48,383 bases of DNA from a virus (taxonomy: Duplodnaviria; Heunggongvirae; Uroviricota; Caudoviricetes). Positions within the stretch are counted from its first letter, which is position 1. Every line of letters starts with the position of its first letter. Below the pieces are notes generated by a model. That model did not search any database, was not told where the DNA came from, and worked only from the letters and a program-made list of their open reading frames with translations. Shown piece by piece: positions 1 to 48,383 of this stretch. The DNA is taken from the IMG/VR virus record IMGVR_UViG_2671180501_000010, one strand, 5' to 3'. The position numbers were made by a program, and so were the translations under genes.

Positions 1-212
1 CACAACATCCGAGGACAGCATCGTCCGCTGGCCCACAGAAGTCCGGAAAGTCATGGAAGGTCGTTGTTGGGAGGAGGTACAAATTCTCTCATGCAAAAAA
101 TACGTAAAATCGATAATAGCTGGAAATAATTCAATACATGCACTCTCGAAAGTGCATCAGCCAACCGCAGAACGTTATTGCATACAACGTTTCTGCGGCA
201 TAATCCCAATGA

Positions 213-797
213 TTACTCCCTGACAGGGTTCGTAGGCCACTCAATATCAGGTGCAGTTGACGTATCAACACGGTTCAGCAATACCCGATACTTTTTCCAT
301 GCTTCCAGCAACGAGATTTCTTCCTCCGTTGCAATTTCCAGATCTGCAGCATCCTGAAGCGGCGCAATATGCTCACTGGCTACCTGCATCAGGTTGTTTT
401 TTGTTTCTTCCGCCTCCCGGATCCGGAACAGTTTTTCTGCTTCCGTATCCTTCACCCAGGCTGTGCCGTTCCACTTCTGAAACTCCCCTTCCGGCGATAA
501 CCAGGTAACATTTTCCGGTAACGGACCGAGTTCAGAAATAAATAACGCGTCGCCGGAAGCCACGTCATAAACCGTTTTACCCCGATGATCTTCAACGAGA
601 TGCCACGATGACTCATCACTGTTGAAAACAGCCACGAAGCCAGCCGGAATATCTGGCGGTGCAATATCGGTACTGTTTGCTGGCAGACCTGTATGAGGCG
701 GAATATATGCATCACCTTCACCAATAAATTCATTAGTTCCGGCCAGCAGATTATAAATTTTTATGGTCCGTGGTTGTTCACTCATTCTGAATGCCAT
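213..797 (-). CDS. tfaR: Tail fibre assembly protein (Tfa family)
   Basis: 194-aa ORF; translation matches recalled Rac TfaR / lambda Tfa sequence; start overlaps stop of upstream stf (ATGA). Confidence 0.85.
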
Positions 798-3625
798 TAT
801 GCAAGCCTCACAATATAGTTAAATGCGATGTTTTTGACGGTGTTTTCCGCGTTACCAGCAGCGTTAACGGTGATGGTGTGTCCATGTGAACCAATCGCAA
901 CGGAGTGCGTATGAGCACCAATACCGACAGTATGCGCGTGTGCACCTGCAGATGCTGCTGTGCCGGACAGTGAATGGCTATGATTACCATCTATACTGGT
1001 ATTCGCTAACCACCCCGTAGACATACCTACTGAGCCTTGTACACCCCAGGTATTTTGACCTGAGCTTGTATAACCATATTGATAAGTATCTTTAAAAACA
1101 CTGGGGTTAAATCGACGGCCATCTCTATGGCTGTGATTACCAGCTGCATTCGTGCTGCCACTTAAACTATGGGTATGCGCACCAGTGTTATTCGTGGATT
1201 TAGTGCCGTAATCAAACGACGATGTGGTTTTCGTCCCCAAATCCGTACTGGATGCGCTGGCGCTGTGGGTATGCGATTTAATGCCGTCCTGTTCCTGAGA
1301 CAATACGGCCCGACCACTGGCAGGTTTGCCCTTAATCGTCCAGCCACGCATATCAGGGATCACGCCTGACGGATAAGCCGCTGCAAGTTTCGGGTATGCA
1401 GATTTGTCAAAAGCCTGCCCCTGCATCAGGGCATAGCCAGACGGAACGGTATCTGATGGCCACGGGATTGGTGCGCCAGGCGGATAAAACTGCTCTGATG
1501 GCGTATAGAGTGAATAAACTGTACCGTCCGTTAACCCTTCCGGCTTATTAGCAGAATATGCTGGTGACGTATGAATCGTCACGCTGGCATTACTGGTATA
1601 ATCCCATTGAATATTTACACCAGTCGCATAATTTCCGATTGCAACGTAAATATCGTAAGTATCACCAGATGTATTAACCCAGGCAAAATTTGTAAACCCT
1701 GTCAATGTGCGCTGCCATAAAGCACCAGTAATCCCCTTCGGATTACCATTACCTGCACGTAAAACAAGTTCAGATATACCTGCCTGTTGAGGTGACCCCA
1801 CGTTAAATCCAGCGCCACCAATCAACGTAATTGAAACAACAGAACTCGCCTGTGGCATGGTTACCGTTGCTAATTTGAACCAACCAGCACCACCGCTGAA
1901 TGACATTGTTGTTGAGTTAAGCGTACCAATATCTTTCGGCGTCAGTGTTATATCCGCTGAAAGCGCCTTACCATTCACCTTACGGGCAGAAGGTACCCGA
2001 CCATTCGCATTGTCATTAGCTGCTTTCACTGCTTTCGGTGTCGCAGCAAGCGTTTCAGATGTGCTGTTGGTTGCACTACTGAGCTGGACAATTCCTTTTT
2101 GTGCTGTCGTAGCGTCCTGTGCGGTGTATTTCCCGTTAGCCAGGTCATACGCGGCCTTAACGGCTTTTGGCGTTGCCGCCTGTGACTCGGAAGTGCTGTT
2201 GGTCGCACTGCTGAGCTGTACTATCCCCTTTTTCGTCGTGCTCGCATCCTCAAGCGCCACGGCGGATGCAATATCCTCTGCCCGTTTTGCTGCTGTCTCG
2301 GCGCGCGTTGCCGCGGATTCCGCCGTACTTTTGCTCTGTGCTGCCGCTGCCGCACTGCCAGCAGCCTCTGTCGCCTTCGTGGATGCCGTCGTGGCGCTGC
2401 CCCTCGCTGCTGACGCCTGTCTGGTCGCCTCATCTTTTGAAGCAGACGCAGATGATGCCGATGACGCCGCCGAACTGGCGGACGATGCGGCAGCCGTTTT
2501 TGAGGATTCTGCGCTGGTTTCCGACGCTTTCGCGTTCGTTTCGGATGTCTTCGCTGCGGAAGCAGACCTCGCTGCTGCGCTGGCCTGTTCAGTGGCTTCG
2601 CCAGCCTTCGTTGTGGCTGTTGAAGCGGATGATGCGGCGCTTTCTGCCGATTTTCCGGCGGCGGTGGCACTGACTGCTGCCTCCTCTGCCTTAATGGACG
2701 CCTCACGGGCCGATGATGCAGCTGCTGTCTCAGAGTCTGCCGCAGCTGAGGCGCTCTGTTCCGCTGCCGTTTCAGAAGACTTAGCATTCGTCTCGGACGT
2801 TTTTGCCGCCTTCACGGAATTTCCTGCCGCCGTTGCCGAGGAGGCTGCACTGCTGGCGCTTGTGGAGGCGTTCGTTTCTGATGATTTTGCCGCCTCTTTG
2901 GAGGCCGCCGCATCTCTGGCTGAAGTGGCGGCTTCTGACGCTTTCGTTGTCGCAGTGGATGCAGAAGTGGCTGCTGATTTTTGTGACGCTGCAGCATTCG
3001 TTTCTGACGTTTTCGCCGCACCGGCACTGGTGGCCGCCGCGCTTTTTGAGGACTCTGCAGCGGCAGCACTTTTTGATGCTTCAGTGGCCTTTGTTGATGC
3101 CGTTCCTGCGCTGGAAGACGCCTCCTGAGCCGAAGTCGCGGCCTGTCCGGCTGACGTGCTGGCTGCACGCGCTGAGCCTGCAGCATCAGTCGCATGGGTT
3201 GCCGCCTCACGGGCAGATGTGCCGGCATCACTGGCTGACTTCTTCGCGGCTGCCGTGTTCTGTGCCACCGCGGACGCGTTACGCGCCACCTCTTCCACCA
3301 TCAGTTCAAAACGGCGCAGAGCCTCCGGACGGGCATCATCCTCCGTCATGGCACCGAGAAAATCATTCAGCGTACCGGGTCGGGAATCTTCATACACAGT
3401 GATGGTCCCGGCATGTGACGGCGGGAATCCTTCCACCAACAGAATAACGCTGTACTGACCGTACTCAACGTCCATGCTGTAACGCCCGGCTTCATCCGGA
3501 TTTTCTGAGGCCAGCGTGTTCACCACCACCGTGGTGCTGTTACGTTTTGCTTTCAGCTGGATTGTGCAGTTCTGTACCGGTTTTCCTGTGCCGTCTTTCA
3601 GTACACCTGAAATCTTTACTGCCAT
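797..3625 (-). CDS. stfR: Side tail fibre protein (Stf); long Ala/Ser/Thr-rich repetitive shaft and His-rich C-terminal domain
   Basis: ORF 797-3631; likely ATG at 3625 ([12 protein letters not shown]...) matching lambda Stf N-terminus; central low-complexity repeats; C-terminal GAHTHS/GSHGHT motifs typical of lambda-type Stf. Confidence 0.85.
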
Positions 3626-3634
3626 ATTCACCCC

Positions 3635-3663
3635 ACAAAAAAGCCCGCCTGAACCGGCGGGCT
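3635..3663 (-). terminator. Rho-independent terminator between lom and stf
   Basis: GC-rich 8-bp stem (agcccgcc / ggcgggct, loop tgaacc) followed on the minus strand by a T-run (plus-strand A-run 3637-3641). Confidence 0.5.
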
Positions 3664-3689
3664 GTCATAACACTGTGTTACCTGGCTAA

Positions 3690-4249
3690 TCAGAACTTAT
3701 AACCGACACCCACGATGAAACCGTCAGTGCGCCAGTCGCCACTGCCGGAGCCTTCATAAGCAATATCAATGGCCACGGATTCGGTCGGGTTAAACTGCAC
3801 GCCAGCTCCCCACGCCAGAGACGTGTTGCTGTGGCGACCGTCATCACTTCCGGTCAGCACGTCGTGCGTTTTCCCCTTGTTGTCAGTTACGCGGAGATAA
3901 TCCCCGGAGAAAGTCGACACACGGCTGTAAGCCACACCCGCCATCGCATACGCGCTGAACCATTCATTCACGCGCACAGACGGCCCCGCCATTACGCTGA
4001 ACCAGCGGTTACGAACGGAATCTTCATGCCAGCGGGTATCGCTGTAACGGGTCAGCTGGCGATTCTTGTCTCCTGCATAGCTGAATGACGTCACCAGCCC
4101 CAGCGTATCCGTAAACTCATAACGGTATTTCACGTTAATCCCGTTCAGATCATCACTGCCGGGAACGTTGGTCCGGGCATGAAGATACCCCGCGCTCAGC
4201 GTGGACTGATGTTCAGACGCCCATGCAGGCGCACCGGATACGGCCAGGC
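3690..4249 (-). CDS. lomR: Lom-like outer-membrane beta-barrel protein; 5' end lies in the N-masked run
   Basis: Translation (…LAVSGAPAWASEHQSTLSAGYLHARTNVPGSDDLNGINVKYRYEF…GVGYKF) matches recalled lambda Lom; C-terminal aromatic residue; reading frame continues upstream into Ns starting at 4250. Confidence 0.8.
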
Positions 4250-4676
4250 NNNNNNNNNNNNNNNNNNNNNNNNNNNNNNNNNNNNNNNNNNNNNNNNNNN
4301 NNNNNNNNNNNNNNNNNNNNNNNNNNNNNNNNNNNNNNNNNNNNNNNNNNNNNNNNNNNNNNNNNNNNNNNNNNNNNNNNNNNNNNNNNNNNNNNNNNNN
4401 NNNNNNNNNNNNNNNNNNNNNNNNNNNNNNNNNNNNNNNNNNNNNNNNNNNNNNNNNNNNNNNNNNNNNNNNNNNNNNNNNNNNNNNNNNNNNNNNNNNN
4501 NNNNNNNNNNNNNNNNNNNNNNNNNNNNNNNNNNNNNNNNNNNNNNNNNNNNNNNNNNNNNNNNNNNNNNNNNNNNNNNNNNNNNNNNNNNNNNNNNNNN
4601 NNNNNNNNNNNNNNNNNNNNNNNNNNNNNNNNNNNNNNNNNNNNNNNNNNNNNNNNNNNNNNNNNNNNNNNNNNNN
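4250..4676. other. Run of 427 N (masked or unsequenced bases)
   Basis: Literal n characters; length fits the expected lambda-like J C-terminus, J-lom spacer and lom N-terminus, suggesting masking of real sequence rather than an arbitrary gap. Confidence 0.95.
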
Positions 4677-7600
4677 ATACCGTTAAAAATAATGGGCGGA
4701 ATAATAATCTGGCGGTCAAAGTTATGATCATCGCTGATGGTGACTGTAACCGTACCGTCTGGTGTTTCCGTGTTACCCCACGTACCGACTTTTTTCGGGA
4801 AGGCTTTTGATACAGCTTTAACGAAATCCCCTCTGACCTGGGTCGCCTCCAGCATGCCCTTAATCGTACAGTTCTGGTTAATCGTGACATTGTTGAGCGT
4901 TCCTGAGTTCGCATTCACACTACCACTGATATCCGCATTTTTAGCGGTCAGCTTTCCGTCTGATGTCAGGGAAAATACCGGAGGACTGCCACCGCTGGTA
5001 ATGGCGGGGGCTGTCAGGCGCTTCAGGAACACGTCGTTCATGAATATCTGGTTGCCCTGCGCCACAAACATCGGCGTTTCATTCCCGTTTGCCGGGTCAA
5101 TAAACGCGATACGATTGGCGGCAACCAGAAACTGGCTCAGCTTGCCTTCCTCCGTGTCCTCCATGCTGAGGCCAATACCCGCGACATAATGTTTGCCGTC
5201 TTTGGTCTGCTCAATTTTGACGCCCCACATCGCATTCCATTTATCGTTAGCGTCCTTCCACTCTTTCGAAAACTCATCCAGTCTGCTGGCGTTATCCTCC
5301 GTCAGATCAACTTTTTCCAGCAGCTCTTTACCGAGATGGGATTCGGTTATCTTGCCTTTGAAAAAATCCAGGTAACCTTCCGCATCATCGCTCGCCCGAC
5401 CGACGGCCTCCACGAATGCCGATTTGCCAACGGTGTTCACACTGCGGATATAAAAGTAATAATCATGGCCCGGTTTGATATTGATACTGGCGGCTATCCA
5501 GTACAGCCCCGCGCCAAGGTAGCGGGCTGTGGTTTCAACCTGCCTGATATCGGTAATCCGCGTTTCCGAGAACCAGAACTCAAACTGTACCGTCGGATCA
5601 TAAACCGCAAGATGCGGCGTGGCAGTTATCTGAAAATAGCCCGGCGTCAGCTCAATCCGCGACGGTGCTACCGGTGCGGCAATCCTGAACGATACCGACG
5701 CCGGATCGCCCTGCTGTCCCCAGGCATTTACCGCCCGGACTGTCAGCGTGTACCGTCCCAGCGCCAGTTGCGTGAAGCGGTATGTGGTTTCCGTCGTCCG
5801 GGCCGTGCTGACCAGCCGCTCACTGCCGTCATCCGCTGCCACGGTCAGGCGAAGCATAAAGCTCACCCCCTTCACCACCTTCGGCGTGTCCCAGCGCGCC
5901 AGCACCTGATATTCCCCGCTGTCTGCGGTGACTTCGGCAGTCAGGTGCTGCACCGCTGGCGGCGTGACACCATTCACCGTGCCGCTCTGGTCGCCGTCAA
6001 AGTGCGCCCCGTTATCCACGATGGCTTCTTTTTCCGGTACATGCTGCACGGCAGTGATGGCATACGTGCCGTCATCGTTCTCACGGATACTCACACAGCG
6101 GAACAGGCGCTGGCGCAACGTCGGCAGCTTCAGCCCCCACACGCTGTATTCAGCAACGCCGTCAGGAACACGGCTCACTTTCACCTTCACGCCGTCGGTG
6201 ACGGACTGAACCTCCACGCTGACCGGATTGCCACTTCCGTCAACCAGGCTTATCAGCATGGTACCGGAGGATGGCAGCGTGATTTCACGGTCGAGCGTCA
6301 GCGTCCGGGTCTGGCTGTTTACCGCCAGCACGCGCCCGCCGATGCTGATACCCGCATAGTCATCATCACAGATTTCAATGACATCGCCCGGCACATGGCG
6401 AAGCCCTTCTGCGCCCACGCTGAAGTCCACGGTCTGCGTTTCCAGCAGTTCTGTTTTAATCAGCCACAGCCCGGCGCGGTGTGCCTGCCCCCGGCTGGTA
6501 CAGCCAAAAGCATCCATCTTCGTGACGTTACGACCGTAACGGGCAATGGCCTGCGTATCCTCCACAAGCTCTGTCGCCGTCTCCCAGCCGTTATCCGGGT
6601 CAATCCAGTTCACCTCAACGGCATTATGGCGGTCTTTCAGGGCGCTGAAGCTGTAGCGGAACGGCGCGCCATCATCCGGCATCACCACATTACTGCGGTT
6701 ATAGGTCCACACCTTATCCGACGGTCGGTCCTGCACGAACGTCAGCGTCTGCCCGTTCCATACCGGCATACAGCGCATCGCCGAGCAGAAATCACTGAGC
6801 ACATCCCACGCCTTGCGCTGTGTGGTCAGGTACGCATTACAGGTGATGCGCGGCTCCGTGCCGCCAAAGCCGTCCGGCACTGACTGGTCGCAGTACTGGC
6901 CGATGACATACAGCGCCCATTTGTCCACATCCGCCGCACCAAGACGTTTCCCCATGCCGTAGCGCGGGTGGGTCAGCATATCCCACAGACACCAGGCCAT
7001 GTTGTTGCTGTATGCTGGTTTTAACGTTCCGTCCCAGATACCGCTGTATTGTCGCGTCTGCGGGTTATAGTTCGACGGCACCTGCAGAATGCGCCCGCGA
7101 AGATGATAATTACGACTCACCTGCTGGCTGCCGAACTGCTCCGAGTCCACCTGTACGCCGACCAGTGCAGTGTTCGGGTAGCACTGTTTCACATCGATGA
7201 TTTCGGTGTATGACGACCAGAGCGTTTTGTTCTGCAGCTGGTCTGTGGTGCTGTCCGGTGTCATCCTGCGCATCCGGATACTGAACGGGCGCGGAGGCAG
7301 GTTATCCACCACCACCGAGACCAGATACTGCGAGGTGGTTTTGCCCTTAATGGTGATGTCTTTTTCCGTCACCCAGCCACCGTTACGCTGTATCTGAACC
7401 AGCAGGCGGACTTCCGACGGATTCCTGTCTCCCTTTGAGGTGGTTTCNNNNNNNNNNNNNNNNNNNNNNNNNNNNNNNNNNNNNNNNNNNNNNNNNNNNN
7501 NNNNNNNNNNNNNNNNNNNNNNNNNNNNNNNNNNNNNNNNNNNNNNNNNNNNNNNNNNNNNNNNNNNNNNNNNNNNNNNNNNNNNNNNNNNNNNNNNNNN

Positions 7601-7817
7601 NNNNNNNNNNNNNNNNNNNNNNNNNNNNNNNNNNNNNNNNNNNNNNNNNNNNNNNNNNNNNNNNNNNNNNNNNNNNNNNNNNNNNNNNNNNNNNNCCATC
7701 CACCGGACCTTCAACCGGCCCTTCACTGATGGCATCGATCACACTCAGCAGCTGCGTGGACTTCAGGTTGTCCTTCGCTTCGCGCGGGGTATGCCCCTTA
7801 CTGCTGCCTTTACCCAT
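4677..7817 (-). CDS. J: Host specificity / central tail fibre protein J (tail tip); C-terminal ~95 codons and an internal segment are hidden in N runs
   Basis: Starts [22 protein letters not shown] at 7817; long stretches match recalled lambda gpJ; visible 3' end (…[13 protein letters not shown]) runs into Ns at 4676; internal Ns 7448-7695. Confidence 0.85.
7448..7695. other. Run of 248 N inside J
   Basis: Literal n characters; corresponds to about residues 41-122 of lambda-like J by length. Confidence 0.95.
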
Positions 7818-7877
7818 TCCTCACGCTCCATAAACGACAAAACCGCCCGCAGGCGGTTTCTCATAAAACATTTTGCA

Positions 7878-8525
7878 TCAGCGACCAATCACCACAACCT
7901 GACCACCATCCCCTTCGTCTGCCGTGCTGATCTCCTGAGAAACCACACGTGACCCCACGCGCATTTCCCCGTACAGAACAGGCAGAACATTACCCTGGGC
8001 AACCATGTTATCCAGTGACGAGAAATACGTGTTCTGTTTGCCGTTATCTGTACTGGCTGCCGTGGGCGTCCTGGCTTTCGGTGCCAGCATCTGCGCCACA
8101 CCACCCAGGATCATACTGGCCCCTGCTGCATACATACCCGATACAGCCGCGGCCCCCAGCCAGCCCACAGGGTTCCACCATGCCACCGCAATCAGCGCCG
8201 CACCCAGCACCGCCTGAAACACACCGCCACTTTTGGCACCCGCCAGACGCGGAACGATGTGGATCACGGCACCATTTGCCAGCGGTTCATTAAGACGGGC
8301 AGATAATTCATTTTCGCCTGCATCACGCCCGGCAATGCGCACCTGATACCAGCCGTCGCTCAGTTTCTGACGAAATGCCGGGAGCTGTGTGGCCAGTGCC
8401 CGGATGGCTTCGGCCCCCGTTTTCACACGAAGGTCGATGCGGCGGCCAAATCGCTGCAAATCCCCGTAAAGGCAGATGCGTGCCATGCCCGGTGACGCCA
8501 GAGGGAGTGTGTGCGTCGCTGCCAT
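7878..8525 (-). CDS. I: Tail tip assembly protein I
   Basis: 215-aa ORF starting MAATHTLPLASPGMARICLYGDLQRFGRR, matching recalled lambda gpI. Confidence 0.85.
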   Translation of the reverse strand: MAATHTLPLASPGMARICLYGDLQRFGRRIDLRVKTGAEAIRALATQLPAFRQKLSDGWYQVRIAGRDAGENELSARLNEPLANGAVIHIVPRLAGAKSGGVFQAVLGAALIAVAWWNPVGWLGAAAVSGMYAAGASMILGGVAQMLAPKARTPTAASTDNGKQNTYFSSLDNMVAQGNVLPVLYGEMRVGSRVVSQEISTADEGDGGQVVVIGR

Positions 8526-9166
8526 TTGTCGGTGTACCTCTCTCGTTTACTCAGTTGTTCAGGAATATGGTGCAGCAGCTCGCCGTCACCACAGTAAATG
8601 GCGGCATGATTCGGCACCGATGAACCAAAACAGCACAGCAGCACATCGCCCGGCTGCGCCGTTGACAACGGCACCTGATACAGCCCTGTAGCCTCCAGAT
8701 TATCCAGATAGAGATTCTGACCATTACGCCACCAGTCGTCCTCACGATGAAAATCTGGCATCTCAATTCCCGCCAGATGGTAAGCGTCCCGGAACAGCGT
8801 GTAACAGTCCGTCACCCCGTGCTCAAAGCGCCGCCCGGTGAGATGCGGCACACAGCGGAACTTGTGAATCGCCCCGCGGCAGACCAGCCACCACGACAAA
8901 TCACTCTGCACCTGCAGCCGCCGGTCGGCCTCACTCAGCCAGGGCAGACCACCGGGGTGGCTGTGGACCAGCGCCACAATCTCACCCTGCATCTCTGCCT
9001 GCAGCCAGTCCTCCGGAGCCATCCGGAAATACTCCTCCGGCTCACCGGAAATATTCACGCAGGGAAAATATCTTTCCCCCTCCGGTGTTCTCACCACGAA
9101 GCCGCACGACTCCGCTGGCGCACATCGCCGGGCGTGCGCCAGAATCGCTGATTCTGTCTGTGTCAT
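8423..9166 (-). CDS. K: Tail tip assembly protein K (MPN/JAB-like plus NlpC/P60-like)
   Basis: ORF starting MTQTESAILAHARRCAPAESCGFV; HSH motif (ALVHSHPGG) and Cys-containing C-terminal half; position between L and I. The ORF overlaps I by about 100 nt, so the true 3' end is uncertain. Confidence 0.75.
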   Translation of the reverse strand: MTQTESAILAHARRCAPAESCGFVVRTPEGERYFPCVNISGEPEEYFRMAPEDWLQAEMQGEIVALVHSHPGGLPWLSEADRRLQVQSDLSWWLVCRGAIHKFRCVPHLTGRRFEHGVTDCYTLFRDAYHLAGIEMPDFHREDDWWRNGQNLYLDNLEATGLYQVPLSTAQPGDVLLCCFGSSVPNHAAIYCGDGELLHHIPEQLSKRERYTDKWQRRTHSLWRHRAWHASAFTGICSDLAAASTFV

Positions 9167-9171
9167 GGGAT

Positions 9172-9870
9172 TTACTGCGAAAGTTTGTTAATGGAAAGGA
9201 AGCCGCCAAAGTTGCCGACGTTATTGCGGAACTTACAACCGCTCAGGCATTTGCTGCATTTATCCTTCGTGATATCGGACGTTGGCTGGTCATATTCATC
9301 CGCGACAGCCGGACCGTGATAACCGCACTCATCACCGCGATAGGTCCAGGTGCAGGTATTAGCAAGCATGATGCGCCCCGGAAAAACAGCGCCGTCCGTT
9401 TCCGTCGGCGTGGACAGTACAAAGGAGGCACTGACCGCGCTCAGTTCGCTGCACTGCTCAATACGCCAGCGGCTGATCACCTCCTGCTCCGGATCGGCGT
9501 CACTGTTTCCGTTGACGAAGTTCACCGCATCCAGAAAACGGGCGTAAACCTTACGCCTGACCACCGTTCCGCCGACCAGACTCTGCAGGTCTTCCGCCAT
9601 CCCGGTGACCATGCCGTGCAGATTAGAGACTTTCAGCGTTGGCCTTGCACTGGCACCTTTGCCGTTCATCTCAAATCCACTCCCCTGAATGGGATAGGCC
9701 TGATACTGCCGACTCTGCCAGGTGACAGACTCTCCTTTCTCGTTCTGCTCATTGCAGAAAAAGTAGCGATCCCCGCCTACCTCGGTCAGGTCGATTTCCC
9801 AGAGCACCACGCTGGCCGACTGCTCCGCACGAATGCATTCATTCAGCGTTTCCTGTTGTATGTCCTGCAT
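9172..9870 (-). CDS. L: Minor tail protein L
   Basis: 232-aa ORF matching recalled lambda gpL (MQDIQQETLNECIRAEQSASVVLWEIDLTEVGG…), including the C-terminal Cys cluster. Confidence 0.85.
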   Translation of the reverse strand: MQDIQQETLNECIRAEQSASVVLWEIDLTEVGGDRYFFCNEQNEKGESVTWQSRQYQAYPIQGSGFEMNGKGASARPTLKVSNLHGMVTGMAEDLQSLVGGTVVRRKVYARFLDAVNFVNGNSDADPEQEVISRWRIEQCSELSAVSASFVLSTPTETDGAVFPGRIMLANTCTWTYRGDECGYHGPAVADEYDQPTSDITKDKCSKCLSGCKFRNNVGNFGGFLSINKLSQ

Positions 9871-10166
9871 CAGATCACCACTTCGTCAAACTGACACGAA
9901 AAATCGGTATAGGTGATATGTTCTGTCGCTGACCACGTTCGACACACCACTCTGATTTTTCTGTTAATACCCGGCGGGCGCCAAAAAAAAGATTTATAGC
10001 CTTCATGCCGGGCTAAAAATTTTTCAAATGAATCACGTTCATTCGCCTCAACTTTGAAATCACAGGTGAAAACGCGCAGAGAATGATTAAGTCCATTTGG
10101 ACTTCGTTGCTCATAACCATCACCAAATCTTACAGTTTTTATCGATGGTTTATTTTCTGTTTTCAT
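9870..10166 (-). CDS. M: Minor tail protein M
   Basis: Lambda gpM-like (…VRFGDGYEQR…); ATG at 10166 (MKTENKPS) preferred over GTG at 10208 by alignment to lambda M (MKTFRW…); alternative start 10208 overlaps H stop. Confidence 0.75.
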   Translation of the reverse strand: MKTENKPSIKTVRFGDGYEQRSPNGLNHSLRVFTCDFKVEANERDSFEKFLARHEGYKSFFWRPPGINRKIRVVCRTWSATEHITYTDFSCQFDEVVI

Positions 10167-10200
10167 TCCATCCTCTGGTAACCAGTGAAATTCTTCCGTA

Positions 10201-13200
10201 TTAGCCACTTAACATTCCCCCATCACGTCGCATATTTAACAGATTGCCCTGCACCCGCTGATCAACCATCCCCATAAGTGCTTTTATTGCCTGAGGGCCA
10301 ATCTCTCCATTCTGGCCGTCATTTTGAATAGTGATTTGGTATACAGGGGCATAGGTAATATCTCCGCCTCCATTACCACTTTTACTATTAATAGCTCTGA
10401 CACCAAGAGAACCATCGGAAGTTCGTGTTAATGGCATAATGGCTTCCGGTCCAGCCTCACCAAAAACACCAGCCCCTTTTGCAAAAGCAAAAAATTGCGG
10501 GGAATCATAAATACCGTTCGAATACGTGCTCAATGACGGAGACTCATAAACACCGCCCTTTGCATTCGGAATAAATTTACTAATAGCACTCCCGATAGTT
10601 CCTAAAATCCCCCCAGAAGAACTGTTACTAATGCTGTCGAAAATCCCAGTAATTGAAGCCTTTAATGCTATTCGACTAAGATCCGAAATCACGGAAGTAG
10701 CGAAAGAACGAAAATTTGCCTTGCCTGTCGTGACAAAATCACCCAGCGCATCGGTCATCCCATCAAACATCTGAGTCGTGGTTGATTTTATCTGCTCACT
10801 GATATCCTTAGTGTCATCCAGCCAGTTATTGAATCCCTGGGAGGCACCACTAACCCAGTCTCCTGCCTGAATATCGAGCTGCTCGTTTTTCTGTCTGACA
10901 ATTTCTTTTTCCCGTTCCAGAGCATCATTCAGAGCCTGCATTTTCTCTTGAAAAACATGATCTGACATTCCACGGGATTTATCTGCATAGTCACGTTCAA
11001 GTTGCAGACGCTGATTGTTATATCCATGTTCAATCCGCAGTAATTCCTGCTGGCGTTGCTGATTTTTATCGCCAACCCCATAACCAGCAATCTGAATATC
11101 ATACCCCTGCTGACGATTATCAATCGAAGCCTGCAATGAATCACGCCATGCTGTTATTTCGGCGGATTCCTTGATTAGCCTGTTATTTTTTTCAATCGCA
11201 ACATTTTTCTCCATCAACGTGGTTATTTCTTCCCGGTGTAAGAGAAGCGATTTCTGATCCTGGGTTAATTTCGATGATGGTCGTGACTCTAGGTCGGCAA
11301 TCCGCTGACGCCACTTAACCAGTTCCTGTTCAGAGGAACTTAATTTAACGGTCAACTCAGCTTGTGAACTTAGTAACGCATTCTGTTGATTCAGATGATC
11401 AATCATTCGTTGGGCTGCATCATCAGAATAACCTTTCGCCTTTGGTTGCTTTGGATCTTTATAACGCTCATTTATTTGAGCGATAAGATTATTATATTCT
11501 TCCTTTGAATACTGATTCTTTAGCTTTTCCAGTTTTGCAAGTTCACTAGCTCTCTGCTGCTCCCGGGTCTGATATTGTTTTGAAAAGGCATCTGCTCTCT
11601 GTCTGAGTTCAATTCCTTCCTGTTGTCGCTTGTTGTAATCGTTTATTGATGAATTTAGTACGTCCTGAGCAATTTTTTCTGCTTGAAGTACGCCCAATTG
11701 CTGCTTTAATCGTGCCAGCCTTTTATTTTGAGCTCCGCCATCTCCAATGCCACCTAACCCGAAAACTCCGGGTCGGGTATTTTTTTCTATTTCATCAATT
11801 TGACGGAGAACATCTGAGATTTTTTGATCAAGGGAGGCCTCACGGCCAATATCCAGCATGGAATCCCATGCCCATTTTGCGGAGTCTGCGACAGCTTTCC
11901 ATGCAGTCTCAAGATAACCAAGATTTTCTTTAATCTGGTTGGTGCGCTGGATCATTGAGGATGAGTATTCTTCTGTCGCAATGCGGGCGGCCTCCTGCTG
12001 GTTCCCTTCATCCTGTAGCGCCTTAATCTGGTTATAAGTCGCAAGTGTCAGAAAATGGTACTGATCATTAAGTTTTGATATGGCACTGACAGGATCCTTT
12101 GCAATTTCATTGAAGTCATTAACCAGTTGTTCGGTTGATATTCCTGTTACTTCGCTCGTTTTTACTATCGCTGTCGTCACTTGCTCCAGCGAACTGCTCG
12201 CTACCTTTCCCGAACGCACAAGCTGATTTAATACTGCCGCCGCAGCACCAGTTGTCGAATCAGCCGCATTCCCGGCACGTTGAGCTATATCGCCCAATTG
12301 CCCGCTGGTTGTCCCCAACTGATTTCCGGTAAGAATAAGAGATTTATTAAATTCGTCCTGCTCCTGAGAGCCTTTATAGTAAGCCAGTCCTAAGACCCCA
12401 ACGGCTGCTGCGGCCAGGGTAAAAGGATTAATTAATCCCAGCACATAAGAACCTACACCTTTGATCGCCGGGCCAATCCCACCGAACATATCTTTTAGCT
12501 GGCCGCCCTGCTGCATTAACACCATAAATGGCGACTGACCAGTGGACAACCCAACAACAATATCCGTCATTTGTACAGGCAACATGCGCATAGCAAAAGC
12601 CGTTTGTTTTGCCGACATTCCGGTTTTGCTTAATTGTGATTGAGTAACCTCAAGCTCACTCCGCATAGCACGAAGTTTTCCAGAAAGCTCCTCATACATT
12701 TCAGGAGAAAGCATCCCCTTAGCTTTTGCTTCATTGAGCTGTTTCTGTTGTTCTACCAGACGATTAAAAGCAGTTCCGACAGGATCAAGTTGAGCAATCA
12801 GACGTTGCAAAGCAACAACCTGTTCATCATGCGCTTTTGCTGCTTCTCGCTCTGCCTGAGCCTCTCCGGTAAGCTCTCGCCGTGTTTCCTGTATTTTTCG
12901 GCTATAATTCTCAAACTGAGAACCATTTATTTTCCCGGATGCAAACGCAGCATTAAGTTCATCATGCTGTTGTTCAAGATTTCTTAGCGCCGCAGCCAGA
13001 GGGTCGATCTTGTCCAGCATTCTTTGAAAGGCCTGAGCCTGCGCTTCCTGCTGGGCGGCAGCAAGTTTTCCGGCCTTCTCGGCTTCTCTCTGCGCTTGCG
13101 CAACCCCGCTCAATTCCTCTGTGGTTTCATTAAGTTTACGGACAAGAAATTCATATTCTTCTTTATCAATAAGCCCTTTATCGAAAAATTTCTTTAATTC

Positions 13201-13434
13201 AGAATAGCGTCGACCGACAGTATCAATTGCGGCACCAACTGGATCAATAGCTGCTTTTAATTTTGCGAGCGCGTTCTTCTCATCTTCTGTTGCCTTAGTC
13301 ACTTTCCCTGCGCTATTTGCAGCAGTTTCCCCAGCCTGCGTCATTTTGACTAATGAGGAGGTCAGATTGTCAGCATTATTTTTCGCTCCAGTGCTATCAA
13401 TAATTATTGCGAGACGCGAGGTTTGCTCTGCCAT
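10201..13434 (-). CDS. Tail tape measure protein (gpH-like)
   Basis: 1077-aa ORF, coiled-coil-rich (Q/E/K/A-rich heptad-like stretches), hydrophobic/Gly-rich segment; AGGAG RBS before ATG at 13434; position between G/T and M. Confidence 0.85.
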
Positions 13435-13599
13435 TTATTAAAACTCCTGACAACAAAAAACCCACCGCGAAGTGGGTTTCAGGCGACATAATAGTAGATA
13501 TAGCGATTACGAGGCCACGCAATGCTTTTCTCCAGGAGCATCATCGATTTAATTAAAGACACCATCACATCTCTGTAACAGAGTGTACGTAATTAACAA

Positions 13600-13920
13600 C
13601 TACACACACTGCTCCTGAAAATACTGGTCATCCAGTGCAAAGATCACTGCTTCAAATTCATCGCGCTCAATCAATACCGGATGAGTGGCTAAATATTCAT
13701 TTATCTCTGTCAGAGATAAAGGCAAAGGCACCCCAGCCATTCCAGCATAACGTCGGGCACGGGATATTACCGAATAGGCGTACAACAACTCCTTAAGCAC
13801 CGGGTCTATTTCTGGTTCCGGTATCGGTGGCAACCTGAGTTTTTCTCGCTTCCATCTTGCCTTTTCCCCCCTTTCTCCCCCGAACTCCGATAACCACCGC
13901 TGGGCAGCTATGGCTTTTTT
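13600..13920 (-). CDS. GT: T extension of the G-T tail assembly chaperone, reached by programmed -1 frameshift from G
   Basis: Slippery heptamer A_AAA_AAG (minus strand, plus coordinates 13914-13920) at the end of G; the -1 frame is open from there to 13600 (…KKAIAAQRWLSEFGGERGEKARWKREKLRLPPIPEPEIDPV…). Confidence 0.65.
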   Translation of the reverse strand, partial: KKAIAAQRWLSEFGGERGEKARWKREKLRLPPIPEPEIDPVLKELLYAYSVISRARRYAGMAGVPLPLSLTEINEYLATHPVLIERDEFEAVIFALDDQYFQEQCV

Positions 13921-14357
13921 ATCGTATCCTGCTTCTGCTGCTCTTTACCCTGGGCGATGCTGGCTGCTTCTGCAAGGATCTGCCAGTACAACTCTGGATT
14001 CTGCTTAAGCAGCGCGATCCCTCGTTCTGCCGTATATTCCAGTGCAACCTCAACACCATTAACCAGTTCACCAACCCCTTTCCAGTCTTTCAGCAGATAA
14101 CGAGCGGCATTATCAATGAGTAAATCATCAACAGAATCCACCTCGGAAACCTTTGAAATATCAAACTCCTTCGTTCCGACGTGCAAACTGGCATCCATTT
14201 TCTCAATGTGGCGACGGATTAATGCATTACGGGAGCGATACTGATCGTTATCGCTGCTTGCCACCAACAGTTTTAACCCGTCTACAGGTTTTAAGTCCTT
14301 CATTGGCGTAAACCAGCGTTCTCCACCAATGATAATTTTCTGATTAAGAATAAACAT
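13908..14357 (-). CDS. G: Tail assembly chaperone G
   Basis: ORF 13908-14369; GAGG RBS favours ATG at 14357; ends …QDTIKKP with an A_AAA_AAG heptamer just before the stop. Confidence 0.7.
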   Translation of the reverse strand: MFILNQKIIIGGERWFTPMKDLKPVDGLKLLVASSDNDQYRSRNALIRRHIEKMDASLHVGTKEFDISKVSEVDSVDDLLIDNAARYLLKDWKGVGELVNGVEVALEYTAERGIALLKQNPELYWQILAEAASIAQGKEQQKQDTIKKP

Positions 14358-14417
14358 CCATAACCTCATTCAATGCGTCCCCCTGTAGGGCAGTACCACA
14401 GGAGGAATAACGGAAAA

Positions 14418-15380
14418 TCAACTAATCGCCTCAGCACTGGCTTTTGCGATCACGGCAGCCGGGGAATTTTTTTTTCTGGTTATCGTAGGTGCTTCATCTG
14501 CTGCGGTAATGCTCAATTGAACCTGGATAATGTCGCTATTACCCCCATCAGGCCATTCACCTGACACCTGAACCTTCGGGAAACTGAAAGTGTATGCCCC
14601 CTCTCCATTCGAAAGCGTGAAGCTGAACGGAACTGTTTCTCCAGTCAGTGTTTTACTCCAGATTTCCCACGCGGCTTTAGACCATGAAAGCGTCACCGTA
14701 CCGGACGGTGTAAAAGTAGTCGGAATATTTGCTCCTGCATAAGGCGAGCCAGTCCCGATACAACGCTGTGTCTGGAGTTTGTTATCGAACTGAATATCAA
14801 AACTGTCGATACAAAAACCGTTACCTCCGGCAACACCATTCAGGCTTACTGCTGAAACCTCCTTAAACGAATAACGTAGCTTTCCTGCACTATCCACAGG
14901 TTCGCCTTTGATAAAATTCGTATCATCGGCCTTTGATTCCCAGTCCAGTCCGGCAAAGGTTACGGTCGCTGTAATATCGCCGTCGTTAGGGATCTGCATT
15001 TTCCATGAGCCAACCTGCGCTCCTCTGACGACAGAGGCAATTCCGACATCGGACGCATAGGTCGCCAGAGAAAATGTTATTCGCTCATTCCCCATTGTCA
15101 GAGAATCGCCTGACCATTCCGCGCCGAAACAGGATGCAAGAAAATCATCATGTTGACCCCAGCGAAATTTGGTACCAACATCACCGCCGACATCCACAGT
15201 GCCAGGCGTCGCCCCCTGAGCCATCCGGGAGCCACCAATCTCATTATTTTCGCCTTTATTCTGGGTGGGTTTTACTCCCCAGCTTGTGCGTTTTAATAAA
15301 CTCCAGTCACCACTTGCTGGCGTAGTGCCTGCAACCGTCTCCCGGATAAATGCCGAGATAACCTTTGCACCTGAACTCAC
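14418..15380 (-). CDS. Major tail (tube) protein, not lambda-V-like
   Basis: 320-aa ORF immediately upstream of G; GTG start at 15380 preceded by GGAGG; assignment from conserved gene order (terminator-tube-chaperone-tape measure). Confidence 0.55.
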   Translation of the reverse strand: MSSGAKVISAFIRETVAGTTPASGDWSLLKRTSWGVKPTQNKGENNEIGGSRMAQGATPGTVDVGGDVGTKFRWGQHDDFLASCFGAEWSGDSLTMGNERITFSLATYASDVGIASVVRGAQVGSWKMQIPNDGDITATVTFAGLDWESKADDTNFIKGEPVDSAGKLRYSFKEVSAVSLNGVAGGNGFCIDSFDIQFDNKLQTQRCIGTGSPYAGANIPTTFTPSGTVTLSWSKAAWEIWSKTLTGETVPFSFTLSNGEGAYTFSFPKVQVSGEWPDGGNSDIIQVQLSITAADEAPTITRKKNSPAAVIAKASAEAIS

Positions 15381-15406
15381 AGGAGCCTCCTATGTCATTA
15401 ATTGCG

Positions 15407-15799
15407 CTAGAGCGCGCGATATGGAATTTGAAGATTAAGCTGGAACCAGCCATTCTTTTCGCCAACGGCTATTGAGGAAACAGCCTGGTAACTGAGACGA
15501 TCGTCATCCTGAAACTCAAACAGTTCCCGCAATTTATCGGCTGTCTCAGTAATGAGTTTTGAACCAGAACCTGCGGGGACAAATAACTGAATAATGATTA
15601 TCCCCGTGCGATAAACAACCGGCCCCGCGCCAATTTCATTAACTCCAGCCTGCCCGGGAATATTACTTAACCGCGCCCAGATTAACTTACCGGAAGGATC
15701 GAACGTTGGCCCGTTCGGATACAATACGTCTTTTCCATCAATAATCGTCTGTGCCGTCATTCTGGAAATAACCGTATTTCTGATTTCAGTAAACTTCAT
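15407..15799 (-). CDS. Putative tail terminator / tail completion protein
   Basis: 130-aa ORF between the gp10-like gene and the major tail gene; call by position only. Confidence 0.4.
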   Translation of the reverse strand: MKFTEIRNTVISRMTAQTIIDGKDVLYPNGPTFDPSGKLIWARLSNIPGQAGVNEIGAGPVVYRTGIIIIQLFVPAGSGSKLITETADKLRELFEFQDDDRLSYQAVSSIAVGEKNGWFQLNLQIPYRAL

Positions 15800-16176
15800 T
15801 TGTAAGCCTGTAAAACACCATGAAAAGCGTTGGCATACACGCCAGTTGGCGCTTGTTGTGAATGACCGTTTTCAAGAGCCTCTGCATAAGGAAGGTTATT
15901 CTGGATATAAATAACCCCGTAATTTGCAGCTTTCGAAATAACCCCGATCCCACGCTGAACAGCAATCGTACCGTTCGGATCCACGTTATCAGATATACCA
16001 AAATCGGGATGCTGTAACGACACCAGGTTGTTATTTCTGAAACGTCCGGTATCAACCGGAGCAGCAATATCAATAGCAGTAAGAATCTGCATAGCGATGT
16101 AGCGAATCTTCAGCCCTACATCTTCCTCAATCATCCCGGCAAATATTGACGGTTCTATATCCCATGCCTTTGCCAT
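15796..16176 (-). CDS. Head-tail adaptor, HK97 gp10-like family
   Basis: 126-aa ORF with a DTGRFRNN motif resembling the HK97 gp10 family; 4-nt overlap with neighbours. Confidence 0.45.
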   Translation of the reverse strand: MAKAWDIEPSIFAGMIEEDVGLKIRYIAMQILTAIDIAAPVDTGRFRNNNLVSLQHPDFGISDNVDPNGTIAVQRGIGVISKAANYGVIYIQNNLPYAEALENGHSQQAPTGVYANAFHGVLQAYK

Positions 16177-16560
16177 TTACGCTCTCCTTAACTGGATAGA
16201 GTAAACTGATGCGGAAGGATCTACACTTGCTGTAATTACCTCGTATCGTTGTAACTGCCTTGATACAGGATCATAAATCTCAATAATATGGTCGACAGCT
16301 GGTTTATCCGTAACCTCGCATACCAGAGCGGTTAATTTAAGGTCACCATGCAAAATATTAATCCCATCAATTCTGCCCAGCTTATAACGTGTCAACACGC
16401 CTCGCCCGGTATAGATTGCGGTTGATTCGCCGCCAGTTTCCGTCACAGGATCCCAGTGCCGGTGCGTAACGTAAGAACCAGAAAAATCACTCACGGCGTC
16501 CGCTAAATCCTCATCAAAAGCAGCGGCAACCTCTGACTGAATCTCTTCACGAAGCCCCAT
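16177..16560 (-). CDS. Putative head closure / head-tail joining protein
   Basis: 127-aa ORF, translationally coupled to neighbours; call by position. Confidence 0.4.
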   Translation of the reverse strand: MGLREEIQSEVAAAFDEDLADAVSDFSGSYVTHRHWDPVTETGGESTAIYTGRGVLTRYKLGRIDGINILHGDLKLTALVCEVTDKPAVDHIIEIYDPVSRQLQRYEVITASVDPSASVYSIQLRRA

Positions 16561-16955
16561 TATCCCCCCCTCACAACCCTGACTTGTGAGCGACTAAGTC
16601 CGTACGGTTTCAGCAGTGCTATCGCAAGCTGTAAATCGGGTTCAAGCAATGCAGTGCTGTTTGCTGGCAACTCAGAAAATGATTTCGATACACTGACCCC
16701 GTCAGCCGACACGGCTTTACTGATAACAACGCCAGAATCATTTTTCTGCTGAAACAACTTACCGAATGAGGCAATTCTGGCTGCATATGCTCCCGCAAGT
16801 TTTACCTCTTCCGGAATACGGGATGGGTTAATTTTCAGGTTGAAGCCATTAAGCCAGGCATTAGCCATTAAAACAGCTTTATTTTTAGCGTTCTCACTCG
16901 TCCAGGCGTTCCCAAACGCATTATCAACGTCATCACAGGTCACGTAAGTGATCAT
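16560..16955 (-). CDS. Putative head-tail connector protein
   Basis: 131-aa ORF; position downstream of capsid gene. Confidence 0.4.
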   Translation of the reverse strand: MITYVTCDDVDNAFGNAWTSENAKNKAVLMANAWLNGFNLKINPSRIPEEVKLAGAYAARIASFGKLFQQKNDSGVVISKAVSADGVSVSKSFSELPANSTALLEPDLQLAIALLKPYGLSRSQVRVVRGG

Positions 16956-16958
16956 GTG

Positions 16959-17135
16959 TTACTCCTGAGTTTTCCAGCCCATAGCCTTCCAGTTGTCAAC
17001 TTCATCAGGATGAACATTAGCGATAGTTGGTGCGCCGGGAAACATCTGATAATCGGTCACCATAACCACTAACTCAATTTGCGTTTTTTGTGCGGCTTCA
17101 CGCTGTGCTCTTTGCTCTTTAGTTAATCCGGCCAT
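16959..17135 (-). CDS. Small hypothetical protein (58 aa), not in the ORF track
   Basis: ATG at 17135 preceded by a G-rich SD; MAGLTKEQRAQREAAQKTQIELVVMV…WKTQE; stop 3 nt before the ATG of the next gene, suggesting translational coupling. Confidence 0.35.
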   Translation of the reverse strand: MAGLTKEQRAQREAAQKTQIELVVMVTDYQMFPGAPTIANVHPDEVDNWKAMGWKTQE

Positions 17136-17143
17136 ATGCCCCC

Positions 17144-17170
17144 CATTAAAAATGGGGCCGAAGCCCCGTT
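17144..17170 (-). terminator. Terminator-like hairpin downstream of the major capsid gene
   Basis: GGGGC-cgaa-GCCCC stem-loop (17154-17167) followed on the minus strand by ATTTTTA. Confidence 0.4.
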
Positions 17171-17177
17171 TGAATGT

Positions 17178-18317
17178 TTAACCAAGAATCAGACAACCAT
17201 GTGCCGGCTTCACTGATGAAACACCCCATGCCAGTCCAACTTCATAGCGCACCTGGCGATACTGACGATACAGTGCAATCTGGAACGTAATCCCTGAAAT
17301 CGGGTCCGTAACATTCATTACATCATCAGCATTATCGCCACCTTCCGGCATTGCCGGAGTACGGGATGCCAGCAGAAACGCGTTGCGATCAAACGCCATA
17401 TTTGCAGTAAAGGCCCCAACAACTGTGATGGCAGTATCATCGGCCAGATCCTGACGCAGTCCGGGCGCTGCAAGAGTAATCAGATTGCTGGTCGCTGCTG
17501 CCACAACATACTGATTCGGATCACCAGCGAACGTAACAATCTGACCTGCAGAAATACTCCCCGAACCAGTATCAATGGAAATAAGAACATCGCCTTCTTT
17601 TTTCTCTCCATTCACGAGATAACCAGTTGCAGCAACCTTTGGCGCTCGTTTCACACCTGCCGAACTGTGAATATTGAATCCCTCCAGACGCCCCAACACG
17701 CCCTCACGCAGTAGCTGTTCAGTGCCGGATTCATTCACTTTAAACAATACAGACTGTTTTCCGCGCAAATTAGCAATGGCAGTGGAGCCAAGCACCATCT
17801 GCAGATCGGTTGTCGGTGCGCCGTTATCCTCCAGAACCTGACGAGCCAGAGCAGCATCAGAAAGATCATCTTTAACACCAAACGGCGTTGTCCCTGCGGT
17901 TCCCACGGCGCGGGAAGCACCGAAATACAACGCACCAAGATCAGCCTCAACCTCGTTTGCAAGGGCGCGAAAAGCCTGCTTGAACTGATCAGCCAGAATG
18001 GTGTTGTAAGTCCCTGAAGGGCCAAGAGCCAGTTGTTCTTCACCATTCCATTTAACCGGTGCCATTTTGGATTTAGTAATTTTTACATCAACAGTGCCAA
18101 TATTTTGATCACCGGTATTCGGAGCTGACGGCCCCGGTACGATATCTTCGGTTTTCGCCTCAGGCGCAACTGGCGCGGTTACCGTCTGATCTTTTGCTGC
18201 GGCGTCAGCTTTTGCGTTTTTTGCTACCGCAGGGATAAAACCTACCTGCTCACGGGATACAACATCCAGGGCGGTATAAATAGTCGGGATCAACCCGGTC
18301 AGGGTATTTCCAGCCAT
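17178..18317 (-). CDS. Major capsid protein
   Basis: ORF 17178-18410; ATG at 18317 (MAGNTLTGLIP…) has an AGGA RBS; about 380 aa; position after the scaffold gene; terminator immediately downstream. Confidence 0.6.
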   Translation of the reverse strand: MAGNTLTGLIPTIYTALDVVSREQVGFIPAVAKNAKADAAAKDQTVTAPVAPEAKTEDIVPGPSAPNTGDQNIGTVDVKITKSKMAPVKWNGEEQLALGPSGTYNTILADQFKQAFRALANEVEADLGALYFGASRAVGTAGTTPFGVKDDLSDAALARQVLEDNGAPTTDLQMVLGSTAIANLRGKQSVLFKVNESGTEQLLREGVLGRLEGFNIHSSAGVKRAPKVAATGYLVNGEKKEGDVLISIDTGSGSISAGQIVTFAGDPNQYVVAAATSNLITLAAPGLRQDLADDTAITVVGAFTANMAFDRNAFLLASRTPAMPEGGDNADDVMNVTDPISGITFQIALYRQYRQVRYEVGLAWGVSSVKPAHGCLILG

Positions 18318-18415
18318 AATTAAATATTCCTTAAAAATTTGCGTAATTGTGAATAGATGGAGTAATGAGCTATCCAGCCCTGACACCAGCTCCCATCCGG
18401 AAGCTGACAAATGTG

Positions 18416-19180
18416 TTAATCAACGATTGTGATACCGTCTTTCAATGCGTTTTGCTTACCTGCAACATCCAGTGCATCAAAAGCAGAGCGTTTCATCGTT
18501 TTCTGACCAATATCATGCTGTGTCGGACGGGAGCCGCCGCCATTGTTGCCACTGGCTTTCAGGATGTAGTCTTTCTGAGGGTAATTTTCGACAAGGAACT
18601 CCAGCGCCTCATCAAACTGCGCCAGTTCGCCAGGCTTCGCGCGGGAATAAATTTTGTTGCCGGAAGCGTCATAAGCAACGATCCTCCCTTCTTCCACTTT
18701 GAATGCCTGCCCGAAGCGGGCTTGTAATAAATCTGCCGGGATCGCAATTTTATCGGCAATATATTTTGAACCCGCAAAACTACCGCCAATCATAGAATCG
18801 TAAAGCTGCTTCTCCAGCATCTGAGAGCGTTGCTTTTCTTCATCTAATTGCTGCTGAAAATTTTTCGTAATTTCTGCCTTAACCTGGTCAACCTGTCCCG
18901 CATCGAGCAGCTTTTTCTGGTCGATTTTTGACAGCATTTCCAGTGCCTCGATCGCCTTCTTCGGGTCTTCGATAGCGGCAAACTTAGCCAGTTTTTCCTC
19001 TGCAGCTTCTTTAGCCAGGCGATGATTTTTTGCCTCGCCATTAAGCTCTGTAATTTTTTTTGTCGCCAGCGGTGCATCGAAGCCAATTTCTTTACCATCG
19101 TCGTGCACATAAACTGGCAGGCCAGCAGTATCAATTTCTGCGTATTGTTTTCCGTTAATCTCGACCGTTTTCAGTTTCAT
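18416..19180 (-). CDS. Putative scaffolding protein
   Basis: Acidic, coiled-coil-rich protein (EEKQRSQMLEKQLYD…) between Mu F-like gene and capsid; likely start MKLKTVEINGKQ at 19180. Confidence 0.5.
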   Translation of the reverse strand: MKLKTVEINGKQYAEIDTAGLPVYVHDDGKEIGFDAPLATKKITELNGEAKNHRLAKEAAEEKLAKFAAIEDPKKAIEALEMLSKIDQKKLLDAGQVDQVKAEITKNFQQQLDEEKQRSQMLEKQLYDSMIGGSFAGSKYIADKIAIPADLLQARFGQAFKVEEGRIVAYDASGNKIYSRAKPGELAQFDEALEFLVENYPQKDYILKASGNNGGGSRPTQHDIGQKTMKRSAFDALDVAGKQNALKDGITIVD

Positions 19181-19284
19181 ATTAGTACCTGGTTTAAGTC
19201 TTCCGACAGTTACGCTGCTCACCATCCGGATCGCAGCAATAAAAAAGGCCACCCGAAGGTAGCCTGTTGTAATAAATGATTTAT

Positions 19285-20400
19285 TTAAATCCCTGCTTTT
19301 CTGAATACCTGTGCATCACGCTCACGGAGCTGCTTCAGCGTCAGCCATTCGCCTTTATCGGTGTAAAATTCATCTGGCGACATACCACCATCCCGAATCA
19401 GCTTTGCTCGGCTTTCCCCCACAATCTGTTTTTGTCTGGTGTAAGGCTGACGCAAAAACCATTCCCTGTAGGTTGTATCTCCGGCCACCACGCCATCCAT
19501 GCTGGCCCGCTCAGCCGGGGAAATATCGCGAACATCAATACCCAGTTCCTTCGCTGATTTCAGAATGAACGTTTCCGTTGAGCGGCAGCAGAAATGAATT
19601 TTTCCCGGCCCCTGCAAATAAGGCACGCTGTGACCTACAGGTTTATTATTCAGCGTATATTTGAGGCGATCCCTGATTCGACATTGTGGCGTAGTACGAT
19701 TATCAAGCGTTGATAACCATTGCTTACCCTTAATCAAATCATTATTCGCGCTGGCAAAACTCTCACGGGCAGTAGCAGCAAGATGTCCAACCGCTGTTTT
19801 TGCAATGCTGGCCGCATTAGCCCGGCTCATCTGCAATGCACCATCCTGAAATCCCTTACTGACATGTCCCCGAATTTTTCTTGCGATCTGCTCATTGGTA
19901 TCCCCCAGCAAAAAACCCTGACGCACTGTATTTGTTATGCGTCTGAGCCGATCCGCCTCAAGATCTGAGGCCCACTCACTGAGCAGTCGTCCCTGGAATG
20001 GTCGCGCCATTGCAGCGGCATAAAGTGCATCAGGAGAGATACCAACCAGAGGGTGAACATCAGCAACAAAATCAGGTAGCATAGAATCAAACAGACTTAA
20101 CTGATAACCAGCCTCATAAATTGCCAGCTCGTTCAGCTCTCCGGAGAGACTGGTAAACATGCTGTTAATAGCAGTGCGGTTAACCTCTCTGACGCTCGCC
20201 AGAAGTGACTCCAGGCGCTTAACGGTAAAACTACCTGGATCGAGGCTGTCCAGTGCTATCAGCAGGCGAGCAGTAAGTTCCGCATCGCTGTCATTCAGTA
20301 TTTTCACCATTCTGGCAGCCACGCCAGTGCTATAGCGGGATATCCAGACTGCATGAGCAATTGATTCATCACGCAGCCGTTCATTCACGGTTTGCATCAT
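19285..20400 (-). CDS. Head morphogenesis protein (phage Mu F-like / minor capsid)
   Basis: 371-aa ORF directly downstream of the portal gene with overlapping stop/start; family call from gene order and recalled Mu F-like features. Confidence 0.5.
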   Translation of the reverse strand: MMQTVNERLRDESIAHAVWISRYSTGVAARMVKILNDSDAELTARLLIALDSLDPGSFTVKRLESLLASVREVNRTAINSMFTSLSGELNELAIYEAGYQLSLFDSMLPDFVADVHPLVGISPDALYAAAMARPFQGRLLSEWASDLEADRLRRITNTVRQGFLLGDTNEQIARKIRGHVSKGFQDGALQMSRANAASIAKTAVGHLAATARESFASANNDLIKGKQWLSTLDNRTTPQCRIRDRLKYTLNNKPVGHSVPYLQGPGKIHFCCRSTETFILKSAKELGIDVRDISPAERASMDGVVAGDTTYREWFLRQPYTRQKQIVGESRAKLIRDGGMSPDEFYTDKGEWLTLKQLRERDAQVFRKAGI

Positions 20401-21787
20401 TGATTTCCATCAGCATTACACTCTGATTTTTTAATTCATCGATCACTTCCTCTGGACGGGAATCCTGATCGATAAATTTCAACGCCTGCAACACCCGAAC
20501 CGCATCAATCTGACGTATATCACCGCCCTGACGCAATGACTGAACAGCCAGCGCGGAGGATGAGTCAAACACCTGGGCAGATACATCCAGTTCAGTGCGC
20601 ACATCCACATTGCCACCGCAACTCTCTCCGATCCATTCCGCCATTATCTGGAGAATATTATCGAGGGCATCTTCGAGGGAGTTCGCCATTGTATAAAGCG
20701 GCGAGTTTTCCTGCATTCGCTCTTCATTAGTCTGATCAACAGATTTGGTGGATGTATTTTCAGCACGCAGAAGTTTAGCGCCGGCATGACGCATCTGATT
20801 TTCCAGCTTCTCAAGTGATGTTTCGCCAGATTCTATCGCTGCGCCACTATGTTCAACATATTCGAGGCCATTTTTTGTTCTGTCCTCAAAAATCGTAGCG
20901 GTGGATGCACCAACCGTCAGTTCTTCATTCCTGTCCAGCCCGTAGGCCACCAGCAATGGAACGCGGGCAACATGAAGAATATTGTCCTGCTCGCTCTGGC
21001 TTTGCCAGTGCTTGATATTCAGCAAGCCAAGATTAAGCAATGGCGGTGTACCACGCATAAATCCTGTTTTCTTCGTGTACAGTGTTACCAGAGGAATATC
21101 ATCACGGCTGGTATTCCATGACTCATGAAGCGTCCAGACAGATTCGCCATTAGTGCCTTCGCTACGTCGATAAATTTCAACTCGACGGGGCATAATATGG
21201 CGGATCTGCTCCACCTTCTTCTGCCCGAAATCATCACCATCAATAATGATGACCTCTTTTATACGCAAATCAGTGAGAACAACTTTCCCTTTTTCAACTT
21301 TCGATTTCCATCCAATAACCTGGCGTGGATTCAGCATCGTAACGTACGGACGACCACCGGTCGCGTTTTCATCGGCTTTTGTCCGAATCTCTTTCATATC
21401 CGTTCGTGGATAGTCCACCAGCGCATGTGCCACACCATACTGAAATGCGAGGCTGAAAAATTGCTGCGCCCACACATCCAGTCGGCTCCCCTCCATGTCG
21501 ATATTTTCTGCATATTCCCTGATTTTTGCCGGCGTTTCCTCACTCAATACTGTCGGCTCTGCAAATATGCGCCCAATATTTTGCTTGATGCTTTCTTCAT
21601 ACACAGGAAGTAGCGTAGCCACAGACAGGCGTTTTTTATAAGCGTCTTCATCTTCGTTAGGCCATTTTGGGAGATAATTTTCCCCCTGCCTGCGCATTTC
21701 AAGCGTACCGCCCATCAGTGCGTCGTTAATATCCCACGCCTCCAGCATATCGTTATAGTCGAGGTTGGGTGTTGATATATCAGCCAT
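20381..21787 (-). CDS. Portal protein
   Basis: 468-aa ORF directly downstream of the large terminase gene; acidic C-terminus. Confidence 0.6.
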   Translation of the reverse strand: MADISTPNLDYNDMLEAWDINDALMGGTLEMRRQGENYLPKWPNEDEDAYKKRLSVATLLPVYEESIKQNIGRIFAEPTVLSEETPAKIREYAENIDMEGSRLDVWAQQFFSLAFQYGVAHALVDYPRTDMKEIRTKADENATGGRPYVTMLNPRQVIGWKSKVEKGKVVLTDLRIKEVIIIDGDDFGQKKVEQIRHIMPRRVEIYRRSEGTNGESVWTLHESWNTSRDDIPLVTLYTKKTGFMRGTPPLLNLGLLNIKHWQSQSEQDNILHVARVPLLVAYGLDRNEELTVGASTATIFEDRTKNGLEYVEHSGAAIESGETSLEKLENQMRHAGAKLLRAENTSTKSVDQTNEERMQENSPLYTMANSLEDALDNILQIMAEWIGESCGGNVDVRTELDVSAQVFDSSSALAVQSLRQGGDIRQIDAVRVLQALKFIDQDSRPEEVIDELKNQSVMLMEINDANRE

Positions 21788-21789
21788 AA

Positions 21790-23100
21790 TTAAATCCGAA
21801 GTGATGTGACTCTTCCGGTCGGTTTGACAATAGGGAATTGCTTAACGATGAAATAACCTCCGGCATCATTCGGGTGATCATTGCCAGATTTTTTATCAGG
21901 CTCCCCCTTCTCATCCCAGACCTGTTGCTCCAGAGATTCGGCATATAACGGGCAACGCTTCACATTAACTTTATAGCGACGCTCACCATTGGCATTGCAG
22001 AACATTGCATTCATTGAGTTAACGCGATCTTTTACTGGCGGGTTCGAGCTGTTCACCACAACGTTAAAACCAGCCTGCTTAAGCTGGGCTATATCCGTCG
22101 TACTTGCGTTACTTGATTTTCTGGAATCCCCGGAAGCATCTGGATAAATATAAATTTCCCTCACTTTCCGGTAATCATTCCCATCATACAGCCAGAAGCG
22201 TTCTTTAATGATGCGGATCATATCCGGCGTATCGTAGGCATTGATGATTTCAGTTACCGCACATGGAAGCCCCAAACGCAGCACATGGACGATTCCCGCC
22301 ATCTTTCCAACGTTAAAATCCATCCCAATATAAATCGGCTCCCCTGGCTGCTCCACTTCTTCGCAATTATTCAGTTTCCGGTCAAACTGATGGTAAACAG
22401 TACCACTTGTCAGGTTAGTAAACTGTCCTCGAAGATAGGCTTTAATCAGCTCTGGAGGGTATGATTCAAGAAGCGAAGGAATGTAATCTGCTGGCAGGTT
22501 CTTTTCATTATCGAAAGTAGATGCCTGCACCAGACCATACAGTGAGGCCAGCTCTGTTTTTTCACGCACGGCTTTAACAAACTGCTCGTAGACAAATTTG
22601 AATCCTTCCGGCGTGGTTGTAACGTCAATACCGTTGCGAAGTCCATCAATCTTATAACGCATACGTGCAATTATCTTGCGCCACGCCGTTCTGGCTTTTT
22701 CCTTCGGCAAAATGTCCAGTTCATCCACCAACGCATTACCAATTTTGAAACCGACGATCGTTTGTGGCTTCTCCATCGATCTGCAGATAGTGGTTCCCCG
22801 ATACTGGCGTCCGTAATAAAAGTGAACCTCTTTATTTCCCTCATTAATTTTTACGTTCAATCCCCAGTCAGCAGCAACTTCTTCCACTGTAGGGTAAAAA
22901 ATATCGCGAATTTGGGGATACGTTGGCGCAAAATATCCCTGATTTATACCTGGATGCTCCCAAATCCCCTTGCATATGCCGCCACACCCAACCCATGTTT
23001 TGCCCGAGCCAAAACCAGCAATATAGGCTTTAAATTTATGGGGCATTGAAAGAAATCGCGCCTGAGGCACATTAAGCGTCGGAGAGATCATCTTCATCAC
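21790..23100 (-). CDS. Terminase large subunit
   Basis: 436-aa ORF with Walker A-like YIAGFGSGKT near the N-terminus and acidic residues consistent with a nuclease domain; follows the small subunit gene. Confidence 0.65.
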   Translation of the reverse strand: MMKMISPTLNVPQARFLSMPHKFKAYIAGFGSGKTWVGCGGICKGIWEHPGINQGYFAPTYPQIRDIFYPTVEEVAADWGLNVKINEGNKEVHFYYGRQYRGTTICRSMEKPQTIVGFKIGNALVDELDILPKEKARTAWRKIIARMRYKIDGLRNGIDVTTTPEGFKFVYEQFVKAVREKTELASLYGLVQASTFDNEKNLPADYIPSLLESYPPELIKAYLRGQFTNLTSGTVYHQFDRKLNNCEEVEQPGEPIYIGMDFNVGKMAGIVHVLRLGLPCAVTEIINAYDTPDMIRIIKERFWLYDGNDYRKVREIYIYPDASGDSRKSSNASTTDIAQLKQAGFNVVVNSSNPPVKDRVNSMNAMFCNANGERRYKVNVKRCPLYAESLEQQVWDEKGEPDKKSGNDHPNDAGGYFIVKQFPIVKPTGRVTSLRI

Positions 23101-24166
23101 TCCTTACTCTGGCATCAACCACATTAATATTGATCGCCACAGGCTGGGGATGTTCATTATCTTCCACCGTTTCGATCTCTTTGCGCAGCTTCTGGTTTTC
23201 CATTCTGCGCCGTTCAATTTCCAGTTCCCGTAGCCGCTTATCTGCACATAAAGCCCCGCCAGCAGAAAACAAACGCAACAATTCACGCCGGGCGGCAGCC
23301 TTATCCTCCAGCAGGATCTCAACGCCGAATTTTCCGAATTTTGCCCCTGCATATAATTGCCGCGCATCCCCATCAAGCAGAGTGGTATCAGCCATATAAA
23401 GCTGTCCCGTTCCCTCACCGCAGCACTTCGGGCAGTCCGGATTGGGTATGGCGTTATCAACAAAGCCGAGGCCTCCATATTCCGGTTCGGGTTTGCCATC
23501 TCTGGAAGCCTGCGCCGCTGCCTTGTCGAATTCTGCTATATCGCGCCACTGGTAGAGATGATTCTCGCCCCAGCAATAACGGCAGTTAACACGGCGAAAT
23601 TGTGCAAGCTGATTGGGGTCGGCCAGGACAATAGCCATCAACTGACTCACTAGTAAATCCAGGTCTGCGGTATAGCGTTTCTGGTACTGATTGCGGAAGT
23701 AGCTGATAGCGCGAAAAACCCTGGCATTTCTAAGCATACGACTGGCGTTGCTGTTAGCTGTCGCACCTTGCCCCTCATAACCGGCTAGTCGGTACGCCTC
23801 TGTCGGCTTTTTACCCTGAGCAACAAGCATCGCAAACTTAGCCTGCTGGTCAGAAATGCCGAATTCATCGGGACAGAACGAAAATTCCTCCGCGTCGCCC
23901 TCATTCAGGCCCGCATCGAATACTGGCTTTTTTTCCTGAGATTTTTCGTTCCGCTTTTGTGCAGTCTGCGCAGATTTTTTCTGCGCACTTTTTTGCGCAG
24001 TTTTGCACATTTCTGTCTGCGCATTTTTCGGAGTTTTTTTGATGTAACGACGGGCTGTTGCGTAATTCAGTCCCCTTGCTTCACACCATGCCACCGGAGA
24101 TATACCGGAGCGGGTGTATTCAGCAATATACTCCTGCTGCAACGCCCCCCAGTCCGGTCTGCTCAT
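23072..24166 (-). CDS. Terminase small subunit (HTH N-terminus plus Terminase_2-like segment)
   Basis: Segment QQAKFAMLVAQGKKPTEAYRLAGYEGQGATANSNASRMLRNARV resembles small-terminase family motifs; immediately upstream of TerL. Confidence 0.5.
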   Translation of the reverse strand: MSRPDWGALQQEYIAEYTRSGISPVAWCEARGLNYATARRYIKKTPKNAQTEMCKTAQKSAQKKSAQTAQKRNEKSQEKKPVFDAGLNEGDAEEFSFCPDEFGISDQQAKFAMLVAQGKKPTEAYRLAGYEGQGATANSNASRMLRNARVFRAISYFRNQYQKRYTADLDLLVSQLMAIVLADPNQLAQFRRVNCRYCWGENHLYQWRDIAEFDKAAAQASRDGKPEPEYGGLGFVDNAIPNPDCPKCCGEGTGQLYMADTTLLDGDARQLYAGAKFGKFGVEILLEDKAAARRELLRLFSAGGALCADKRLRELEIERRRMENQKLRKEIETVEDNEHPQPVAININVVDARVRSDEDDLSDA

Positions 24167-24169
24167 CAG

Positions 24170-24421
24170 TTAGTCCTGATTTTTATCCACCCTGAGTAGT
24201 TCGCGCAGAGCAAAGGCATCCCCTTTTCTGGCAAGCTTAAACAATGCCGCTCGTAACTCGGCTTCACCTTTCGCTCTGCCCTTACGGATGGCCGCATAAA
24301 AATCTGTCATTGCTTCCCGATTTTCTTTCAGTCGGTTCAGATCAACATCCAGAACGTCAGCGATTTGTTGTGCAGTCATCCGGCACGCTGCCAGAGACTC
24401 GACTTTCGAATACGGAATCAT
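24170..24421 (-). CDS. Small helix-turn-helix protein (83 aa), function unknown
   Basis: ORF with TAQQIADVLDVDLNRLKENR HTH-like segment; overlaps the 3' end of the upstream ORF, so coding status is uncertain. Confidence 0.3.
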   Translation of the reverse strand: MIPYSKVESLAACRMTAQQIADVLDVDLNRLKENREAMTDFYAAIRKGRAKGEAELRAALFKLARKGDAFALRELLRVDKNQD

Positions 24422-25307
24422 TTGTCACCCCCATTGATATGCAGGGTGTCTTCTTCCTGTATTTTTCGTGAAGGATTTTTACTGCAGCGTTGTTCCAGGT
24501 GACCTGATGGTGAATGCGTTTATGACTGGCACCCATAAGTGAGATTTTTACGCACGACGGCGCATACATGACGGAGTAAAAACTTTTAACGTAGGTTCCG
24601 GAATCCAGATACAGCTCGGTCATTCCGCCGCTGTTTTTCTGCGTCTGTTTCTGCCCTAACTGGACAGCACCGATCGTCATAAACAATTCACCACAGCGAC
24701 CGAGATTCGTGTACGTATTCACATCCTCGTTAATGCGCCCCATGAATGAGAACGGTCGATCAACCGAACAGATAAAGCTGTTCATTGCCTTGCGTTTCAC
24801 CCACGAAGCATGGCCGCCATTGTCACCAAGAAAATCCCCGCCCTGCGACATAGCGATGGAAAGAGCAGGTATTGATTCGTAGTACGCAAGCATTTCAGAA
24901 AGGATCTCATCCAGTTTCCTTATCGGGAAATAGGCCTGGTCATAGTTGCGATCCACCCGAAACTGGAACTCGTGATAATCATCATCGAGCTGAATGAAGT
25001 ATTTACACCCGACCAGTTTTGCCTGGTCGAAACAGGCATTACGGGCGTAAAAAATTGAGCGGCGGTCACTAAAATTATCGGCTTCGTCAAAACGACTAGC
25101 AATATCGGCTTTGGAAAATACCAGCACCTGTTCACCAAATTCAGCCATGTACTGATGCCGTGTCTTATCTTCATCATCAACAACGATAAAAATTTTCCCG
25201 GTATAGCCAGCACGACGCAACGTCCGGTAAGTCAGAACTTTGTCCGGTCGCCCGTGAGTCAGAATAAAGGCGCAAAAATCATCACGCATATTCCTCCTCC
25301 CCGCCAT
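24357..25307 (-). CDS. Hypothetical protein with GT-A-fold glycosyltransferase-like motifs
   Basis: 316-aa ORF; N-terminal FILTHGRPDKV…IFIVVDDEDK and later FIQLDDDYHEF (DxD-like) resemble family-2 glycosyltransferase signatures; pattern recognition only. Confidence 0.35.
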   Translation of the reverse strand: MAGRRNMRDDFCAFILTHGRPDKVLTYRTLRRAGYTGKIFIVVDDEDKTRHQYMAEFGEQVLVFSKADIASRFDEADNFSDRRSIFYARNACFDQAKLVGCKYFIQLDDDYHEFQFRVDRNYDQAYFPIRKLDEILSEMLAYYESIPALSIAMSQGGDFLGDNGGHASWVKRKAMNSFICSVDRPFSFMGRINEDVNTYTNLGRCGELFMTIGAVQLGQKQTQKNSGGMTELYLDSGTYVKSFYSVMYAPSCVKISLMGASHKRIHHQVTWNNAAVKILHEKYRKKTPCISMGVTNDSVFESRVSGSVPDDCTTNR

Positions 25308-26070
25308 GCATGATCTCCACCATGCGCTGCGTCATTCGGACAAATCCATTTTCAATAGCCTGCTGATAATCAATGATCACCAGCGCCGACTCCTCGAAAA
25401 GGCACTGAATTTCAGCGGGGGCATGAGCGTAATAGTCCGCAATTCTGCTGAAATTAAACACCGTGTGACGTTCTGCTGCACACAGGAGGAATTTCTCAAT
25501 ATCAGGATCAAGGGACGCCGAACGTATCCGGCTGATCAGCTCCTGAGTTTTCGTATCGTCGTACAGTTCACTGATATCCGGTTTACCGCCTGACGGCTCA
25601 TAAACAGGCGTATCAATTTTCGTCGTATACGGCTCCTCCTCATTTCCTGTACCGGGCAAAACATCCGTCAACAGTTCATCAATTTCTGCCGGGATGAAGC
25701 CTGTCAGGGAGACATCAAAATCAGCATTGATTAGGTCCGACAGCTCCATCCGCAACAGATCTTCATCCCAGCCAGCATTCATCGGCAGGCGATTATCTGC
25801 CAGGCGGTACGCCTTTTTCTGCTCATCCGTCAGGCCAGACAGAACAATGACCGGAACAGAATCCATTTTGAGCATTTCAGCCGCCATAACACGACCGTGA
25901 CCCGCAATAATTTCGCCCTTTTCGTCAATCAGCACCGGATTAGTCCAGCCGAATTGCTTAATACTTTCTACCAGTTGTGCCACCTGCTCAGTACTGTGCG
26001 TCCTGGCGTTGTGCGCATACGGTGACAATTCTTGTAATGGGCGATAGACTATCTTTAATTTCTCGCTCAT
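25282..26070 (-). CDS. ParB-like nuclease domain protein
   Basis: N-terminal ParB/Srx-like signature (LSPYAHNARTHS…GWTNPVLIDEKGEIIAGHGRVMAAEML…VPVIVL); C-terminal 160 aa unassigned. Confidence 0.7.
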   Translation of the reverse strand: MSEKLKIVYRPLQELSPYAHNARTHSTEQVAQLVESIKQFGWTNPVLIDEKGEIIAGHGRVMAAEMLKMDSVPVIVLSGLTDEQKKAYRLADNRLPMNAGWDEDLLRMELSDLINADFDVSLTGFIPAEIDELLTDVLPGTGNEEEPYTTKIDTPVYEPSGGKPDISELYDDTKTQELISRIRSASLDPDIEKFLLCAAERHTVFNFSRIADYYAHAPAEIQCLFEESALVIIDYQQAIENGFVRMTQRMVEIMHGGEEEYA

Positions 26071-26207
26071 ACAGCCTTGCTTTATGAATAAAACGCACCC
26101 CAGCAGCCAGTGCTACTGGGGGCGGAGGTGTTGCTGGTAAAGTTAGGTATTGGATCAATGAGTGAGTCAACATAATATTAAACTCACAATTATAAATCAG
26201 CCATATA

Positions 26208-27665
26208 TTAGGAGCGCCAAAAAAAACCTGAAAACAATATAATAACAGGATAAATTTCAAGGCGACCAAGAATCATAGCTATGCACATTAAATATTTTGC
26301 AATGTCATTAAGCACTCCGAATGACGATGCAGTAGCCCCAAAACCTAATCCCATATTATTAATACATGCAGCCACTGTTGCAAATGATGTAAGAAAATCA
26401 TATCCCATACCATTTAACACCAGTATAAAAAACACCGTGAAGAGAGTATAAAGAAAAAAGAAACTCCATACAGACCTCATTACACGATCTGTAACTATCT
26501 TCCCTCCTACATTTACACTCAACAACGCTCTGGGATGAGAAAGCTGATTTATCTCGTGTTTGCTTTGTTTGAAAAGTATAAGAAATCGAAGTGACTTAAT
26601 TCCACCACAGGTTGAACCTATACATCCCCCAAAGAAACTTGACAACAGCAAAAACACTATCGTGTGCGTGGGCCAGTTTGCATAATCCTGCGTAGCTAAA
26701 CCATTATCAGTGAGCATGGAGCTGGCAAGAAAAAACGAATGAATAAAACTTCCATGCAAGTCATACATACCTATATGCCAGACCTGGAAAGAGGTAACAA
26801 TGATCACCCCTAAGGCTATTAACAGAAAGAAACGAAGTTCAATATCTCTGATTAAAGGTTTTATCGTTTTTCTGCTAATAACAATATACCAAAGAGTGAA
26901 GTTGAAAGCCGATAGCAGGGAAAAAGAACCAGCCACCAGCTCAACCAAATAGTTATTAAAATATCCGATACTCTCGCTATGAGTTGAGAAACCACCAAGC
27001 GAAACTGTGGAAATCCCGTGACAAATAGCATCAAACAAAGGCATTCCTGCAAGTCTATAACAGACAATACAAGCAATACCTAATAAAGAATAAGTTATCC
27101 ACAGTGTCCGTGACGTATCGGCCAGGCGGGGAGTGAGTTTGTCATCCTTAAATGGCCCCGGCATTTCTGACTGATAAAGCTTTGCACCACCAATACCCAA
27201 TAATGGCAATACTGCAACCGCCAGAACAATAACTCCTAAACCACCTATAAAATTTAACTGTGACCGATAGTACAAATATGCCCGAGGTAATGAACTAACA
27301 TCATCAATTACAGTTGCTCCTGTTGTTGTTATTCCAGAAACCCCTTCAAACAGAGCATCAATGAACGTTAAATTAAGTTCTGAGTCAATCCATAAAGGGA
27401 ATGCACTAATAACAGAAAACAAAATCCAAAACATTACAATTATAATAAACCCATCACGGGTACGTAATTGAATGCCAGATTTCTTAGTTGTATACCACGC
27501 TCCGCCACCAATGCAAAAAAATATAACGAAAGTTATAAAGAAAACGAACAGGCTTTTTTCTTTATAAAACAATGCTACAACCATTGGTGGCAACATTGAA
27601 AGACTATAGAGCCAAACCAGGAACCCACACATATGAGTAACAACTCTTACATGAGATGTATTCAT
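26208..27665 (-). CDS. trkG: Trk-system potassium uptake protein TrkG
   Basis: 485 aa from ATG 27665 (MNTSHVRVVTHMCGFLVWLYS…), matching recalled K-12 TrkG; polytopic membrane protein; markedly AT-rich gene. Confidence 0.9.
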   Translation of the reverse strand: MNTSHVRVVTHMCGFLVWLYSLSMLPPMVVALFYKEKSLFVFFITFVIFFCIGGGAWYTTKKSGIQLRTRDGFIIIVMFWILFSVISAFPLWIDSELNLTFIDALFEGVSGITTTGATVIDDVSSLPRAYLYYRSQLNFIGGLGVIVLAVAVLPLLGIGGAKLYQSEMPGPFKDDKLTPRLADTSRTLWITYSLLGIACIVCYRLAGMPLFDAICHGISTVSLGGFSTHSESIGYFNNYLVELVAGSFSLLSAFNFTLWYIVISRKTIKPLIRDIELRFFLLIALGVIIVTSFQVWHIGMYDLHGSFIHSFFLASSMLTDNGLATQDYANWPTHTIVFLLLSSFFGGCIGSTCGGIKSLRFLILFKQSKHEINQLSHPRALLSVNVGGKIVTDRVMRSVWSFFFLYTLFTVFFILVLNGMGYDFLTSFATVAACINNMGLGFGATASSFGVLNDIAKYLMCIAMILGRLEIYPVIILFSGFFWRS

Positions 27666-27802
27666 ATCTAAATATTCTTTCAATTATAACCACCTTGCTG
27701 CAATATTATGATTATACTGTATAAAATTTAACTCCTCTTAGATCTTACTTCACTGTTCCTTATGAAACAATCATCAAAATGAATCATATTGTAGTTAAGA
27801 TT

Positions 27803-28267
27803 TTACTTTAAACACTGCTCGGTTATGTATTGCTGAGCACCTTCAAGTTGGGCCTGCATCATTACCAGTCGTTCCCGGAGGGTGAAATAATCCCGTTCAG
27901 CGGTGTCTGCCAGTCGGGGGGAGGCTGCATTATCCACGCCGGAGGCGGTGGTGGCTTCACGCACTGACTGACAGACTGCTTTGATGTGCAACCGACGACG
28001 ACCAGCGGCAACATCATCACGCAGAGCATCATTTTCAGCTTTCGCATCAGCTAACTCCTTCGTGTATTTTGCATCGAGCGCAGCAACATCACGCTGACGC
28101 ATCTGCATGTCAGTAATTGCCGCGTTCGCCAGCTTCAGTTCTCTGGCATTTTTGTCGCGCTGGGCTTTGTAGGTAATGGCGTTATCACGGTAATGATTAA
28201 CAGCCCATGACAGGCAGACGATGATGCAGATAACCAGAGCGGAGATAATCGCGGTTACTCTGTTCAT
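27803..28267 (-). CDS. rzpR: Spanin, inner-membrane subunit (Rz)
   Basis: N-terminal TM helix then coiled-coil periplasmic domain; ATG at 28267 overlaps the R stop (ATGA); directly downstream of the endolysin. Confidence 0.8.
27862..28047 (-). CDS. rzoR: Spanin, outer-membrane lipoprotein subunit (Rz1), embedded in Rz in the +1 frame
   Basis: 61-aa ORF with lipobox (LVVVGC) and proline-rich region (PPPPPAW…PPPDW), wholly inside Rz in another frame. Confidence 0.75.
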
Positions 28268-28761
28268 TGCTGACCCCACAAACAGATTTCACGCTCAATC
28301 TCACGACGAGTCATGAGACCTTTCCATTGCTTACCGCCAGCATATGTCCAGCGACGTAGCTGATCACATGCGCCTTTGATATCGCCCTGGTTTATTTTGC
28401 GAAGAAGCGTCGATGTTCTGAAATTGCCAGCACCCACGTTGTAAACGAATGAGTAAAGAGCGCCGCGCGTTGTTTCCGGTATATCGACTTTGATGTACGG
28501 GTTAATTTGTCTGGCGACAGTGGCAAGGTCTTTATTCAAGAGTGTTTTGCATTCTGCTTTGGTATACGTTTTACCGAGCATGATGTCTTTTCCTGTATGC
28601 CCGTGACATACAGTCCATACACCAACAATATCTTTGTATGGTATGTAGCTGACACCTTCCAGACCATCGTTACCACTTGGGCCAGTGATTAACACTGATG
28701 CTATAGCAATTGCTCCGCCACCAATAGCAGCAGCAACGACTTTTCGTAATGATGGAGGCAT
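28264..28761 (-). CDS. R: SAR endolysin (T4-lysozyme-like muramidase, phage 21 R-type)
   Basis: Gly/Ala-rich weakly hydrophobic N-terminal SAR helix ([18 protein letters not shown]) followed by a lysozyme catalytic region (E…D/C…T); start overlaps holin stop. Confidence 0.85.
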
Positions 28762-28976
28762 TATTCACCTCTCGCAGCCTTGCGCTTATCTTCTTTAATC
28801 TTGAAATAAAGGTTTGTCAGGTACGTCAGCAGGCCAAATACCAGACTACCCAGCACACCGATTGCAGCCCACTGTGACGGAGTTACTCTATCGAGCAACT
28901 GTAAAAACCAGTAGCCAGCACTGCCTGCGGAGGTGCCGTAGGCAATGCCTGTTGAAATTTTGTCCATGGATTTCAT
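28761..28976 (-). CDS. S: Pinholin (phage 21 S-type) with dual-start motif
   Basis: [26 protein letters not shown]…KAARGE matches recalled S21; starts at 28976 (MKS, antiholin) and 28967 (MDK, holin); two TM segments. Confidence 0.85.
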
Positions 28977-29077
28977 AGCCTCACCTCCGCACGGAACGGA
29001 TGGCATAGTTATTATGTGTAGGCTTTCAGACACATCAATCAGAGCCTTAATTGATATATATGCTGGAGACGATGCAA

Positions 29078-29102
29078 TATAAAAAGCTCGCCGTAGCGAG
29101 CT
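29078..29102 (-). terminator. Rho-independent terminator downstream of lipoprotein gene 1
   Basis: 7-bp stem agctcgc / gcgagct with loop cgta (29085-29102), followed on the minus strand by a T-run. Confidence 0.5.
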
Positions 29103-29227
29103 AATAAAATGTATTTCTCTGATATTATGTTTATTTGTATTAGCTCAGACTTGACATCACAGGTTTCGTATATAGAACATCATCAAATCTGTCAGTTTGC
29201 TATGAATGAGATATAGTAATTGAAGAG

Positions 29228-29623
29228 CTAACCTCGCATGTCAAAGCCAGATTTCTGAAAATCTCTGTAGACTTCCGGATTGTTGAAGGCCGGAAATTTG
29301 GCTTTATGAGCTGCGGACTTTATCGCTTCGCAATAGGCTTTATCACCGTTACTGGTAGATATTTTTAACGCCGTGCCATCCTGAGAGAATTCCATATGCA
29401 ACCTGCATTTTTTCCCTTTCCAGTTATGCGGCTCATCAAGTTTGGCATTAATTGCAGCTCTGATTCCCCGCGCTTGCGCCCCCCATTCATCCTGATCATC
29501 CCAGCGTCCTGAACTGCAACTACCTGTAGCAGTAGTTTTGTGGCAATCTGAAGGGTGTAAAGGTGTGCATCCCGCAACAAAACCGACCCAAAAAGTCAAC
29601 ATAACGATTTTCTTTAATCCCAC
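29228..29623 (-). CDS. Lipoprotein with TolA C-terminal (domain III)-like domain, paralogue 1
   Basis: GTG start at 29623 with GAGGAG RBS; signal peptide plus lipobox (FVAGC); C-terminal region (…KGKKCRLHMEFSQDGTALKIS…YCEAIKSAAHKAKFPAFNNPEVYRDFQKSGFD) parallels TolA domain III. Confidence 0.7.
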   Translation of the reverse strand: MGLKKIVMLTFWVGFVAGCTPLHPSDCHKTTATGSCSSGRWDDQDEWGAQARGIRAAINAKLDEPHNWKGKKCRLHMEFSQDGTALKISTSNGDKAYCEAIKSAAHKAKFPAFNNPEVYRDFQKSGFDMRG

Positions 29624-29773
29624 TTCTTGCTCCTCAATCCATTAAAATCTCAGCAATAGTAGTTGTTACGTCCGCCACTGGCTCAGAGCTGACTATCCGC
29701 TAAATTTAGCTCAGTGCCGTAGCTGTGTCAGAACAAACCTAAGCCGAAACCGTTTATTACAAAACAATAAATA

Positions 29774-30202
29774 TCAGGGTTTAAAATCCAGCACCCCATT
29801 TTGAAATACTTTATATACTTCCGGCGAAGGGGGGGCAGGTATATCAGCATTCTTTATCGCATTCATCGCTTCACGACATAAATCGAGGTCTCCACTTTCT
29901 CTTTTAACCTCCAGTAGAAGGCCATTCGGGGCCATATGCATTCTCAGTGTACACTCTTTTCCTGAATACTTACTCGCATCCCCGAACTGTTTTTCGATGG
30001 CGCTCTTGATTTGATGGGCATACAGACGGATATCCTCACTAACATCAGAAGTACGTTCAGATGAACTCACATACTGTGTCTCTATTGCTTTATCGGAGTA
30101 ATATGATGTACGGTCATGATAATTTGTCGATACAGCATCAGTGCACCCGATAATAATCCCACTAATAATCAACGTAAGAATTGATGCGCTACGAAAACCC
30201 AT
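29774..30202 (-). CDS. Lipoprotein with TolA C-terminal (domain III)-like domain, paralogue 2
   Basis: ATG 30202 with GAGGAAAA RBS; lipobox (IIGC); C-terminus YAHQIKSAIEKQFGDASKYSGKECTLRMHMAPNGLLLEVKRESGDLDLCREAMNAIKNADIPAPPSPEVYKVFQNGVLDFKP closely parallels recalled E. coli TolA C-terminus. Confidence 0.75.
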   Translation of the reverse strand: MGFRSASILTLIISGIIIGCTDAVSTNYHDRTSYYSDKAIETQYVSSSERTSDVSEDIRLYAHQIKSAIEKQFGDASKYSGKECTLRMHMAPNGLLLEVKRESGDLDLCREAMNAIKNADIPAPPSPEVYKVFQNGVLDFKP

Positions 30203-30232
30203 TTTTCCTCACATATGTCATATAGTAAAGGA

Positions 30233-30261
30233 TTATATATACCGTTGTTTTGGACGCTCAA
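30233..30261 (-). promoter_or_regulatory. Candidate sigma-70 promoter for lipoprotein gene 2
   Basis: On the minus strand: -35 TTGAGC (30261-30256), 17-bp spacer, -10 TATAAT (30238-30233), about 25 nt upstream of the ATG. Confidence 0.3.
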
Positions 30262-30789
30262 ACAGCGAATCAGATCAAATAAAACGCACATTTGTTAACA
30301 TTTACACAAAGTCTGCGTGGGATATTCTGAAAGAATATCCATAATGTGGAGAGAATCTATTGAAGTGCATGGTGCCGGGTGCCTCCCGGTGAACAAAATG
30401 TTCGTGATACCTGTCGGCGACAGAAAAGGTTAATGGTATCACCCCACCGCACAGGGGGATTCACCATGCAGGAGTTTTCTTAGCAAACTCACTGCGCGCC
30501 CGGCAACTCCCAACCACATAAAATGCGGAGTTTGTGGCATTTATGCATATAACTCGCAGGAATTATCTTAAAAAACTGATGTCGATCCGGATTAAAAAGA
30601 AGCAGGTCATCATCAGATGACTGGAAAAAAGGAAAACAAAAAATACTCATCATACAGTTTTGATTGCAGGGATGAGCCTGCTATGCACAATATGCAGAAT
30701 ATAAGCAAGATAAAAATATGCAGGCATATTATTTCGGATCTTGTTATTAACACAACCTTTTTAATAATCATTTGGCATACAATAAACCA

Positions 30790-30819
30790 GCCCAAAAAGA
30801 ACCGCCTAAACAGGCGGTT
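30790..30819 (-). terminator. Rho-independent terminator (second terminator downstream of the Q gene)
   Basis: Stem accgcct / aggcggt (30801-30818) with 4-nt loop, followed on the minus strand by TCTTTTT. Confidence 0.45.
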
Positions 30820-31140
30820 GGTCAATACAAAGGATGCTTCGTCTTTATTATAGTAATCTGAGGCGTCGGGTGTCTTGTATCAGACAACATATTGTCCCGC
30901 TAAACAGCGAATTACAAACCACCCTGCAATGATCTCTCATCTCATTTTATATGAGTTGACGACATCAGGATAACGCATCATCAGCCCCTGCCAAGAAATA
31001 TCAAAACTCCCGCCAGCAATGTGTTATCACAATATTGTAAAAAAAACACAGCACCGAAACTATAACTGGTCTCTGTTATAATTTGGAGCAGAAAGACCAG
31101 TTGCCCAACTAGCAGCATTCTCCCCTGCTTTCCTGACGTA

Positions 31141-31166
31141 AAAAAACCGCATTAAGCGGTTTTTTT
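31141..31166 (-). terminator. Rho-independent terminator, candidate tR' (late terminator acted on by Q); bidirectional in appearance
   Basis: aaaaaaccgc-attaa-gcggtttttt: GC stem flanked by an A-run and a T-run; about 80 nt downstream of the Q stop (31247). Confidence 0.5.
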
Positions 31167-31246
31167 ACGATGTCCATGTCTGCAATCCGCCTCGCGATAC
31201 AGCTTTGCGAAGCATAGCAAAATTGAAGCAGTTTATACGTAAGAAA

Positions 31247-31789
31247 TCAAGCCATTTTCTCAGCAAATGATTCACGCATGGGAATATATAGGGCATACTC
31301 AGCAACAGCTAACCAATTAGCAATCCGTTTTTCGCATGTGCTAAAACACCACTCTGGGTGTGCATCATTTAGCAATTCAGCCATTTTGCGCTTAGTCATC
31401 CCCCGCCCTTCATAGCGTTGCCGGAGAATGCAAATCAATCCTGGATGCTCTGCCAGCACCTCACTTATGACTCGATCAATACATAACGCCTCTGCATCAG
31501 TACAATGCGCCAGCCAGCTCTTTTGCTTGCCGTTGATCATCTCTCGCAAAAACGCTTCCAGCTCAGCTTTCTCTATTCCCGCTTTTTTCATTCTGCGCAG
31601 GGCTTCATTAATGGCTGTTTTCGTCAGTTTTTTGGATGCCAACAACTGATTGAACATATTCCCTGACCTGCCACCGCCAATATACGACCAGCGCCCCCAC
31701 ATACGTAGTTTTCCCTGAATCCAGACACTTTCCAGCGTGGTGAGGCGAAGGTGTTCTCCGCTTTTTCCTGTATTCGTTGGGTAAATCAT
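31247..31789 (-). CDS. Putative late-gene antitermination protein Q
   Basis: 180-aa ORF at the position expected for Q (after rusA/YbcO-like nin genes, before terminator and lysis genes); GKLRMWGRW motif recalled from Q-type antiterminators; not verified by search. Confidence 0.5.
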   Translation of the reverse strand: MIYPTNTGKSGEHLRLTTLESVWIQGKLRMWGRWSYIGGGRSGNMFNQLLASKKLTKTAINEALRRMKKAGIEKAELEAFLREMINGKQKSWLAHCTDAEALCIDRVISEVLAEHPGLICILRQRYEGRGMTKRKMAELLNDAHPEWCFSTCEKRIANWLAVAEYALYIPMRESFAEKMA

Positions 31790-32076
31790 AAATGACCTTT
31801 CTTTCTCCAGATTTCTTGTGTGCGAAAAACCCCTTCAGCATGCATCAGGCGCAATTCTTCTTTGGTGTAATCGCTGGTTTTTACCCGCCCGTCGATTAGA
31901 TCGTGGCATGAGCTACAGGCTATCGCCGCCTGCATATCATGTGGTTTTGTCGCTGTTCCGCACGTCCCCGCCAGCCTGTAATGCGCCAGCACAGAGGTTT
32001 CGGGATTGTGATTGCAGTAGCCAGGGATTCTGATCTGGCACATCTGGCCTTTAGCCGCTTTACGTAAATTCACCAT
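31786..32076 (-). CDS. YbcO-like protein (DUF1364, putative Zn-binding nuclease)
   Basis: 96-aa ORF MVNLRKAAKGQMCQIRIPGYCNHNPETSVLAHYRLAG…CHDLIDGR, matching recalled DLP12 YbcO including the Cys cluster. Confidence 0.7.
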   Translation of the reverse strand: MVNLRKAAKGQMCQIRIPGYCNHNPETSVLAHYRLAGTCGTATKPHDMQAAIACSSCHDLIDGRVKTSDYTKEELRLMHAEGVFRTQEIWRKKGHL

Positions 32077-32675
32077 TACGCAAACTCCAGTAGTTGTGCG
32101 GCCACATTTTCAACTTCCTCCTGAGAGGAGAATTTACGGAACAGAATCCAGTTCCACAGCACATTCAGTACAGATTTATAAACCTGCTGAAACTCGACTT
32201 CGTCCATATTCGCAAAAGCGATGGATTTTGCCCGACGCCCACGGCTACCGTCCGGATAAATATGCTCGGTGTAAAATCCGGCCTGAATGGTTACCCACTC
32301 GCGGAAAGCCTCAAACGACTTTAGCAACGCCGTATCCCGGGTTCTACGAGTCGCAACGGTGTTAAGGTATTGCTCTGCGGCATCACTCAGGGCTGGCGTG
32401 TGTTCCCGACCAACTGATTCGCACAGGTAATCAACGAAACCAGACAGCAGTTCTCGTTCGCGAGGCGTGATCGCCCCACCGACCGGAGTCCAGTAATCGA
32501 ATCCCAGTTGCAGGAGTTTGAAAAAACGCTTGTGGAATGCGTAGTTACGCACACGCTTAAAGTCTGCGTGTATCCACTCACCTATTTTGATTTGATGCAG
32601 AAAATCGCAACTCTCCGGCGTCGCCGGGAGAAGTAAACCAGAAGAGGTTTGTTTGACCAGTTGTATATGCGCCAT
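32076..32675 (-). CDS. nin-region protein, possibly DUF1367-like
   Basis: 199-aa ORF whose stop overlaps the ybcO-like start; family name is a weak recollection. Confidence 0.45.
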   Translation of the reverse strand: MAHIQLVKQTSSGLLLPATPESCDFLHQIKIGEWIHADFKRVRNYAFHKRFFKLLQLGFDYWTPVGGAITPRERELLSGFVDYLCESVGREHTPALSDAAEQYLNTVATRRTRDTALLKSFEAFREWVTIQAGFYTEHIYPDGSRGRRAKSIAFANMDEVEFQQVYKSVLNVLWNWILFRKFSSQEEVENVAAQLLEFA

Positions 32676-33433
32676 TTCTCAATCTCTCGATGGCGCAGCG
32701 CAGCAGATGCCAGTTGTTCAGGCTGACGAATAAAGTATAAATAAACTGGCTATGGTGTAAAGCCCCACATAGCATGAACAAACACTACATATCAAATAGC
32801 TGGTACAAGGATAGAAATACGACACTTATTATTAAAAACGATTAGATAAATTACATTTTAATGTTATGCAAAAGTTCTTTTTTATCATAACATTTCAATA
32901 AAAGCATTACAGATGCAATCATCCCGTCATCATCAATTATTTAAGGTGGTTAAACATGGAAAATAACAAGTTCGCACATCTCGCTCCTTTTTTATCCGTA
33001 ATCCTTTTCGCTTGTTGTTTTATATGGGCATTATTTTTATAAAGTAGCCACATGATAAGTTGCTGGAATCATATTTCCCACTCAAGTCATTAACATTTGA
33101 TAAGATATATCTAAAAGGACGCCTTTACATTATTTATGCGTATATAATTTATTTATATACACAGTAAAGGTATCCTGGGAAAATATTTATCGTTAAAAAA
33201 TACATCATAAATAATTAAGCTGAAATTTCAGAACACAACTAATACACACAATAAGGTTCAGTAACAGTAATCTATGTGGACTACATCGAGATTTTTTGAT
33301 TAAACTTTAATAACTTATTCCTAACACACAGAATGCATAAACTAAAAGTAAAACAAATAGTTATACGAAAAACAACCATATTTATTCTATCTTCTCCTCT
33401 AATCAACATATCAATTATGTGTTTCATAACAGC

Positions 33434-33466
33434 TTGACATAACCCTCCAAAAGATGCATTTTTAAT
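33434..33466 (+). promoter_or_regulatory. Candidate promoter for the YeaR-like gene (consensus -35, weak -10)
   Basis: Perfect TTGACA at 33434-33439; possible -10-like elements CATTTT / TTTAAT downstream; GGAGGAGG RBS at 33476-33483. Confidence 0.3.
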
Positions 33467-33488
33467 GCATGTTTTGGAGGAGGTGGTT

Positions 33489-33827
33489 ATGACACACAAG
33501 AGAATTCCTAAAGATTGGGTAATCAAACGCTCAACTCCGTTCTTCACAAAAGAGAACGTACCTTCAGCGTTATTAACACATCATAATACAGCAGCAGGTG
33601 TTTTTGGGCAGTTGTGCGTAATGGAAGGCACTGTAACATATTATGGTTTTACTGATGAGAATGCTACTGAACCGGAGATAAAAGTAGTCATTAATGCTGG
33701 CGCTTTTGCAACAAGCCCACCACAATACTGGCACCGTGTTGAACTAAGCGATGATGCTCAGTTTAATATTAACTTTTGGGTCGCTCCAGACTTTTCGGGC
33801 GAAAAAGTCTATAGCACCAAAAAATAG
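33489..33827 (+). CDS. YeaR-like protein (DUF1971; TehB N-terminal-domain-like)
   Basis: ATG 33489 after GGAGGAGG RBS; MTHKRIPKDWVIKRSTPFFTKENVPSALL…GTVTYYGFTDENATEPEIKVVINAGAFATSPPQYWHRVELSDDAQFNINFWVAPD parallels recalled E. coli YeaR. Confidence 0.75.
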   Translation: MTHKRIPKDWVIKRSTPFFTKENVPSALLTHHNTAAGVFGQLCVMEGTVTYYGFTDENATEPEIKVVINAGAFATSPPQYWHRVELSDDAQFNINFWVAPDFSGEKVYSTKK

Positions 33828-33856
33828 ATGATCATATTAAAAATGCTTTAACAGTC

Positions 33857-33895
33857 AGACCCGGCAGGGCTATCCCCGACGGGTCTCATTTTTGT
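33857..33895 (+). terminator. Rho-independent terminator after the YeaR-like gene
   Basis: agacccg…cgggtct imperfect stem with inner GGG/CCC pairing, followed by CATTTTT. Confidence 0.45.
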
Positions 33896-34447
33896 AAATA
33901 TATTGGTTCTACATTGACAGGAGACTTCAACCATAAGAAGTAATCTGAATACTTGAGCAATAAATTTACTTAAGATTAATGAGCGCACCTTGCCGGACAA
34001 AGATAAACCAAGGTAACACCTTTTTTCTAGCCAGTATGTAATCAATCAGAAAGCCGCTCCATAAGAACAACAGCAAGACAATAAATTGCCATTACAGCCG
34101 CAATAGCCAGCGCACATTTGAGAACCAGCACGACAACCCCCTGTATTAGACGCACACCAGTCCTGATAAATATGAGGCTGTCTCGTCAGTGATTCAATAC
34201 AACTATTGGGTATAGTTTCTGTGATTTTATTCTGTAGAAATGGAACACAACAACCAGTCACCACCAGCACTTCCTTAAATGCTCTAAGTCAGAAACAAGC
34301 CAACATTTTAGTCCGCTTTGAGCGATCTGCAGACATTGCTAGCAGCCTTCTGTGTGAATTCTCAGGGAGCAGGTCGGCATAGCATCACGTTGAGGCTCTT
34401 ACCCTACTTGTTCACACCAACCCTAACTCCACAGACTGATTCATAAA

Positions 34448-35449
34448 TTAGTAATCTGCGTGTTTCGCACTTTTCAGAAATGCTTTCATATTTTCATTAG
34501 GTCGCTCAATTTCGAAGTTACTTCCATATAACTCTTGTAATTTTGGCCATAACTTACTTAATAACCCTCTCCTGCGATAAAATGGATGTATCCAAACGGT
34601 AGATAGGTACGGAGAATTTGCATTTGAATTGTTTATTGTGACCAGCCCAACTAAACATTGTCGATAACCACTATTATCCATTGATTGTATTTCTTCGACG
34701 AATGGATACGCGATTACATCAGTCCAACCATGATCGGTTGTATCCCATTGCATTCCGTCATGACATTCCTTCGACTGATAGCGGCGTAAAGCTACACACG
34801 CGAGCTTTTGCCAATCTGGAGAATTAATTGTGATCTCTTCATCGTATGACGCGCCTATTGGAGCGGGTATTGGTCTGATTAATCCAGCATGGCATTCATC
34901 ATAGAACTTCATGTTTCCCTCAGAAACGTTGTGTACGTTGGGTTGCTCCATGTGTGCGCCATTCAAAAATAGCTCTGATAGTAGTGTATCTACACTGTAA
35001 TCTTTATTGATTATTGTCGGCTTAGAGTTTTTCTTATTAAGGCCGCGAGTAACGATTTTTTGATCAATGTTAACAACATGGAATAATCCGTCGGGGAGGC
35101 TAGCGAACCACGATGGGGCATCGGACCAGAATAGCATGCCTTTTGTACTTCTTAAGAGTTTAATTAAGTTAATACAAGCTTCTTCACTAGTCTTGCCGTT
35201 GATGCGAAGTATGTTAGGACTAAAGTAATATTCATCCATATCAGGGAATGCAGCTTCGCAAAACTCCTGTACATAATTTAGCACCTGGATTCTACAGAGA
35301 TCATCATAGCTGGTAATAACTAAGGGGGTATCTTCATTACTATTATGATTATCAATAATGCAATCTATAGCGAGACTTACTGCTTTGCGTATCACTTCAG
35401 TTGAATCTAACGACTCTAAAAATTTTGTCTTTCGTGTGCGAATATCCAT
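34448..35449 (-). CDS. Hypothetical protein (333 aa) with GNAT-acetyltransferase-like C-terminal region; second gene of a two-gene cargo operon
   Basis: ATG 35449 lies 15 nt after the stop of the upstream gene; C-terminal YLSTVWIHPFYRRRGLLSKLW resembles GNAT motif A; N-terminal 230 aa unassigned; about 35% GC. Confidence 0.7.
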   Translation of the reverse strand: MDIRTRKTKFLESLDSTEVIRKAVSLAIDCIIDNHNSNEDTPLVITSYDDLCRIQVLNYVQEFCEAAFPDMDEYYFSPNILRINGKTSEEACINLIKLLRSTKGMLFWSDAPSWFASLPDGLFHVVNIDQKIVTRGLNKKNSKPTIINKDYSVDTLLSELFLNGAHMEQPNVHNVSEGNMKFYDECHAGLIRPIPAPIGASYDEEITINSPDWQKLACVALRRYQSKECHDGMQWDTTDHGWTDVIAYPFVEEIQSMDNSGYRQCLVGLVTINNSNANSPYLSTVWIHPFYRRRGLLSKLWPKLQELYGSNFEIERPNENMKAFLKSAKHADY

Positions 35450-35464
35450 GTATGACCTGCGCTA

Positions 35465-36487
35465 TTAAAATTCATGAATGAACGGTTTGTCATCTGGTTG
35501 CAAAATGGTGGTTTTATTCGTTGCTACATTTAAACTGTTGTAGAGCATAATTGCCAGGTTCGATGCATTTTCAATCAGCGTTTCAAGATCCTGGTCTGTA
35601 ATCACTACGAGGTTCCCTTCTTTATCCTTTCCACCACGATGCACTAAGTGATTTCGATTGAGGGTTGCCAATTCAATAGCTTCTATCGGACAGTCTTTTT
35701 GTACTTTTATATCGAATGTAGCTTCATAGCGGTCGATTACCTTTTTAGTGCTATGCCAGCTTGCACTGATCAAGTGTTCCTTGATTGACCTGATTAGCTC
35801 TCCCCTAATTTTCTCGATGGGTTCACCCTTGAAAGGCAACGCAGCAATATCTTTGCTTACTTTAAATTCAGTCTTACCTTTTTCTATACAATTGGCTATG
35901 TAGACATCATCTTTCTCTATAGAATTAATGAATAGCTCAACATAAAGCGTTTCCAAAGCTGTAATAACATTCGTGTAGAGCAAACTAAGCAAGTGGTTTT
36001 TTTGCTGTTGTTCAGTTTTATCTTTTGCAAGTTTTTTTATTTTATCGATATTATCAATGAATTTTAAATACGGATTACCGGAAGACGTTACAGCGTCGTA
36101 GATATCATCATCGTACCAATCATCTATATTATTTGAGTTTCCAGACCAGTCAAAACATTGTGTTTGTAATTCATCTACTAATTCCTCAATATACTCAGAT
36201 TTAACATATTGACCGAAGATGGATTGTAGTTCTTCGCTCGCATCATACGGCCCGCCATATATGTAAGCATAGCCACCTTCTCTACTTTCATACGGACAAG
36301 CATTTGCCGGATCTTCAAAGTTTTCAAAGAACCAGTTTTTCATTACTTCGAGTTGATCTTTTTTGCTTATGTATTTTAAAGATTTTAGTGGAACTTTCTT
36401 TCCATTAACCTCGAAAACAATTTTCACGATGTAACGCTCCCTTGTATCAATTGCGCAACTATTATACCACAGCGAAATACAGGGCAT
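35465..36487 (-). CDS. Hypothetical protein (340 aa) with C-terminal R-N-x3-H (HEPN-like) motif; first gene of a two-gene cargo operon
   Basis: ATG 36487 preceded by AAGGAGG RBS (track ORF extends to 36556 but lacks an RBS); motif LNRNHLVHRGG at residues 277-287; AT-rich; candidate TTGACA -35 upstream. Confidence 0.7.
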   Translation of the reverse strand: MPCISLWYNSCAIDTRERYIVKIVFEVNGKKVPLKSLKYISKKDQLEVMKNWFFENFEDPANACPYESREGGYAYIYGGPYDASEELQSIFGQYVKSEYIEELVDELQTQCFDWSGNSNNIDDWYDDDIYDAVTSSGNPYLKFIDNIDKIKKLAKDKTEQQQKNHLLSLLYTNVITALETLYVELFINSIEKDDVYIANCIEKGKTEFKVSKDIAALPFKGEPIEKIRGELIRSIKEHLISASWHSTKKVIDRYEATFDIKVQKDCPIEAIELATLNRNHLVHRGGKDKEGNLVVITDQDLETLIENASNLAIMLYNSLNVATNKTTILQPDDKPFIHEF

Positions 36488-36625
36488 AACCTGCCTCCTT
36501 AAACTAACATACCATGAGCCAGCAATGTCCGCTATTGGCACAAAGCGGACAACCACGCTAGCTCTCCCCTGTGCCAGAAAAATGTCAATTTACATATGAA
36601 CTAATGCTCTTTGATCTAGTAACGT

Positions 36626-37042
36626 CTATAAATACCGAAGATTTCCTTGATAAAATGCCAGTACACGTTTCATAACTTCACTCTTCCGGCACTCGCGACA
36701 GATTATGTTCTGACGCCTGTCATAGCGGCGTATTTCTCCGTCTGGTAATGACCAGATAAGGTCAGGATCAACCACAACCGTTTTTTTCACCTTTGCCCTG
36801 GATAGTTTTTTGCGGGCGTTTTTCCAATCCTTACGAGCCTGTTCAGACGGGAATAACCCATAGCCAGAGTTGTATACATCGCCACTGGCAACCAACTCTC
36901 TGGCAAGAATGCTCATCAGATATCTTGTCGCACCTGTCTTGGCCTCCAGTTGCCTTAACGTCTCGCGCCCACTCTGGCGTACCAACTCAACAACCTGCTC
37001 CTTAATTTTTTCACGCTCTTCCTGTGTAAAAACTTTTGCCAT
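36626..37042 (-). CDS. Hypothetical protein (138 aa)
   Basis: ORF 36626-37057; ATG 37042 (MAKVFTQEE…) preceded by GGAGGCG; basic C-terminal half with a CRECRK motif. Confidence 0.6.
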   Translation of the reverse strand: MAKVFTQEEREKIKEQVVELVRQSGRETLRQLEAKTGATRYLMSILARELVASGDVYNSGYGLFPSEQARKDWKNARKKLSRAKVKKTVVVDPDLIWSLPDGEIRRYDRRQNIICRECRKSEVMKRVLAFYQGNLRYL

Positions 37043-37057
37043 AAGCGCCTCCGGCAA

Positions 37058-37819
37058 TCACTTTTCCGACACAATACGACTGGAGGAATCGACAATCTGT
37101 CGGACAATATCCCGGTGCTTGTTCAGCTCCCGCAGCGCGGCGCAGACTCGCTCCCACTTCTGGACATGATTTTTCGCCCGACGCAGTTCGCGGTTTGCCA
37201 TATGCAGCGATGGTAAAACTAGGTCATCCGCTTGCGTTTCAGTAAACGATGGCAGCGACTGCACAATGTCCGCCACAGTTTCTGTTTTAATATCTTCCTG
37301 TGTTGCCGCTTCCTGTACTGGTAACGCAACACCGGCTGGCTGAGGAAAGGCTTTACCATCAGTTTCCGCTACCGATGCAGCTTTCGGCTCTGCTGGTAAA
37401 TTATCGCCCGGCATGCAGTAACGAAATTTACTGTTCTGGTTTACGCGAATCAGGCGTCCTTTGCTGATTGCCATTGCCAGCGTTGAAGCAACTTTGCGGG
37501 ATGTTGTACCGAACAGCGTAGCCAGTTCATCCGCCGTTTGTGGTCCGCGTTGTTCAATCGTCGCGGTTAAATCGCACTCTGAGATTTTCACTACAGTTGC
37601 CGTGGTGGTTTCTTCCGGCAGTTCTGCCTGCATTGGCTGTTCCTGCTGAACGTTGTTATCAGCCACACGCCAGGTGTACGCGCTTTTATCAACGAAACCA
37701 GCTTTTTTCAGTTCCCATAGTTCGTTCAGCACTTCTTCACGACTGATATCAAGTCGCGCAGCAAGTTCTATGGATGTGGCTTTTCCCATTGCTTTCAGTG
37801 CGTCAAAAACAGTCTCCAT
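37058..37819 (-). CDS. ydaW: YdaW-like DNA-binding protein (full length)
   Basis: ATG 37819 ([13 protein letters not shown]…) with GGGAGGAAA RBS; winged-helix-like N-terminus; position after the DnaC-like gene as in Rac, where K-12 ydaW is a fragment. Confidence 0.6.
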
Positions 37820-37841
37820 AAAAATTTCCTCCCGGTAAAAA

Positions 37842-38588
37842 TTACTTCTCAATTCCTGGCTGGACGACATTCGGACGCCAGCTCTCCCAGTTAAAATTCA
37901 CCCATCGCCCGCCGTTCATGGTCATGCGATCCATAATCCGCTCGCCGAGCAATGTTTTCATGGCCTCATAGTTCAGGTTTGTCAGCATCCCCACGCTGCG
38001 CATCGACGCTGTCCGGCGATCAACAATCTGGTGCAGCACCACCTGCTCGTTTTTCGTCTCGCGCTGAATGCCAATTTCATCAAGAACCAGCAGATCCACT
38101 TCGCATAGTTCCCGCAAAAATTTTTCGCCTGACTGCCCATCGTCATAGCTGGCGTGCAGGGCACTCATAACATCAGCCACGGTAACCACAATCACTGTCT
38201 GACCGTCTTTCAGCAGGCGATTCCCGATAGCTGCCGCTAAGTGGTTCTTCCCGGTACCAGGTTTTCCGCTGAACGCAAAATTTGTACACCCGGTCATCAG
38301 TTCATCAGCGATGGATTTCGCCTGACTCAACGCGTATCGCTGCGCTTCGTTCTGCACCTGGTAATTCGAAAACGAGCATTTGCGGTGCAATGGCTGGATG
38401 CCAGAGCGATTCAGAATTTTTTCCACCCGCAACTGACGATTCTGACGGTTGATCTCCTCACAACGTTTCTGGCCTTCGGAAAGTTGCCACTCGCGCCACT
38501 CCGCTACCGTCTTGAATGGCGCGGTTACATGTGACGGGGCCAGTCTGCGGATACGTTCAAGAACGTCGCCTGTCGCAATATTTTTCAT
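37842..38588 (-). CDS. ydaV: DnaC/IstB-like AAA+ replication (helicase loader) protein
   Basis: Walker [18 protein letters not shown] and Walker B LLVLDEIG; 248 aa. Confidence 0.8.
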
Positions 38589-38594
38589 GGTCAG

Positions 38595-39452
38595 TTACCC
38601 CCTGAAGCCTGGCGGGATCGCACTATCCGGTAACGAGACGGTGTTAACCTGTCGGAGTAACGTCTCAGGTCGAACACCTTTCGGCGCGAACAAGCCCTGG
38701 TATTCATTGGCGATGCTGTGTCGAATCACCTGCTCAGGTGAAAAACCCTGCTGGCGGAATTTTTCCAGCTCCCGTATCGCCCCGTTAGCGCCCTGCTCCG
38801 TTCGAATCGGTTTTCGCAATGCCTGGCGAAATTCAACCCACTCACGCCAAAGCGAGACAGAAATCCAGTTCGGCAAAGCAATATCCAGAGGGTCAAACTT
38901 TTTGACACCTCGATTCCCCCGGGGGGGATTTAGGGGGGGATCTGTTTTTAGATCTTTATCTGTATCTTTATTAGTTGCCTTTGTGTTGACATCATGTTCA
39001 AACACCACTTCAACATCTGTTTGAACACCTGTTAAATTTCTCTCTTGTTTTGTTTGAACATCTGCTTCCTTTCTGCTTCTTCTGGCCTGAACAGATGCTT
39101 TTCCTGCGGCTGATTTTTTGGTTAATTTTTCCCTGACTGATGCCAGATCTTCCTCAATCCGAAGATGCACCCATTCCTCGCCGTTATCGCAAAAAAACTC
39201 CTGCAAGGATGGTTCAACATCAGCCCATCGCTCGTTAGTCAGACGGGCAATTTTTGCCAGCCTGTTTTTAGGTATTGGCTTTCCTGTTTGCCAGTAATTG
39301 AACATCAGCAACAAATACGCACCATGCTCCTCTGCTGACAAATGCATGGTGTCAGCCAGGTAATCAGCTATGTACAGTTGCATGTATGGTAATGCGGCCA
39401 TAATTGCCCCGTATGATGCTGCCCGGTGGCTTAGAATAAGCACAAACAGCAT
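38595..39452 (-). CDS. ydaU: Replication initiation (O-like / primosomal) protein YdaU
   Basis: 285-aa ORF upstream of the DnaC-like gene; size and sequence consistent with recalled Rac YdaU. Confidence 0.7.
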   Translation of the reverse strand: MLFVLILSHRAASYGAIMAALPYMQLYIADYLADTMHLSAEEHGAYLLLMFNYWQTGKPIPKNRLAKIARLTNERWADVEPSLQEFFCDNGEEWVHLRIEEDLASVREKLTKKSAAGKASVQARRSRKEADVQTKQERNLTGVQTDVEVVFEHDVNTKATNKDTDKDLKTDPPLNPPRGNRGVKKFDPLDIALPNWISVSLWREWVEFRQALRKPIRTEQGANGAIRELEKFRQQGFSPEQVIRHSIANEYQGLFAPKGVRPETLLRQVNTVSLPDSAIPPGFRG

Positions 39453-39464
39453 GGAAACTTTTGC

Positions 39465-39887
39465 TTAATGAACAATGACAGAATCGTCGGAAGACCCGCC
39501 GCCGCTGAAATGCGCTTTCCGGTAAACGGCTTGGACTGCATCATCATGCGCATCAATTGCCGTACTTAACGCTTCCTGCGCCGCCAGTAATGCACGGCGT
39601 TCCAGGGTATCGAAGATGCAGAGTCGGTGACGCAGCTCGCGCGGAAGGATTGCCAGAATTGCTGGGATCAGCTTCTGAATTTTTTCTCTTTGCGTTTTCG
39701 TTTCACCTTTCAACCAACGGTGATAGATATTCTGCTGATTATTCCAGTCCTTGCCTGGTACCAGGGGCAATTCGCCGCCCCCCTGGCGCAGATATTCTTC
39801 AGTAATGGCATTGGCTACCCATGCCTGCCCTTTTTCGGCTGCCAGGGCTAACAACACTGACTCGATGTGCTCATGCTTGATTTTCAT
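39465..39887 (-). CDS. ydaT: YdaT (Rac toxic protein; cII-position gene)
   Basis: 140-aa ORF immediately downstream of the cro-like ydaS; matches recalled YdaT length and sequence. Confidence 0.8.
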   Translation of the reverse strand: MKIKHEHIESVLLALAAEKGQAWVANAITEEYLRQGGGELPLVPGKDWNNQQNIYHRWLKGETKTQREKIQKLIPAILAILPRELRHRLCIFDTLERRALLAAQEALSTAIDAHDDAVQAVYRKAHFSGGGSSDDSVIVH

Positions 39888-40138
39888 GAATCAACTCCCA
39901 TCAGCTTTTTCGTAGTAGTTTTATTTCTGCCAATAGTTAAAATTACATCAGCAGAAAATAATCCGTTTGATGCATGAGCGATTTTTTCAGCGTAATTTGT
40001 TTCGCCGGTATATTCTGTGCGAGGCAATTTTCCGTTATCCATCCATTTGTAGATTGCTCTTTGGCTGACACCACAAACGTCGGCCACAACAGAAACGCGA
40101 ACAGTTTTGATTACATCTTCAAGTGTTTTCTGGTTCAT
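39884..40138 (-). CDS. ydaS: YdaS, Cro-like HTH protein
   Basis: HTH segment VSQRAIYKWMDNGKLP; ATG 40138 preceded by GAGGG; in-frame alternative upstream start at 40210; divergent from racR. Confidence 0.75.
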   Translation of the reverse strand: MNQKTLEDVIKTVRVSVVADVCGVSQRAIYKWMDNGKLPRTEYTGETNYAEKIAHASNGLFSADVILTIGRNKTTTKKLMGVDS

Positions 40139-40199
40139 ATCACCCTCACAATGTGAACTTTGAGTACATGCTATAACAGAACTGACAGTACATTCAAGA
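40139..40199. promoter_or_regulatory. racR-ydaS divergent promoter/operator region
   Basis: 61-bp intergenic region between divergent repressor-like and cro-like genes; AGTACAT repeated at 40163-40169 and 40187-40193. Confidence 0.45.
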
Positions 40200-40637
40200 G
40201 TGAATATCATTGAACTTATGGTTCATGAAGATAAAGCGCGTAAAGAGTTCGCCAGTAGGCTTGCGCTAGCCTGTGAAAACGCTGGTTATGAACAACATGG
40301 AAGGCAGGCAGAAATTGCCCGTCGAATGAAATTAACACCAAAAGCGGTTAGCAAATGGTTTAATGGCGAAACAATTCCTCGCCGAGAGAAATTAAGGGAA
40401 TTAGCAACACTCATTGGAACAACACCAACCTATCTTTTGGGAGAGGATACAGAAGAAAGTGGACAGGTACGTTTCTATCAGGAGTTAAATCCAAGACAAA
40501 AAATCATCATTGACCTTCTGGACGAGCTCCCTGACAGTGAGACAGATGAACTTTTAAAAACTCTTGAGGAGAAAAAACAGAAGTACAATGCAATTTACGA
40601 AGAGCTAGCACGAAAGAAAAAACAAAAAGCCTCTTAA
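40200..40637 (+). CDS. racR: Prophage repressor RacR (HTH, cI-position)
   Basis: ORF with Cro/C1-type HTH (QAEIARRMKLTPKAVSKWFNGETIP); GTG at 40200 or ATG at 40218 as start; divergent from ydaS. Confidence 0.8.
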   Translation: MNIIELMVHEDKARKEFASRLALACENAGYEQHGRQAEIARRMKLTPKAVSKWFNGETIPRREKLRELATLIGTTPTYLLGEDTEESGQVRFYQELNPRQKIIIDLLDELPDSETDELLKTLEEKKQKYNAIYEELARKKKQKAS

Positions 40638-40927
40638 ACCAGCATAAATCCGGTAGCGTCCCCCTCCGGGTTTGTGCTTCACTTTATCCCATCTCATTTT
40701 TTTACACACAAAATGTACTTATAGTACTTTACATCAATGAACACAAAGTACATTATATACCTACCAACCCACCCCGCCCCACAGAACGCAGGGCAATACT
40801 TCGAGTTACCAGGCAGTGGTCAGGGGTTAAGTAGCCAGCCCGAGGCGTATGAACATGACGGCAGGGTTCAGATTTTGCAGTGCAGCAGGTTTCAGTTCCG
40901 CCACCCGGCGTTAAGGGGAGAGATAAG

Positions 40928-41062
40928 ATGGTGCATTACGAAGTAGTTCAGTATTTGATGGATTGTTGCGGTATCACTTACAACCAGGCTGTGCAGGCTT
41001 TACGCAGCAACGACTGGGATCTCTGGCAGGCAGAAGTCGCTATACACAGCAACAAGATGTGA
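40928..41062 (+). CDS. ydaG: Small Rac protein YdaG-like (44 aa)
   Basis: MVHYEVVQYLMDCCGITYNQAVQALRSNDWDLWQAEVAIHSNKM; RBS GGGGAGAG upstream; name from recalled Rac gene order. Confidence 0.5.
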   Translation: MVHYEVVQYLMDCCGITYNQAVQALRSNDWDLWQAEVAIHSNKM

Positions 41063-41072
41063 GATTCGCAAA

Positions 41073-41228
41073 ATGCAAAAAATCGACCTCGGCAACAACG
41101 AATCCCTGGTGTGCGGCGTGTTCCCCAACCAGGATGGAACGTTCACTGCCATGACGTATACCAAAAGCAAAACATTTAAAACCGAAACTGGTGCGCGCCG
41201 ATGGTTGGAGAAGCACACAGTAAGCTAA
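41073..41228 (+). CDS. ydaF: Small Rac protein YdaF-like (51 aa)
   Basis: MQKIDLGNNESLVCGVFPNQDGTFTAMTYTKSKTFKTETGARRWLEKHTVS; converges on the sieB 3' end; below the ORF-track length cutoff. Confidence 0.5.
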   Translation: MQKIDLGNNESLVCGVFPNQDGTFTAMTYTKSKTFKTETGARRWLEKHTVS

Positions 41229-41713
41229 CGATTAAAACGTCTACTCCTGCTGTTCCAGAATAACTTCATAAAATGGGAGTATTTTTCGGTGACGAGATAA
41301 TAAGAACAGTTTGCGCTATCACTCTGATGTTGAATGATGCCCTTCCGTTCTAATTTTTTCATAACCGGGTTACGGCAAGGAGAAGTGATAATAAGATTTC
41401 CTGTTTTAAGGAAATCTTTAAATACAGCGATTTCTTTCTCAGATAAACGAAGCAATACTCGTTGCTCTGGTAGTAATGAATAATGCTTTTGAATATGTGC
41501 TCGCAATCTTGAGAAGGAAATGGCGACCACGAAAGAAAAGGCAAAAACGATAATCTGAAAGAGCCAAGGTATTTCAGTATAAGCATTGAATGCGACAGTA
41601 AACTCTTTCGGTATCAGCCAGAGAGTGAGACCAAAAATGATAATCGTATACATAAGTATTTCGAGTGGCTCGTTAGCAAAAAGTTTCAACAATGGAGTAA
41701 ATACATCCAACAT
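41225..41713 (-). CDS. sieB: Superinfection exclusion protein B
   Basis: 162 aa from ATG 41713 (MLDVFTPLLKLFANEPLEILMYTIIIFGLTLWLIPKEF…), matching recalled SieB; membrane protein; AT-rich. Confidence 0.85.
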   Translation of the reverse strand: MLDVFTPLLKLFANEPLEILMYTIIIFGLTLWLIPKEFTVAFNAYTEIPWLFQIIVFAFSFVVAISFSRLRAHIQKHYSLLPEQRVLLRLSEKEIAVFKDFLKTGNLIITSPCRNPVMKKLERKGIIQHQSDSANCSYYLVTEKYSHFMKLFWNSRSRRFNR

Positions 41714-41930
41714 ATCAATAACTCTCAACTGTAAGGGTATTGAAATGTTAACACAAGCTCTCGCTGTAGGGGTATAGCCGAGACCACCGAAGCCCGGAGG
41801 TGGTGAAATAAAACCGGGCACAACACGAAGGCGCATTTCCGATATCCATAAAGAGTCGGTCTTGTCTGTTAAATTTAAATGGTGGGAGTGCGCCTCCGGT
41901 TGTAAATAACGACATTGCTGTGTGTAGTCC

Positions 41931-41980
41931 TGGCGGCATCAGTTTTTTTCTTGAAGTTCGGCTGATGTCCGCCCTTTTTA
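41931..41980 (+). promoter_or_regulatory. Inverted repeat / terminator-like hairpin in the kilR leader
   Basis: Arms ggcggcatcag (41932-41942) and ctgatgtccgcc (41962-41973) with one bulge, 19-nt T-rich spacer, followed by CTTTTTA. Confidence 0.35.
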
Positions 41981-42154
41981 AAGTGAATTTTGTGATGCGG
42001 TGAATGCGGCTAAGCGCACGTGGCACAGTTAAAAGTCATGTTAGTCCTTATTGGTTTGGGTGGGAAAGCCGACTGTAATTGTTAACTGGTTGCAGTCACC
42101 TGGAGGCACCAGGCACCGCATCAACAAAGTTCATTTGTAAAAATGGAGATAATT

Positions 42155-42376
42155 ATGATTGCACATCACTTCGGAACTGATGAAATACCACGTCAGTGTG
42201 TGACTCCTGGCGATTATGTTCTTCATGAAGGCCGGACATATATTGCCTCGGCAAACAATATTAAAAAGCGAAAACTATATATTCGTAACCTGACCACAAA
42301 AACATGCATTACTGACCGCATGATTAAAGTCTTCCTCGGTCGTGATGGTTTACCTGTAAAGGCGGAGTCATGGTGA
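42155..42376 (+). CDS. kilR: Killing protein KilR (inhibitor of cell division)
   Basis: 73 aa from ATG 42155 ([29 protein letters not shown]…), matching recalled KilR. Confidence 0.85.
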
Positions 42377-42546
42377 TGACTAAGAAAATAAAATGTGCTT
42401 ACCACCTTTGCAAAAAAGACGTTGAAGAAAGCAAAGCTATTGAAAGAATGCTTCACTTCATGCACGGGATTTTATCAAAAGACGAACCGAGAAAATATTG
42501 CAGTGAAGCTTGTGCCGAAAAAGACCAGATGGCACATGAACTTTAA
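42376..42546 (+). CDS. ydaE: YdaE (56 aa, Cys-rich small protein)
   Basis: ATG overlaps kilR stop by 1 nt (TGATG); [56 protein letters not shown]; below ORF-track cutoff. Confidence 0.6.
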   Translation: MTKKIKCAYHLCKKDVEESKAIERMLHFMHGILSKDEPRKYCSEACAEKDQMAHEL

Positions 42547-42620
42547 TTAATTGACTATTCGAAACTGAATTTATGCCAGAAATGGCAGGTATTCGCTCAA
42601 CCTTAATTAAGGAGAAAAAC

Positions 42621-42896
42621 ATGATTACCAATTATGAAGCCACTGTTGTAACTACCGATGACATTGTTCACGAGGTGAATCTGGAAGGAAAGCGCATTGG
42701 CTACGTAATTAAAACAGAAAATAAAGAAACCCCATTCACTGTGGTTGATATCGATGGTCCATCAGGCAACGTAAAAACACTTGATGAAGGTGTCAAAAAA
42801 ATGTGCCTGGTGCATATCGGAAAGAATCTGCCCGCAGAAAAAAAAGCCGAATTTCTGGCAACTCTAATTGCAATGAAATTAAAAGGTGAAATCTGA
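42621..42896 (+). CDS. racC: RacC
   Basis: 91 aa from ATG 42621 (MITNYEATVVTTDDIVHEVNLEGKRIGYVIKTENKETPF…) after GGAG RBS; matches recalled RacC. Confidence 0.8.
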   Translation: MITNYEATVVTTDDIVHEVNLEGKRIGYVIKTENKETPFTVVDIDGPSGNVKTLDEGVKKMCLVHIGKNLPAEKKAEFLATLIAMKLKGEI

Positions 42897-42997
42897 AAGA
42901 AATAGCCTGCGTATGGCGCAGGCTATGAACAGTGTGTATCCGGCAAGATCATTCACTGAACAAAACGAATTTTAATCTGAGTTGAGGTTAAAAAACA

Positions 42998-45598
42998 ATG
43001 AGCACAAAACCACTCTTCCTGTTACGGAAAGCGAAAAAATCATCCGGTGAACCTGACGTCGTCCTGTGGGCAAGCAACGATTTTGAATCGACCTGTGCCA
43101 CTCTGGACTACCTGATCGTTAAGTCAGGTAAAAAACTGAGCAGCTATTTTAAAGCTGTTGCCACGAATTTTCCTGTCGTTAATGACCTGCCCGCTGAAGG
43201 TGAGATCGATTTTACCTGGAGTGAACGCTATCAACTCAGCAAAGACTCCATGACATGGGAACTAAAACCGGGAGCAGCACCAGACAACGCTCACTATCAA
43301 GGCAATACCAACGTCAACGGCGAAGACATGACTGAGATTGAGGAGAATATGCTACTCCCAATTTCTGGCCAGGAACTGCCCATTCGTTGGCTTGCTCAAC
43401 ACGGCAGCGAAAAACCGGTAACGCACGTTTCACGCGACGGACTCCAGGCATTACACATTGCTCGGGCTGAAGAACTACCGGCTGTTACTGCCCTGGCTGT
43501 TTCCCACAAAACCAGCCTGCTCGACCCGCTGGAAATTCGCGAACTCCACAAACTGGTTCGTGACACTGACAAAGTTTTCCCTAATCCTGGTAATTCAAAC
43601 CTGGGACTGATAACTGCTTTTTTCGAAGCATACCTGAACGCTGACTACACCGATCGAGGACTGCTGACAAAAGAGTGGATGAAGGGTAATCGTGTTTCAC
43701 ACATCACTCGCACGGCTTCCGGTGCTAATGCTGGCGGCGGAAACCTCACCGATCGCGGCGAAGGTTTCGTACACGATCTGACGTCACTGGCGCGGGACGT
43801 AGCCACTGGCGTACTGGCCCGTTCAATGGATCTGGACATCTATAACCTTCATCCGGCACACGCTAAACGCATTGAGGAAATTATCGCTGAAAATAAACCG
43901 CCCTTTTCTGTTTTCCGCGACAAATTCATCACCATGCCTGGCGGGCTGGATTATTCCCGCGCCATCGTGGTTGCGTCCGTAAAAGAAGCACCAATTGGGA
44001 TCGAGGTCATCCCCGCGCACGTCACTGAATATCTGAACAAAGTACTGACTGAAACCGATCATGCCAACCCTGATCCGGAAATCGTGGATATTGCCTGCGG
44101 TCGCTCCTCTGCCCCGATGCCGCAGCGAGTAACAGAAGAAGGAAAACAGGATGATGAAGAAAAACCGCAACCATCTGGAACAACGGCAGTTGAACAGGGA
44201 GAGGCTGAAACAATGGAACCGGACGCAACTGAACATCATCAGGACACGCAGCCGCTGGATGCTCAGTCACAGGTAAATTCTGTTGATGCGAAATATCAGG
44301 AACTGCGGGCAGAACTCCATGAAGCCCGGAAAAACATTCCATCAAAAAATCCTGTCGATGCCGATAAATTGCTTGCTGCATCACGTGGTGAATTTGTTGA
44401 CGGAATTAGCGACCCGAACGATCCGAAATGGGTAAAGGGGATCCAGACTCGCGATTGTGTGTACCAGAACCAGCCAGAAACGGAAAAAACCAGCCCGGAT
44501 ATGAATCAACCTGAGCCAGTAGTGCAACAGGAACCGGAAATAGCCTGCAATGCCTGCGGCCAGACTGGCGGGGATAACTGCCCTGACTGTGGTGCGGTGA
44601 TGGGCGACGCAACATACCAGGAAACATTCGATGAAGAGAGTCAGGTTGAAGCTAAGGAAAATGATCCGGAGGAAATGGAAGGCGCTGAACATCCGCACAA
44701 TGAGAATGCTGGCAGCGATCCGCATCGCGATTGCAGTGATGAAACTGGCGAAGTCGCAGATCCCGTAATCGTAGAAGACATAGAGCCAGGTATTTATTAC
44801 GGAATTTCGAATGAGAATTACCACGCGGGTCCCGGTGTCAGTAAGTCTCAGCTCGATGACATTGCTGATACTCCGGCACTGTATTTGTGGCGTAAAAATG
44901 CCCCCGTGGACACCACAAAGACAAAAACGCTCGATTTAGGAACCGCTTTCCACTGCCGGGTACTTGAGCCGGAAGAATTCAGTAACCGCTTTATCGTAGC
45001 ACCTGAATTTAACCGCCGGACAAACTCCGGAAAAGAAGAAGAGAAAGCGTTTCTGAGGGAATGCGCAAGCACAGGAAAAACGGTTATCACTGCCGAAGAA
45101 GGCCGGAAAATTGAACTCATGTATCAGAGCGTTATGGCTTTGCCGCTGGGGCAATGGCTTGTTGAAAGCGCCGGACACGCTGAATCATCAATTTACTGGG
45201 AAGATCCTGAAACAGCAATTTTGTGTCGGTGCCGTCCGGACAAAATTATCCCTGAATTTCACTGGATCATGGACGTGAAAACTACGGCGGATATTCAACG
45301 ATTCAAAACCGCTTATTACGACTACCGCTATCACGTTCAGGATGCATTCTACAGTGACGGTTATGAAGCACAGTTTGGAGTGCAGCCAACTTTCGTTTTT
45401 CTGGTTGCCAGCACAACTATTGAATGCGGACGTTATCCGGTTGAAATTTTCATGATGGGCGAAGAAGCAAAACTGGCAGGTCAGCTGGAATATCACCGCA
45501 ATCTGCGAACCCTGGCTGACTGCCTCAATACCGATGAATGGCCAGCTATTAAGACGTTATCACTGCCCCGCTGGGCTAAGGAATATGCAAATGACTAA
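42998..45598 (+). CDS. recE: Exodeoxyribonuclease VIII (RecE)
   Basis: 866-aa ORF, the recalled RecE length; acidic linker; C-terminal nuclease region; stop overlaps recT start. Confidence 0.9.
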
Positions 45599-46400
45599 GC
45601 AACCACCAATCGCAAAAGCCGATCTGCAAAAAACTCAGGGAAACCGTGCACCAGCAGCAATTAAAAATAACGACGTGATTAGTTTTATTAACCAGCCATC
45701 AATGAAAGAGCAACTGGCAGCAGCTCTTCCACGCCATATGACGGCTGAACGTATGATCCGTATCGCCACCACAGAAATTCGTAAAGTTCCGGCGTTAGGA
45801 AACTGTGACACTATGAGTTTTGTCAGTGCAATCGTACAGTGTTCACAGCTCGGACTTGAGCCCGGTAGCGCCCTCGGTCATGCATATTTACTGCCTTTTG
45901 GTAATAAAAACGAAAAGAGCGGTAAAAAAAACGTTCAGCTAATCATTGGCTATCGCGGCATGATTGATCTGGCTCGCCGTTCAGGTCAAATCGCCAGCCT
46001 GTCAGCCCGTGTTGTCCGTGAAGGTGACGAGTTTAATTTCGAATTTGGCCTTGATGAAAAGTTAATACACCGCCCAGGAGAAAACGAAGATGCCCCTGTT
46101 ACCCACGTCTATGCTGTCGCAAGACTGAAAGACGGAGGTACTCAGTTTGAAGTTATGACGCGCAAACAGATTGAGCTGGTGCGCAGCCAGAGTAAAGCTG
46201 GTAATAACGGGCCGTGGGTAACTCACTGGGAAGAAATGGCAAAGAAAACGGCTATTCGTCGCCTGTTCAAATATCTGCCCGTATCAATTGAGATCCAGCG
46301 TGCAGTATCAATGGATGAAAAGGAACCACTGACAATCGATCCTGCAGATTCCTCTGTATTAACCGGGGAATACAGTGTAATCGATAATTCAGAGGAATAA
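45591..46400 (+). CDS. recT: Recombinase RecT (single-strand annealing protein)
   Basis: ATG 45591 ([23 protein letters not shown]…) overlaps the recE stop; matches recalled RecT (269 aa). Confidence 0.9.
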
Positions 46401-46455
46401 TTCAGCCTGGCGGTGTAATGCACCGCCAACTTGAAATATTTTTATGAGAAAAATT

Positions 46456-46650
46456 ATGAGATATGACAATGTTAAACCATGTCCATTTTGTGGTTGTCCA
46501 TCAGTAACGGTGAAAGCCATTTCAGGATATTACCGAGCGAAGTGTAACGGATGCGAATCCCGAACCGGTTATGGTGGAAGTGAAAAAGAAGCACTCGAAC
46601 GATGAAATAAACGAACCACTGGAAATAATAATGGAGGTGTTCATGTATAA
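46456..46650 (+). pseudogene. ralR: Restriction alleviation protein RalR/Lar, interrupted by an in-frame TGA at codon 50
   Basis: Reads MRYDNVKPCPFCGCPSVTVKAISGYYRAKCNGCESRTGYGGSEKEALER-TGA-NKRTTGNNNGGVHV-TAA; the final TAA overlaps the ydaC ATG as in the intact arrangement; the recalled intact protein has W at the TGA position. Confidence 0.6.
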
Positions 46651-46831
46651 AATTACCGCCACTATTGAAAAGGAAGGTGGCACTCCTACTAACTGGACAA
46701 GATATTCAAAATCTAAACTAACGAAATCAGAATGCGAAAAAATGCTCTCAGGTAAAAAAGAAGCAGGCGTTTCCAGAGAGCAGAAAGTAAAACTGATAAA
46801 TTTTAATTGCGAGAAACTTCAGTCCTCGTGA
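46643..46831 (+). CDS. ydaC: YdaC-like small protein (62 aa)
   Basis: ATG 46643 after GGAGGTG; MYKITATIEKEGGTPTNWTRYSKSKLTKSECEKMLSGKKEAGVSREQKVKLINFNCEKLQSS. Confidence 0.6.
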   Translation: MYKITATIEKEGGTPTNWTRYSKSKLTKSECEKMLSGKKEAGVSREQKVKLINFNCEKLQSS

Positions 46832-46930
46832 ATTGCATTGTATTCAAATTAAAACTTCATAGCTGATTATTAATAATCAACATCGGGCGTCAATTTAAGT
46901 CTAACATTGGCGCCTGCCAGAGGTGATGCG

Positions 46931-47146
46931 ATGGCACAAGTAATCTTTAATGAAGAGTGGATGGTTGAATACGGCCTGATGCTTCGCACTGGTCTGGGGG
47001 CCAGACAAATTGAAGCATACCGCCAGAACTGTTGGGTGGAAGGCTTCCACTTCAAACGAGTATCTCCTTTAGGGAAGCCAGACAGTAAGCGAGGGATTAT
47101 CTGGTATAACTATCCAAAGATAAATCAGTTTATCAAAGACTCATGA
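46931..47146 (+). CDS. xisR: Excisionase (Xis-like)
   Basis: ATG 46931 ([43 protein letters not shown]…); small basic DNA-binding protein ending 1 nt before int. Confidence 0.75.
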
Positions 47147-47147
47147 T

Positions 47148-48383
47148 ATGTCTAAATTACCAACAGGTGTCGAGATTCGAGGTAAATACATTCGCATCTG
47201 GTTCATGTTTCGAGGAAAACGATGTCGGGAAACATTGAAAGGCTGGGAGGTTACTAACAGTAACATTAAAAAAGCCGGGAATTTAAGAGCGTTGATAGTT
47301 CATGAAATCAATTCCGGTGAGTTTGAGTATTTAAGACGTTTTCCCCAGTCCAGCACTGGGGCAAAAATGGTGACAACGAGGGTCATAAAAACGTTCGGGG
47401 AGCTTTGTGATATCTGGACAAAAATTAAAGAAACAGAGTTAACAACAAACACAATGAAGAAAACGAAATCACAATTAAAAACACTCAGGATAATAATTTG
47501 TGAGAGTACTCCGATATCGCATATTCGTTATAGCGATATCTTAAACTACCGGAATGAACTGCTGCATGGAGAAACGCTTTACCTGGATAATCCAAGATCC
47601 AACAAAAAAGGAAGAACCGTGCGCACAGTTGATAACTATATCGCCCTGCTCTGTTCGTTGTTACGTTTTGCGTATCAGTCGGGATTTATATCAACCAAAC
47701 CATTTGAAGGAGTAAAGAAATTACAGAGAAACAGAATAAAGCCTGACCCGTTATCTAAAACAGAATTCAATGCATTAATGGAAAGTGAAAAAGGACAGAG
47801 CCAGAACTTGTGGAAATTTGCCGTATACTCCGGGCTTCGTCACGGGGAACTGGCTGCTCTGGCGTGGGAGGATGTGGATTTCGAGAAGGGAGTTGTGAAT
47901 GTCAGAAGAAACCTGACGATACTGGATATGTTCGGTCCCCCAAAAACAAATGCGGGGATCCGGACGGTAACACTACTGCAGCCTGCTCTTGAAGCACTGA
48001 AGGAGCAATACAAACTGACCGGGCATCATCGCAAAAGCGAAATCACTTTTTATCATCGGGAGTACGGCAGAACCGAAAAGCAAAAACTGCATTTTGTTTT
48101 CATGCCCAGAGTGTGTAACGGAAAACAGAAACCTTATTACTCGGTAAGCAGTTTGGGTGCGAGATGGAATGCAGCAGTAAAACGTGCTGGTATTCGCCGC
48201 CGTAATCCGTACCATACGCGGCATACTTTTGCCTGCTGGCTGTTGACGGCAGGAGCGAACCCGGCGTTTATAGCCAGCCAGATGGGGCATGAAACTGCGC
48301 AGATGGTGTATGAAATTTACGGTATGTGGATTGATGACATGAACGACGAACAGGTAGCCATGTTGAATGCGCGGTTATCGTAG
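47148..48383 (+). CDS. intR: Tyrosine-type site-specific integrase
   Basis: 411-aa ORF; C-terminal catalytic signature (…NPYHTRHTFACWLLTAGANPAFIASQMGHETAQMVYEIYGMW…) with R/H/R/Y residues; matches recalled Rac IntR; the stop is the last codon of the window. Confidence 0.9.
   Translation: MSKLPTGVEIRGKYIRIWFMFRGKRCRETLKGWEVTNSNIKKAGNLRALIVHEINSGEFEYLRRFPQSSTGAKMVTTRVIKTFGELCDIWTKIKETELTTNTMKKTKSQLKTLRIIICESTPISHIRYSDILNYRNELLHGETLYLDNPRSNKKGRTVRTVDNYIALLCSLLRFAYQSGFISTKPFEGVKKLQRNRIKPDPLSKTEFNALMESEKGQSQNLWKFAVYSGLRHGELAALAWEDVDFEKGVVNVRRNLTILDMFGPPKTNAGIRTVTLLQPALEALKEQYKLTGHHRKSEITFYHREYGRTEKQKLHFVFMPRVCNGKQKPYYSVSSLGARWNAAVKRAGIRRRNPYHTRHTFACWLLTAGANPAFIASQMGHETAQMVYEIYGMWIDDMNDEQVAMLNARLS

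Follow-up and report, generated by a model that had tools for sequence, protein, structure and literature searches.

We asked whether the Rac-type prophage in a 48,383-nt stretch of E. coli DNA (hereafter the window) is a complete phage, how it relates to the defective Rac prophage of E. coli K-12, and whether it can still move. Judged by its sequence, the window makes up the body of a complete lambdoid siphovirus, temperate and belonging to the Rac lineage. Our joint reading, to which we give a probability of about 0.8, is that the element is a complete Rac-lineage prophage, that K-12 Rac is a remnant of it left by deletions, and that the phage is active now or was so very recently. A preliminary description had already taken the element for structurally complete, and this was borne out: all phage modules are full length, the essential genes are without visible damage, and the genes it named were found full length in the window except for racR and ydaS. 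Functional calls were made from PHROG profile matches that span whole profiles, Pfam domains, tblastn searches, and comparison with the CDS of strain NCTC10444, to whose RefSeq CDS the open reading frames from position 7696 onward are equal in length and 99-100% identical. The lambdoid siphovirus inventory comprises full-length terminase, portal, scaffold, capsid, connector, tail tube, frameshift chaperone, tape measure and tip genes, together with an immunity switch, replication genes, a late antiterminator, and a lysis cassette with Rz/Rz1.

The host record is the E. coli draft genome GCA_001261455.1, in which the element is inserted in the 5′ end of ttcA. The Rac att core is a 26-bp sequence, AAGAAAGAACAATACAACCTGAACAA, and the same core marks each of the two boundaries annotated for Rac in K-12. 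Positions 213-48383 had been proposed as the whole prophage, a span that misses both ends. In the source contig, the left core is found between sitA and uspF, on the far side of sitABCD and 3.8 kb before position 1, while the core on the int side lies 76 nt after intR, as read in NCTC10444 and other carriers of an identical IntR. The element is thus integrated at the ttcA core with a copy at each end, the int-side copy being taken from those other carriers. Because both cores fall outside the window, the element measures about 52.3 kb and its cargo includes sitABCD as well as trkG. The phage-side arm adjoining attR is conserved with K-12 over 153 nt.

The integration module is that of Rac. The tyrosine integrase IntR (411 aa; 47148-48383, plus strand) is 98.8% identical to its K-12 counterpart, and the Pfam domains listed for an identical protein are Arm-DNA-bind_2 and Phage_integrase; XisR (71 aa; 46931-47146, plus strand) is 100% identical. 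Next to them, an rcbA-like gene (46643-46831, plus strand) contains the RalA antitoxin sRNA on the opposite strand (46649-46827, minus strand; Rfam RF02694, 225 bits, full length). A lesion had been claimed in ralR (46456-46605, plus strand), and alignment with K-12 and vB_EcoS-683R6 confirmed a real nonsense codon, W50* (TGG to TGA), in this accessory gene; the resulting 49-aa form, as against 64 aa, is common in other genomes. The genes recE-recT, racC, kilR, sieB and ydaT/U/V follow in K-12 order, collinear and with 97.7-100% protein identity. Among them, RecE (866 aa) and RecT (269 aa), encoded at 42998-46400 on the plus strand, share 99.2% and 98.5% identity with their K-12 counterparts. 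The products of ydaG, ydaF, sieB, kilR, ydaE and racC (40928-42896) are 97.7-100% identical, with sieB at 41225-41713 on the minus strand and kilR, ydaE and racC at 42155-42896 on the plus strand.

The immunity region is the exception. The racR and ydaS genes listed in the preliminary description are absent: tblastn returned no match to RacR or YdaS in the window at an E value below 1e-3, and positions 39894-40761 gave no DNA match to K-12. In their place we found a DicA-like repressor of 139 aa with an HTH_3 domain, not homologous to RacR (40218-40637, plus strand), and a cro-like HTH protein of 84 aa, not homologous to YdaS (39884-40138, minus strand). The same repressor protein accession is annotated in prophage 042p3 of enteroaggregative E. 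coli (EAEC) 042. Between these divergent genes lie three operator-like repeats, TGAAC-N5-GTNCA (40154-40227; repeat families D4 and D6), and a promoter-like site falls within the repeat region at 40182-40210; we infer that the repeats are operators. The element thus departs from Rac in the genes that set immunity specificity, and since RacR and YdaS are missing and the repressor is DicA-like, it is probably hetero-immune to K-12 Rac.

Downstream of the cro-like gene, an early-right operon on the minus strand (36626-39887) encodes YdaT (CII-like), YdaU (O-like initiator) and YdaV (DnaC-like loader) at 37842-39887, a full-length YdaW homologue with a DUF1627 domain at 37058-37819, and a DUF977 (Ren-like) protein. 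It is followed by a low-GC variable cargo slot (33489-36556) with a DUF1971 gene on the plus strand and, on the minus strand, genes for 333-aa and 320-363-aa proteins with no assigned function; relatives have other cargo there. The remaining genes of the late region are on the minus strand. A region at 31247-32675 encodes the Q-like antiterminator (DUF1133; 31247-31789, by Pfam and PHROG) with DUF1364 HNH-like and NinB/Orf-like (DUF1367) proteins. Two TolA C-terminal-domain proteins (29228-30202) are encoded as cargo between the Q-like gene and the holin. The lysis cassette (27803-28976) consists of holin (71 aa), endolysin (165 aa) and Rz (154 aa), which match PHROGs 20, 7 and 13; embedded in Rz is an Rz1 (27862-28047) that is 100% identical to K-12 RzoR. 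The potassium transporter gene trkG (26208-27665; GC about 0.39) is carried as late-operon cargo, and beyond it (24170-26070) lie a 69-aa open reading frame and genes for a glycosyltransferase of the TAGT family (310 aa) and a full-length protein with a ParB-N domain (262 aa).

The packaging and head genes, likewise on the minus strand, encode TerS (364 aa; 23072-24166), TerL (433 aa; 21790-23091), a DUF4055 portal (20381-21787), a Mu-F/SPP1 gp7-like head protein (19285-20397), a scaffold (18416-19180) and a P22-fold major capsid protein (17178-18317). TerL matches Pfam Terminase_6N/6C and a Mu-F-like head protein is present; packaging is probably by the headful mechanism. A search by sequence for a solved relative found none. 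Judged by the capsid protein, the nearest relative in culture is the lambdoid phage HK639 (NC_016158.1; genome 49.6 kb), which shares the syntenic portal, head morphogenesis, scaffold, major capsid and next small protein genes, with head proteins of equal length that are 50-75% identical over their full length; its terminase, neck, tail, early genes, immunity and integration module, in contrast, are unrelated or distant.

The tail module continues on the same strand. The neck genes (15407-17135) encode a tail terminator, Neck1, head closure protein Hc1, adaptor Ad1 and a 58-aa protein (PHROGs 179, 169, 161, 493 and 1514, respectively), and are followed by the tail tube gene (14418-15380; PHROG 290 and Pfam Phage_tube_2). 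In the tail assembly chaperone genes G/GT (13603-14369; PHROG 313), frame analysis located a -1 slippery site, AAAAAAG, at 13914-13920, and the -1 frame is open. Next come the tape measure protein (1077 aa, by PHROG profile; 10201-13434) and the lambda-like tail tip proteins I, K, L and M (7878-10208; PHROGs 32, 30, 18 and 14), which match the NCTC10444 CDS at 100% identity. At the far end, the side tail fibre, a 942-aa StfR homologue (797-3625), has an open frame and the Pfam domains phage_tail_N, Phage_fiber_2 and Collar; its central part is unlike those of K-12 and NCTC10444. The adjoining 194-aa fibre assembly protein (213-797; Pfam Caudo_TAP) is 97.9% identical to K-12 TfaR and 100% identical to its NCTC10444 homologue.

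The tail tip gene J (4677-7817) and lom (3690-4249, running into a gap), both on the minus strand, had been listed as lesions. Both contain N runs that are present in the public draft assembly record itself, and these reflect gaps and not damage, as the genes are intact in the clonal sister isolate L004. The first run (4250-4676, 427 N) covers the start of lom, the spacer between the two genes and the final 92 codons of J, and is overlong by 40, with 389 nt of real sequence in L004 and NCTC10444 against 429 positions here. The second (7448-7695, 248 N) lies inside J and is overlong by 4. The frame offset of J across this gap is only apparent, because the 248 N stand for 244 nt. Codons 1-41 and 123-1045 of the 1137 codons of J are visible, and the 923 residues of the longer stretch agree at every position with the intact L004 protein; the frameshifts or stops for which the masked segments were to be checked do not occur in L004, where J is intact at 1137 aa. 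For lom, which encodes an Ail/Lom outer-membrane protein, residues 15-199 were seen by tblastn, the first 14 codons are in the gap, and the L004 gene is intact at 199 aa. The sequence of J codons 42-122 and 1046-1137 and of the lom start comes from this sister isolate alone.

From homology we infer the following order of gene expression. The DicA-like repressor, bound to the three operators, would keep the prophage silent. Once repression was lifted, the cro-like gene, ydaT, ydaU and ydaV (the last two for replication) and the leftward kilR-recET genes would be switched on, and the Q-like antiterminator would then open one long late operon. This operon would supply the phage-21-type lysis cassette, trkG, the ParB-like and glycosyltransferase genes, a Terminase_6-type terminase, a scaffold-dependent head built of the P22-fold capsid protein, and a lambda-like tail with the G/GT frameshift, an M-L-K-I-J tip, Lom and side fibres. 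Excision by IntR and XisR would restore the ancestral start of ttcA.

The claim that K-12 Rac is the defective form held when its sequence (NC_000913.3, 1411899-1434958) was aligned to the window. The two form collinear blocks of 94-99.9% identity, interrupted by three deletions: K-12 lacks window positions 28248-37369, 14260-25816 and 4088-12499 (9.1, 11.6 and 8.4 kb). By this alignment, the present genome becomes K-12 Rac once three segments are deleted, IS5 is inserted, the immunity genes are exchanged and the right end is replaced by a different one. Its ydaW and ynaA are read-through chimeras across deletion junctions, ynaA joining the first 312 tape measure codons to lom, and its ynaK (the ParB-N-domain gene) and ydaY are stumps. 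Shared by both elements are the att core in ttcA, IntR, XisR and the int-ralR-recTE-racC-ydaE-kilR-sieB-ydaFG segment (98.7% DNA identity), along with, in collinear order, ydaT/U/V, rzoR, trkG, the ynaK/ydaY remnants, the tape measure start, lom, stfR and tfaR. K-12 Rac differs in carrying IS5 in lomR, racR and ydaS where the window has its non-homologous repressor/cro-like pair, pinR, ynaE and ynaM where the present element has sitABCD, and an intact 64-aa ralR. The K-12 IntR and XisR proteins are able to excise Rac (PMC4632033).

Full-length Rac-type prophages have already been published, among them 042p3, KingRac and LT-II Rac-like prophages, and they are widespread in complete E. coli genomes. 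Prophage 042p3 (ROD21) of EAEC 042, described in 2010 with a size of 50.4 kb and sitABCD cargo (PMC2808357), shares the architecture from xisR to sitDCBA-uspF, with sitABCD at the tail end, as well as the repressor accession, the place of trkG, the full-length ParB-like gene, and the head and tail genes. It differs in its recE/recT alleles and tail fibre genes, its intact ralR, QueH and hokD in the variable slot, and tRNA-Thr and tRNA-Gly genes downstream of the Q-like gene where the window has the TolA-domain genes. KingRac, a Rac-like phage at ttcA in a mouse commensal E. coli, forms particles (PMC6731689) and lysogenises K-12 in the mouse gut, replacing K-12 Rac (PMC6731689, PMC12251178). 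It is likewise a complete temperate phage, and an active one, with the same ttcA integration and the same int, xis and rcbA-like gene sizes. Compared by gene table, it differs in size (46.8 kb), in the genes after rcbA and in lacking trkG. Full-sized Rac-like prophages with LT-II toxin genes (Jobling 2016, cited in PMC5917428) and the Rac-type prophage Sp10/CP-933R of E. coli O157:H7 (PMC4632033) are, as far as the available descriptions go, also at ttcA and far more fully retained than K-12 Rac; these descriptions set them apart by cargo, namely LT-II and a pertussis-like toxin.

Near-identical copies in divergent chromosomes and contigs with an attP junction are both signs that the element moved recently. 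Strains with a flanking chromosome that differs by 0.9-1.5% carry copies 99.95-100% identical to this prophage, and the change from one level to the other falls at the att core. Compared with NCTC10444, divergence is 1.45% in the host flank but 0.05% both from att across sitABCD to position 1 of the window and in the prophage body from 7696. On the sit side, divergence begins one base outside the 26-bp core; on the int side, where NCTC10444 and EC2 show 1 difference within the 1411 nt that lead to the core and 58 within the next 6583 nt beyond it, divergence begins within about 270 nt. The attP junction of this phage type has six exact matches in IMG/VR. One metagenomic contig there, of 50,494 bp, has tfa-sitDCBA-core-int-xis-recTE contiguous, the order of the excised form, and its Rz-trkG-tape measure stretch is 99.45% identical to the window. 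These att-bounded identity tracts and the attP-order contig carrying trkG lend indirect backing to the earlier suggestion that the element could mobilise trkG, although tandem lysogens, too, can give rise to an attP junction. We consider it most likely that the phage is active today or ceased to be so only very recently.

Could near-identity instead stem from homologous exchange of large chromosomal segments, brought in by conjugation or by other phages through transduction? Such an exchange is on record in the mouse gut, where a 93.7-kb recipient segment was replaced by a 120.5-kb donor segment that included KingRac and its flanks (PMC12251178). We consider it improbable here, because the endpoints of homologous exchange are not expected at att cores, at or close to which divergence begins on both sides, and because attP junction contigs were found. 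Still more remote is a chimera put together by mis-assembly from several lambdoid prophages. The sequence does come from a short-read scaffold that contains N runs, and an E. coli genome holds several similar prophages (a median of 3 matching places), but the same uninterrupted gene order is found in the complete genomes of NCTC10444, EC2 and EAEC 042 and in four sister assemblies.

The alternative with most in its favor, though still an unlikely one, is that the element looks complete but is grounded, unable to make infective particles because, for instance, its genome is too large for the capsid, its regulation or a cis site is defective, or missense changes have occurred. Its repressor does not belong to the SOS-cleavable type, as no S24 self-cleavage domain was found in it and no LexA box in the window, and KingRac is only weakly inducible by mitomycin C (PMC6731689). 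At about 52.3 kb, the element is also longer than both HK639 and the 50.5-kb metagenomic contig, so packaging capacity could be limiting. However, similar-size copies (about 52.5 kb in NCTC10444) are near-identical across divergent chromosomes with the switch at the att core, and gene lengths all equal those of widespread alleles. The ralR nonsense codon would fit a grounded phage, but affects only an accessory function, and close relatives appear in the attP configuration in public data.

Contig CWWI01000003.1 of the public E. coli draft assembly GCA_001261455.1 contains the window unchanged, with the same two runs of N (4250-4676 and 7448-7695). From position 7696 to its end the window matched the prophage of the complete genome NCTC10444 with 99.95% identity (21 mismatches in 40.7 kb, and 100.0% identity in the second window half), and every RefSeq CDS of that prophage mapped to the window at full length with 99-100% identity. 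We assigned genes by PHROG and Pfam searches, which gave full-profile matches for the packaging and head genes (small and large terminase, portal, a Mu-F/SPP1-gp7-like head protein, scaffold, and a P22-fold major capsid protein), the neck and tail genes (adaptor, head closure, Neck1, tail terminator, tube, chaperone, tape measure, M, L, K, and I), the lysis and late control genes (Rz, endolysin, holin, and a Q-like antiterminator), and the early genes (a NinB-like protein, a DnaC-like loader, an O-like initiator, and a CII-like YdaT). At the end of the chaperone gene, the slippery heptamer AAAAAAG (13914-13920) is followed by an open -1 frame to 13603, which is the G/GT arrangement of lambda-like tails. 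Rz1 is nested in Rz and is 100% identical to K-12 RzoR. The PHROG and Pfam searches of the window found no head protease gene; the capsid gene comes directly after one for a scaffold. Neither TerL nor the capsid protein had a match in PDB sequence searches, and no tRNA genes were present in the window. The portal-to-capsid block is syntenic with that of the cultured phage HK639, with equal gene lengths and 50-75% identity.

With its structural, early, and lysis genes at full length, the element is thus an apparently intact Rac-like prophage, as the preliminary description had it. That observation was confirmed and its interpretation supported, with three corrections concerning gaps in J and lom, replacement of racR and ydaS, and the location of the ends and of sitABCD outside the window.

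J, lom, and ralR had been tentatively taken as the only lesions, which proved right for ralR but not for J and lom. The gene calls stored for GCA_001261455.1 end exactly at the edges of the N runs, which are therefore part of the deposited scaffold. To read across them we used the clonal sister isolate GCA_001247865.1, which differs from the window by 2 mismatches in ∼22 kb (host flank counted in) and has real bases at both places, its own N run lying elsewhere. In that isolate, as in NCTC10444, the gap stretches measure 389 and 244 nt. The first occupies 429 positions in the window (427 N and 2 bases) and the second 248 N, so that, relative to the clonal isolate, the window exceeds the real sequence by 40 and 4 positions, and frames cannot be carried across the N runs in GCA_001261455.1. 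In the sister isolate no frameshift or stop lies within the masked J segments, as J is open over 1137 codons there, and Lom has 199 aa; the 923 J residues legible in the window are 100% identical to residues 123-1045 of that J. The apparent offset of the J frame arises because the second N run is 4 positions too long, and a J frameshift at this gap was ruled out, the 248 N corresponding to 244 nt in the clonal isolate and in two other relatives. Neither J nor lom is therefore broken; both are unread here. RefSeq calls the J gene of a near-identical prophage in NCTC9082 (5460-8874 of that locus) frameshifted; it carries a single-base T difference from the window at position 7339, which could reflect either an error in sequencing or genuine inactivation.

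Of the genes in the window, ralR alone was found to carry a true lesion; it is an accessory gene (restriction alleviation/type I toxin). Its codon 50 is TGA rather than TGG, giving 49 instead of 64 residues. The 49-aa allele is common in other genomes, and RalA, the antitoxin sRNA of ralR, is intact.

The immunity region differs from that of K-12 Rac. Contrary to the gene list of the preliminary description, no homologue of RacR or YdaS was found in the window. Their place is held by a nonhomologous pair, a 139-aa HTH_3 repressor, weakly DicA-like, and a divergent 84-aa cro-like gene, with three TGAAC-N5-GTNCA repeats between them that we infer to be putative operators. The repressor has no S24 peptidase domain and is predicted not to be self-cleaving. 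We considered an SOS-controlled antirepressor, but a search of the window for LexA boxes gave none, and such a gene could not be proposed.

Alignment of the whole prophage with K-12 Rac yielded collinear blocks of 98.3-99.9% identity, with one exception at 235-4087. From the int side, K-12 int to ydaG aligned to 40762-48383 (98.7%), ydaT to the start of ydaW to 37370-39893 (98.3%), the Rz remnant, rzoR, trkG, and ynaK to 25817-28247 (99.3%), and ydaY and ynaA to 12500-14259 (99.9%), while lomR, stfR, and tfaR matched 235-4087 patchily (81-98.5%). Three stretches are missing from K-12. The first (28248-37369; 9.1 kb) holds the rest of ydaW, a cargo slot, nin-like genes, the Q-like gene, holin, endolysin, and part of Rz; the second (14260-25816; 11.6 kb) holds most of a ParB-like gene, terminase, head, neck, and tube; and the third (4088-12499; 8.4 kb) holds most of the tape measure gene, M-L-K-I-J, and the start of lom. 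The preliminary description had K-12 Rac lacking most structural genes and ydaW as a fragment, and the alignment agrees. Comparison of the K-12 locus with window positions 37367-37819, 28138-28248, 12499-13434, and 3995-4087 showed that K-12 YdaW is a read-through chimera at a deletion junction (a DUF1627 start joined to the Rz frame), as is YnaA (a tape measure start joined to the lom frame), and that YnaK and YdaY are truncated remnants. Several K-12 "genes" are thus junction artefacts or stumps, and the window offers a clear view of Rac before its decay and of the three deletions that made it cryptic. K-12 Rac also has an IS5 in lomR and carries pinR, ynaE, and ynaM, which are not in the window.

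We then determined the extent of the element. The 26-bp core AAGAAAGAACAATACAACCTGAACAA lies at both annotated ends of K-12 Rac, yet the window contains no copy of it with up to 3 mismatches allowed. One copy is situated on the source contig 3.8 kb left of position 1, between sitA and uspF, and the other 76 nt past the intR stop inside ttcA, as read in NCTC10444 and in further genomes with the identical IntR; all the proteins encoded close to int are the same in thousands of genomes. The span 213-48383 earlier taken for the prophage is therefore too short, with both ends and sitABCD falling outside the window. With both gap sizes corrected, the core-to-core distance is 52,275 bp. On its phage side, the uspF-proximal core is followed by 153 nt with 98.7% identity to K-12, and then sitABCD replaces the K-12 genes. 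The predicted attP junction is ATCAACAAATTACA + core + GTAAGGGCAAAAAT and the predicted attB junction ATCAAGAAATTAGT + core + ATTACAAAAACGTC; the junction sequences agree with both TtcA N-termini that Liu et al. described (PMC4632033). Because the core lies beyond sitABCD, these genes are cargo, and together with trkG and the low-GC slot (33.5-36.6 kb) they travel within the att-bounded unit.

Divergence from other carriers changes abruptly at the core. In the host flank ydbK-ompN-uspF, the strain of the window and NCTC10444, a calf isolate, differ at 78 of 5369 nt (1.45%), the difference nearest the core lying one base outside it; over the following 3.8 kb, which take in the core and sitABCD, there are 2 differences. 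On the int side, NCTC10444 and EC2, a human urinary tract isolate from Australia, differ at 1 of 1411 nt up to the core and at 58 of 6583 nt past it. The J-to-fibre region alone is more divergent from NCTC10444 (93-96% identity), a pattern expected where host-range genes are exchanged. To detect the excised junction, we searched IMG/VR with a probe in which the core is flanked by 14 nt from each arm (int-side and sit-side), and found six exact matches. In one of these, a metagenomic contig of 50,494 bp, tfa-sitDCBA-core-int-xis-recT-recE run on without interruption (98.4-98.8% identity); this contig also carries Rz-trkG-ParB-like gene to the tape measure gene (99.45% identity). The element is 2-3 kb longer than this contig and HK639, and about as long as the NCTC10444 copy. 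An excised circle, a concatemer, or a tandem lysogen would each show the arrangement seen in the contig. Taking the divergence boundaries and the excised-junction contigs together, the best reading for this phage type is recent horizontal spread by site-specific integration; this isolate's own copy may be inducible. We put at about one in two the chance that the 52-kb phage is active now and, through lysogenic conversion, carries two cargo loci of benefit to the host, sitABCD (an Fe/Mn transporter) and trkG (a K+ transporter), from one E. coli lineage to another; in that case the sit locus of the chromosome would for the most part be a phage-borne trait. The Terminase_6 family assignment and the Mu-F-like protein, the two features bearing on packaging, may indicate a headful mode; if so, genes next to ttcA may also be transduced.

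The element is a further copy of an already described, common prophage type. We counted the complete E. coli genomes (n = 5426) that have at least 80% of a given part: 667 have the first 24 kb (the structural half) to this extent in one place, 128 the second window half, and 2336 the sit region. The near-identical records in the phage collection searched are prophage predictions that still include host genes; they are not phage isolates. Prophage 042p3 of EAEC 042 shares the architecture, trkG, and a full ParB-like gene, and its repressor protein is identical. Rac-like prophages of O157:H7 include Sp10 and CP-933R (PMC4632033), and full-sized ones with LT-II were reported by Jobling (cited in PMC5917428). 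The Rac-like phage KingRac, which sits at ttcA, produces particles and replaces Rac; it has lysogenised K-12 in the gut of mice and has been linked to transfer of neighbouring genes (PMC6731689, PMC12251178). With full-sized Rac-like prophages, the sit-carrying 042p3, and the experimentally active KingRac all published, nothing here is new in kind.

Several further loci were noted. Directly upstream of the small terminase gene (24357-26070, minus strand) are genes for a full-length 262-aa ParB-N-domain protein and then a 310-aa TET-associated glycosyltransferase family protein (PF20691, E = 3.7e-34). No TET/JBP-like gene was seen. The pair might act as a module for DNA modification. K-12 ynaK is a stump of the ParB-like gene, which has 262 aa in the window versus 263 aa in EAEC 042 and vB_EcoS-683R6. 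Since RefSeq lists ynaK of NCTC10444 as a pseudogene, we considered it as a lesion and rejected this, as the 262-aa ORF extends over the full length of the ParB-like PHROG profile.

Between the Q-like gene and holin lie two paralogous TolA C-terminal-domain genes (29228-29602 and 29774-30202, minus strand), the 142-aa product starting with a lipoprotein-like signal (…IIIGC); tRNA genes take their place in relatives. As speculation, they might serve as decoys against Tol-dependent colicins or filamentous phages. The low-GC slot (33489-36556; GC 0.35-0.42) between the Ren-like and NinB-like genes encodes a DUF1971 protein and proteins of 333 and 320-363 aa. The latter two had no significant match in PADLOC, NCBIfam, or PDB and sub-threshold matches only in Pfam, with weak traces of GNAT and HEPN/RES-NTD1; they could form an undescribed defence or toxin-antitoxin cassette. 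In EAEC 042 this slot is occupied by QueH and hokD, and in vB_EcoS-683R6 by an FtsH-like protein and an S8 peptidase, which makes it a variable hotspot.

Two Rfam matches fall on the minus strand. STnc100 (30313-30499; 86.6 bits) is downstream of the Q-like gene, with a promoter-like site (30876-30847) and a terminator-like hairpin (30819-30800) close by, and IS009 (256-454; 220.9 bits) is within the tail fibre assembly gene. A tail fibre protein identical to that of the window (942 aa) is encoded in a different genomic context in GCA_001261435.1 (10001-17054 of that locus). Beyond the fibre genes, this locus has a reverse transcriptase, a SLATT-domain gene, dinI, and another integrase beside a Dus-family (PF01207) gene. 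This suggests exchange of fibre genes between unrelated prophages.

What the first reader, a model, noticed from the sequence alone, without database searches (positions are those of the whole stretch)
24357..26070. GT-A-like and ParB-like gene pair between trkG and the terminase genes
A 316-aa ORF with glycosyltransferase-family-2-like signatures (IFIVVDDEDK, FIQLDDDYHEF) overlaps the end of a ParB/Srx-domain protein whose C-terminal 160 aa are unassigned. Neither is a standard morphogenetic gene. ParB-domain proteins beside terminase genes are common in phages but poorly understood, and a sugar-transferase-like partner raises the possibility of DNA or surface modification.
Basis: inference. 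Interest (0 to 1): 0.5.

Follow-up and report, generated by a model that had tools for sequence, protein, structure and literature searches.

The report
Clamp-tethered orphan DNA-type glycosyltransferase pair
An intact Rac-type E. coli prophage carries, just ahead of its DNA-packaging genes, a sugar-transferase of the phage DNA-glycosylating family together with a dedicated ParB-like partner that probably holds it on DNA, yet the phage has no enzyme to make the hydroxymethylated bases such transferases normally decorate, so what it sugar-coats is an open and easily testable question.

Summary
On the minus strand of an intact Rac-like prophage, a 262-aa ParB-like gene (25282-26070, full-length YnaK) is translationally coupled to a 310-aa glycosyltransferase (24357-25289) and followed by terS/terL.

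The transferase belongs to Pfam TAGT (PF20691), the DNA-base glycosyltransferase family. It has a GT-A fold and an invariant R…DDD…ED motif.

The "unassigned" C-terminus of the ParB protein is a conserved ~115-aa domain with no Pfam match, and it is the obligate partner of this TAGT clade:
- 86 of 88 GT loci carry it, across many bacterial phyla and an archaeal virus.
- 78 of 80 loci with the domain carry the GT.

The domain comes in two forms:
- Fused to a ParB CTPase-fold domain, the pair sits directly upstream of terminases of four Pfam families.
- Stand-alone (~131 aa), it sits among replisome genes and starts with MKQxNLF, the beta-clamp-binding pentapeptide (113/120).

I infer an adaptor that tethers the transferase to a DNA sliding clamp, so the target is DNA.

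No TET/JBP dioxygenase or hydroxymethylase is found in the window or in the complete phage c5, and none recurs among the neighbours. The acceptor is therefore unknown. I rate this a new variant of a known kind, of moderately high interest.

The parts
25282..26070 (-). Partner protein (full-length YnaK, 262 aa). It comprises a ParB CTPase-fold domain plus helix-helix segment, a disordered linker, and a conserved C-terminal domain.
   Evidence: - ORF found.
- PF02195 ParB_N.
- phrog_620 at 1.7e-90.
- PGAP names the gene ynaK.
25663..26070 (-). ParB nucleotide-binding domain plus helix-helix segment (residues 1-136). Conserved residues are N21, H25, S36, G57-H58-G59-R60 and D92-N93. This is the same module as the N-terminus of phage ParB-DNA-methyltransferase fusions.
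   Evidence: - phrog_498 'DNA methyltransferase' at 6.1e-51 over residues 3-141.
- PADLOC MTase_II at 1.5e-38 over residues 10-144.
- Invariant columns listed.
25561..25662 (-). Predicted disordered linker (residues 137-170) that carries the conserved peptide PYTxKIDTPVYEPS (general form YTxKIxxPxYEP).
   Evidence: - pLDDT is below 50 for residues 137-170.
- The motif is conserved from E. coli to Lactobacillus, Nocardia, Vibrio and Haloarcula viruses.
25285..25560 (-). Conserved helical C-terminal domain (residues 171-262) with no Pfam family. With the linker motif it forms the ~115-aa unit that always accompanies this glycosyltransferase clade. Invariant residues are R201, H202, E226, S228 and D234.
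   Evidence: - 1195 clusters at 50% identity.
- Stand-alone ~131-aa versions exist.
- Co-occurrence with the GT is shown.
24357..25289 (-). TAGT-family GT-A glycosyltransferase (310 aa; alternative upstream ATG at 25307). Catalytic motif: R14, D102-D103-D104, E188-D189. The conserved C-terminal region contains H260-H261. About the last 25 aa are an enterobacterial extension.
   Evidence: - PF20691 at 4.1e-34.
- phrog_842 at 8e-104.
- BFVD top hits are TAGT proteins.
25282..25300 (-). Translational-coupling junction. It comprises the Shine-Dalgarno GGAGGAGG (25300-25293), the GT start ATG (25289-25287) and the overlapping partner stop TGA (25284-25282).
   Evidence: - Read directly from the sequence.
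- Overlapping stop/start junctions are the rule in other loci.
24170..24421 (-). Small ORF (69 aa from ATG 24379 as PGAP calls it, or 83 aa) between the GT and terS. It resembles a piece of a small terminase subunit and belongs to the context, not to the pair proper.
   Evidence: - phrog_309 at 8.3e-23.
- Annotated.
- An 85-aa counterpart occurs in the Pantoea and Serratia loci.
21790..24166 (-). terS (23072-24166) and terL (21790-23100). This is the packaging module that the ParB-fused form of the pair always precedes.
   Evidence: - Terminase_2, Terminase_6N and Terminase_6C hits.
- 59-60 of 66 loci have a TerL as the first large ORF downstream.

Best explanation
The two genes encode a self-contained, late-expressed DNA-directed glycosylation module.

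**The enzyme.** The 310-aa protein is a metal-dependent GT-A glycosyltransferase of the TAGT family. It uses a host nucleotide-sugar, most simply UDP-glucose.

**The partner.** The 262-aa partner is not a partition protein. It is an adaptor.
- Its conserved C-terminal unit (the linker peptide YTxKIxxPxYEP plus the helical domain) binds the transferase.
- Its N-terminal ParB CTPase-fold domain provides a nucleotide-switched, DNA-encircling clamp that keeps the enzyme on double-stranded DNA.
- In other phages the same C-terminal unit lacks the ParB domain. It instead begins with a beta-clamp-binding peptide and is encoded beside the replisome. The common logic is 'glycosyltransferase tethered to a sliding clamp'.

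**In this prophage.** The pair is translationally coupled and lies in the late operon directly before terS/terL. It would therefore act on replicated concatemeric phage DNA just before or during packaging. The likely benefit is protection of the injected genome from host nucleases.

**Shown versus inferred.**
- Shown here: family membership, fold, intact catalytic residues, obligate co-occurrence of the two proteins, the two alternative clamp-related N-termini, and the genomic contexts.
- Inferred: physical binding of the partner to the GT, clamp function, DNA as the target, the sugar donor and the biological benefit.
- Unknown: the acceptor atom. The phage encodes no 5-methylpyrimidine dioxygenase or hydroxymethylase, so the acceptor cannot be the 5hmC/5hmU used by characterised DNA-acting relatives.
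For: **The GT belongs to a DNA-glycosylating family and looks active**
- PF20691 TAGT at 118.8 bits.
- PHROG 842.
- The nearest viral predicted structures are TAGT proteins.
- R14, the DDD motif and D189 are invariant from E. coli to Porphyromonas and Haloarcula viruses, and E188 is kept or replaced by D. This matches the R…DDD…ED motif of experimentally active phage DNA GT-A enzymes (bioRxiv 10.1101/2023.12.21.572611).
- Characterised TAGT relatives glycosylate DNA: the T2/T6 enzyme (PMC13216743) and 5mYOX-linked GTs.

**The partnership is obligate**
- Among 88 GT loci from many phyla, 86 have the partner gene. The 2 exceptions are cut by a contig end.
- In 82 of them the partner directly abuts or overlaps the GT.
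- In 80 loci found through the C-terminal domain, 78 contain the GT.
- Stand-alone ~131-aa partners exist.

**Both partner forms point to a DNA clamp**
- The ParB-fused form has the same architecture (NBD, helix-helix, unstructured linker, CTD, no HTH) as the ParB proteins that activate phage thymine dioxygenases on dsDNA (PMC13229309).
- Its NBD is the module found at the N-terminus of ParB-DNA-methyltransferase fusions: phrog_498 at 6e-51 and PADLOC MTase_II at 1.5e-38.
- The stand-alone form starts with Qxx[LMI]F in 25 of 50 distinct proteins, against 7 of 3359 control ORFs, and in 113 of 120 database proteins, typically MKQINLFG. This is the bacterial beta-clamp-binding pentapeptide (consensus QL[SD]LF, from my own knowledge).
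- Those loci encode PolA, a beta clamp, clamp loader, primase and helicase next to the pair.
- There is a precedent: T4 alpha-glucosyltransferase co-purifies with the gp45 sliding clamp (PMC13216743).

**Context**
- The first large downstream ORF is a terminase large subunit in 59-60 of 66 loci, spread over four different Pfam TerL families.
- In cos phage c5 the pair is the first gene pair after cos.

**A universal substrate is implied**
- The GT is 40-60% identical across bacterial phyla and an archaeal virus.
Against: - No hydroxylated base is available. There is no TET/JBP enzyme or hydroxymethylase in the window (PGAP annotation of the near-identical prophage; Pfam scan of its hypothetical ORFs). 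None is present in the complete 31.8-kb phage c5.
- None recurs among 300 neighbouring proteins or in Pfam-annotated flanks.
- No glycosyltransferase is known to glycosylate a canonical DNA base.
- A eukaryotic member of the family, GREB1, glycosylates a protein rather than DNA (PMC7968844).
- The partner is strongly acidic (pI 4.5) and has no recognisable DNA-binding domain.
- In the 5mYOX system, mutating the predicted NTP-binding residues of ParB did not abolish activation, so a clamp mechanism is unproven even there.
- Both AF2 models are only moderately confident (pLDDT 71 and 66), and no complex model could be made.
- The clamp-binding reading of MKQxNLF rests on motif identity and context only.
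Confidence: 0.5

Rival explanations
1. Protein glycosylation. The transferase glycosylates its own partner, for example an invariant Tyr or Ser/Thr in the disordered YTxKIxxPxYEP peptide in a glycogenin-like way, or another DNA-bound or packaging protein. The clamp-tethered glycoprotein, not glycosylated DNA, would then be the functional product.
For: - GREB1, a TAGT-family domain, O-GlcNAcylates a protein (PMC7968844).
- The partner carries a very conserved Tyr/Thr-rich peptide in a predicted disordered segment.
- An invariant peptide co-inherited with the enzyme would also explain the very high cross-phylum conservation.
- This reading removes the missing-acceptor problem.
Against: - No single hydroxyl residue of the peptide is invariant. 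The Thr position is Ala in L158 and P0334. In the Porphyromonas phage the first Tyr is Phe and the second Tyr is Ile.
- Tandem arrays of 2-3 TAGT paralogues resemble stepwise glycan building on DNA as described for phage pathways.
- Tethering to sliding clamps and fusion of the same NBD to DNA methyltransferases point to DNA.
Confidence: 0.2
2. Conventional acceptor, supplied elsewhere or absent. The clade glycosylates 5hmC/5hmU or an already glycosylated base, as other DNA-acting TAGTs do. In large phages a hydroxymethylase elsewhere in the genome supplies the acceptor. In small temperate phages such as this Rac-type prophage the pair would be idle cargo, or would act only on foreign hydroxymethylated DNA.
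For: - All characterised DNA-acting relatives use hydroxymethyl-pyrimidine-derived acceptors.
- Stand-alone-partner loci lie in phages with their own PolA and replisome. Such phages often use modified dNTPs (my own knowledge), and only +/-6-10 kb of those contigs was examined.
- Four of about 60 ParB-type loci carry a C5-cytosine methylase nearby.
Against: - Both proteins are strongly conserved, with intact catalytic residues, in many small phages that use host replication and have no hydroxylase: the window, c5, jlb1 and HHTV-2.
- The pair is intact in hundreds of E. coli genomes: 867 genomes cover at least 80% of the 2.2-kb query, at 95-100% identity for almost all matching records.
- No TET_JBP or thymidylate-synthase-like family appeared among the listed families, which were the top 25 of 81 and of 88 families found, or in the annotated flanks.
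Confidence: 0.1
3. Packaging accessory. The ParB-like protein marks or cleaves DNA near pac/cos for the terminase (a 'ParB-like nuclease'), and the GT-like protein is a structural or regulatory partner without a sugar-transfer role on DNA.
For: - The pair is almost invariably adjacent to terS/terL in the ParB-fused form, across four terminase families.
- It is the first gene pair after cos in phage c5.
- In Nocardia phage NTR1 the pair directly precedes terL with no annotated terS.
- Iyer et al. 2013 proposed that ParB directs modification machinery during packaging (as cited in PMC8256090).
Against: - The same GT plus C-terminal domain occurs without the ParB domain in replication modules far from terminases.
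- The GT catalytic residues are invariant, which is not expected of a purely structural role.
- Independence from terminase family and from packaging strategy (cos or headful) argues against a specific mechanistic role in packaging.
Confidence: 0.07
4. Lysogenic conversion of the cell surface. The transferase modifies LPS, teichoic acid or another envelope glycan of the lysogen.
For: - Prophage glycosyltransferases commonly do this.
Against: - The pair is conserved at 40-60% identity in viruses of hosts with unrelated envelopes, including a haloarchaeon.
- It sits in the late or replication modules, not next to att/int.
- It has ParB or clamp-binding partners.
- No GtrA/GtrC-type genes were noted beside it in the annotation.
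- It is present in apparently virulent phages.
Confidence: 0.03

Closest known systems
TAGT family (Pfam PF20691): T2/T6 beta-glucosyl-HMC-alpha-glucosyltransferase, 5mYOX/TET-associated phage GT-A DNA glycosyltransferases, kinetoplastid base-J glucosyltransferase, GREB1 C-terminal domain
   Same: - The Pfam model is matched far above its threshold.
- The fold is GT-A.
- The R…DDD…ED active-site motif is present.
- The gene is phage-encoded and lies next to DNA-metabolism genes.
   Different: - It is distant from the T-even enzyme: BFVD rank 23, 12% identity, and not found by tblastn.
- No hydroxymethylpyrimidine-producing enzyme accompanies it.
- It has an obligate small partner domain that I did not find described for the characterised members in the papers I could read.
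- Its acceptor is unknown.
ParB-like activators of phage thymine dioxygenases (ParB-dependent 5mYOX subclass; O'Toole et al. 2026, PMC13229309)
   Same: - The architecture is the same: ParB NBD, a short helix-helix segment, a 35-50-aa unstructured linker and a C-terminal domain, with no HTH DNA-binding domain.
- The pattern of nucleotide-binding residues is the same (N-x-R, S, GxxR, N).
- It is a separate polypeptide encoded next to a post-replicative DNA-modifying enzyme and often near terminases.
   Different: - The partner enzyme here is a glycosyltransferase, not a dioxygenase.
- The linker here carries a strongly conserved peptide, whereas theirs is described as non-conserved.
- The C-terminal domain here also exists as a stand-alone protein with a clamp-binding peptide.
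- Sequence relatedness of the two C-terminal domains could not be tested because their sequences are not held.
Phage ParB-N / DNA methyltransferase fusion proteins (PHROG 498; PADLOC MTase_II model)
   Same: - The N-terminal 140 residues are clearly homologous (6.1e-51; 1.5e-38).
- These fusions have the same typical location in late regions near terminase genes (my own knowledge, and the discussion of fusions in PMC12704722).
   Different: - The modifying enzyme is covalently fused in those proteins.
- Here it is a separate glycosyltransferase, recruited (by inference) through the C-terminal domain.
T4 alpha-glucosyltransferase bound to the gp45 sliding clamp
   Same: It is a phage DNA glycosyltransferase physically associated with a sliding clamp, so that DNA is modified as it is made (PMC13216743).
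   Different: - The T4 enzyme has a GT-B fold and binds the clamp directly.
- Its acceptor is 5hmC, made pre-replicatively.
- Here the fold is GT-A, tethering is through an adaptor protein, and clamp binding is inferred from a motif only.
Canonical ParB/Spo0J partition proteins
   Different: - No ParA gene was seen next to it.
- There is no HTH parS-binding domain.
- TIGR00180 scores below its cut-off (38.1 against 58.45).
- The gene is located in a phage late operon.

Membership tests
TAGT (PF20691) DNA-base glycosyltransferases | Match to the family profile above the curated threshold | tested here: met
   - PF20691 scores 118.8 bits against a cut-off of 27.5, E 4.1e-34, over residues 14-228.
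- phrog_842 at 8e-104.
- PGAP names it 'GREB1-related protein'.
TAGT (PF20691) DNA-base glycosyltransferases | GT-A (Rossmann-like, DxD) fold | tested here: met
   - In the AF2 model the N-terminal 150 residues have pLDDT mostly above 85.
- BFVD top hits are TAGT proteins, E 4e-23.
TAGT (PF20691) DNA-base glycosyltransferases | Catalytic motif R…DDD…ED(Y/F) as in experimentally active phage GT-A DNA glycosyltransferases | tested here: met
   - R14, D102-D104 and D189 are invariant in 13 sequences spanning E. coli to Porphyromonas and Haloarcula viruses. E188 is kept or replaced by D.
TAGT (PF20691) DNA-base glycosyltransferases | Genomic association with an enzyme that creates the hydroxymethyl acceptor (TET/JBP-type 5mYOX, or dCMP/dUMP hydroxymethylase), or with a first glucosyltransferase | tested here: not met
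   - None in the window.
- None in complete phage c5.
- None among the listed families of 300 neighbouring proteins from about 85 loci. Only the 25 commonest families are listed per scan, so rare singletons could be missed.
- None in the Pfam-annotated flanks.
TAGT (PF20691) DNA-base glycosyltransferases | Transfers a sugar to a DNA base | not testable with these tools
   This requires nucleoside LC-MS of phage DNA or an in vitro assay.
ParB-like activators of post-replicative DNA-modifying enzymes (5mYOX-associated ParB) | NBD + helix-helix + unstructured linker + CTD, with no HTH DNA-binding domain | tested here: met
   - In the AF2 model the NBD and helix-helix segment cover residues 1-135, the segment at pLDDT below 50 covers 137-170, and the helical CTD covers 172-254.
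- The reference architecture is described.
ParB-like activators of post-replicative DNA-modifying enzymes (5mYOX-associated ParB) | Encoded next to, and required by, a 5-methylpyrimidine dioxygenase | tested here: not met
   - The adjacent enzyme is a TAGT glycosyltransferase in 82 of 86 loci.
- No dioxygenase was found.
ParB-like activators of post-replicative DNA-modifying enzymes (5mYOX-associated ParB) | Conserved NTP-binding residues of the ParB NBD | tested here: inconclusive
   - N21, S36, G57, G59, R60, D92 and N93 are invariant among 38 homologues, but R23 varies.
- CTP binding cannot be tested here.
- The equivalent residues were dispensable in the 5mYOX system.
Canonical ParABS partition ParB | ParA partner gene, HTH parS-binding domain, and a TIGR00180 match above cut-off | tested here: not met
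   - No ParA gene was noted in the flanking annotation.
- No HTH domain appears in the model.
- TIGR00180 scores 38.1 bits against a cut-off of 58.45.
Beta-clamp-binding proteins (QL[SD]LF-type motif), for the stand-alone form of the partner | Terminal Qxx[LMI]F pentapeptide | tested here: met
   - 25 of 50 distinct stand-alone partners carry it, against 7 of 3359 control ORFs.
- 113 of 120 database members carry it, with position-wise consensus M-K-Q-I-N-L-F-G.
- The window protein itself lacks the motif and has the ParB domain instead.
Beta-clamp-binding proteins (QL[SD]LF-type motif), for the stand-alone form of the partner | Physical binding to the clamp's hydrophobic cleft | not testable with these tools
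   There is contextual support only: a clamp-like ORF lies in 20 loci next to the pair.
Gtr-type seroconversion glycosyltransferases | GT2 bactoprenol glucosyltransferase with GtrA flippase and GtrC, near the prophage att site | tested here: not met
   - There is no PF00535-type hit; the only Pfam family is TAGT.
- The neighbours are trkG, the ParB-like gene and the terminase genes.
- The pair is conserved in archaeal and Gram-positive viruses.

The most novel reading that the evidence does not exclude
This widespread clade of clamp-tethered TAGT glycosyltransferases attaches a sugar directly to DNA that contains no hydroxymethylated base. The acceptor would be a canonical base or another DNA group, with the conserved partner domain contributing to acceptor recognition or activation. 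That would be a previously undescribed type of DNA modification. It would be made by temperate phages of E. coli, lactobacilli, Bacteroidota and haloarchaea, and it would be present as a prophage function in roughly one in six to one in three complete E. coli genomes.
Probability: 0.25. Interest if true: 0.9.

Novelty: new variant of a known kind. Interest (0 to 1): 0.62.

Why it matters
Phage DNA glycosylation is a classic counter-defence, but every known case starts from a hydroxymethylated (or hydroxylated) pyrimidine.

Recent surveys noted that many phage GT-A/TAGT genes are 'solitary' and left them unexplained:
- 288 of 753 phages carry solitary TAGT homologues (PMC13216743).
- About 65% of GT-containing contigs have no neighbouring 5mYOX or thymidylate-synthase-type enzyme (bioRxiv 10.1101/2023.12.21.572611).

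This analysis organises a large part of that dark matter into one two-protein module with three features:
- a dedicated partner domain that Pfam does not describe;
- two interchangeable ways of riding on DNA, either a ParB CTPase-fold domain or a beta-clamp-binding peptide;
- no acceptor-making enzyme.

The module also sits in an experimentally ideal place. Inducible Rac-type prophages of E. coli carry it, and the K-12 Rac remnant has lost the transferase. Two cloned genes plus nucleoside mass spectrometry would therefore show whether a new DNA (or protein) modification exists.

If DNA is modified, this bears on restriction evasion, on sequencing and epigenome artefacts in E. coli phage DNA, and on how ParB-fold switches have been reused beyond chromosome segregation.

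Tried and rejected
- **Hidden dioxygenase or hydroxymethylase in the prophage.** I scanned the ten unannotated or poorly annotated ORFs with Pfam and checked the PGAP annotation of the near-identical prophage. I found none.
- **Recurrent third gene.** Pfam summaries of 150 upstream neighbours of ParB-type loci and 150 neighbours of stand-alone-type loci showed no recurrent TET_JBP or thymidylate-synthase-like family. They showed only terminases or replisome genes. The tool lists only the 25 commonest families, so rare singletons could be hidden.
- **Identity of the C-terminal domain.**
  - A profile search of PDB sequences gave only chance hits to designed armadillo repeats.
  - Pfam gave only a weak, sub-threshold but recurrent hit to PF23887 'Phage L5 gene 47-like' (10 of 21 members, best E 0.004). 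I leave that unexplained.
- **Defence-system membership.** PADLOC had no model for the GT. For the ParB protein it matched only the N-terminal part of a methyltransferase model.
- **Literature limits.**
  - Iyer et al. 2013, which named TAGT and proposed ParB-directed modification, is not held. Its ideas are cited second-hand.
  - The supplements of O'Toole et al. are not held, so their ParB and 5mYOX sequences could not be compared.
  - A search for DNA-modification data on halovirus HHTV-2 found nothing relevant.
- **Structure search.** The afdb50 library, needed to test similarity to base-J glucosyltransferase, was unavailable.
- **First viral-contig scan.** The scan with the E. coli GT returned almost only near-identical Rac-type prophages and was uninformative for diversity.
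- **parS-like repeats around the pair.** Only short, chance-level repeats were found, plus a coding repeat inside terS.
- **3'-OH or 5'-phosphate glycosylation of DNA ends.** I considered this and set it aside, because it would block cos ligation in the cos phages that carry the pair (c5, lambda-type GpA terminase loci).

Full report
**1. What is in the window**

The window is an intact Rac-type lambdoid prophage of E. coli. The 2.2 kb around the finding is 100% identical to chromosomes of several E. coli strains. It is present, at least in part, in 1619 of 5426 complete genomes, and 867 of these cover at least 80% of it. It is also 98.6-98.7% identical to ten phage records, nine Escherichia and one Salmonella.

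The minus-strand gene order is as follows:
- lysis genes;
- trkG (27683..26208), a low-GC moron with its own terminator-like hairpin at 26121..26098;
- a 262-aa ParB-like gene (26070..25282), which PGAP names ynaK;
- a glycosyltransferase (25289..24357);
- a small HTH-like ORF (24379/24421..24170);
- terS (24166..23072), terL (23100..21790) and the portal gene.

However, a strong GGAGGAGG precedes the ATG at 25289. That start overlaps the ParB stop in ATGCGTGA and is the start PGAP uses. The two genes are therefore translationally coupled.

**2. The glycosyltransferase**

- The only Pfam hit is PF20691, 'TET-associated glycosyltransferase' (TAGT), at 118.8 bits against a cut-off of 27.5.
- PHROG 842, which carries the T-even annotation beta-glucosyl-HMC-alpha-glucosyltransferase, matches at 8e-104.
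- PGAP calls the protein 'GREB1-related protein'.
- An AlphaFold2 model built on 40 homologues has mean pLDDT 71, with pLDDT mostly above 85 in the N-terminal 150 residues.
- Against predicted viral structures the best hits are TAGT-domain proteins (E 4e-23). A T-even-type enzyme appears only at rank 23 with 12% identity.
- R14, D102-D104, D189, K167 and H260-H261 are invariant in an alignment spanning E. coli, Nocardia, Lactobacillus, Vibrio, Porphyromonas and Haloarcula viruses. E188 is kept or replaced by D.
- This corresponds to the R…DDD…ED motif of experimentally active phage GT-A DNA glycosyltransferases (bioRxiv 10.1101/2023.12.21.572611).

The enzyme looks catalytically competent.

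**3. The ParB-like protein**

- Residues 137-170 are predicted disordered.
- Residues 172-254 form a helical domain with no structural or sequence match.
- The protein is not a partition ParB. TIGR00180 is below cut-off, there is no HTH domain, and no ParA gene was noted nearby.
- Residues 3-144 are strongly similar to the N-terminal module of phage ParB-DNA-methyltransferase fusions: phrog_498 at 6.1e-51 and PADLOC MTase_II at 1.5e-38.
- The overall architecture (NBD, helix-helix, unstructured linker, CTD, no DNA-binding domain) is the one described for the ParB-like proteins that activate phage thymine dioxygenases on double-stranded DNA (PMC13229309).

**4. The pair is an obligate, widely distributed module**

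Homologues of the GT are very numerous: all 8000 scored candidates passed E <= 0.001 in the 90%-identity cluster database.

Cultured viruses carrying the pair include Lactobacillus phages c5, LL-Ku, phiLdb, Ld17 and phi jlb1, Nocardia phage NTR1, Porphyromonas phages, 190-kb Vibrio phages and the haloarchaeal virus HHTV-2.

A scan of one genome per species returned 80 loci. They came from Proteobacteria, Bacteroidota, Firmicutes, Planctomycetota, Verrucomicrobiota, Acidobacteriota, Saccharibacteria, Ignavibacteria, Kiritimatiellae and an archaeon, with the GT 45-60% identical to the E. coli protein.

Using HMMs built from my alignments, I found:
- 86 of 88 loci with a GT ORF carry the partner gene, and the two exceptions are cut by a contig end;
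- in 82 of them the partner directly abuts or overlaps the GT start.

Conversely, of 80 viral contigs retrieved through the C-terminal domain alone, 78 contain the GT: 66 directly downstream and the rest within 2.5 kb.

**5. The 'unassigned' C-terminus is the specific partner domain**

Domain-level matching showed that in about ten of the genome loci the upstream gene is only 128-155 aa. It corresponds to residues ~140-260 of the E. coli protein, with no ParB domain.

The conserved unit consists of:
- the peptide YTxKIxxPxYEP;
- a helical domain with the pattern FL..AA.RH..F.Y..IA(D/E)YY…Q.L(M/F)E.SALVI(I/V)D…AI..G(F/Y).

Y157, R201, H202, E226, S228 and D234 (E. coli numbering) are invariant in a 21-sequence alignment.

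A phmmer search of 1.84 billion representative proteins found 1195 clusters at 50% identity. The domain is always C-terminal, in proteins of either ~255-300 aa or ~130-160 aa. A profile search found 6462 clusters at 90% identity. The best 120 are all ~131-aa proteins with no Pfam domain and no name.

**6. Two contexts, one logic**

*ParB-fused partner.* The first large ORF downstream of the GT is a terminase large subunit in 59-60 of 66 loci. These spread over four Pfam families: Terminase_6N 30, Terminase_3 19, TerL_ATPase 6 and GpA_ATPase 4. In cos phage c5 the pair is the first gene pair after cos.

*Stand-alone partner.* The pair typically lies in a replication module: PolA, an optional second TAGT, the partner, the TAGT, then a beta-clamp-like protein. 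Clamp loader, primase, helicase, RecA and RecU lie nearby, and 20 loci have a clamp-like ORF.

These stand-alone partners begin with Qxx[LMI]F:
- 25 of 50 distinct proteins in my loci, against 7 of 3359 other ORFs;
- 113 of 120 database proteins, with position-wise consensus M-K-Q-I-N-L-F-G and one exact QLSLF.

This is the bacterial beta-clamp-binding pentapeptide (consensus QL[SD]LF, from my own knowledge). Most of the remaining proteins have degenerate xxLF N-termini, often in phages that encode their own clamp.

I therefore infer that the partner is an adaptor joining the transferase to a DNA-encircling clamp. The clamp is either the replicative clamp, reached through a clamp-binding peptide, or a ParB CTPase-fold domain carried by the adaptor itself.

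T4 alpha-glucosyltransferase co-purifying with the gp45 clamp is a precedent (PMC13216743). The same ParB module fused to DNA methyltransferases is a parallel. This is the strongest argument that the target is DNA.

**7. The missing acceptor**

All characterised DNA-acting relatives glycosylate 5hmC, 5hmU or a sugar already attached to them. I found no means of making such bases:
- The prophage has no TET/JBP-type dioxygenase and no hydroxymethylase (PGAP annotation; Pfam scan of hypothetical ORFs).
- The complete 31.8-kb genome of phage c5, which uses host replication, has none.
- Among 300 neighbouring proteins of at least 150 aa from about 85 loci, no TET_JBP or thymidylate-synthase-like family appeared among the listed families.
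- None appears in five Pfam-annotated metagenomic flanks.

Published surveys had already noted solitary TAGTs without explaining them (PMC13216743; bioRxiv 10.1101/2023.12.21.572611).

Either this clade uses an acceptor not yet known in DNA, or it glycosylates a protein. GREB1 shows the family can do the latter (PMC7968844).

The conserved Tyr/Thr-rich peptide of the partner is a conceivable acceptor. However, no hydroxyl residue in it is strictly invariant:
- the Thr position is Ala in two sequences;
- the Tyr positions are Phe and Ile in the Porphyromonas phage.

**8. Verdict**

DNA modification is the better of the two proposed functions, and surface modification is unlikely.

The gene families themselves are known. 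A loose association of GTs, ParBs and terminases in dioxygenase neighbourhoods has been published. Iyer et al. 2013 had proposed ParB-directed modification during packaging (cited).

As far as I could find, the following are not described:
- the dedicated partner domain;
- its two clamp-related forms;
- the systematic absence of an acceptor-making enzyme.

I rate it a new variant of a known kind with interest 0.62.

My probability split is:

| Reading | Probability |
|---|---|
| Clamp-tethered DNA glycosylation module | 0.5 |
| Protein glycosylation | 0.2 |
| Conventional hm-base acceptor supplied elsewhere, or idle cargo | 0.1 |
| Packaging accessory | 0.07 |
| Surface conversion | 0.03 |
| Something else | the remainder |

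Part of the 0.5 for DNA glycosylation is the novel case of direct modification of non-hydroxymethylated DNA, which I put at 0.25 overall.

**9. Limits**

- Both structure models are of moderate confidence, and no complex could be modelled.
- The Pfam neighbour summaries list only the 25 commonest families.
- Only +/-6-10 kb of the larger phage contigs was examined.
- Clamp binding, GT-partner binding, the sugar donor and the acceptor are all inferences.
- Iyer et al. 2013 and the supplementary sequences of O'Toole et al. 2026 could not be read.

Noticed in passing
window 26208-27683 (-) and 26098-26121 (-): trkG is a low-GC (0.39) moron inserted between the lysis genes and the ParB/GT pair. 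A GC-rich hairpin followed by a T-run lies between its stop codon and the ParB start. This looks like the moron's own terminator, which Q-antiterminated late transcripts would have to read through to reach the pair.
   Followed up: partly
window 29228-29623 (-) and 29774-30202 (-): Two paralogous small proteins with TolA C-terminal domains (PF06519, E 1e-14 and 2e-23) lie just upstream, in the direction of transcription, of the lysis genes. They are possibly decoys for TolA-dependent colicins or filamentous phages.
   Followed up: no
window 34448-35449 (-) and 35465-36556 (-): A low-GC two-gene island (333 and 363 aa) gives only weak GNAT and HEPN/RES N-terminal-domain hits and nothing in PADLOC. 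In strain EC2 one of the two genes is frameshifted. It is a candidate uncharacterised moron or defence pair.
   Followed up: partly
window 23942-24032 (inside terS, 23072-24166 -): Four closely spaced copies of a ~12-nt direct repeat (TTTTTCTGCGCA on the plus strand), with a fifth weaker copy at 24634. They encode a reiterated AQK(K)S peptide near the N-terminus of the small terminase. This could be pac-related or simply low complexity.
   Followed up: no
window 24170-24421 (-): A small ORF (69-83 aa) resembles an internal piece of small terminase subunits (phrog_309, 8e-23). It overlaps the 3' end of the GT gene. The E. coli GT carries a ~25-aa C-terminal extension, absent from most homologues, across this overlap. 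An 85-aa counterpart exists in the Pantoea and Serratia loci.
   Followed up: partly
L001 (NZ_CP058571.1) 21714-21971, equivalent to window 25813-26070: On DNA 100% identical to the window, PGAP annotates ynaK as a pseudogene 'missing C-terminus', although the 262-aa ORF is intact. This is probably an artefact of naming against the truncated 87-aa K-12 YnaK. It hides the C-terminal partner domain from annotation-based surveys.
   Followed up: partly
alignment A6 (partner C-terminal domain), e.g. window 25285-25662 (-): Ten of 21 members give a weak, sub-threshold hit (best E 0.004) to Pfam PF23887 'Phage L5 gene 47-like protein' over ~20 residues around the RH..F.Y..IA.YY helix. This may be a remote relationship or chance.
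   Followed up: no
L174, L181, L182, L183, L185, L192, L194 (viral contigs) and L122, L158: PolA-type phage loci carry two or three tandem TAGT paralogues, and some carry two copies of the partner domain, between the DNA polymerase and the sliding-clamp gene. This suggests stepwise building of a di- or trisaccharide.
   Followed up: partly
neighbour sets A5 and A8 (loci L092-L252): MobA-like NTP-transferase / IspD-like hits recur near the pair (2-3 members per set). One locus set also gave single hits to NTP_transferase, an NAD-dependent epimerase and GDP-mannose dehydratase. These are either phage-encoded sugar-nucleotide synthesis for the transferase or further divergent GT-A-like proteins.
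   Followed up: no
L008 (Nocardia phage NTR1) 3-3408: The ParB-like gene and the GT directly precede terL with no annotated small terminase gene between them. This raises the question of whether the ParB-like protein substitutes for TerS in that phage.
   Followed up: no

Follow-up and report, generated by a model that had tools for sequence, protein, structure and literature searches.

Predicted TolA domain III-like lipoproteins encoded upstream of the lysis genes of a lambdoid prophage: possible decoys for Tol-dependent bacteriocins and filamentous phages

Background

Competition among the Enterobacteriaceae of the gut involves colicins and filamentous phages as major agents, and both are being developed as narrow-spectrum antibacterials. 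Group A bacteriocins hijack TolA as their hub and group B bacteriocins TonB, and TolA-dependent filamentous phages use I pili and F-like pili as receptors. Llp of T5, Cor of phi80 and N15 and TraT of F exemplify the small lipoproteins of mobile elements that protect their carrier by interfering with an uptake route of phages or colicins. The membrane to which a lipoprotein is sorted is governed by the residue that follows the lipobox Cys (the Lol +2 rule), with Asp differing from other residues.

The beta3 strand of TolA domain III (TolA-III) is the site of g3p, ColN and TolB, and proline at the D418 and K420 positions abolishes the binding of all three (PMC4339652), and the colicin A site consists of the beta2 strand plus K379 and K396 (PMC3365938). 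Ligand binding by TolA is largely backbone-mediated (PMC4339652), and the reported affinities are about 1 uM for ColN and about 1.3 uM for ColA against about 40 uM for TolB (the TolB value from PMC4339652). TolA-III has been placed artificially in the periplasm by fusion to a signal peptide (Levengood-Freyermuth et al. 1993; Wan and Baneyx 1998). It is then free and uncoupled from TolQR, and leakiness of the outer membrane is reported as a result (PMC6195910).

Here we analyze two genes, P1 and P2, that encode putative TolA-III-like lipoproteins in a window of 48,383 nucleotides (the whole stretch of viral DNA that was analyzed), and compare them with these systems.

Results

Organization of the P1/P2 locus

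In the late transcription unit, the P1 and P2 genes lie between a Q-like gene and the gene of holin S (Table 1). The lysis genes are found directly downstream of P1 (S, 28761-29033; R, 28264-28761; Rz/Rz1, 27803-28279), and in the identical locus of RefSeq they are named essD, rrrD and lysis protein. In mEp460 and Qin-like prophages the equivalent Q position is filled by Pfam Antiterm Q. An earlier note on this DNA had placed the two genes upstream of a lysis cassette and had assigned a separate ribosome binding site to each ORF, a promoter-like element to P2 and a terminator to P1, and our analysis agrees with it on all these points. The Shine-Dalgarno-like sequence GAGGAG (29630-29635) precedes the GTG start of P1 and GAGGA (30206-30210) precedes P2, and the pair is bounded by a promoter-like site (10/12) and a terminator-like hairpin (29102..29085, minus strand) with a 7-bp stem, of which 5 pairs are GC, followed by TTTTATATTG. 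Both flanking elements are candidates recognized by match to a consensus, in a region that has 11 promoter-like sites against 6.3 expected.

The sequence of the candidate promoter is the same in phage mEp460_ev081, where an STnc100-like element is also found 5' of the P2 gene, and the module occurs as well in phages with different Q genes. Candidates for pR' and tR' are a promoter-like sequence (30876..30847) with a terminator-like hairpin (30819..30800), and the STnc100 element. No further TolA-like ORF and no TonB-CTD partner was found within the window.

Table 1. Position of the P1 and P2 genes, their predicted domains and the neighboring elements in the window
Feature	Position	Strand	Remarks
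P1 ORF	29228-29623	-	GTG start; 131 aa; predicted class-B TolA-III-like lipoprotein precursor with conserved Cys-loop linker
P1 signal peptide and lipobox	29567..29623	-	from sequence; VAG-C19
P1 conserved linker, aa 20-43	29495..29566	-	TPLHPSDC27HKTTATGSC36SSGRWDD
P1 TolA-III-like domain, aa 44-131	29231..29494	-	
P2 ORF	29774-30202	-	ATG start; 142 aa; predicted class-A TolA-III mimic lipoprotein precursor
P2 signal peptide and lipobox	30143..30202	-	from translation; IIG-C20
P2 TolA-III-like domain, aa 55-142	29777..30040	-	
Sigma-70-like promoter candidate, 5' of P2	30232..30261	-	TTGAGC-18-TATAAT; 10/12 consensus
Intrinsic-terminator-like hairpin and T-run, between P1 and holin S	29075..29102	-	consensus match
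STnc100 sRNA-like element (Rfam), 5' of P2	30313..30499	-	86.6 bits vs gathering score 47
Lysis cassette (holin S, endolysin R, spanin Rz/Rz1)	27803..29033	-	ORFs and RefSeq names
Q-position gene (DUF1133 family), upstream of the P2/P1 module	31247..31789	-	ORF; RefSeq annotation

P1 and P2 are predicted lipoproteins with a TolA domain III fold

The C-terminal domains of both proteins matched the Pfam family PF06519 (TolA_C, gathering cutoff 25), with 82.6 bits (E 2.4e-23) for P2 and 54.6 bits (E 1.3e-14) for P1. In a phmmer comparison with PDB, residues 55-142 of P2 aligned with residues 334-421 of E. coli TolA without gaps (E 5e-28; 52/88 residues of the domain identical, 59%), and residues 51-129 of P1 aligned with residues 341-419 (E 5e-9; 27/88 identical, 31%). 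The AF2 models have a domain pLDDT of about 90 in each case and, as indicated by Foldseek with a probability of 1.00, they superpose on TolA-III, P2 on 2x9a_B (TM 0.96, rmsd 0.6 A) and P1 on 3qdp (TM 0.92, rmsd 1.2 A); all of the top matches are TolA-III, whose alpha/beta fold has a three-stranded sheet packed against helices. The entry on which P2 superposes, 2x9a, is the If1 g3p-TolA complex. The two Cys residues that correspond to the C363-C388 disulfide pair of TolA are present in P1 and P2 and are invariant in their homologues. The TolA-like C-termini recognized in the earlier note, for which alignment with TolA and structure prediction had been suggested as checks, are therefore supported by both.

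Pattern inspection of the N-termini, for a charged n-region followed by a hydrophobic h-region and the lipobox [LVI][ASTVI][GAS]C, revealed a signal peptide in P1 (MGLKKIVMLTFWVGFVAG-C19; lipobox VAGC, K4 and K5 in the n-region) and in P2 (MGFRSASILTLIISGIIIG-C20; lipobox IIGC, R4 in the n-region), which bears out the lipoboxes given in the note. C19 is invariant in the alignment of P1 (A2) and C20 in that of P2 (A1), and the lipobox Cys is conserved in all 24 aligned homologues. Both proteins have Thr, and not Asp, at position +2, from which sorting to the outer membrane is predicted. RefSeq WP_001348108.1, which corresponds to P1, begins at the internal ATG at 29602; judging from the sequence, the positively charged n-region (KK) would be lost with this start.

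The two proteins differ from full-length TolA in several aspects. The predicted cleavable lipoprotein signal peptide is followed by a disordered linker of 25-35 aa, there is neither the N-terminal inner-membrane anchor nor the long helical domain II of TolA, and the genes are located outside the tolQRA-tolB-pal-cpoB operon. Both scored below the cutoff of 213 of the TolA equivalog NF007065 (P2, 107.8; P1, 53.7 bits). With TIGR02794 (cutoff 59.45), P1 was below (47.2) and P2 above (75.6), but the P2 match covers only positions 265-362 of the 362 of the profile. The models and profile scores thus indicate that P1 and P2 have a genuine TolA domain III fold but do not correspond to a full-length TolA.

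Both proteins matched phrog_5772 over the whole 128-position profile (P1, 218 bits; P2, 210 bits). The domain is already named by RefSeq and Pfam, and PHROGs lists its function as unknown. None of the defence-system models of PADLOC-DB 2.0 matched the P1/P2 family at E up to 1. A possible likeness of the P1 sequence SSGRWDDQDEWG to the colicin TolB box (DGSGW...W) was dismissed, since the Trp residues are spaced differently and helix 1 of the model contains the second of them. In the literature searched we found no functional study of any family member; the matches were incidental annotations, such as 'TolA protein' in accessory-gene tables and 'TolA and TolB family proteins' on a cloacin plasmid (PMC10269471).

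P1 and P2 are under purifying selection

The dN/dS values of P1 against ten homologues were 0.06-0.16. The linker, which is conserved across genera, is under the same degree of constraint as the folded part of the protein, its dN being 0.03-0.12 at a nearly saturated dS. For P2, dN/dS was 0.36 against a 66%-identical variant, and its orthologues, including diverged ones, keep the ORF, the lipobox and the disulfide Cys. These sequence comparisons indicate that both genes are under purifying selection.

RefSeq PGAP labels P2 as 'tolA, incomplete; missing N-terminus', and one could suppose from this that the ORFs are functionless, decaying remnants of a captured tolA 3' end. We attribute the flag to the match to the full-length TolA equivalog model being only partial. 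The same 142-aa protein is annotated as intact in other assemblies, and the ORFs are complete, with a start codon, a Shine-Dalgarno-like site and a lipoprotein signal peptide that is absent from TolA. Considering also the conservation in diverged orthologues and the dN/dS well below 1, which effectively refute a pseudogene, we regard this explanation as highly improbable.

P1 and P2 are distant homologues

The two proteins share 29% identity (E 2e-18), and 25/88 residues (28%) of their domains are identical, indicating that they are distant homologues and not close paralogues. The earlier note had described the pair as paralogous, which holds in the sense of homology (E 2e-18) and fails, at 29% identity, in that of close paralogy. 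It had also read the pair as a duplication followed by diversification. Against this, the P2 domain is far closer to host TolA (52/88) than to P1 (25/88), P1 represents a separate lineage, and the two types occur alone elsewhere; a recent tandem duplication can be ruled out from these counts, the separate clades and the separate occurrence. The P1 clade contains no full-length TolA in a neighbor-joining tree, which is a crude tree based on identity distances. A tandem pair in Klebsiella was suspected from adjacent accession numbers (K. michiganensis). In the other Klebsiella loci, which were the ones read, no conserved tandem of P1-like and P2-like genes was seen, and the gene upstream of the P2-like protein encodes an unrelated 134-aa lipoprotein without a Pfam match.

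Residues of the ligand-binding strands

The beta3 strand of P2 (GVLDFKP) and that of TolA (APLDFKP) are identical in LDFKP, including D139 and K141 of P2, the equivalents of D418 and K420. The beta2 strand is LLEVKR in P2 and LLDIKP in TolA, and K379 and K396 are kept, so most of the colicin A site is retained. In P1 these strands read SGFDMRG (beta3) and ALKIST (beta2), and the colicin A lysines are replaced. The ligand of P1 may therefore differ, and the specific argument for a decoy is weaker for P1 than for P2. As binding is largely backbone-mediated, sequence alone cannot decide which ligands P1 and P2 bind.

Distribution of the P1/P2 family

The intact 1.25-kb P1/P2 module was found with at least 99% identity in 773 of 5426 complete E. 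coli genomes. Among phages, a tblastn search of P2 against 50,697 phage genomes matched only mEp460_ev081, and the only matches in IMG/VR were identical copies in E. coli prophages, which are uninformative on diversity. P2-type genes occupy the same stx-equivalent slot between Q and S in two other lambdoid backgrounds. In an exhaustive profile search, short lipobox proteins represented 57 of the 131 domain-complete representatives.

Most members of the family are away from lysis genes, with relatives on conjugative, virulence and bacteriocin plasmids, pO157-like plasmids among them, and in chromosomal sites. The P1 protein type is carried by about 600 E. coli and Shigella plasmids, and P1-type genes are located beside nikB on pilus-encoding IncI1/IncK plasmids and beside repA on Klebsiella IncFII plasmids. 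In 10-kb cloacin plasmids of Klebsiella, a TolA-III lipoprotein gene overlaps a gene for a TonB_C domain with a Sec signal.

The place between the Q-like gene and the holin gene, shared by P2-type genes in other lambdoid backgrounds, could indicate an accessory role in lysis or release. Made in large amounts through Q-dependent late transcription, P1 and P2 would compete with TolA for the TolB N-terminus, and a transient tol phenotype would aid lysis: the energised dissociation of TolB from Pal would be blocked, the outer membrane would become leaky and vesiculating, and its weakening would help the spanin or increase the release of vesicles or progeny. P2 keeps the beta3 strand that binds TolB (PMC4339652), overproduction of periplasmic TolA-III is used in biotechnology for the release of periplasmic proteins from E. 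coli (PMC6195910), and a review states that tuning TolB interactions could regulate vesicle production (PMC7391070). On the other hand, the phage comes with an intact set of holin, endolysin and Rz/Rz1, a chronic leakiness would carry a cost in the plasmid and chromosomal settings where most relatives reside, and the pair has its own promoter-like and terminator-like elements, as in a moron expressed in the lysogen. Moreover, TolB binds TolA weakly (about 40 uM), and the proteins would have to be expressed at a very high level to inhibit. This role, the main alternative to the decoy reading proposed below, is considered unlikely.

P1 homologues with 70-89% identity were found in many genera (Kluyvera, Leclercia, Raoultella, Enterobacter, Klebsiella, Pantoea, Yokenella and Citrobacter). 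In Enterobacter, Leclercia, Pantoea and others, P1-type genes occur as single chromosomal genes, often beside housekeeping genes, and adjoin the hyc operon, a SulP transporter, a LysR regulator or a glutathione peroxidase. This spread, together with the very strong purifying selection on P1, linker included (w 0.06-0.16), and with a clade devoid of full-length TolA, would fit a factor of envelope physiology, mainly in the case of P1, which would have no part in defence and, as an accessory lipoprotein in the outer membrane of Enterobacteriaceae, would bind a conserved protein of the host, for example TolB, CpoB or one associated with peptidoglycan. The TolA-like domain and the conserved Cys-loop linker would then tune outer-membrane stability or cell division, and the phage and plasmid copies would merely hitch-hike. 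However, the chromosomal sites vary between genera and even inside Enterobacter, and they always consist of a lone insertion that brings along a conserved upstream sequence, a pattern characteristic of mobile cargo and not of a core gene. The abundance of the same protein type on plasmids and the absence of the module from most E. coli genomes also argue against this explanation, which we judge to be quite unlikely.

Discussion

We propose, with a probability of roughly one half, that P1 and P2 are unenergised TolA-III decoys, tethered to the outer membrane, that act against Tol-dependent bacteriocins and filamentous phages. Both proteins would be exported by Sec and Lol as lipoproteins, and in each a flexible tether of about 25-35 residues would hold a free-standing copy of the TolA domain III fold at the inner leaflet of the outer membrane. 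Coupling to the TolQR motor would be impossible, because the membrane anchor and helical domain II are lacking. Positioned just below the outer membrane, where the translocation domains of colicins and the g3p N1 first emerge, the decoys would capture their ligands by the beta-strand augmentation of TolA and import would stall. Tolerance to Tol-dependent bacteriocins and resistance to pilus-specific filamentous phages would follow for the lysogen or the plasmid host, and the pair would represent a moron-like unit in the late-operon slot held by stx in Stx phages. The data show the fold, the signals for export, the binding strands kept by P2, the purifying selection and the carriage by mobile elements, and from them we infer the outer-membrane location, the binding of ligands, the expression in lysogens and the protective phenotype.

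The decoy reading is favoured because both proteins have the fold and sequence of TolA-III and an invariant lipobox Cys, because P2 keeps LDFKP in beta3 and most of the colicin A site, because cloacin plasmids pair TolA-III with TonB_C and P1-type genes are found on pilus-encoding plasmids, and because the genes are under purifying selection, with the module in 773 of 5426 E. coli genomes. The affinities of ColN and ColA (about 1 and 1.3 uM), which are tighter than that of TolB (about 40 uM), favour a selective decoy. Excess periplasmic TolA-III reportedly leads to tolerance to colicins E1, E2, E3 and A, a result said to have been obtained by Levengood-Freyermuth and colleagues in 1993. The artificial TolA-III is an experimental precedent for the decoy as well as for the leakiness reading. 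Several aspects speak against a decoy. The family matches no model in PADLOC, P1 has lost the colicin A lysines and has a changed beta3, and the promoter and terminator are consensus matches. Tolerance would be pointless if the genes, placed in the late operon directly 5' of the holin gene, were expressed only upon induction; the single chromosomal P1-type genes beside housekeeping genes fit host physiology equally; and the leakiness of cells that overproduce TolA-III points to a possible cost or another purpose.

It is possible, and we suggest it tentatively, that mobile elements of Enterobacteriaceae (lambdoid prophages and IncI1, IncFII, pO157-like and cloacin plasmids) carry a general 'translocon-hub decoy' defence made of exported, motor-less copies of TolA-III held by lipid beneath the outer membrane, on some bacteriocin plasmids together with a periplasmic TonB_C. 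Such decoys would sequester the epitopes by which incoming bacteriocins and filamentous-phage g3p bind Tol and Ton. The prophage would stack two distinct decoys, P2 tracking E. coli TolA and P1 being of a conserved class with a Cys-loop module, and the stack would broaden the ligand spectrum.

If P1 and P2 are decoys, a transferable broad tolerance factor missed by current catalogues of resistance and defence would be present in about one in seven complete E. coli genomes and also on pO157-like, IncI1, Klebsiella IncFII and cloacin plasmids. It would also account for a way in which pilus-bearing plasmids could keep down the cost that comes with attracting TolA-dependent filamentous phages. If they are instead Tol-Pal inhibitors, they would be the first natural regulators of Tol-Pal encoded by mobile elements, which would bear on vesicle release and, given their position, on the biology of the stx slot. 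Either way, the RefSeq pseudogene call for P2 and the shortened start of P1 hide two intact, selected genes.

Comparison with known systems

The TolA-III of E. coli (residues about 314-421; 1TOL, 1S62, 2X9A, 3QDP/3QDR) has the same fold and disulfide pair as P1 and P2. Unlike TolA, the two proteins are predicted to be lipid-tethered by a short linker to the outer and not to the inner membrane, and in comparison with TolA-III the binding strands are altered in P1 (31% identical) and kept in P2 (59%). The TolA-III constructs made in the laboratory are soluble, overproduced pieces of TolA, whereas P1 and P2 are natural, diverged, mobile, selected and, as predicted, lipid-anchored.

A comparable gene is found on the cloacin plasmids. 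In the pair at L112 6127-6860 the TolA-III partner is class-A like P2 (lipobox LTAC, C-terminus NAPLDFRP, TolA_C 85.8 bits), but it is coupled to the TonB_C gene and the bacteriocin operon, whereas the window has no TonB-like ORF. The presence of this pair is mentioned in one paper (PMC10269471). The late-operon morons of lambdoid phages (stx; bor and lom in lambda) are accessory genes that share with P1/P2 the place between Q and S and, judging from the consensus matches, probably the architecture with promoter-like and terminator-like elements, and differ in the proteins encoded. The likeness to stx extends to the P2 variant and the mEp460 copy, which come after tRNA genes as stx does.

Finally, Llp of T5, Cor of phi80 and N15 and TraT of F are not known to be related to P1 and P2 in sequence or fold, and act on outer-membrane receptors such as FhuA and OmpA. 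While these exclusion lipoproteins mask surface receptors, P1 and P2 would mimic a periplasmic energy-transducing hub and, if they are decoys, mimicry of that hub would join the known strategies of exclusion at surface receptors.

Domain structure and integrity of P1 and P2

The two ORFs P2 (142 aa, ATG start) and P1 (131 aa, GTG start) are real and, as the earlier note had read them, both begin with a lipoprotein signal peptide (MGLKKIVMLTFWVGFVAG-C19-T in P1 and MGFRSASILTLIISGIIIG-C20-T in P2), whose lipobox Cys is invariant across 24 aligned homologues. The parallel drawn there between their C-termini and domain III of E. coli TolA (TolA-III) was borne out for both proteins by Pfam TolA_C scores (54.6 bits for P1 and 82.6 bits for P2; gathering score 25), by alignment with TolA and by fold. 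A PDB sequence search aligned P2 residues 55-142 without gaps to TolA 334-421 (E 5e-28), and P1 residues 51-129 to TolA 341-419 (E 5e-9). AlphaFold2 models built from family alignments reached a pLDDT of ~90 over the C-terminal ~88 residues of both, with linkers disordered or of low confidence. Structure modelling had been proposed as a check, and TolA-III similarity was found in both cases: the top Foldseek matches in the PDB were TolA-III structures only (P2 and 2x9a_B, TM 0.96, rmsd 0.6 A, 59% identity; P1 and 3qdp, TM 0.92, rmsd 1.2 A, 31% identity), followed by farther TolA and TonB C-terminal domains. Unlike TolA, P1 and P2 have neither the membrane anchor nor the helical domain II, their genes lie outside the tol-pal operon, and both fall below the NF007065 (TolA) cutoff. 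The observation as such is not new: Pfam, NCBI and RefSeq names already carry the domain assignment.

At the identical RefSeq locus (L001), P2 is annotated as a tolA pseudogene of 261 nt 'missing N-terminus', and the start of P1 is placed at an internal ATG, with loss of the charged n-region of its signal peptide. The GTG start, with GAGGAG six bases 5' of it, restores this n-region. The ORF, lipobox and disulfide Cys are kept in diverged orthologues. Comparison with ten homologues gave dN/dS values of 0.06-0.16 for P1, and comparison with a 66%-identical variant gave 0.36 for P2. Conservation, dN/dS and the GTG start of P1 speak against truncated genes and make pseudogenes very improbable; the two RefSeq calls are annotation problems.

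Ligand sites

Strand beta3 (A415-K420) of TolA-III is the site at which the g3p N1 domain, ColN and the TolB N-terminus dock, each by beta-strand augmentation; D418P or K420P abolishes this docking and causes a full tol phenotype (PMC4339652). Colicin A is bound at the opposite edge by beta2 (L375-P380), and K368, K379 and K396 make cation-pi contacts with it (PMC3365938). Reported affinities for TolA are ~1 uM for ColN and ColA and ~40 uM for TolB (PMC4339652, PMC3365938). In our site mapping, P2 has GVLDFKP at beta3 (TolA, APLDFKP) and LLEVKR at beta2 (LLDIKP), with K379 and K396 kept, K368 changed to His and L392 to Met. The retained strands and lysines suggest that P2 is a close surface mimic of TolA-III. 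At the same sites P1 has SGFDMRG and ALKIST, and the lysines are lost; P1 may take ligands bound through the backbone, or have a different partner.

Relationship between P1 and P2

The earlier note took the pair for a duplication suggesting diversification, a view that did not hold. Identity between P1 and P2 is 29% overall, with 25/88 domain residues in common, while 52/88 domain residues of P2 are shared with E. coli TolA, the nearest relative that P2 has beyond its own cluster. In a crude NJ tree of identity distances, P1 belongs to a separate clade of ten members, none of them a full-length TolA, and each type occurs alone elsewhere. A recent tandem duplication was therefore rejected. The P2 linker is variable. 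The P1-class linker is under constraint equal to that of the fold, with a C-x8-C loop, absent from TolA and P2, and RWDDQDEWG; its residues 20-43 (TPLHPSDC-HKTTATGS-C-SSGRWDD) are conserved across genera like the folded domain, and possibly this linker is a functional module of its own.

Gene order and regulatory elements

The sequence of the window is that of an E. coli lambdoid prophage resembling Rac: an integrase lies at the right end, and RalA/RalR, recE-size genes, trkG and the complete structural gene set are present, in agreement with the annotation of the identical stretch in RefSeq chromosomes. The resemblance to Rac is seen in the RalA sRNA, the IS009 RNA match and trkG, and the element differs from K-12 Rac in retaining the Q-position, lysis and structural genes. 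P2 and P1 precede the lysis cassette, as the earlier note had placed them. The ribosome-binding sites, promoter and terminator described there are present as consensus matches only: Shine-Dalgarno-like sequences, TTGAGC-18-TATAAT before P2 (10/12) and a hairpin after P1. The STnc100 match between the Q-position gene and P2 may represent a late leader or an sRNA in its own right. A wider-family profile found no further TolA-like ORF in the window, and no TonB-like ORF was found there. Downstream of the Q-position gene lie two T-run hairpins, candidate pR'/tR'-type elements together with the promoter-like site beside one of them.

Coordinates of the features (in the window unless a locus is named)
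Feature	Location	Strand	Remark
DUF1367, DUF1364, then DUF1133 gene in Q position	31247-31789 (DUF1133)	-	
Hairpin with T-run	~31141-31160	-	by eye; ~85 nt downstream of Q-position gene
Promoter-like AAGACA-18-TATAAT, then strong terminator-like hairpin	30788-30876	-	AACCGCCTGTTTAGGCGGTT + T-run, within ~30 nt
Region without long ORFs, Q-position gene to P2		-	~1 kb; holds STnc100 match
STnc100 (Rfam sRNA) match	30313-30499	-	86.6 bits; directly upstream of P2
P2	29774-30202	-	
P1	29228-29623	-	after P2
P1 residues 20-43	29495-29566	-	
Terminator-like hairpin	29102..29085	-	after P1
Holin S, endolysin R, Rz/Rz1, trkG		-	in order after hairpin
trkG	26208-27683	-	
RalA antitoxin sRNA	46649-46827	-	
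IS009 RNA match	256-454	-	
Identical RefSeq locus	L001 8129-8935		
STnc100 match, phage mEp460_ev081	L002 5444-5634	-	114 bits; directly upstream of P2
Neighbourhood of P2 variant, Qin-like prophages	L108-L110 ~4826-5539 and 5566-5721		variant preceded by genes for an AraC-family regulator and two tRNAs
P1 homologues downstream of nikB	L003 7004-7435; L004 7005-7400; L088; L089		
P1 homologue, IncF plasmid	L127 (NZ_CP028697.1) 6001-6432		
TolA_C lipoprotein and Sec-signal TonB_C protein	L112 (NZ_CP028545.2) 6127-6498 and 6495-6860		lipobox LTAC
P2-like genes 5' of cdiB/cdiA	L114 3117-3554; L115 2809-3249; L116 2518-2958		

Distribution of the family

When 1.84 billion representatives were searched exhaustively with a profile, 584 clusters at 50% identity were recovered (E <= 0.001). 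Proteins of <=170 aa make up 93 of the 150 best clusters, most beginning with a lipobox signal peptide, and lipobox proteins are 57 of the 131 representatives with a complete domain. Most class-A (P2-like) members end in the TolA-like FKNAxLDF(K/R)x. The P2 family (46 clusters) is essentially limited to E. coli and Shigella; the P1 family (370 clusters) extends to Citrobacter, Enterobacter, Serratia, Klebsiella, Raoultella and others. Among 50,697 sequenced phage genomes a single one has a detectable homologue, and PADLOC gave no match to the family.

The intact P2-P1 module occurs at >=99% identity in 773 of 5426 complete E. coli genomes. In mEp460_ev081 it follows Q, which differs from that of the window, and two tRNAs, and precedes S; identity with the window runs from the middle of the STnc100 element through P2 with divergence upstream, indicating a recombination boundary inside that element. 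The 66%-identical P2 variant stands alone in Qin-like prophages, after two tRNA genes and before nanS-p/holin/lysozyme, in the same neighbourhood and slot that stx occupies in Shiga-toxin phages. In one of these prophages (L110) a nanS-p-type esterase gene (DUF1737/SASA) follows the variant.

P1-type genes of 88% identity were found on 607 plasmids. Inspected examples of the IncI1/B/O and IncK types have the gene immediately after the nikB relaxase gene, 60-160 bp downstream and in the same orientation, which suggests co-transcription with the oriT/relaxase operon. On a 92.7-kb pO157-like IncF plasmid, the one inspected of 302 typed non-mobilizable (many others listed are of similar size), an 88%-identical homologue lies between toxB and the hok/psiA/psiB leading-region genes. 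Klebsiella IncFII plasmids have P1-like genes ~1.2 kb downstream of repA. In Klebsiella, 10-kb ColRNAI plasmids that encode a cloacin-type bacteriocin with immunity and lysis proteins also carry genes for a class-A TolA-III lipoprotein and a Sec-signal TonB_C domain protein, which overlap by ATGA, so that copies of both bacteriocin import hubs would be exported to the periplasm. A tblastn search with a related Klebsiella lipoprotein (P0349) matched 747 plasmid records, mostly from Klebsiella, and many small ColRNAI plasmids among the matches listed carry this pair. At Klebsiella contact-dependent inhibition loci (ShlB + TPS/DUF637), a P2-like gene is immediately upstream of cdiB/cdiA and is itself preceded by the gene of another lipoprotein (134 aa, no Pfam match).

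Such non-lytic contexts are left without account if P1 and P2 aid lysis or inhibit Tol-Pal, a rather unlikely role that does fit the site beside the holin and the leakiness of cells with artificial periplasmic TolA-III (PMC6195910). In several genera P1-type genes are also inserted singly in the chromosome, at sites that vary. These copies and the extreme conservation of the class would suit a housekeeping envelope role for P1-type proteins, but the copies resemble lone mobile insertions and such a role is improbable.

Possible function

We give a probability of about 0.5 to a decoy function. By the Lol +2 rule, Thr at +2 would sort both proteins to the outer membrane, and this tether would hold the domain at the place of emergence of g3p and of porin-threaded colicin epitopes. 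Lacking domains I and II, the proteins would transmit no force, and we propose that a captured ligand would thus be taken out of the productive pathway. Cells with artificial periplasmic TolA-III are reportedly tolerant to colicins E1, E2, E3 and A and not to the TonB-dependent colicin D. The pili of conjugative plasmids attract TolA-dependent filamentous phages. A decoy function best accounts for carriage on pilus-encoding conjugative plasmids, the coupling, on bacteriocin plasmids, to a periplasmic TonB C-terminal domain and the moron-like layout of the prophage pair. The probabilities of the decoy, lysis or Tol-Pal, envelope and pseudogene readings sum to less than one, the remainder being left to something else altogether.

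No functional study of the family was found in the full-text literature searched, which takes in only a minority of subscription journals. The recognition of P1 and P2 as intact, selected, putatively lipid-tethered TolA-III mimics appears to be undescribed, as do their two lineages, their wide carriage by prophages and plasmids and the partnership with TonB-CTD on bacteriocin plasmids. The decoy hypothesis is directly testable by standard colicin and phage assays. If true, P1 and P2 would be a variant of the exclusion or immunity lipoproteins of mobile elements that mimics a periplasmic hub rather than masking a surface receptor.

Follow-up and report, generated by a model that had tools for sequence, protein, structure and literature searches.

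The window, a stretch of 48,383 nucleotides, is a Rac-like lambdoid E. coli prophage with trkG, recE/recT, kilR and sieB homologues and a DUF1133/Q-like antiterminator gene. Within it, Rfam matches above the gathering score were obtained for the RalA antitoxin sRNA of the Rac ralR/ralA system (46649-46827, minus strand), for the STnc100 sRNA downstream of the Q-like gene (30313-30499, minus strand) and for IS009 (256-454, minus strand). A first-pass annotation had placed a plus-strand gene at 33489-33827, with a TTGACA -35 hexamer, a ribosome-binding site and a downstream terminator, transcribed opposite to its surroundings. The gene, a 112-aa ORF with a Pfam DUF1971 match, and all three signals were found there, and the neighbours on both sides are on the minus strand (a DUF1367 gene at 32076-32675, and genes at 34448-35449 and 35465-36556). 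The features of the locus are as follows.

33044-33433, no strand: AT-rich upstream part of the module, ORF-free, ~27-33% GC (from composition)
33434-33439, plus strand: -35 hexamer TTGACA (read from the sequence)
33439-33490, plus strand: fold-back containing the predicted operator, an inverted repeat with 17-nt arms, 16/17 complementary
33451-33473, no strand: predicted NsrR-type operator AAGATGCATTTTTAATGCATGTT, 23 bp, an 11-1-11 inverted repeat (from the NsrR matrix)
33457-33462, plus strand: putative -10 CATTTT, 17 bp past the -35 (from promoter alignment with orthologues)
33461-33466, plus strand: alternative -10 TTTAAT, spacing 21 bp, TATAAT in other alleles
33476-33483, plus strand: ribosome-binding site GGAGGAGG, 5 nt before the ATG
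33489-33827, plus strand: DUF1971 gene, 112 aa, RefSeq WP_000149055.1, PHROG 34268
33857-33894, plus strand: intrinsic terminator, hairpin at 33857-33886 followed by CATTTTTG at 33887-33894 (from folding)

The gene ends with a TAG codon (33825-33827), and the terminator begins 30 nt past this stop. An alternative start at ATG 33465, which would give a product of 120 aa, was rejected: it lacks a Shine-Dalgarno (SD) sequence and lies inside the operator, and the N-termini of orthologues favour 33489. Conservation of the signals was followed in 13 promoter alleles found among 43 phage and E. coli copies. The TTGACA hexamer is unchanged in 13 of 13, and chromosomal orthologues of the Kluyvera/Leclercia group have TTTACA or TTTACG at the same register; the GGAG of the SD is also kept in the orthologues in the promoter alignment. 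The putative -10, CATTTT, matches the consensus at three of six positions, and chromosomal orthologues read TATTTT there. Most phage alleles do contain a perfect TATAAT, although its distance from the -35 is 21 bp. With a weak -10 at the proper spacing and a TATAAT at 21 bp, the geometry of the promoter is uncertain. The terminator stem, AGACCCG..CGGGTCT with an inner GGG/CCC, lies in a 73-nt gene tail with a minimum free energy (MFE) of -19.4 kcal/mol (z = -2.3 against shuffles). In allele L085 the inner stem carries a compensatory change from GGG/CCC to GAG/CTC (G>A / C>T), and allele L083 has a different hairpin and T-run at the same position. A consensus promoter and terminator scan made no plus-strand call at the DUF1971 gene; this was not read as absence, because the -10 is only CATTTT and the terminator stem is mismatched. 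Rfam returned nothing relevant near the gene at the gathering score or at E<=1, a mir-616 match (E 0.13) being due to chance, and PADLOC matched neither the gene nor the two genes next to it.

The protein matches the DUF1971 profile (Pfam PF09313) over positions 1-80 of 80, with an E value of 2.3e-26 and a score of 92 bits where the cut-off is 23.1, a similarity that is far from negligible. RefSeq labels the product "DUF1971 domain-containing protein" or, loosely, "TehB family protein". Identity as TehB was rejected: the TehB model NF008992 scored 49 bits against a cut-off of 303 and was matched only at positions 11-106 of 289, and the protein, at 112 aa, has no methyltransferase domain. The first-pass description of a YeaR/DUF1971-like protein resembling the N-terminal domain of TehB was thus right about the family and about the TehB N-terminal domain, but a close parallel to chromosomal YeaR was overstated, since alignment gave 41% identity to K-12 YeaR (45/111). 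A role in tellurite tolerance, also raised there, is unlikely, as the methyltransferase domain is missing and a UPEC yeaR mutant has no tellurite phenotype, yeaR affecting peroxide tolerance instead (PMC4959519).

Much closer relatives were found elsewhere. The phage protein aligns end to end with the Aliivibrio fischeri structure 3DL3 at ~80% identity (E 3.5e-59), which gives its fold directly; 3DL3 is named 'tellurite resistance protein B', a TehB name given by domain similarity only. The structure of YeaR itself, 3BB6, was the second-best solved structure (E 1.6e-24). Chromosomal genes of Kluyvera, Leclercia, Citrobacter, Klebsiella and Raoultella encode proteins 76-82% identical to the phage protein, and a Salmonella gene product is 79% identical over 112 aa. 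The Salmonella gene lies beside nhaB-dsbB, with NhaB and DsbB confirmed as its neighbours, and we take it to be STM1808 from the position of that gene on the LT2 map. The two proteins are of the same length and share the same His/His/Glu positions. His32, Trp81-His82 and Glu85 of the phage protein align with YeaR (3BB6) and with the H. influenzae TehB N-domain (3M70), and H32, W81-H82 and E85 are invariant in 16 members of the subfamily; STM1808 is reportedly zinc-binding, with details described for His32 and His82. On these alignments the phage gene is a member of the STM1808/3DL3 subfamily of DUF1971 and is not YeaR-like.

To score candidate NsrR sites, a position weight matrix built from 26 distinct 11-1-11 sites of E. 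coli CFT073 (ChIP-seq; Table 4 of PMC5320621) was used. The palindrome AAGATGCATTTTTAATGCATGTT scored 27.8 bits, compared with 13.8 bits for the runner-up in the 48-kb window and 19.95 bits for the best site among 100 shuffled windows. Only ytfE (31.3 bits) among the 26 published sites outscores it, and the hmp site scores 20.3 bits. The predicted operator overlaps the putative spacer and -10 as well as the predicted start site, near 33468-33472, and ends 15 nt before the ATG. This near-consensus operator is the strongest regulatory signal of the locus, and it had escaped the first-pass annotation, which was otherwise sound on the promoter, ribosome-binding site and terminator.

A scan of 80 orthologue loci of ~8 kb, from different species, revealed that the arrangement is widespread in enterobacteria. 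Every enterobacterial locus had its top NsrR-type match 15-27 nt before the DUF1971 ATG, at 12-30 bits; all but four of these boxes scored 24-30 bits, and second matches reached 14.4 bits at most. Citrobacter, Klebsiella and Salmonella orthologues have a strong box near the ATG, that of Salmonella being less than 30 nt from it. In contrast, most of the Vibrio, Aliivibrio and Shewanella loci in the scan have no NsrR-type box upstream. Two layouts were seen. In Salmonella and Citrobacter the box lies 25-27 nt from the ATG, right after the dsbB terminator, whereas the phage has the Kluyvera/Leclercia layout, with the box 15-18 nt from the ATG and a conserved -35. In this layout the -35, box, SD and ATG of the phage alleles are colinear with those of chromosomal genes from Kluyvera, the Leclercia group, Pseudescherichia, Silvania and Enterobacter, the alignment reading CTT(T/G)AC, 17 bp, (T/C)ATTTT, box over spacer and -10, GGAG, ATG. 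Because the phage and chromosomal promoter regions are colinear, the promoter, predicted operator and gene form an ancestral unit that moved as one piece. Homology between them ends just upstream of the -35.

Just before the -35 in the Kluyvera, Leclercia and Pseudescherichia group, a Fur-box-like 19-mer was also observed (13-17/19 matches; up to 17/19 to GATAATGATAATCATTATC), lying ~64-66 nt before the ATG in loci L004, L006, L014, L016 and others (locus positions ~3916-3936). This suggests dual control of the Kluyvera-group orthologues by Fur and NsrR. The best match to a Fur box in the phage copy is 11/19, at chance level; the phage copy has lost the Fur box or never had one.

In all 13 promoter alleles the -35, right half-site and SD are preserved, and the boxes score 17.7-28.6 bits. 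The left half-site varies among phage alleles, and the allele of the window is among the best scoring. In the commonest sampled allele the left half-site is degraded (AACACGCATTT, 20.7 bits); the three common alleles score 27.8, 26.6 and 20.7 bits, and the lowest score, 17.7 bits, belongs to a single allele. As the left half-site is eroded in common alleles, the predicted repression could, in some carriers, be leaky or relaxed. Some sites bound by NsrR are not regulated by it, and some known targets were missed by ChIP (PMC5320621). With the matrix score and the conservation of the box taken together, we consider it likely that NsrR controls the DUF1971 gene. We found no published report on NsrR wiring of the phage DUF1971 gene or on its kinship to STM1808.

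The palindrome could instead be an RNA or DNA hairpin, or the site of another phage or host protein, with expression constitutive or under phage control. Its inverted repeat extends far past the 23-mer, to the SD and AUG: through ATAACC/GGTTAT and CCTCC/GGAGG, sequence that follows the -35 pairs with the SD and with the beginning of the AUG. The corresponding RNA has an MFE of -23.1 kcal/mol, with stabilities of 11 to 27 kcal/mol across the 13 alleles. Besides the variation of the left half-sites, two apparent compensatory changes occur in the outer part (CCTCC/GGAGG to CCTCA/TGAGG, and CCTCA/TGATG to CATCA/TGATG). Covariation is weak, however, with 2 pairs altered on both sides and 6 of 500 shuffles reaching the observed percentage of paired positions, and RNAalifold did not recover the extended structure. 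The inner 23 bp, which contain two ATGCAT motifs, beat 25 of the 26 published sites on the NsrR matrix, and chromosomal orthologues retain the box without the outer extension. Moreover, since the -35 is conserved and the predicted start site lies inside the repeat, the left arm would not be transcribed from the gene's own promoter. A palindrome that serves some purpose other than NsrR binding is therefore unlikely. Only an RNA begun upstream of the gene's own start could adopt the fold-back, which would bury the SD and AUG. As a lead only, the fold-back may protect the gene against read-through transcription, as is known for the IS10 transposase.

A second alternative, essentially that of the first-pass annotation, is that the gene is a phage-borne copy of yeaR that works and is regulated like yeaR-yoaG, that is, activated by nitrate and NarL and repressed by NsrR. 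E. coli YeaR has the same Pfam domain and the same size, its structure is the second-best match noted above, and yeaR too has an NsrR site (PMC5320621, Table 4); it belongs to the NsrR regulon and is regulated by NarL, and nitrosative stress induces it (PMC5320621, PMC4959519). The 41% identity to YeaR is nevertheless to be set against 79-82% to the STM1808/Kluyvera group. The phage gene is not followed by a yoaG-like (DUF1869) gene or by any family-matching plus-strand ORF, and the promoter layouts differ, the operator lying 15 nt from the ATG in the phage and ~70 nt in yeaR. No convincing NarL 7-2-7 site was found in the phage promoter, the best match being 10/14 with a crude pattern that also scores 10/14 on the yeaR promoter itself. 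Synonymous sites, finally, are saturated relative to every sampled chromosomal homologue. A yeaR copy is improbable on these grounds.

The gene occupies a defined slot in the prophage. All copies examined have it between the DUF1367 gene, at the NinB position, and a variable segment that ends at a DUF977 gene. Depending on the prophage, this segment holds three hypothetical genes, Hok/Gef and KilA-N genes, QueH or, as in the window, two genes. Sister prophages with the same flanks (e.g. L125) have no DUF1971 gene and carry the IteAS anti-phage system instead. Comparison places the homology breakpoints at 33043 on the left (against L125) and at 33828, ~34180 or 34325-34359 on the right. With a GC content of 41%, the gene lies within an island of 27-43% GC (~32700-36600) between phage cores of ~50%. 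The upstream stretch 33044-33433 travels with the gene: 462 genomes have it whole, compared with 464 for the gene, and related prophages without the gene do not have it. Because related prophages fill the slot with other cargo, the DUF1971 gene is almost certainly a moron, and the first-pass view of an independently transcribed one agrees with its monocistronic arrangement, its own promoter-like and terminator-like signals and its place in a low-GC variable cargo slot.

The 750 bp that separate the DUF1367 gene from the moron promoter (32676-33430) have 27-33% GC and no credible ORF. The half nearer DUF1367 is common to ~370 further genomes at 76-78% identity, and a good minus-strand promoter-like site (TTTACA, 16 bp, TATACT; 32761-32734) lies just upstream of DUF1367.

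Of 5426 complete E. coli genomes, 464 contain the DUF1971 gene (~8.5%, about one in twelve); strain LD39-1 is a natural carrier. When the Salmonella gene was used as a distant-mode query, 457 E. coli genomes were returned, each matching at a single place with 60-80% identity, and no STM1808-type copy closer than the prophage one was found in the 5426 genomes; the subfamily therefore seems to exist in E. coli only as the prophage copy. Nucleotide identity to the sampled chromosomal homologues is 69-72%, and recent capture from a sampled chromosome was rejected. Since synonymous sites are saturated against all chromosomal orthologues, the capture is old.

The gene could also be a passenger that currently does nothing, a piece of silenced AT-rich cargo carried along in a recombination hotspot. 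The flanking DNA, at 28% GC, is of a sort often silenced, and Rac-like prophages are often defective (IS2 in rrrD, truncations). Against this, the ORF is intact in 43 of 43 phage and E. coli copies, with few amino-acid variants, and dN/dS among phage alleles is 0.03-0.27, albeit from small counts. The promoter, SD and terminator are conserved, and the terminator contains the compensatory change of L085. These patterns indicate that the gene is under purifying selection and make a functionless passenger highly improbable.

The reading that we prefer, and hold to be reasonably probable, is that the gene is a single-gene moron of the STM1808 type, repressed by NsrR and derepressed by NO. The near-perfect NsrR site over the promoter implies that the gene is probably on only when the lysogen meets NO. 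Transcription would proceed from the gene's own sigma-70 promoter (TTGACA, 17 bp, CATTTT). In an unstressed lysogen, holo-NsrR would sit on the operator and block RNA polymerase. NO, whether from macrophages or from nitrate/nitrite respiration, would nitrosylate the NsrR cluster, and NsrR would leave; NO is known to destroy DNA binding by NsrR (PMC5320621, introduction). A monocistronic mRNA with a short leader would then be made, translated from a strong SD, and would stop at the terminator, short of the opposing phage genes. The product would add STM1808-type activity and thereby nitrosative-stress tolerance, to which the Salmonella orthologue is reported to contribute. We infer NsrR binding in vivo, induction by NO, the exact start site and a benefit to the lysogen. 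The chances that the DUF1971 gene gives a measurable NO phenotype are, in our estimate, about even. An extension of the scheme, in which the NO-fired promoter acts head-on to the leftward phage transcription that has to pass through here on its way to DUF1367-YbcO-Q and makes late-gene activation (lysis) NO-sensitive, with the fold-back keeping production of the protein strictly dependent on NsrR, is remote; if true, the prophage would use the host NO sensor to protect its host and delay lysis in the inflamed gut or macrophage.

Links between DUF1971 genes and NO or Fe-S stress in other bacteria were also observed. In Neptunomonas, a DUF1971 gene lies between a ytfE-like gene (ScdA_N and hemerythrin), a gene for an Rrf2-family regulator and sufB, and the intergenic NsrR-like boxes score 23-24 bits; in Neptunomonas qingdaonensis (L077, 1900-7400) the cluster also holds an Fe-S protein gene and sufBC. 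In Parendozoicomonas (L070, 3300-4350), a methyltransferase-DUF1971 gene pair lies behind two NsrR-like boxes of ~22 bits and resembles the fused H. influenzae TehB split into two genes. Homologues of tehB have been predicted in the NsrR regulons of enterobacteria and Photobacterium (Rodionov et al., PMC1274295). STM1808 is placed in the NsrR regulon, with a role in virulence, in the passage of PMC7527575 that cites Karlinsey et al. 2012.

The individual elements of the proposed arrangement are already known: the gene was annotated as DUF1971, and morons, NsrR boxes and NsrR-regulated DUF1971 genes have been described, hence no new principle is involved. Phage morons that belong to host regulons form a general class, which includes bor and lom of lambda and sodCI of Gifsy-2. 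Like classic morons, the phage DUF1971 gene has its own promoter and terminator, a deviant composition and a predicted benefit for the lysogen. It is set apart from them by its predicted control by NsrR and by a cassette that is homologous to a chromosomal regulon member of other enterobacteria. It likewise differs from STM1808 in location, the Salmonella gene adjoining dsbB and the phage gene lying in a prophage cargo slot. By way of this moron, an STM1808-type gene is present in ~8.5% of complete E. coli genomes, under the predicted control of the host NO sensor. If confirmed, this would amount to lysogenic conversion for nitrosative-stress tolerance, in which a promoter-operator-gene unit of a host regulon has moved into a species lacking it, and it would provide a function-linked handle on DUF1971, a family with solved structures.

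Several minor observations concern the surrounding cargo. Convergent with the DUF1971 gene is an unannotated small ORF (34042-34131, minus strand) of 29 codons, encoding a hydrophobic peptide (MLVLKCALAIAAVMAIYCLAVVLMERLSD) from a GTG start. Its SD is GGGGG in the window and AGGAGG in other alleles. Alleles at 84% nucleotide identity differ by 8 synonymous and 3 conservative changes, and for this reason it looks coding. It had no Pfam or NCBIfam match, and also occurs, mostly unannotated, in phages Tritos, Evi, mEp460_ev081 and HannyBb. Because a Hok/Gef gene fills the same spot in another allele, the small ORF may encode a small membrane toxin.

The two minus-strand cargo genes at 34448-36556 encode a 333-aa protein with a weak GNAT-like C-terminus (E 9e-4; PHROG 16994) and a 363-aa protein with a weak match to HEPN/RES N-terminal domain 1 (E 2e-4; PHROG 17908). 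PADLOC gave no match for the pair. Since sister prophages carry IteAS, Hok and KilA-N, or QueH there, the pair is a candidate defence or toxin module.

A further region of variation was noted between the Q-like and lysis genes. Two loci, from E. coli E10 and GF47 (L084/L085, 2305-2458), contain tRNA-Gly and tRNA-Thr genes there, and other prophages and the present window have TolA-like ORFs or other inserts. Because the inserts differ among prophages, this interval appears to be a second variable slot.

Follow-up and report, generated by a model that had tools for sequence, protein, structure and literature searches.

The locus considered here raises the question of what a 333-residue protein with a GNAT-like C-terminus is doing immediately downstream of a HEPN-like gene in a prophage, and whether the two genes act as a couple. 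The window, that is, the whole stretch of DNA analysed, comprises 48,383 nt and represents a Rac-like/lambdoid prophage of Escherichia coli with the following layout:

First 30 kb of the window: structural and lysis genes
31.2-32.7 kb of the window: Q-like, DUF1364 and NinB-like (DUF1367) genes
37-39.5 kb of the window: replication genes
43-46 kb of the window: recE/recT

The initial annotation had placed the GNAT-like gene at 34448-35449, 15 nt behind the HEPN-like gene and in the same orientation, and had suggested that the two could be an effector/regulator pair. A search of Rfam over positions 33000-37200 returned no relevant match, and the features on which the argument depends are these:

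34448..35449, minus strand: GNAT-like gene, an open reading frame with an ATG start encoding 333 aa
34451..34852, minus strand: C-terminal GNAT-fold domain, residues ~200-333, with the family signature W286-x-H288-P-F-x-R292
34880..35449, minus strand: N-terminal domain, residues 1-~190, an alpha/beta three-layer domain of no assigned family
35450..35464, minus strand: intergenic spacer of 15 nt, tagcgcaggtcatac, with a weak AGG ribosome-binding site, in the context TAA tagcgcaggtcatac ATG
35465..36427, minus strand: HEPN gene, 320 aa, with a HEPN/RES-NTD1 N-terminal domain and a RiboL-PSP-type HEPN domain
35636..35656, minus strand: HEPN catalytic motif R258-N-H-L-V-H263-R264 (R-x4-H), codons read from the sequence
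36461..36469, minus strand: possible extended -10 element TGgTATAAT, ~35 nt upstream of the HEPN start, read from the sequence

The 333-aa open reading frame holds as annotated: it begins with ATG, contains the string YLSTVWIHPFYRRRGLLSKLWPKLQELYG quoted in the initial annotation, and is identical to a protein held by RefSeq as WP_000354966.1, 'hypothetical protein'. Its GNAT-like C-terminus, previously estimated at 90 residues, extends over ~130 (~200-333) in the structure model, where it adopts a divergent GNAT fold with the mixed sheet and the beta4-alpha3-beta5 cofactor cradle of the GNAT core. The N-terminal part falls, as had been stated, into no assigned family, but it covers about 190 residues rather than 230. 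At the sequence level the evidence for a GNAT is marginal, since Pfam Acetyltransf_1 (PF00583) matches residues 264-311 with E=9e-4 and 19.9 bits, below the gathering score of 20.7 bits, and is detected at E<=0.01 in 16 of 41 family members (best 6e-6). NCBIfam offers no assignment for the protein (E=0.048 at best), PADLOC-DB 2.0.0 has no family for it, and a PDB sequence search with the family profile yielded no relative, with one chance match to a radical SAM protein (E=0.029). In PHROGs, the proteins of the mobile cassette defined below belong only to the 'unknown function' families phrog_16994 and phrog_17908. The phage GenBank collection holds no protein-level match to the 333-aa protein, while IMG/VR prophage contigs do carry it.

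The state of the cofactor site bears on whether the protein is an enzyme. The GNAT pattern after beta4 is Q/R-x-x-G-x-G/A, and the corresponding loop of the 333-aa protein reads R292-R-R-G295-L-L; R292 is invariant, G295 is replaced by R, Q or E in several members, and the last position of the loop is L, M or I. Moreover, the modelled GNAT domain stops after helix alpha4 and the usual C-terminal strands are missing. Because the acetyl-CoA loop is degenerate and these strands are absent from the model, catalysis by the protein is not assured. An exhaustive profile search retrieved 468 proteins at E<=0.001, among them only about a dozen full-length (~330-aa) cluster representatives, together with standalone C-domain proteins (~150-200 aa; E 1e-71 to 1e-20 over positions ~180-330) whose neighbourhoods are mixed and uninformative; among the weaker matches listed, most span only positions ~277-330, the region of the W-x-H-P-F-x-R signature. 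In a joint alignment, S210, W213, Y224, W242, W286, H288, P289, F290, R292 and M321 are invariant in both architectures, and the signature as a whole is kept across the two down to about 30% identity. Judging from the fold, it would sit where strand beta4 ends and meets helix alpha3, which in GNATs is the place of cofactor binding, and such strict conservation is what would be expected of a working site.

The HEPN-like character attributed to the upstream gene is borne out as well, and the 320-aa product is a genuine HEPN protein. Translation likely starts at the GTG at 36427, behind the Shine-Dalgarno sequence AGGGAG, giving the protein held by RefSeq as WP_014639476.1; the start of the longest open reading frame, at 36556, is less likely, homologues beginning at the aligned MKIVF. 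In the 320-aa protein itself PF18870 (HEPN/RES-NTD1) is weak (E=1.9e-4) and PF18735 (RiboL-PSP-HEPN) gives no match at E<=1; among its relatives the two families are found in 21/29 and 10/29, respectively, and all 29 homologues, the most distant at 27% identity, have R258, H263 and R264. This architecture, HEPN/RES-NTD1 combined with a MAE_18760/RiboL-PSP-type HEPN domain, is listed in the HEPN survey of Anantharaman et al. 2013 (PMC3710099), in whose entries proteins of this type are predicted RNases of conflict systems and fusions and a ParA/Soj operon are tabulated for the family. The upstream gene is like those entries in architecture (PF18870 plus PF18735) and in the invariant R-x4-H, and differs from the tabulated associations in its GNAT partner. 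A literature search found no experimentally tested member of this family, and PADLOC-DB 2.0.0 gave the HEPN protein chance-level matches only (E>=0.011). The dN/dS ratio is 0.12-0.21 for the HEPN gene and 0.20-0.42 for the GNAT-like gene; therefore, both are under purifying selection and are real genes.

As previously described, the two genes lie on the same strand with a gap of exactly 15 nt, the upstream gene ending at 35465. In almost every paired locus, with GNAT-like identities as low as 78%, the gap measures 14-15 nt, and a consensus scan of the spacer found nothing resembling a promoter or a terminator. The co-transcription that had been implied agrees with this spacing and with the common orientation. 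The TGgTATAAT sequence upstream of HEPN is a possible extended -10 promoter element; it is absent from the output of the consensus promoter scan, with no good -35, and is kept as TGGTACAAT in the L004-type derivatives lacking HEPN that are described next.

The pairing was assessed by tblastn with both proteins over ~90 loci from genomes, metagenomes, viral contigs and plasmids. Intact GNAT-like genes of at least 73% identity (73-100%) with testable upstream sequence numbered 46, and a HEPN gene or a remnant of it was found upstream in every one. HEPN is adjacent in 42 of the 46, with a gap of 14-15 nt in 40 of these, and its identity drops in step with that of the GNAT-like gene, from 100% to 84%. 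The two genes thus diverge together, and the pairing is found in other genera. Down to this level of identity the co-occurrence on which the initial annotation had staked its proposal is upheld, but it does not extend to distant relatives: among ~13 loci with GNAT-like homologues of at most 62% identity and enough upstream sequence, none has a HEPN neighbour. The other four loci, with 86% identity in the GNAT-like gene, retain a HEPN remnant: its final 35-64 nt are fused to the cassette's 5' end, and the GNAT-like open reading frame is untouched. One junction is common to L004, L040 and L087 and another is present in L088, therefore HEPN was deleted twice independently; these derivatives occupy four different contexts, and dN/dS within the group is 0.04-0.06, from few substitutions. 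In one strain, E. coli SF-173, an IS1 lies inside the GNAT-like gene and HEPN is intact and identical to WP_014639476.1. HEPN is truncated in L022 and L075, and less than 80% of the gene is present in 4 of 209 E. coli genomes. At 72-77% identity, the HEPN homologues stand without the partner: one was inserted on its own next to sucCD, a second neighbours a ParE/HTH pair in Dickeya, and a third belongs to a P4-like satellite of E. coli. Each of the two genes is carried by 209 of 5426 complete E. coli genomes (~4%), including APEC O1, S88 and the type strain ATCC 11775; since the copies are at least 99% identical in all but one of the 209, these genomes are essentially one observation.

The pair is therefore a stable, co-inherited unit in one lineage in which neither gene needs the other for its maintenance, and this makes an obligate toxin-antitoxin (TA) couple unlikely. 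The genes of such a couple should co-occur throughout both families, and here pairing is seen only at GNAT-like identities of at least 73%; a toxin gene should not be kept intact without a functional antitoxin gene, and here HEPN is so kept in SF-173 (one strain) and in the solo homologues. Together with the two independent HEPN deletions, these observations rule out a classical TA system as the main model, and the proposal of an effector/regulator pair fails insofar as a family-wide, obligate couple is meant.

Both genes are contained in a small mobile unit with defined ends:

34311..36550, minus strand: whole mobile cassette, 2240 bp, consisting of a 5' palindromic site, promoter region, HEPN, spacer, GNAT-like gene, 3' UTR and 3' palindromic site
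36527..36550, minus strand: 5' boundary site 'A', GTCCGCTTTGTGCCAATAGCGGAC, 24 nt with 6-bp arms and a 12-nt centre, followed inward by ATTGCT
34311..34334, minus strand: 3' boundary site 'B', GTCTGCAGATCGCTCAAAGCGGAC, 24 nt, with AGCAAT on its inner side

When the region was compared by blastn with all loci, homology began and ended at the same two points (36550 and 34311) in at least 10 flanking contexts. Site A, at the left edge of the conserved block, is an exact GTCCGC-N12-GCGGAC and site B, at the right edge, departs from it by one mismatch; a repeat search identified the two as the longest inverted repeat of the region, placed at its two ends. The contexts include the Rac-like prophage of E. 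coli, a Serratia grimesii island adjoining McrBC-like genes, an Aeromonas caviae mobile element with relaxase and SIR2+cREC genes, a Citrobacter IncFIB plasmid and a Providencia plasmid in which HEPN is truncated. In the Citrobacter plasmid, an IS5-family element is inserted in the spacer between a B site and an A site; the palindromes were considered as its inverted repeats and this was rejected, the element having its own ends (GGCTGTGTCCCTTAAT...) and a CTAG target.

The same sites enclose many other cargoes. A scan of viral contigs for A-type sites gave at least 120 loci, in which no fewer than 41 unrelated first ORFs follow the site and B usually lies 0.5-4 kb downstream of A. Between the same left and right prophage flanks, the slot holds 10 other cassette sizes of 1032-2680 bp, so that the series runs 1032, 1198, 1490, 1717, 1731, 1892, 1965, 2104, 2240 (HEPN/GNAT-like), 2513 and 2680 bp. 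Two copies of the 1032-bp cassette, in different prophage backbones, share 99.7% identity; of the three positions at which they differ, two lie within the outermost 8 nt of A and the outermost 5 nt of B and agree with the backbone; therefore, exchange takes place inside the A and B sites. On islands and plasmids the cassettes form arrays in which one A-genes-B unit is followed by the next after a conserved spacer of 15 to 18 nt. The solo HEPN of Dickeya also has an A-like site upstream, and distant solo GNAT-like genes have B-like sites next to them.

Integron gene cassettes are likewise cargo units with defined ends and imperfect palindromes. They possess a single 3' attC with RYYYAAC/GTTRRRY core sites, a crossover between the G and the TT, and an IntI integrase at the array, whereas the cassettes described here bear a palindromic site at both ends, with exchange points inside both. 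Where B and A meet across 15-18 nt, the junction is an imperfect palindrome resembling attC, with AAC/AAT often before B and GTT/ATT often after A. A literature search found no description of the A/B boundary sites, which may be targeted by a recombinase, be related in kind to attC, or act as conserved linkers at which homologous exchange occurs. As a fixed slot with alternative, defence-rich cargo, the locus resembles the P2/P4 defence hotspots, in which a fixed position of the phage backbone holds alternative cargo comprising many defence genes (Rousset et al. 2022, PMC9122126).

On prophage contigs, the cargo of other A-site cassettes includes matches to PD-T7-3 (E=6e-98) and PDC-S33 (E=5e-119), as well as a TIR protein, a trypsin-like effector and an HNH-AAA protein, in addition to NUDIX-like, glyoxalase-like and MarR proteins that do not look like defence genes. 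With such cargo, the HEPN/GNAT-like cassette keeps company with both known and putative defence genes; a defence role deduced from the variable slot is an argument of guilt by association. Distant GNAT-like homologues are found in several defence-related settings. One lies in a SIR2_2 - HerA - GNAT-like locus with a 4-nt overlap with HerA and a 504-aa SIR2-like protein 14 nt downstream; another is followed, after 43 nt, by the gene of a 754-aa AAA_13 protein that matches PDC-S06 (E=2e-137); and another shares an island with AbiC and an SRA-HNH protein. Further homologues precede a conserved 273-aa Cys-rich protein by 44-45 nt or a YunG-like protein by 2 nt, and others are solo, beside housekeeping genes or in a prophage-like region.

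The impression that the pairing corresponds to no described defence or TA system was confirmed by PADLOC, NCBIfam and literature searches, none of which produced a match; the literature search found neither RefSeq accession nor the site sequences, and no HEPN+GNAT system. HEPN RNases are common toxins, and in HepT/MntA the toxin is chemically modified by an adjacent transferase. This type VII system (HEPN/MNT) is alike in that a HEPN RNase gene stands beside a gene for a transferase-fold enzyme in a two-gene mobile operon, and by analogy HEPN control by covalent modification is conceivable here. However, the HepT/MntA partner is a minimal nucleotidyltransferase, whereas the present cassette has a GNAT fold, another HEPN family and a reversed gene order, and each of its genes survives without the other. 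GNAT toxins such as TacT, AtaT, ItaT and KacT are proteins of ~170 aa paired with a small RHH/DUF1778 antitoxin. The 333-aa protein shares with them the GNAT fold and a location on mobile elements in conflict-system contexts, but there is no RHH/DUF1778 antitoxin here, an extra 190-aa domain is present, no sequence similarity to PDB chains was detected, and the GNAT-like gene is stably kept alone. The novelty would lie in the GNAT-fold partner, which has no precedent in a conflict module built on a HEPN effector.

Because the slot carries known anti-phage genes in related prophages, the cassette is probably a candidate new phage-defence module rather than a TA pair. What the analysis shows directly is the structure of the genes, the folds, the conserved catalytic motif, the ends of the cassette, its inheritance as a unit and its place among known defence genes; a role in defence, the activation of HEPN, and acyl transfer to any target are deductions. 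The explanation that we prefer, and to which we give about an even chance, is a two-gene anti-phage cassette composed of a self-sufficient HEPN RNase effector and a co-expressed GNAT-fold accessory acyltransferase with a target-selecting N-terminal domain. According to this proposal, both genes would be cargo of one small mobile cassette in a variable, defence-rich slot of Rac-like/lambdoid prophages, acting as an abortive-infection-type anti-phage module. The HEPN protein would be the effector, its HEPN/RES-NTD1 domain keeping the RNase domain inactive in uninfected cells; on infection the protein would cleave RNA by means of the invariant R-x4-H site. Since single genes exist among its close relatives, it would be able to act alone. 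The 333-aa protein would be an accessory enzyme, co-transcribed and possibly translationally coupled, whose novel N-terminal binding domain presents a target to the divergent GNAT-fold acyltransferase domain. We infer that this target may be a protein or RNA important in infection (for instance HEPN itself, the HEPN substrate or some factor of the phage), and that acylation might tune or broaden the response, so that the 333-aa protein would not be a classical antitoxin. Against this proposal, the pairing is limited to one clade, and the GNAT-like gene and the standalone C-domain proteins are often solo with unremarkable neighbours, therefore the GNAT-like protein may act independently of HEPN.

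That consideration leads to a reading which is possible but clearly doubtful, namely that two independent single-gene functions share the cassette: a self-contained HEPN defence or toxin gene, and a passenger GNAT-like gene serving defence, counter-defence or metabolism. The solo HEPN homologues at 72-77% identity, the GNAT-like homologues at or below 62% identity lacking a HEPN neighbour (several of which lack any tight neighbour), and the maintenance of the GNAT-like open reading frame at low dN/dS in four contexts after HEPN deletion all speak for it, and the A-like site at the solo Dickeya HEPN and the B-like sites at solo GNAT-like genes would fit a fusion of two cassettes. Nevertheless, a 14-15 nt gap with neither promoter nor terminator has been kept over ~25% protein divergence, and the operon-like spacing of the GNAT-like gene with several defence genes (-4, 2, 14, 15 and 43-45 nt) exceeds what would be expected of an unrelated passenger.

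By analogy with type VII systems, the couple could also be a TA system with an enzymatic antitoxin, in which acylation by the GNAT-fold protein would keep the HEPN RNase harmless and loss of the modification upon infection or plasmid loss would free the toxin. Despite the HepT/MntA precedent and the location of this two-gene operon on plasmids, prophages and islands, we regard this as quite unlikely. Natural lesions do fall mostly in HEPN (the two deletions, the L022 and L075 truncations, and the incomplete genes in 4/209 E. coli genomes), the direction expected if the toxin is costly, but HEPN is intact in SF-173 beside a split GNAT-like gene, its relatives at 72-77% identity have no partner, most of the GNAT-like family has no link to HEPN, with members adjoining SIR2, HerA and AAA_13 genes as well, and the toxin-first order is opposite to that of HepT/MntA. 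Finally, the GNAT-like protein might be catalytically dead, a scaffold or sensor in which a binding domain is joined to a degenerate GNAT serving as a ligand- or protein-binding module. The degenerate pyrophosphate-binding loop, the missing C-terminal strands, the Pfam score under threshold and the lack of a detected sequence relative in the PDB would agree with such a role; we consider it highly improbable given the invariant W-x-H-P-F-x-R in two architectures and a family of 468 proteins in which most of the listed weaker matches cover little else than that region.

If the preferred two-gene anti-phage cassette indeed protects against phages, it would be a new system present in ~4% of complete E. 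coli genomes, and it would bring with it a new protein family that combines a novel domain with a divergent GNAT. A broader idea, unlikely on present evidence, is that the 333-aa protein founds a family of portable acylating accessory enzymes of immunity, whose N-terminal domain docks on varied effectors or targets (the HEPN RNase, SIR2-HerA, AAA_13/PrrC-like proteins) for the GNAT domain to acylate. If true, this would reveal an undescribed acetylation-type layer of control in phage defence, the acyl-transfer counterpart of the AMPylation control in HepT/MntA. The recurrence of the GNAT-like family in unrelated defence operons suggests that acylation may serve immunity as a regulatory or effector chemistry. 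Separately, the palindrome-bounded cassettes provide a testable handle on the swapping of defence genes among lambdoid prophages, plasmids and islands.

The HEPN and GNAT-like genes of this prophage lie in a cassette that ends, on either side, in a palindromic site. The sites and the homologous loci considered here are the following:

window 36527-36550 and 34311-34334: 24-nt palindromes GTCCGC-N12-GCGGAC, also present in L024, L035, L037, L039, L042, L043, L087 and the viral loci L109-L228 retrieved by the A-site scan
L231 1598-6607, also L062 and L012 (marine or environmental Gammaproteobacteria): SIR2_2 - HerA - GNAT-like - SIR2-like operon
L058 2387-3670 and L059 5049-7313: GNAT-like homologue with an AAA_13 gene
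L011 7051-7872 and L060 3199-4020: conserved Cys-rich protein of 273 aa
L023 4935-5432 (Cupriavidus plasmid p352-2): standalone protein of 165 aa, homologous (30% identity) to the C-terminal domain of the GNAT-like protein

The palindromes are of two types, A (centre TGTGCCA) and B (centre CGCTCA), and among the matches listed they border many unrelated gene cassettes hosted by prophages, plasmids and islands. Arrays are also built from them, with the layout [A-genes-B]-15 to 18 nt-[A-genes-B]. B is often preceded by AAC or AAT and A is often followed by GTT or ATT, a likeness to integron attC sites. Two backbones carry copies of a 1032-bp cassette that are 99.7% identical, and towards the cassette ends these copies differ only in the outermost bases of the sites. 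No description of the A/B sites was found in the literature searched.

Homologues of the GNAT-like protein are also encoded in other gene contexts. In the SIR2_2 operon, a homologue of about 40% identity is located between HerA and the second SIR2-like gene, its start overlapping the HerA stop by 4 nt. In L058 and L059, the gene of a 754-aa AAA_13 protein that matches PDC-S06, a candidate defence family (E=2e-137), and less strongly PrrC, lies 43 nt downstream of a homologue of 46% identity; in L058 a B-type site is found upstream of the pair. The Cys-rich protein, which is without Pfam or PADLOC match, is encoded 44-45 nt downstream of two different GNAT-like homologues. On the Cupriavidus plasmid, a DUF4145 gene of the HEPN family is found on the other strand at a distance of 1.6 kb from the C-domain homologue, and the same region encodes an HNH endonuclease and Ku; this closeness could be a coincidence.

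The cassette has been hit repeatedly by insertion sequences in E. coli MB56, O78 strain 3 and SF-173 (L108, L107 and L106). Among these three loci, IS1 lies inside the GNAT-like gene, IS2 lies upstream of HEPN, and two ISSen4 copies bracket HEPN, one of them changing the start of the GNAT-like gene.

Elsewhere in the window, sharp GC swings are seen across the tail-fibre and host-specificity region (2001-8000), with values of 0.59, 0.58, 0.30, 0.57, 0.60 and 0.42 in successive 1-kb windows. Together with an AT skew of -0.42 at 2001-3000, this base composition suggests that the segment is mosaic or of recent exchange.

In these Rac-like prophages the cassette occupies a slot between a DUF977 gene and a DUF1971 gene. 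The latter (TehB-like; 33465-33827, + strand) lies just past the cassette end on the opposite strand, in low-GC surroundings (0.345 at 33001-34000), and is probably another prophage accessory gene. Comparison of those viral loci L109-L228 that share flanks with window positions ~36551-36580 and ~34280-34310 revealed at least 10 further cassette sizes in the slot, from 1032 to 2680 bp, besides the HEPN/GNAT-like one. Among the matches listed, A-site cassettes on further prophage contigs carry cargo that matches PD-T7-3, PDC-S33, a TIR-domain protein, a trypsin-like protease and an HNH-AAA protein. The DUF977-DUF1971 slot appears to be a hotspot for defence genes in lambdoid prophages.

Follow-up and report, generated by a model that had tools for sequence, protein, structure and literature searches.

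Among the described systems that bear on the locus analysed here, the stand-alone RES-domain defence protein aRES (bioRxiv 10.64898/2026.01.28.702374) combines a HEPN/RES-NTD1 domain (PF18870) and a toxic effector domain in a single protein. According to that report, aRES protects E. coli against phage T7 with growth arrest and does not belong to a toxin–antitoxin pair. The Salmonella prophage Gifsy-1 encodes HepS, a HEPN protein that defends on its own. [quoted passage not shown] In the HEPN-MNT systems of type II/VII (for instance SO_3166/SO_3165, PDB 5yep), a HEPN protein of about 130 amino acids has an obligatory MNT nucleotidyltransferase partner. PD-T4-2, which was selected on T4 (Vassallo et al. 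2022), includes a component B of the RiboL-PSP-HEPN subfamily. HEPN/RES-NTD1 and RiboL-PSP-HEPN both go back to the computational HEPN survey of 2013, which describes fusions of the former to HEPN, RES and other domains.

The closest described system is DS-33, reported by DeWeirdt, Mahoney and Laub (‘DefensePredictor’, Science 2026, PMC13092281) and counted in the main text of that paper among four validated HEPN-domain systems. Table S6 lists the protein pair WP_014639476.1 and WP_000354965.1, with the working id ‘GNAT’, as cloned in pBAD, defensive and named DS-33. The main text does not discuss DS-33 individually and the mutant data are confined to a supplementary table. By HHblits, the nearest known defence protein is PD-T4-2 component B (probability 96.1, coverage 0.55; Table S8 of PMC13092281).

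The DNA analysed here, IMG/VR record IMGVR_UViG_2671180501_000010 with its full length of 48,383 nucleotides (the window), represents a lambdoid E. coli prophage of the Rac type. On its minus strand lies an open reading frame of 340 codons (the long ORF), the product of which had been put forward as a candidate HEPN-type RNase and abortive-infection effector (the original prediction). This gene, referred to as gene A, is already known as DS-33A, published in 2026 (PMC13092281). The gene A protein and the DS-33A sequence in Table S8 of that paper are identical at 320 of 320 positions, bar the initiator, which is written as V or M. The product of the downstream gene B is identical to DS-33B (WP_000354965.1) at 332 of 333 positions, the sole difference being at position 289, and the order of the two genes is the same, with B following A after 15 nt in the window. 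The identity came to light by a search of supplementary files, which found WP_014639476.1 in the supplementary tables of PMC13092281; searches of literature main texts with the RefSeq accessions and with ‘RiboL-PSP’ gave nothing relevant. The coordinates of the locus are listed in Table 1.

Table 1. Features of the gene A–gene B cassette, in positions of the 48,383-nucleotide window.
Feature	Position	Strand	Remarks
Long ORF of the original prediction	35465..36487	minus	340 codons
Gene A, real CDS	35465..36427	minus	320 aa, GTG start to TAA stop; WP_014639476.1, DS-33A
20-codon extension of the long ORF	36428..36487	minus	most likely 5′ leader and promoter, noncoding
N-terminal domain, HEPN/RES-NTD1 type	36128..36427	minus	residues 21–120 of the long ORF
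C-terminal HEPN domain, RiboL-PSP-HEPN type	35522..36040	minus	about residues 150–322
R-x4-H motif, codons of R278-N-H-L-V-H283-R284	35636..35656	minus	translation checked
Shine-Dalgarno site AAGGGAG for the GTG start	36437..36443	minus	9-nt spacer
Candidate extended -10 element for gene A, TGGTATAAT	36461..36469	minus	from sequence reading; TGnTAnAAT
A–B spacer	35450..35464	minus	15 nt, stop of gene A to start of gene B
Gene B	34448..35449	minus	333 aa; counterpart of DS-33B

The published phenotypes of DS-33 were obtained by expression from pBAD in MG1655, not from a native prophage, and Table S7 of PMC13092281 gives log10 protection in two replicates. The wild-type system yielded values of 3.8 and 2.6 against T7, 3.3 and 2.4 against T3, 4.0 and 2.0 against Bas67, and 5.0 and 5.9 against Bas26, while T5 was affected weakly. 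Protection against all four phages fell to 0.55 or less when the HEPN gene was deleted and to 0.78 or less in the R258A mutant. With the GNAT gene deleted, the values were 4.8 and 4.3 (T7), 3.3 and 3.3 (T3), 4.0 and 3.3 (Bas67) and 5.0 and 4.9 (Bas26). Hence, DS-33 defence needs the HEPN gene and its R258 and is kept without the downstream GNAT gene (PMC13092281). R258 and H263 of the 320-amino-acid protein are R278 and H283 in the numbering of the long ORF, and these are the two residues that the original prediction had named as the active site, together with plaque assays of the cloned pair and an R278A mutant as experiments. Both experiments are therefore in print for the identical protein, the pair protecting against T7, T3, Bas67 and Bas26 and the arginine mutant losing defence in both replicates, which supports the HEPN reading and the assignment of the active site.

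The family to which gene A belongs is HEPN/RES-NTD1 plus RiboL-PSP-HEPN. The Pfam search that had been proposed as a check gave a divided answer. The window protein itself matches PF18870 over residues 46–112 at 21.8 bits (E 2.5e-4), below the gathering threshold of 27.4, and gave no reported match to PF18735 (HEPN_RiboL-PSP; gathering threshold 28.4 bits) at E<=1. Its relatives pass both models. PF18870 is passed by P0112 (29.6 bits), P0115 (28.7), P0116 (28.7) and P0117 (27.7), and PF18735 by P0101 (36.1 bits), P0108 (30.8), P0084 (30.1), P0112 (29.0) and P0202 (34.3). The homologues that pass PF18735 match the window protein at E values of 1e-28 to 1e-50, and a rescan found relatives at 31–35% identity above the Pfam thresholds of both families. 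A large protein collection held 121 relatives, many with precomputed matches to PF18870 and PF18735, the former on many relatives at 55–76% identity. When representative proteins (one per 50%-identity cluster) were searched exhaustively with a profile, 811 were recovered at E<=1e-30, mostly of about 290–320 amino acids, and 2,849 at E<=1e-10. Genome matches of the family extend over many bacterial phyla, and the family is common in prophages. Other collections were less informative: PADLOC-DB v2 profiles gave no meaningful match for A or B (best E 0.01, PglX), a scan of both proteins against NCBIfam gave nothing useful, PHROGs returned two families of unknown function only (phrog_17908 and phrog_16994), and no real relative emerged when PDB sequences were searched with a profile (best match a ribosomal protein, E 0.043).

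An all-helical up-down bundle fold of the HEPN type is present in the gene A protein. In an alignment of 31 sequences, the N-terminal domain has the motif MxxWFxxNFEDPxxxxPYxSxEGGYxYIxGGPYDA, with M49, W52, F53, D59, P60, P65, E70, G71, G72, G78, G79, P80, F91 and W114 invariant, and the C-terminal block has E179, W244, H245, R278, H283 and R284 invariant. The peptide LNRNHLVHRGG, on which the original prediction was built, is indeed encoded, although at residues 276–286 of the long ORF rather than 277–287; the numbering of R278 and H283 was correct. By our estimate, an R-x4-H motif is not improbable by chance in a protein of 340 amino acids, and the motif alone proves nothing. What makes it meaningful is its conservation, since R278, H283 and R284 are invariant in the 31 sequences down to 25% identity. 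Instead, the HEPN domain might lack catalysis and serve to bind a ligand or as a scaffold, in the manner of sacsin or of HEPN domains of the kanamycin-nucleotidyltransferase type, with defence exerted by another activity. We regard this as extremely improbable, given the invariance of R-x4-H-R across the alignment, the loss of defence in R258A (PMC13092281) and the classification of the RiboL-PSP-HEPN family in the 2013 survey among those having an active-site motif. Thus, the view of gene A as a HEPN-type anti-phage effector is borne out by the PF18735 matches of its relatives, the invariant motif and the published defence data, with RNase activity ascribed to it by analogy with other HEPN proteins.

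The 340-codon reading frame of the original prediction is real, but the true start of gene A is very probably the GTG at 36427, which yields a protein of 320 amino acids. Several observations speak against the ATG start (36485–36487). In the alignment of 31 homologues, no relative covers the first 20 residues of the long ORF, and those of its lineage start at V21 or close to it; the RefSeq product (WP_014639476.1) has 320 residues; and neither the ATG nor the AAGGAGG sequence in front of it is conserved. The upstream DNA was aligned for six sequences, drawn from E. coli, Serratia, Yersinia and two species of Aeromonas. Serratia has a 1-nt insertion that shifts the ATG out of frame, TTG takes its place in A. 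caviae with no Shine-Dalgarno site before it, and the ATG is missing from Yersinia and Aeromonas taiwanensis. The GTG is invariant in all six. The AAGGGAG-type Shine-Dalgarno site of the GTG is shared by the window with its closer relatives A. caviae and Serratia and has a purine-rich counterpart in most of the aligned relatives. The AAGGAGG at 36494–36500, proposed originally as a strong ribosome-binding site for gene A, does lie 6 nt before the in-frame ATG, and one protein cluster of a public collection (P0001) is called at 340 amino acids. These two observations would suit a long form in which the extra 20 residues are a lineage-specific N-terminal extension. However, such an extension is very unlikely: it is unconserved and out of frame in Serratia, the 320-amino-acid form is used by all relatives, by RefSeq and by the functional DS-33 construct, a conserved extended -10 element falls inside it, and an AlphaFold2 model has residues 1–19 of the long ORF disordered, with pLDDT <50.

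The extended -10 element in question, of the form TGnTAnAAT, lies within the supposed first 20 codons and is kept in the window, A. caviae and Serratia. The window sequence TGGTATAAT has the counterparts TGATACAAT in Aeromonas caviae and TGGTACAAT in Serratia, in which the flanking sequence diverges. Judged from its sequence, this element is probably the cassette's own promoter. The original prediction had pointed instead to TTGACA as a possible -35 element. That sequence is present at 36583–36588, but a promoter scan found no matching -10 and we rejected it as part of a sigma-70 promoter. The region as a whole has nine promoter-like sites against a shuffled expectation of 8.0 ± 3.1, that is, no excess. 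Between the DUF977 gene and the cassette, at 36527–36550 on the minus strand, there is also a 7-bp inverted repeat (GTCCGCT...AGCGGAC) with a 10-nt loop, which is mostly conserved upstream in Serratia and Yersinia. It is not a typical intrinsic terminator because no T-run follows it.

In the prophage the cassette is situated between the replication and DUF977 genes and the region of the late-gene regulator. The gene order is integrase, exonuclease VIII, SieB, YdaT, DUF1376 replication protein, DnaC-like protein, DUF1627 and DUF977, followed by the cassette and then by DUF1367, DUF1364 and a DUF1133/Q-like protein. The AT-rich composition remarked upon in the original prediction is confirmed by GC contents of 0.36 for gene A and 0.39 for gene B compared with 0.50 for the adjacent replication genes. 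The low-GC island reaches past A and B into 32500–34450, with a GC content falling to 0.29 at 33000–33499, and contains a DUF1971 gene on the opposite strand (33465..33827); at the corresponding position downstream of gene B, strain ATCC 11775 has hokD instead of DUF1971. Elsewhere in the window, Rfam models matched above their gathering scores at 46649–46827 (RalA), 256–454 (IS009) and 30313–30499 (STnc100), all on the minus strand. RalA is the antitoxin sRNA of the RalR/RalA pair of the Rac prophage and, together with the gene order given above, marks the window as Rac-like.

Of 5,426 complete E. coli genomes, 205 contain the cassette. Sixty viral or prophage contigs in IMG/VR match the query, of which about 37 encode a near full-length relative, while the rest match the N-terminal domain alone. 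A megablast search of deposited phage genomes in a phage collection matched the DUF977 flank alone, the cassette being absent. Two E. coli genomes, H5 (NZ_CP084096.1) and H11 (NZ_CP073936.1), have the match to the 2.4-kb cassette region (window 34300–36700) broken by insertion sequences, which are an IS3-like element of the IS2 family and ISSen4. Outside E. coli, three A. caviae loci (L086–L088) carry the A–B cassette at about 3963–5993 with the same 15-nt spacer, A being 84–85% and B 79% identical. There it stands beside SIR2 and cREC_REC genes on a relaxase-bearing element, in a setting reminiscent of a defence island and without relation to the E. coli prophage. Both proteins are also encoded, with 100% amino-acid identity to the E. 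coli cassette, on a 3.3-kb scaffold from a metagenome-assembled genome labelled ‘Collinsella sp.’ (JAIHTM010000277.1, L006), which is probably a mis-binned or contaminating Enterobacteriaceae contig.

In the gene B protein, the N-terminal half is P-loop-NTPase-like and the C-terminus has a GNAT acetyltransferase fold. The idea of A and the downstream gene as an obligatory pair is not supported: gene A stands alone in over 100 loci, and the GNAT deletion still defends. Among the 152 loci that were fetched, those with B behind A all have an A of at least 84% identity (E. coli prophages, Serratia grimesii and the relaxase element of Aeromonas caviae beside the SIR2/cREC genes), and B is missing from every locus in which A is 76% identical or less. 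Relatives of A at 57–76% identity have no tightly coupled downstream gene, and no conserved neighbour of A emerged across 78 species-level loci, the largest neighbour cluster comprising four loci. An MNT nucleotidyltransferase antitoxin was sought next to A; the neighbour is instead a protein of GNAT fold that is not conserved with A. Conversely, copies of B unaccompanied by A are known from Enterobacter, Shewanella, Neptunicella and Motilimonas. This comparative distribution agrees with the published result of the GNAT deletion, and gene B is a facultative neighbour that is dispensable for the published defence phenotype.

These data bear on whether A and B form a toxin–antitoxin-like pair in which the GNAT protein restrains the HEPN toxin, for example by acetylation, much as HEPN toxins are AMPylated by the MNT antitoxin, until infection releases it. 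The two genes lie 15 nt apart on one strand, and the cassette, with this spacing kept, travels as one piece among an E. coli prophage, Serratia and the relaxase-bearing element of A. caviae. Deletion of B gave protection that was equal or somewhat higher (from 3.8 to 4.8 and from 2.6 to 4.3 for T7, and from 2.0 to 3.3 for Bas67; PMC13092281), and the contribution of B may be underestimated, the tested allele having L289 where all more distant homologues have proline. Nevertheless, the deletion strain is viable and defending, so B is not an essential antitoxin, at least as regards the L289 allele. Furthermore, A is solitary in every relative at or below 76% identity as well as in the loci counted above, B stands alone in the four genera just named, and the DefensePredictor log-odds are low for B, at 1.08 compared with 9.45 for A (PMC13092281). 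On the strength of the gene distribution and the published GNAT deletion, we ranked a HEPN/GNAT toxin–antitoxin pair low and consider it unlikely.

The preferred reading of B as a dispensable neighbour carries one caveat, which concerns the allele. The window has the rarer P289 allele (WP_000354966.1; codon at 34583–34585, minus strand), whereas the tested DS-33 construct has L289. P289 sits in a conserved HPFYRR segment in the GNAT half of B and is invariant among 29 B homologues; L289 is nevertheless the commoner form in the collection, with at least 1,000 contigs compared with 31 for P289. Dispensability of B was thus established solely for L289, an allele that may be impaired, which qualifies the published conclusion. 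The ancestral P289 allele may actively tune or extend the system, with L289 as a hypomorph.

Set against the described systems, gene A resembles aRES in being a single protein that joins an NTD1 to a toxic domain, but the effector is a RES NAD+ phosphorylase in aRES and a HEPN nuclease in DS-33A, and the two NTD1 domains are likened by their Pfam domain alone. HepS is likewise a single HEPN protein, and its accessory gene directly follows the replication genes in a lambdoid prophage. Kinship with HepS was considered and rejected, as the prophage position is similar yet no sequence or structural link was found. PD-T4-2 component B belongs to the same HEPN subfamily, although the similarity covers the HEPN half alone, and its PADLOC model gave no match at E<=1. 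Unlike the HEPN-MNT proteins, the gene A protein carries a further domain at its N-terminus and has neither an MNT nor any obligatory partner. From DS-33 itself the window differs in the B allele. PMC13092281 reports phenotypes without a mechanism, and growth-arrest, RNA-cleavage or liquid-culture infection data for DS-33 were not found in its text and tables.

We propose, with considerable confidence, that gene A is the effector of the single-protein anti-phage system DS-33A, carried as low-GC prophage cargo, with R258 and H263 as its catalytic centre. In this model, an extended -10 promoter belonging to the gene would drive synthesis of the protein in the lysogen, and the protein would stay inactive until infection, when the NTD1 domain would sense or relay a phage cue. 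By analogy with established HEPN enzymes, the HEPN domains may then pair to form a metal-independent endoribonuclease site and cut tRNA, mRNA or rRNA, so that translation stops. Phage production would thereby be blocked, probably at the infected cell's cost, an abortive outcome being assumed from the same analogy. The GNAT gene would be a recently attached passenger or modulator.

The discovery value of the present analysis is small, since the identical protein has already been validated as DS-33 and the arginine mutant and deletions have already been made. The N-terminal domain offers a further perspective. NTD1 is fused to HEPN in DS-33A, to RES in aRES, to a PIN nuclease in P0116 and to unnamed domains in P0115 and P0117–P0120, and HEPN/RES-NTD1 may serve as a movable module for phage sensing or autoinhibition that is mounted on interchangeable killers. 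We advance this reading, and likewise the tuning of the system by P289, tentatively and with more doubt than conviction. A link between DS-33A and aRES through NTD1 was not found stated in the parts searched of either source paper. Purely as a hypothesis, DS-33A and aRES, which both act on T7, would answer the same infection cue. The NTD1 that DS-33A has in common with aRES offers a tangible route to the question of how defences made of one protein sense infection.
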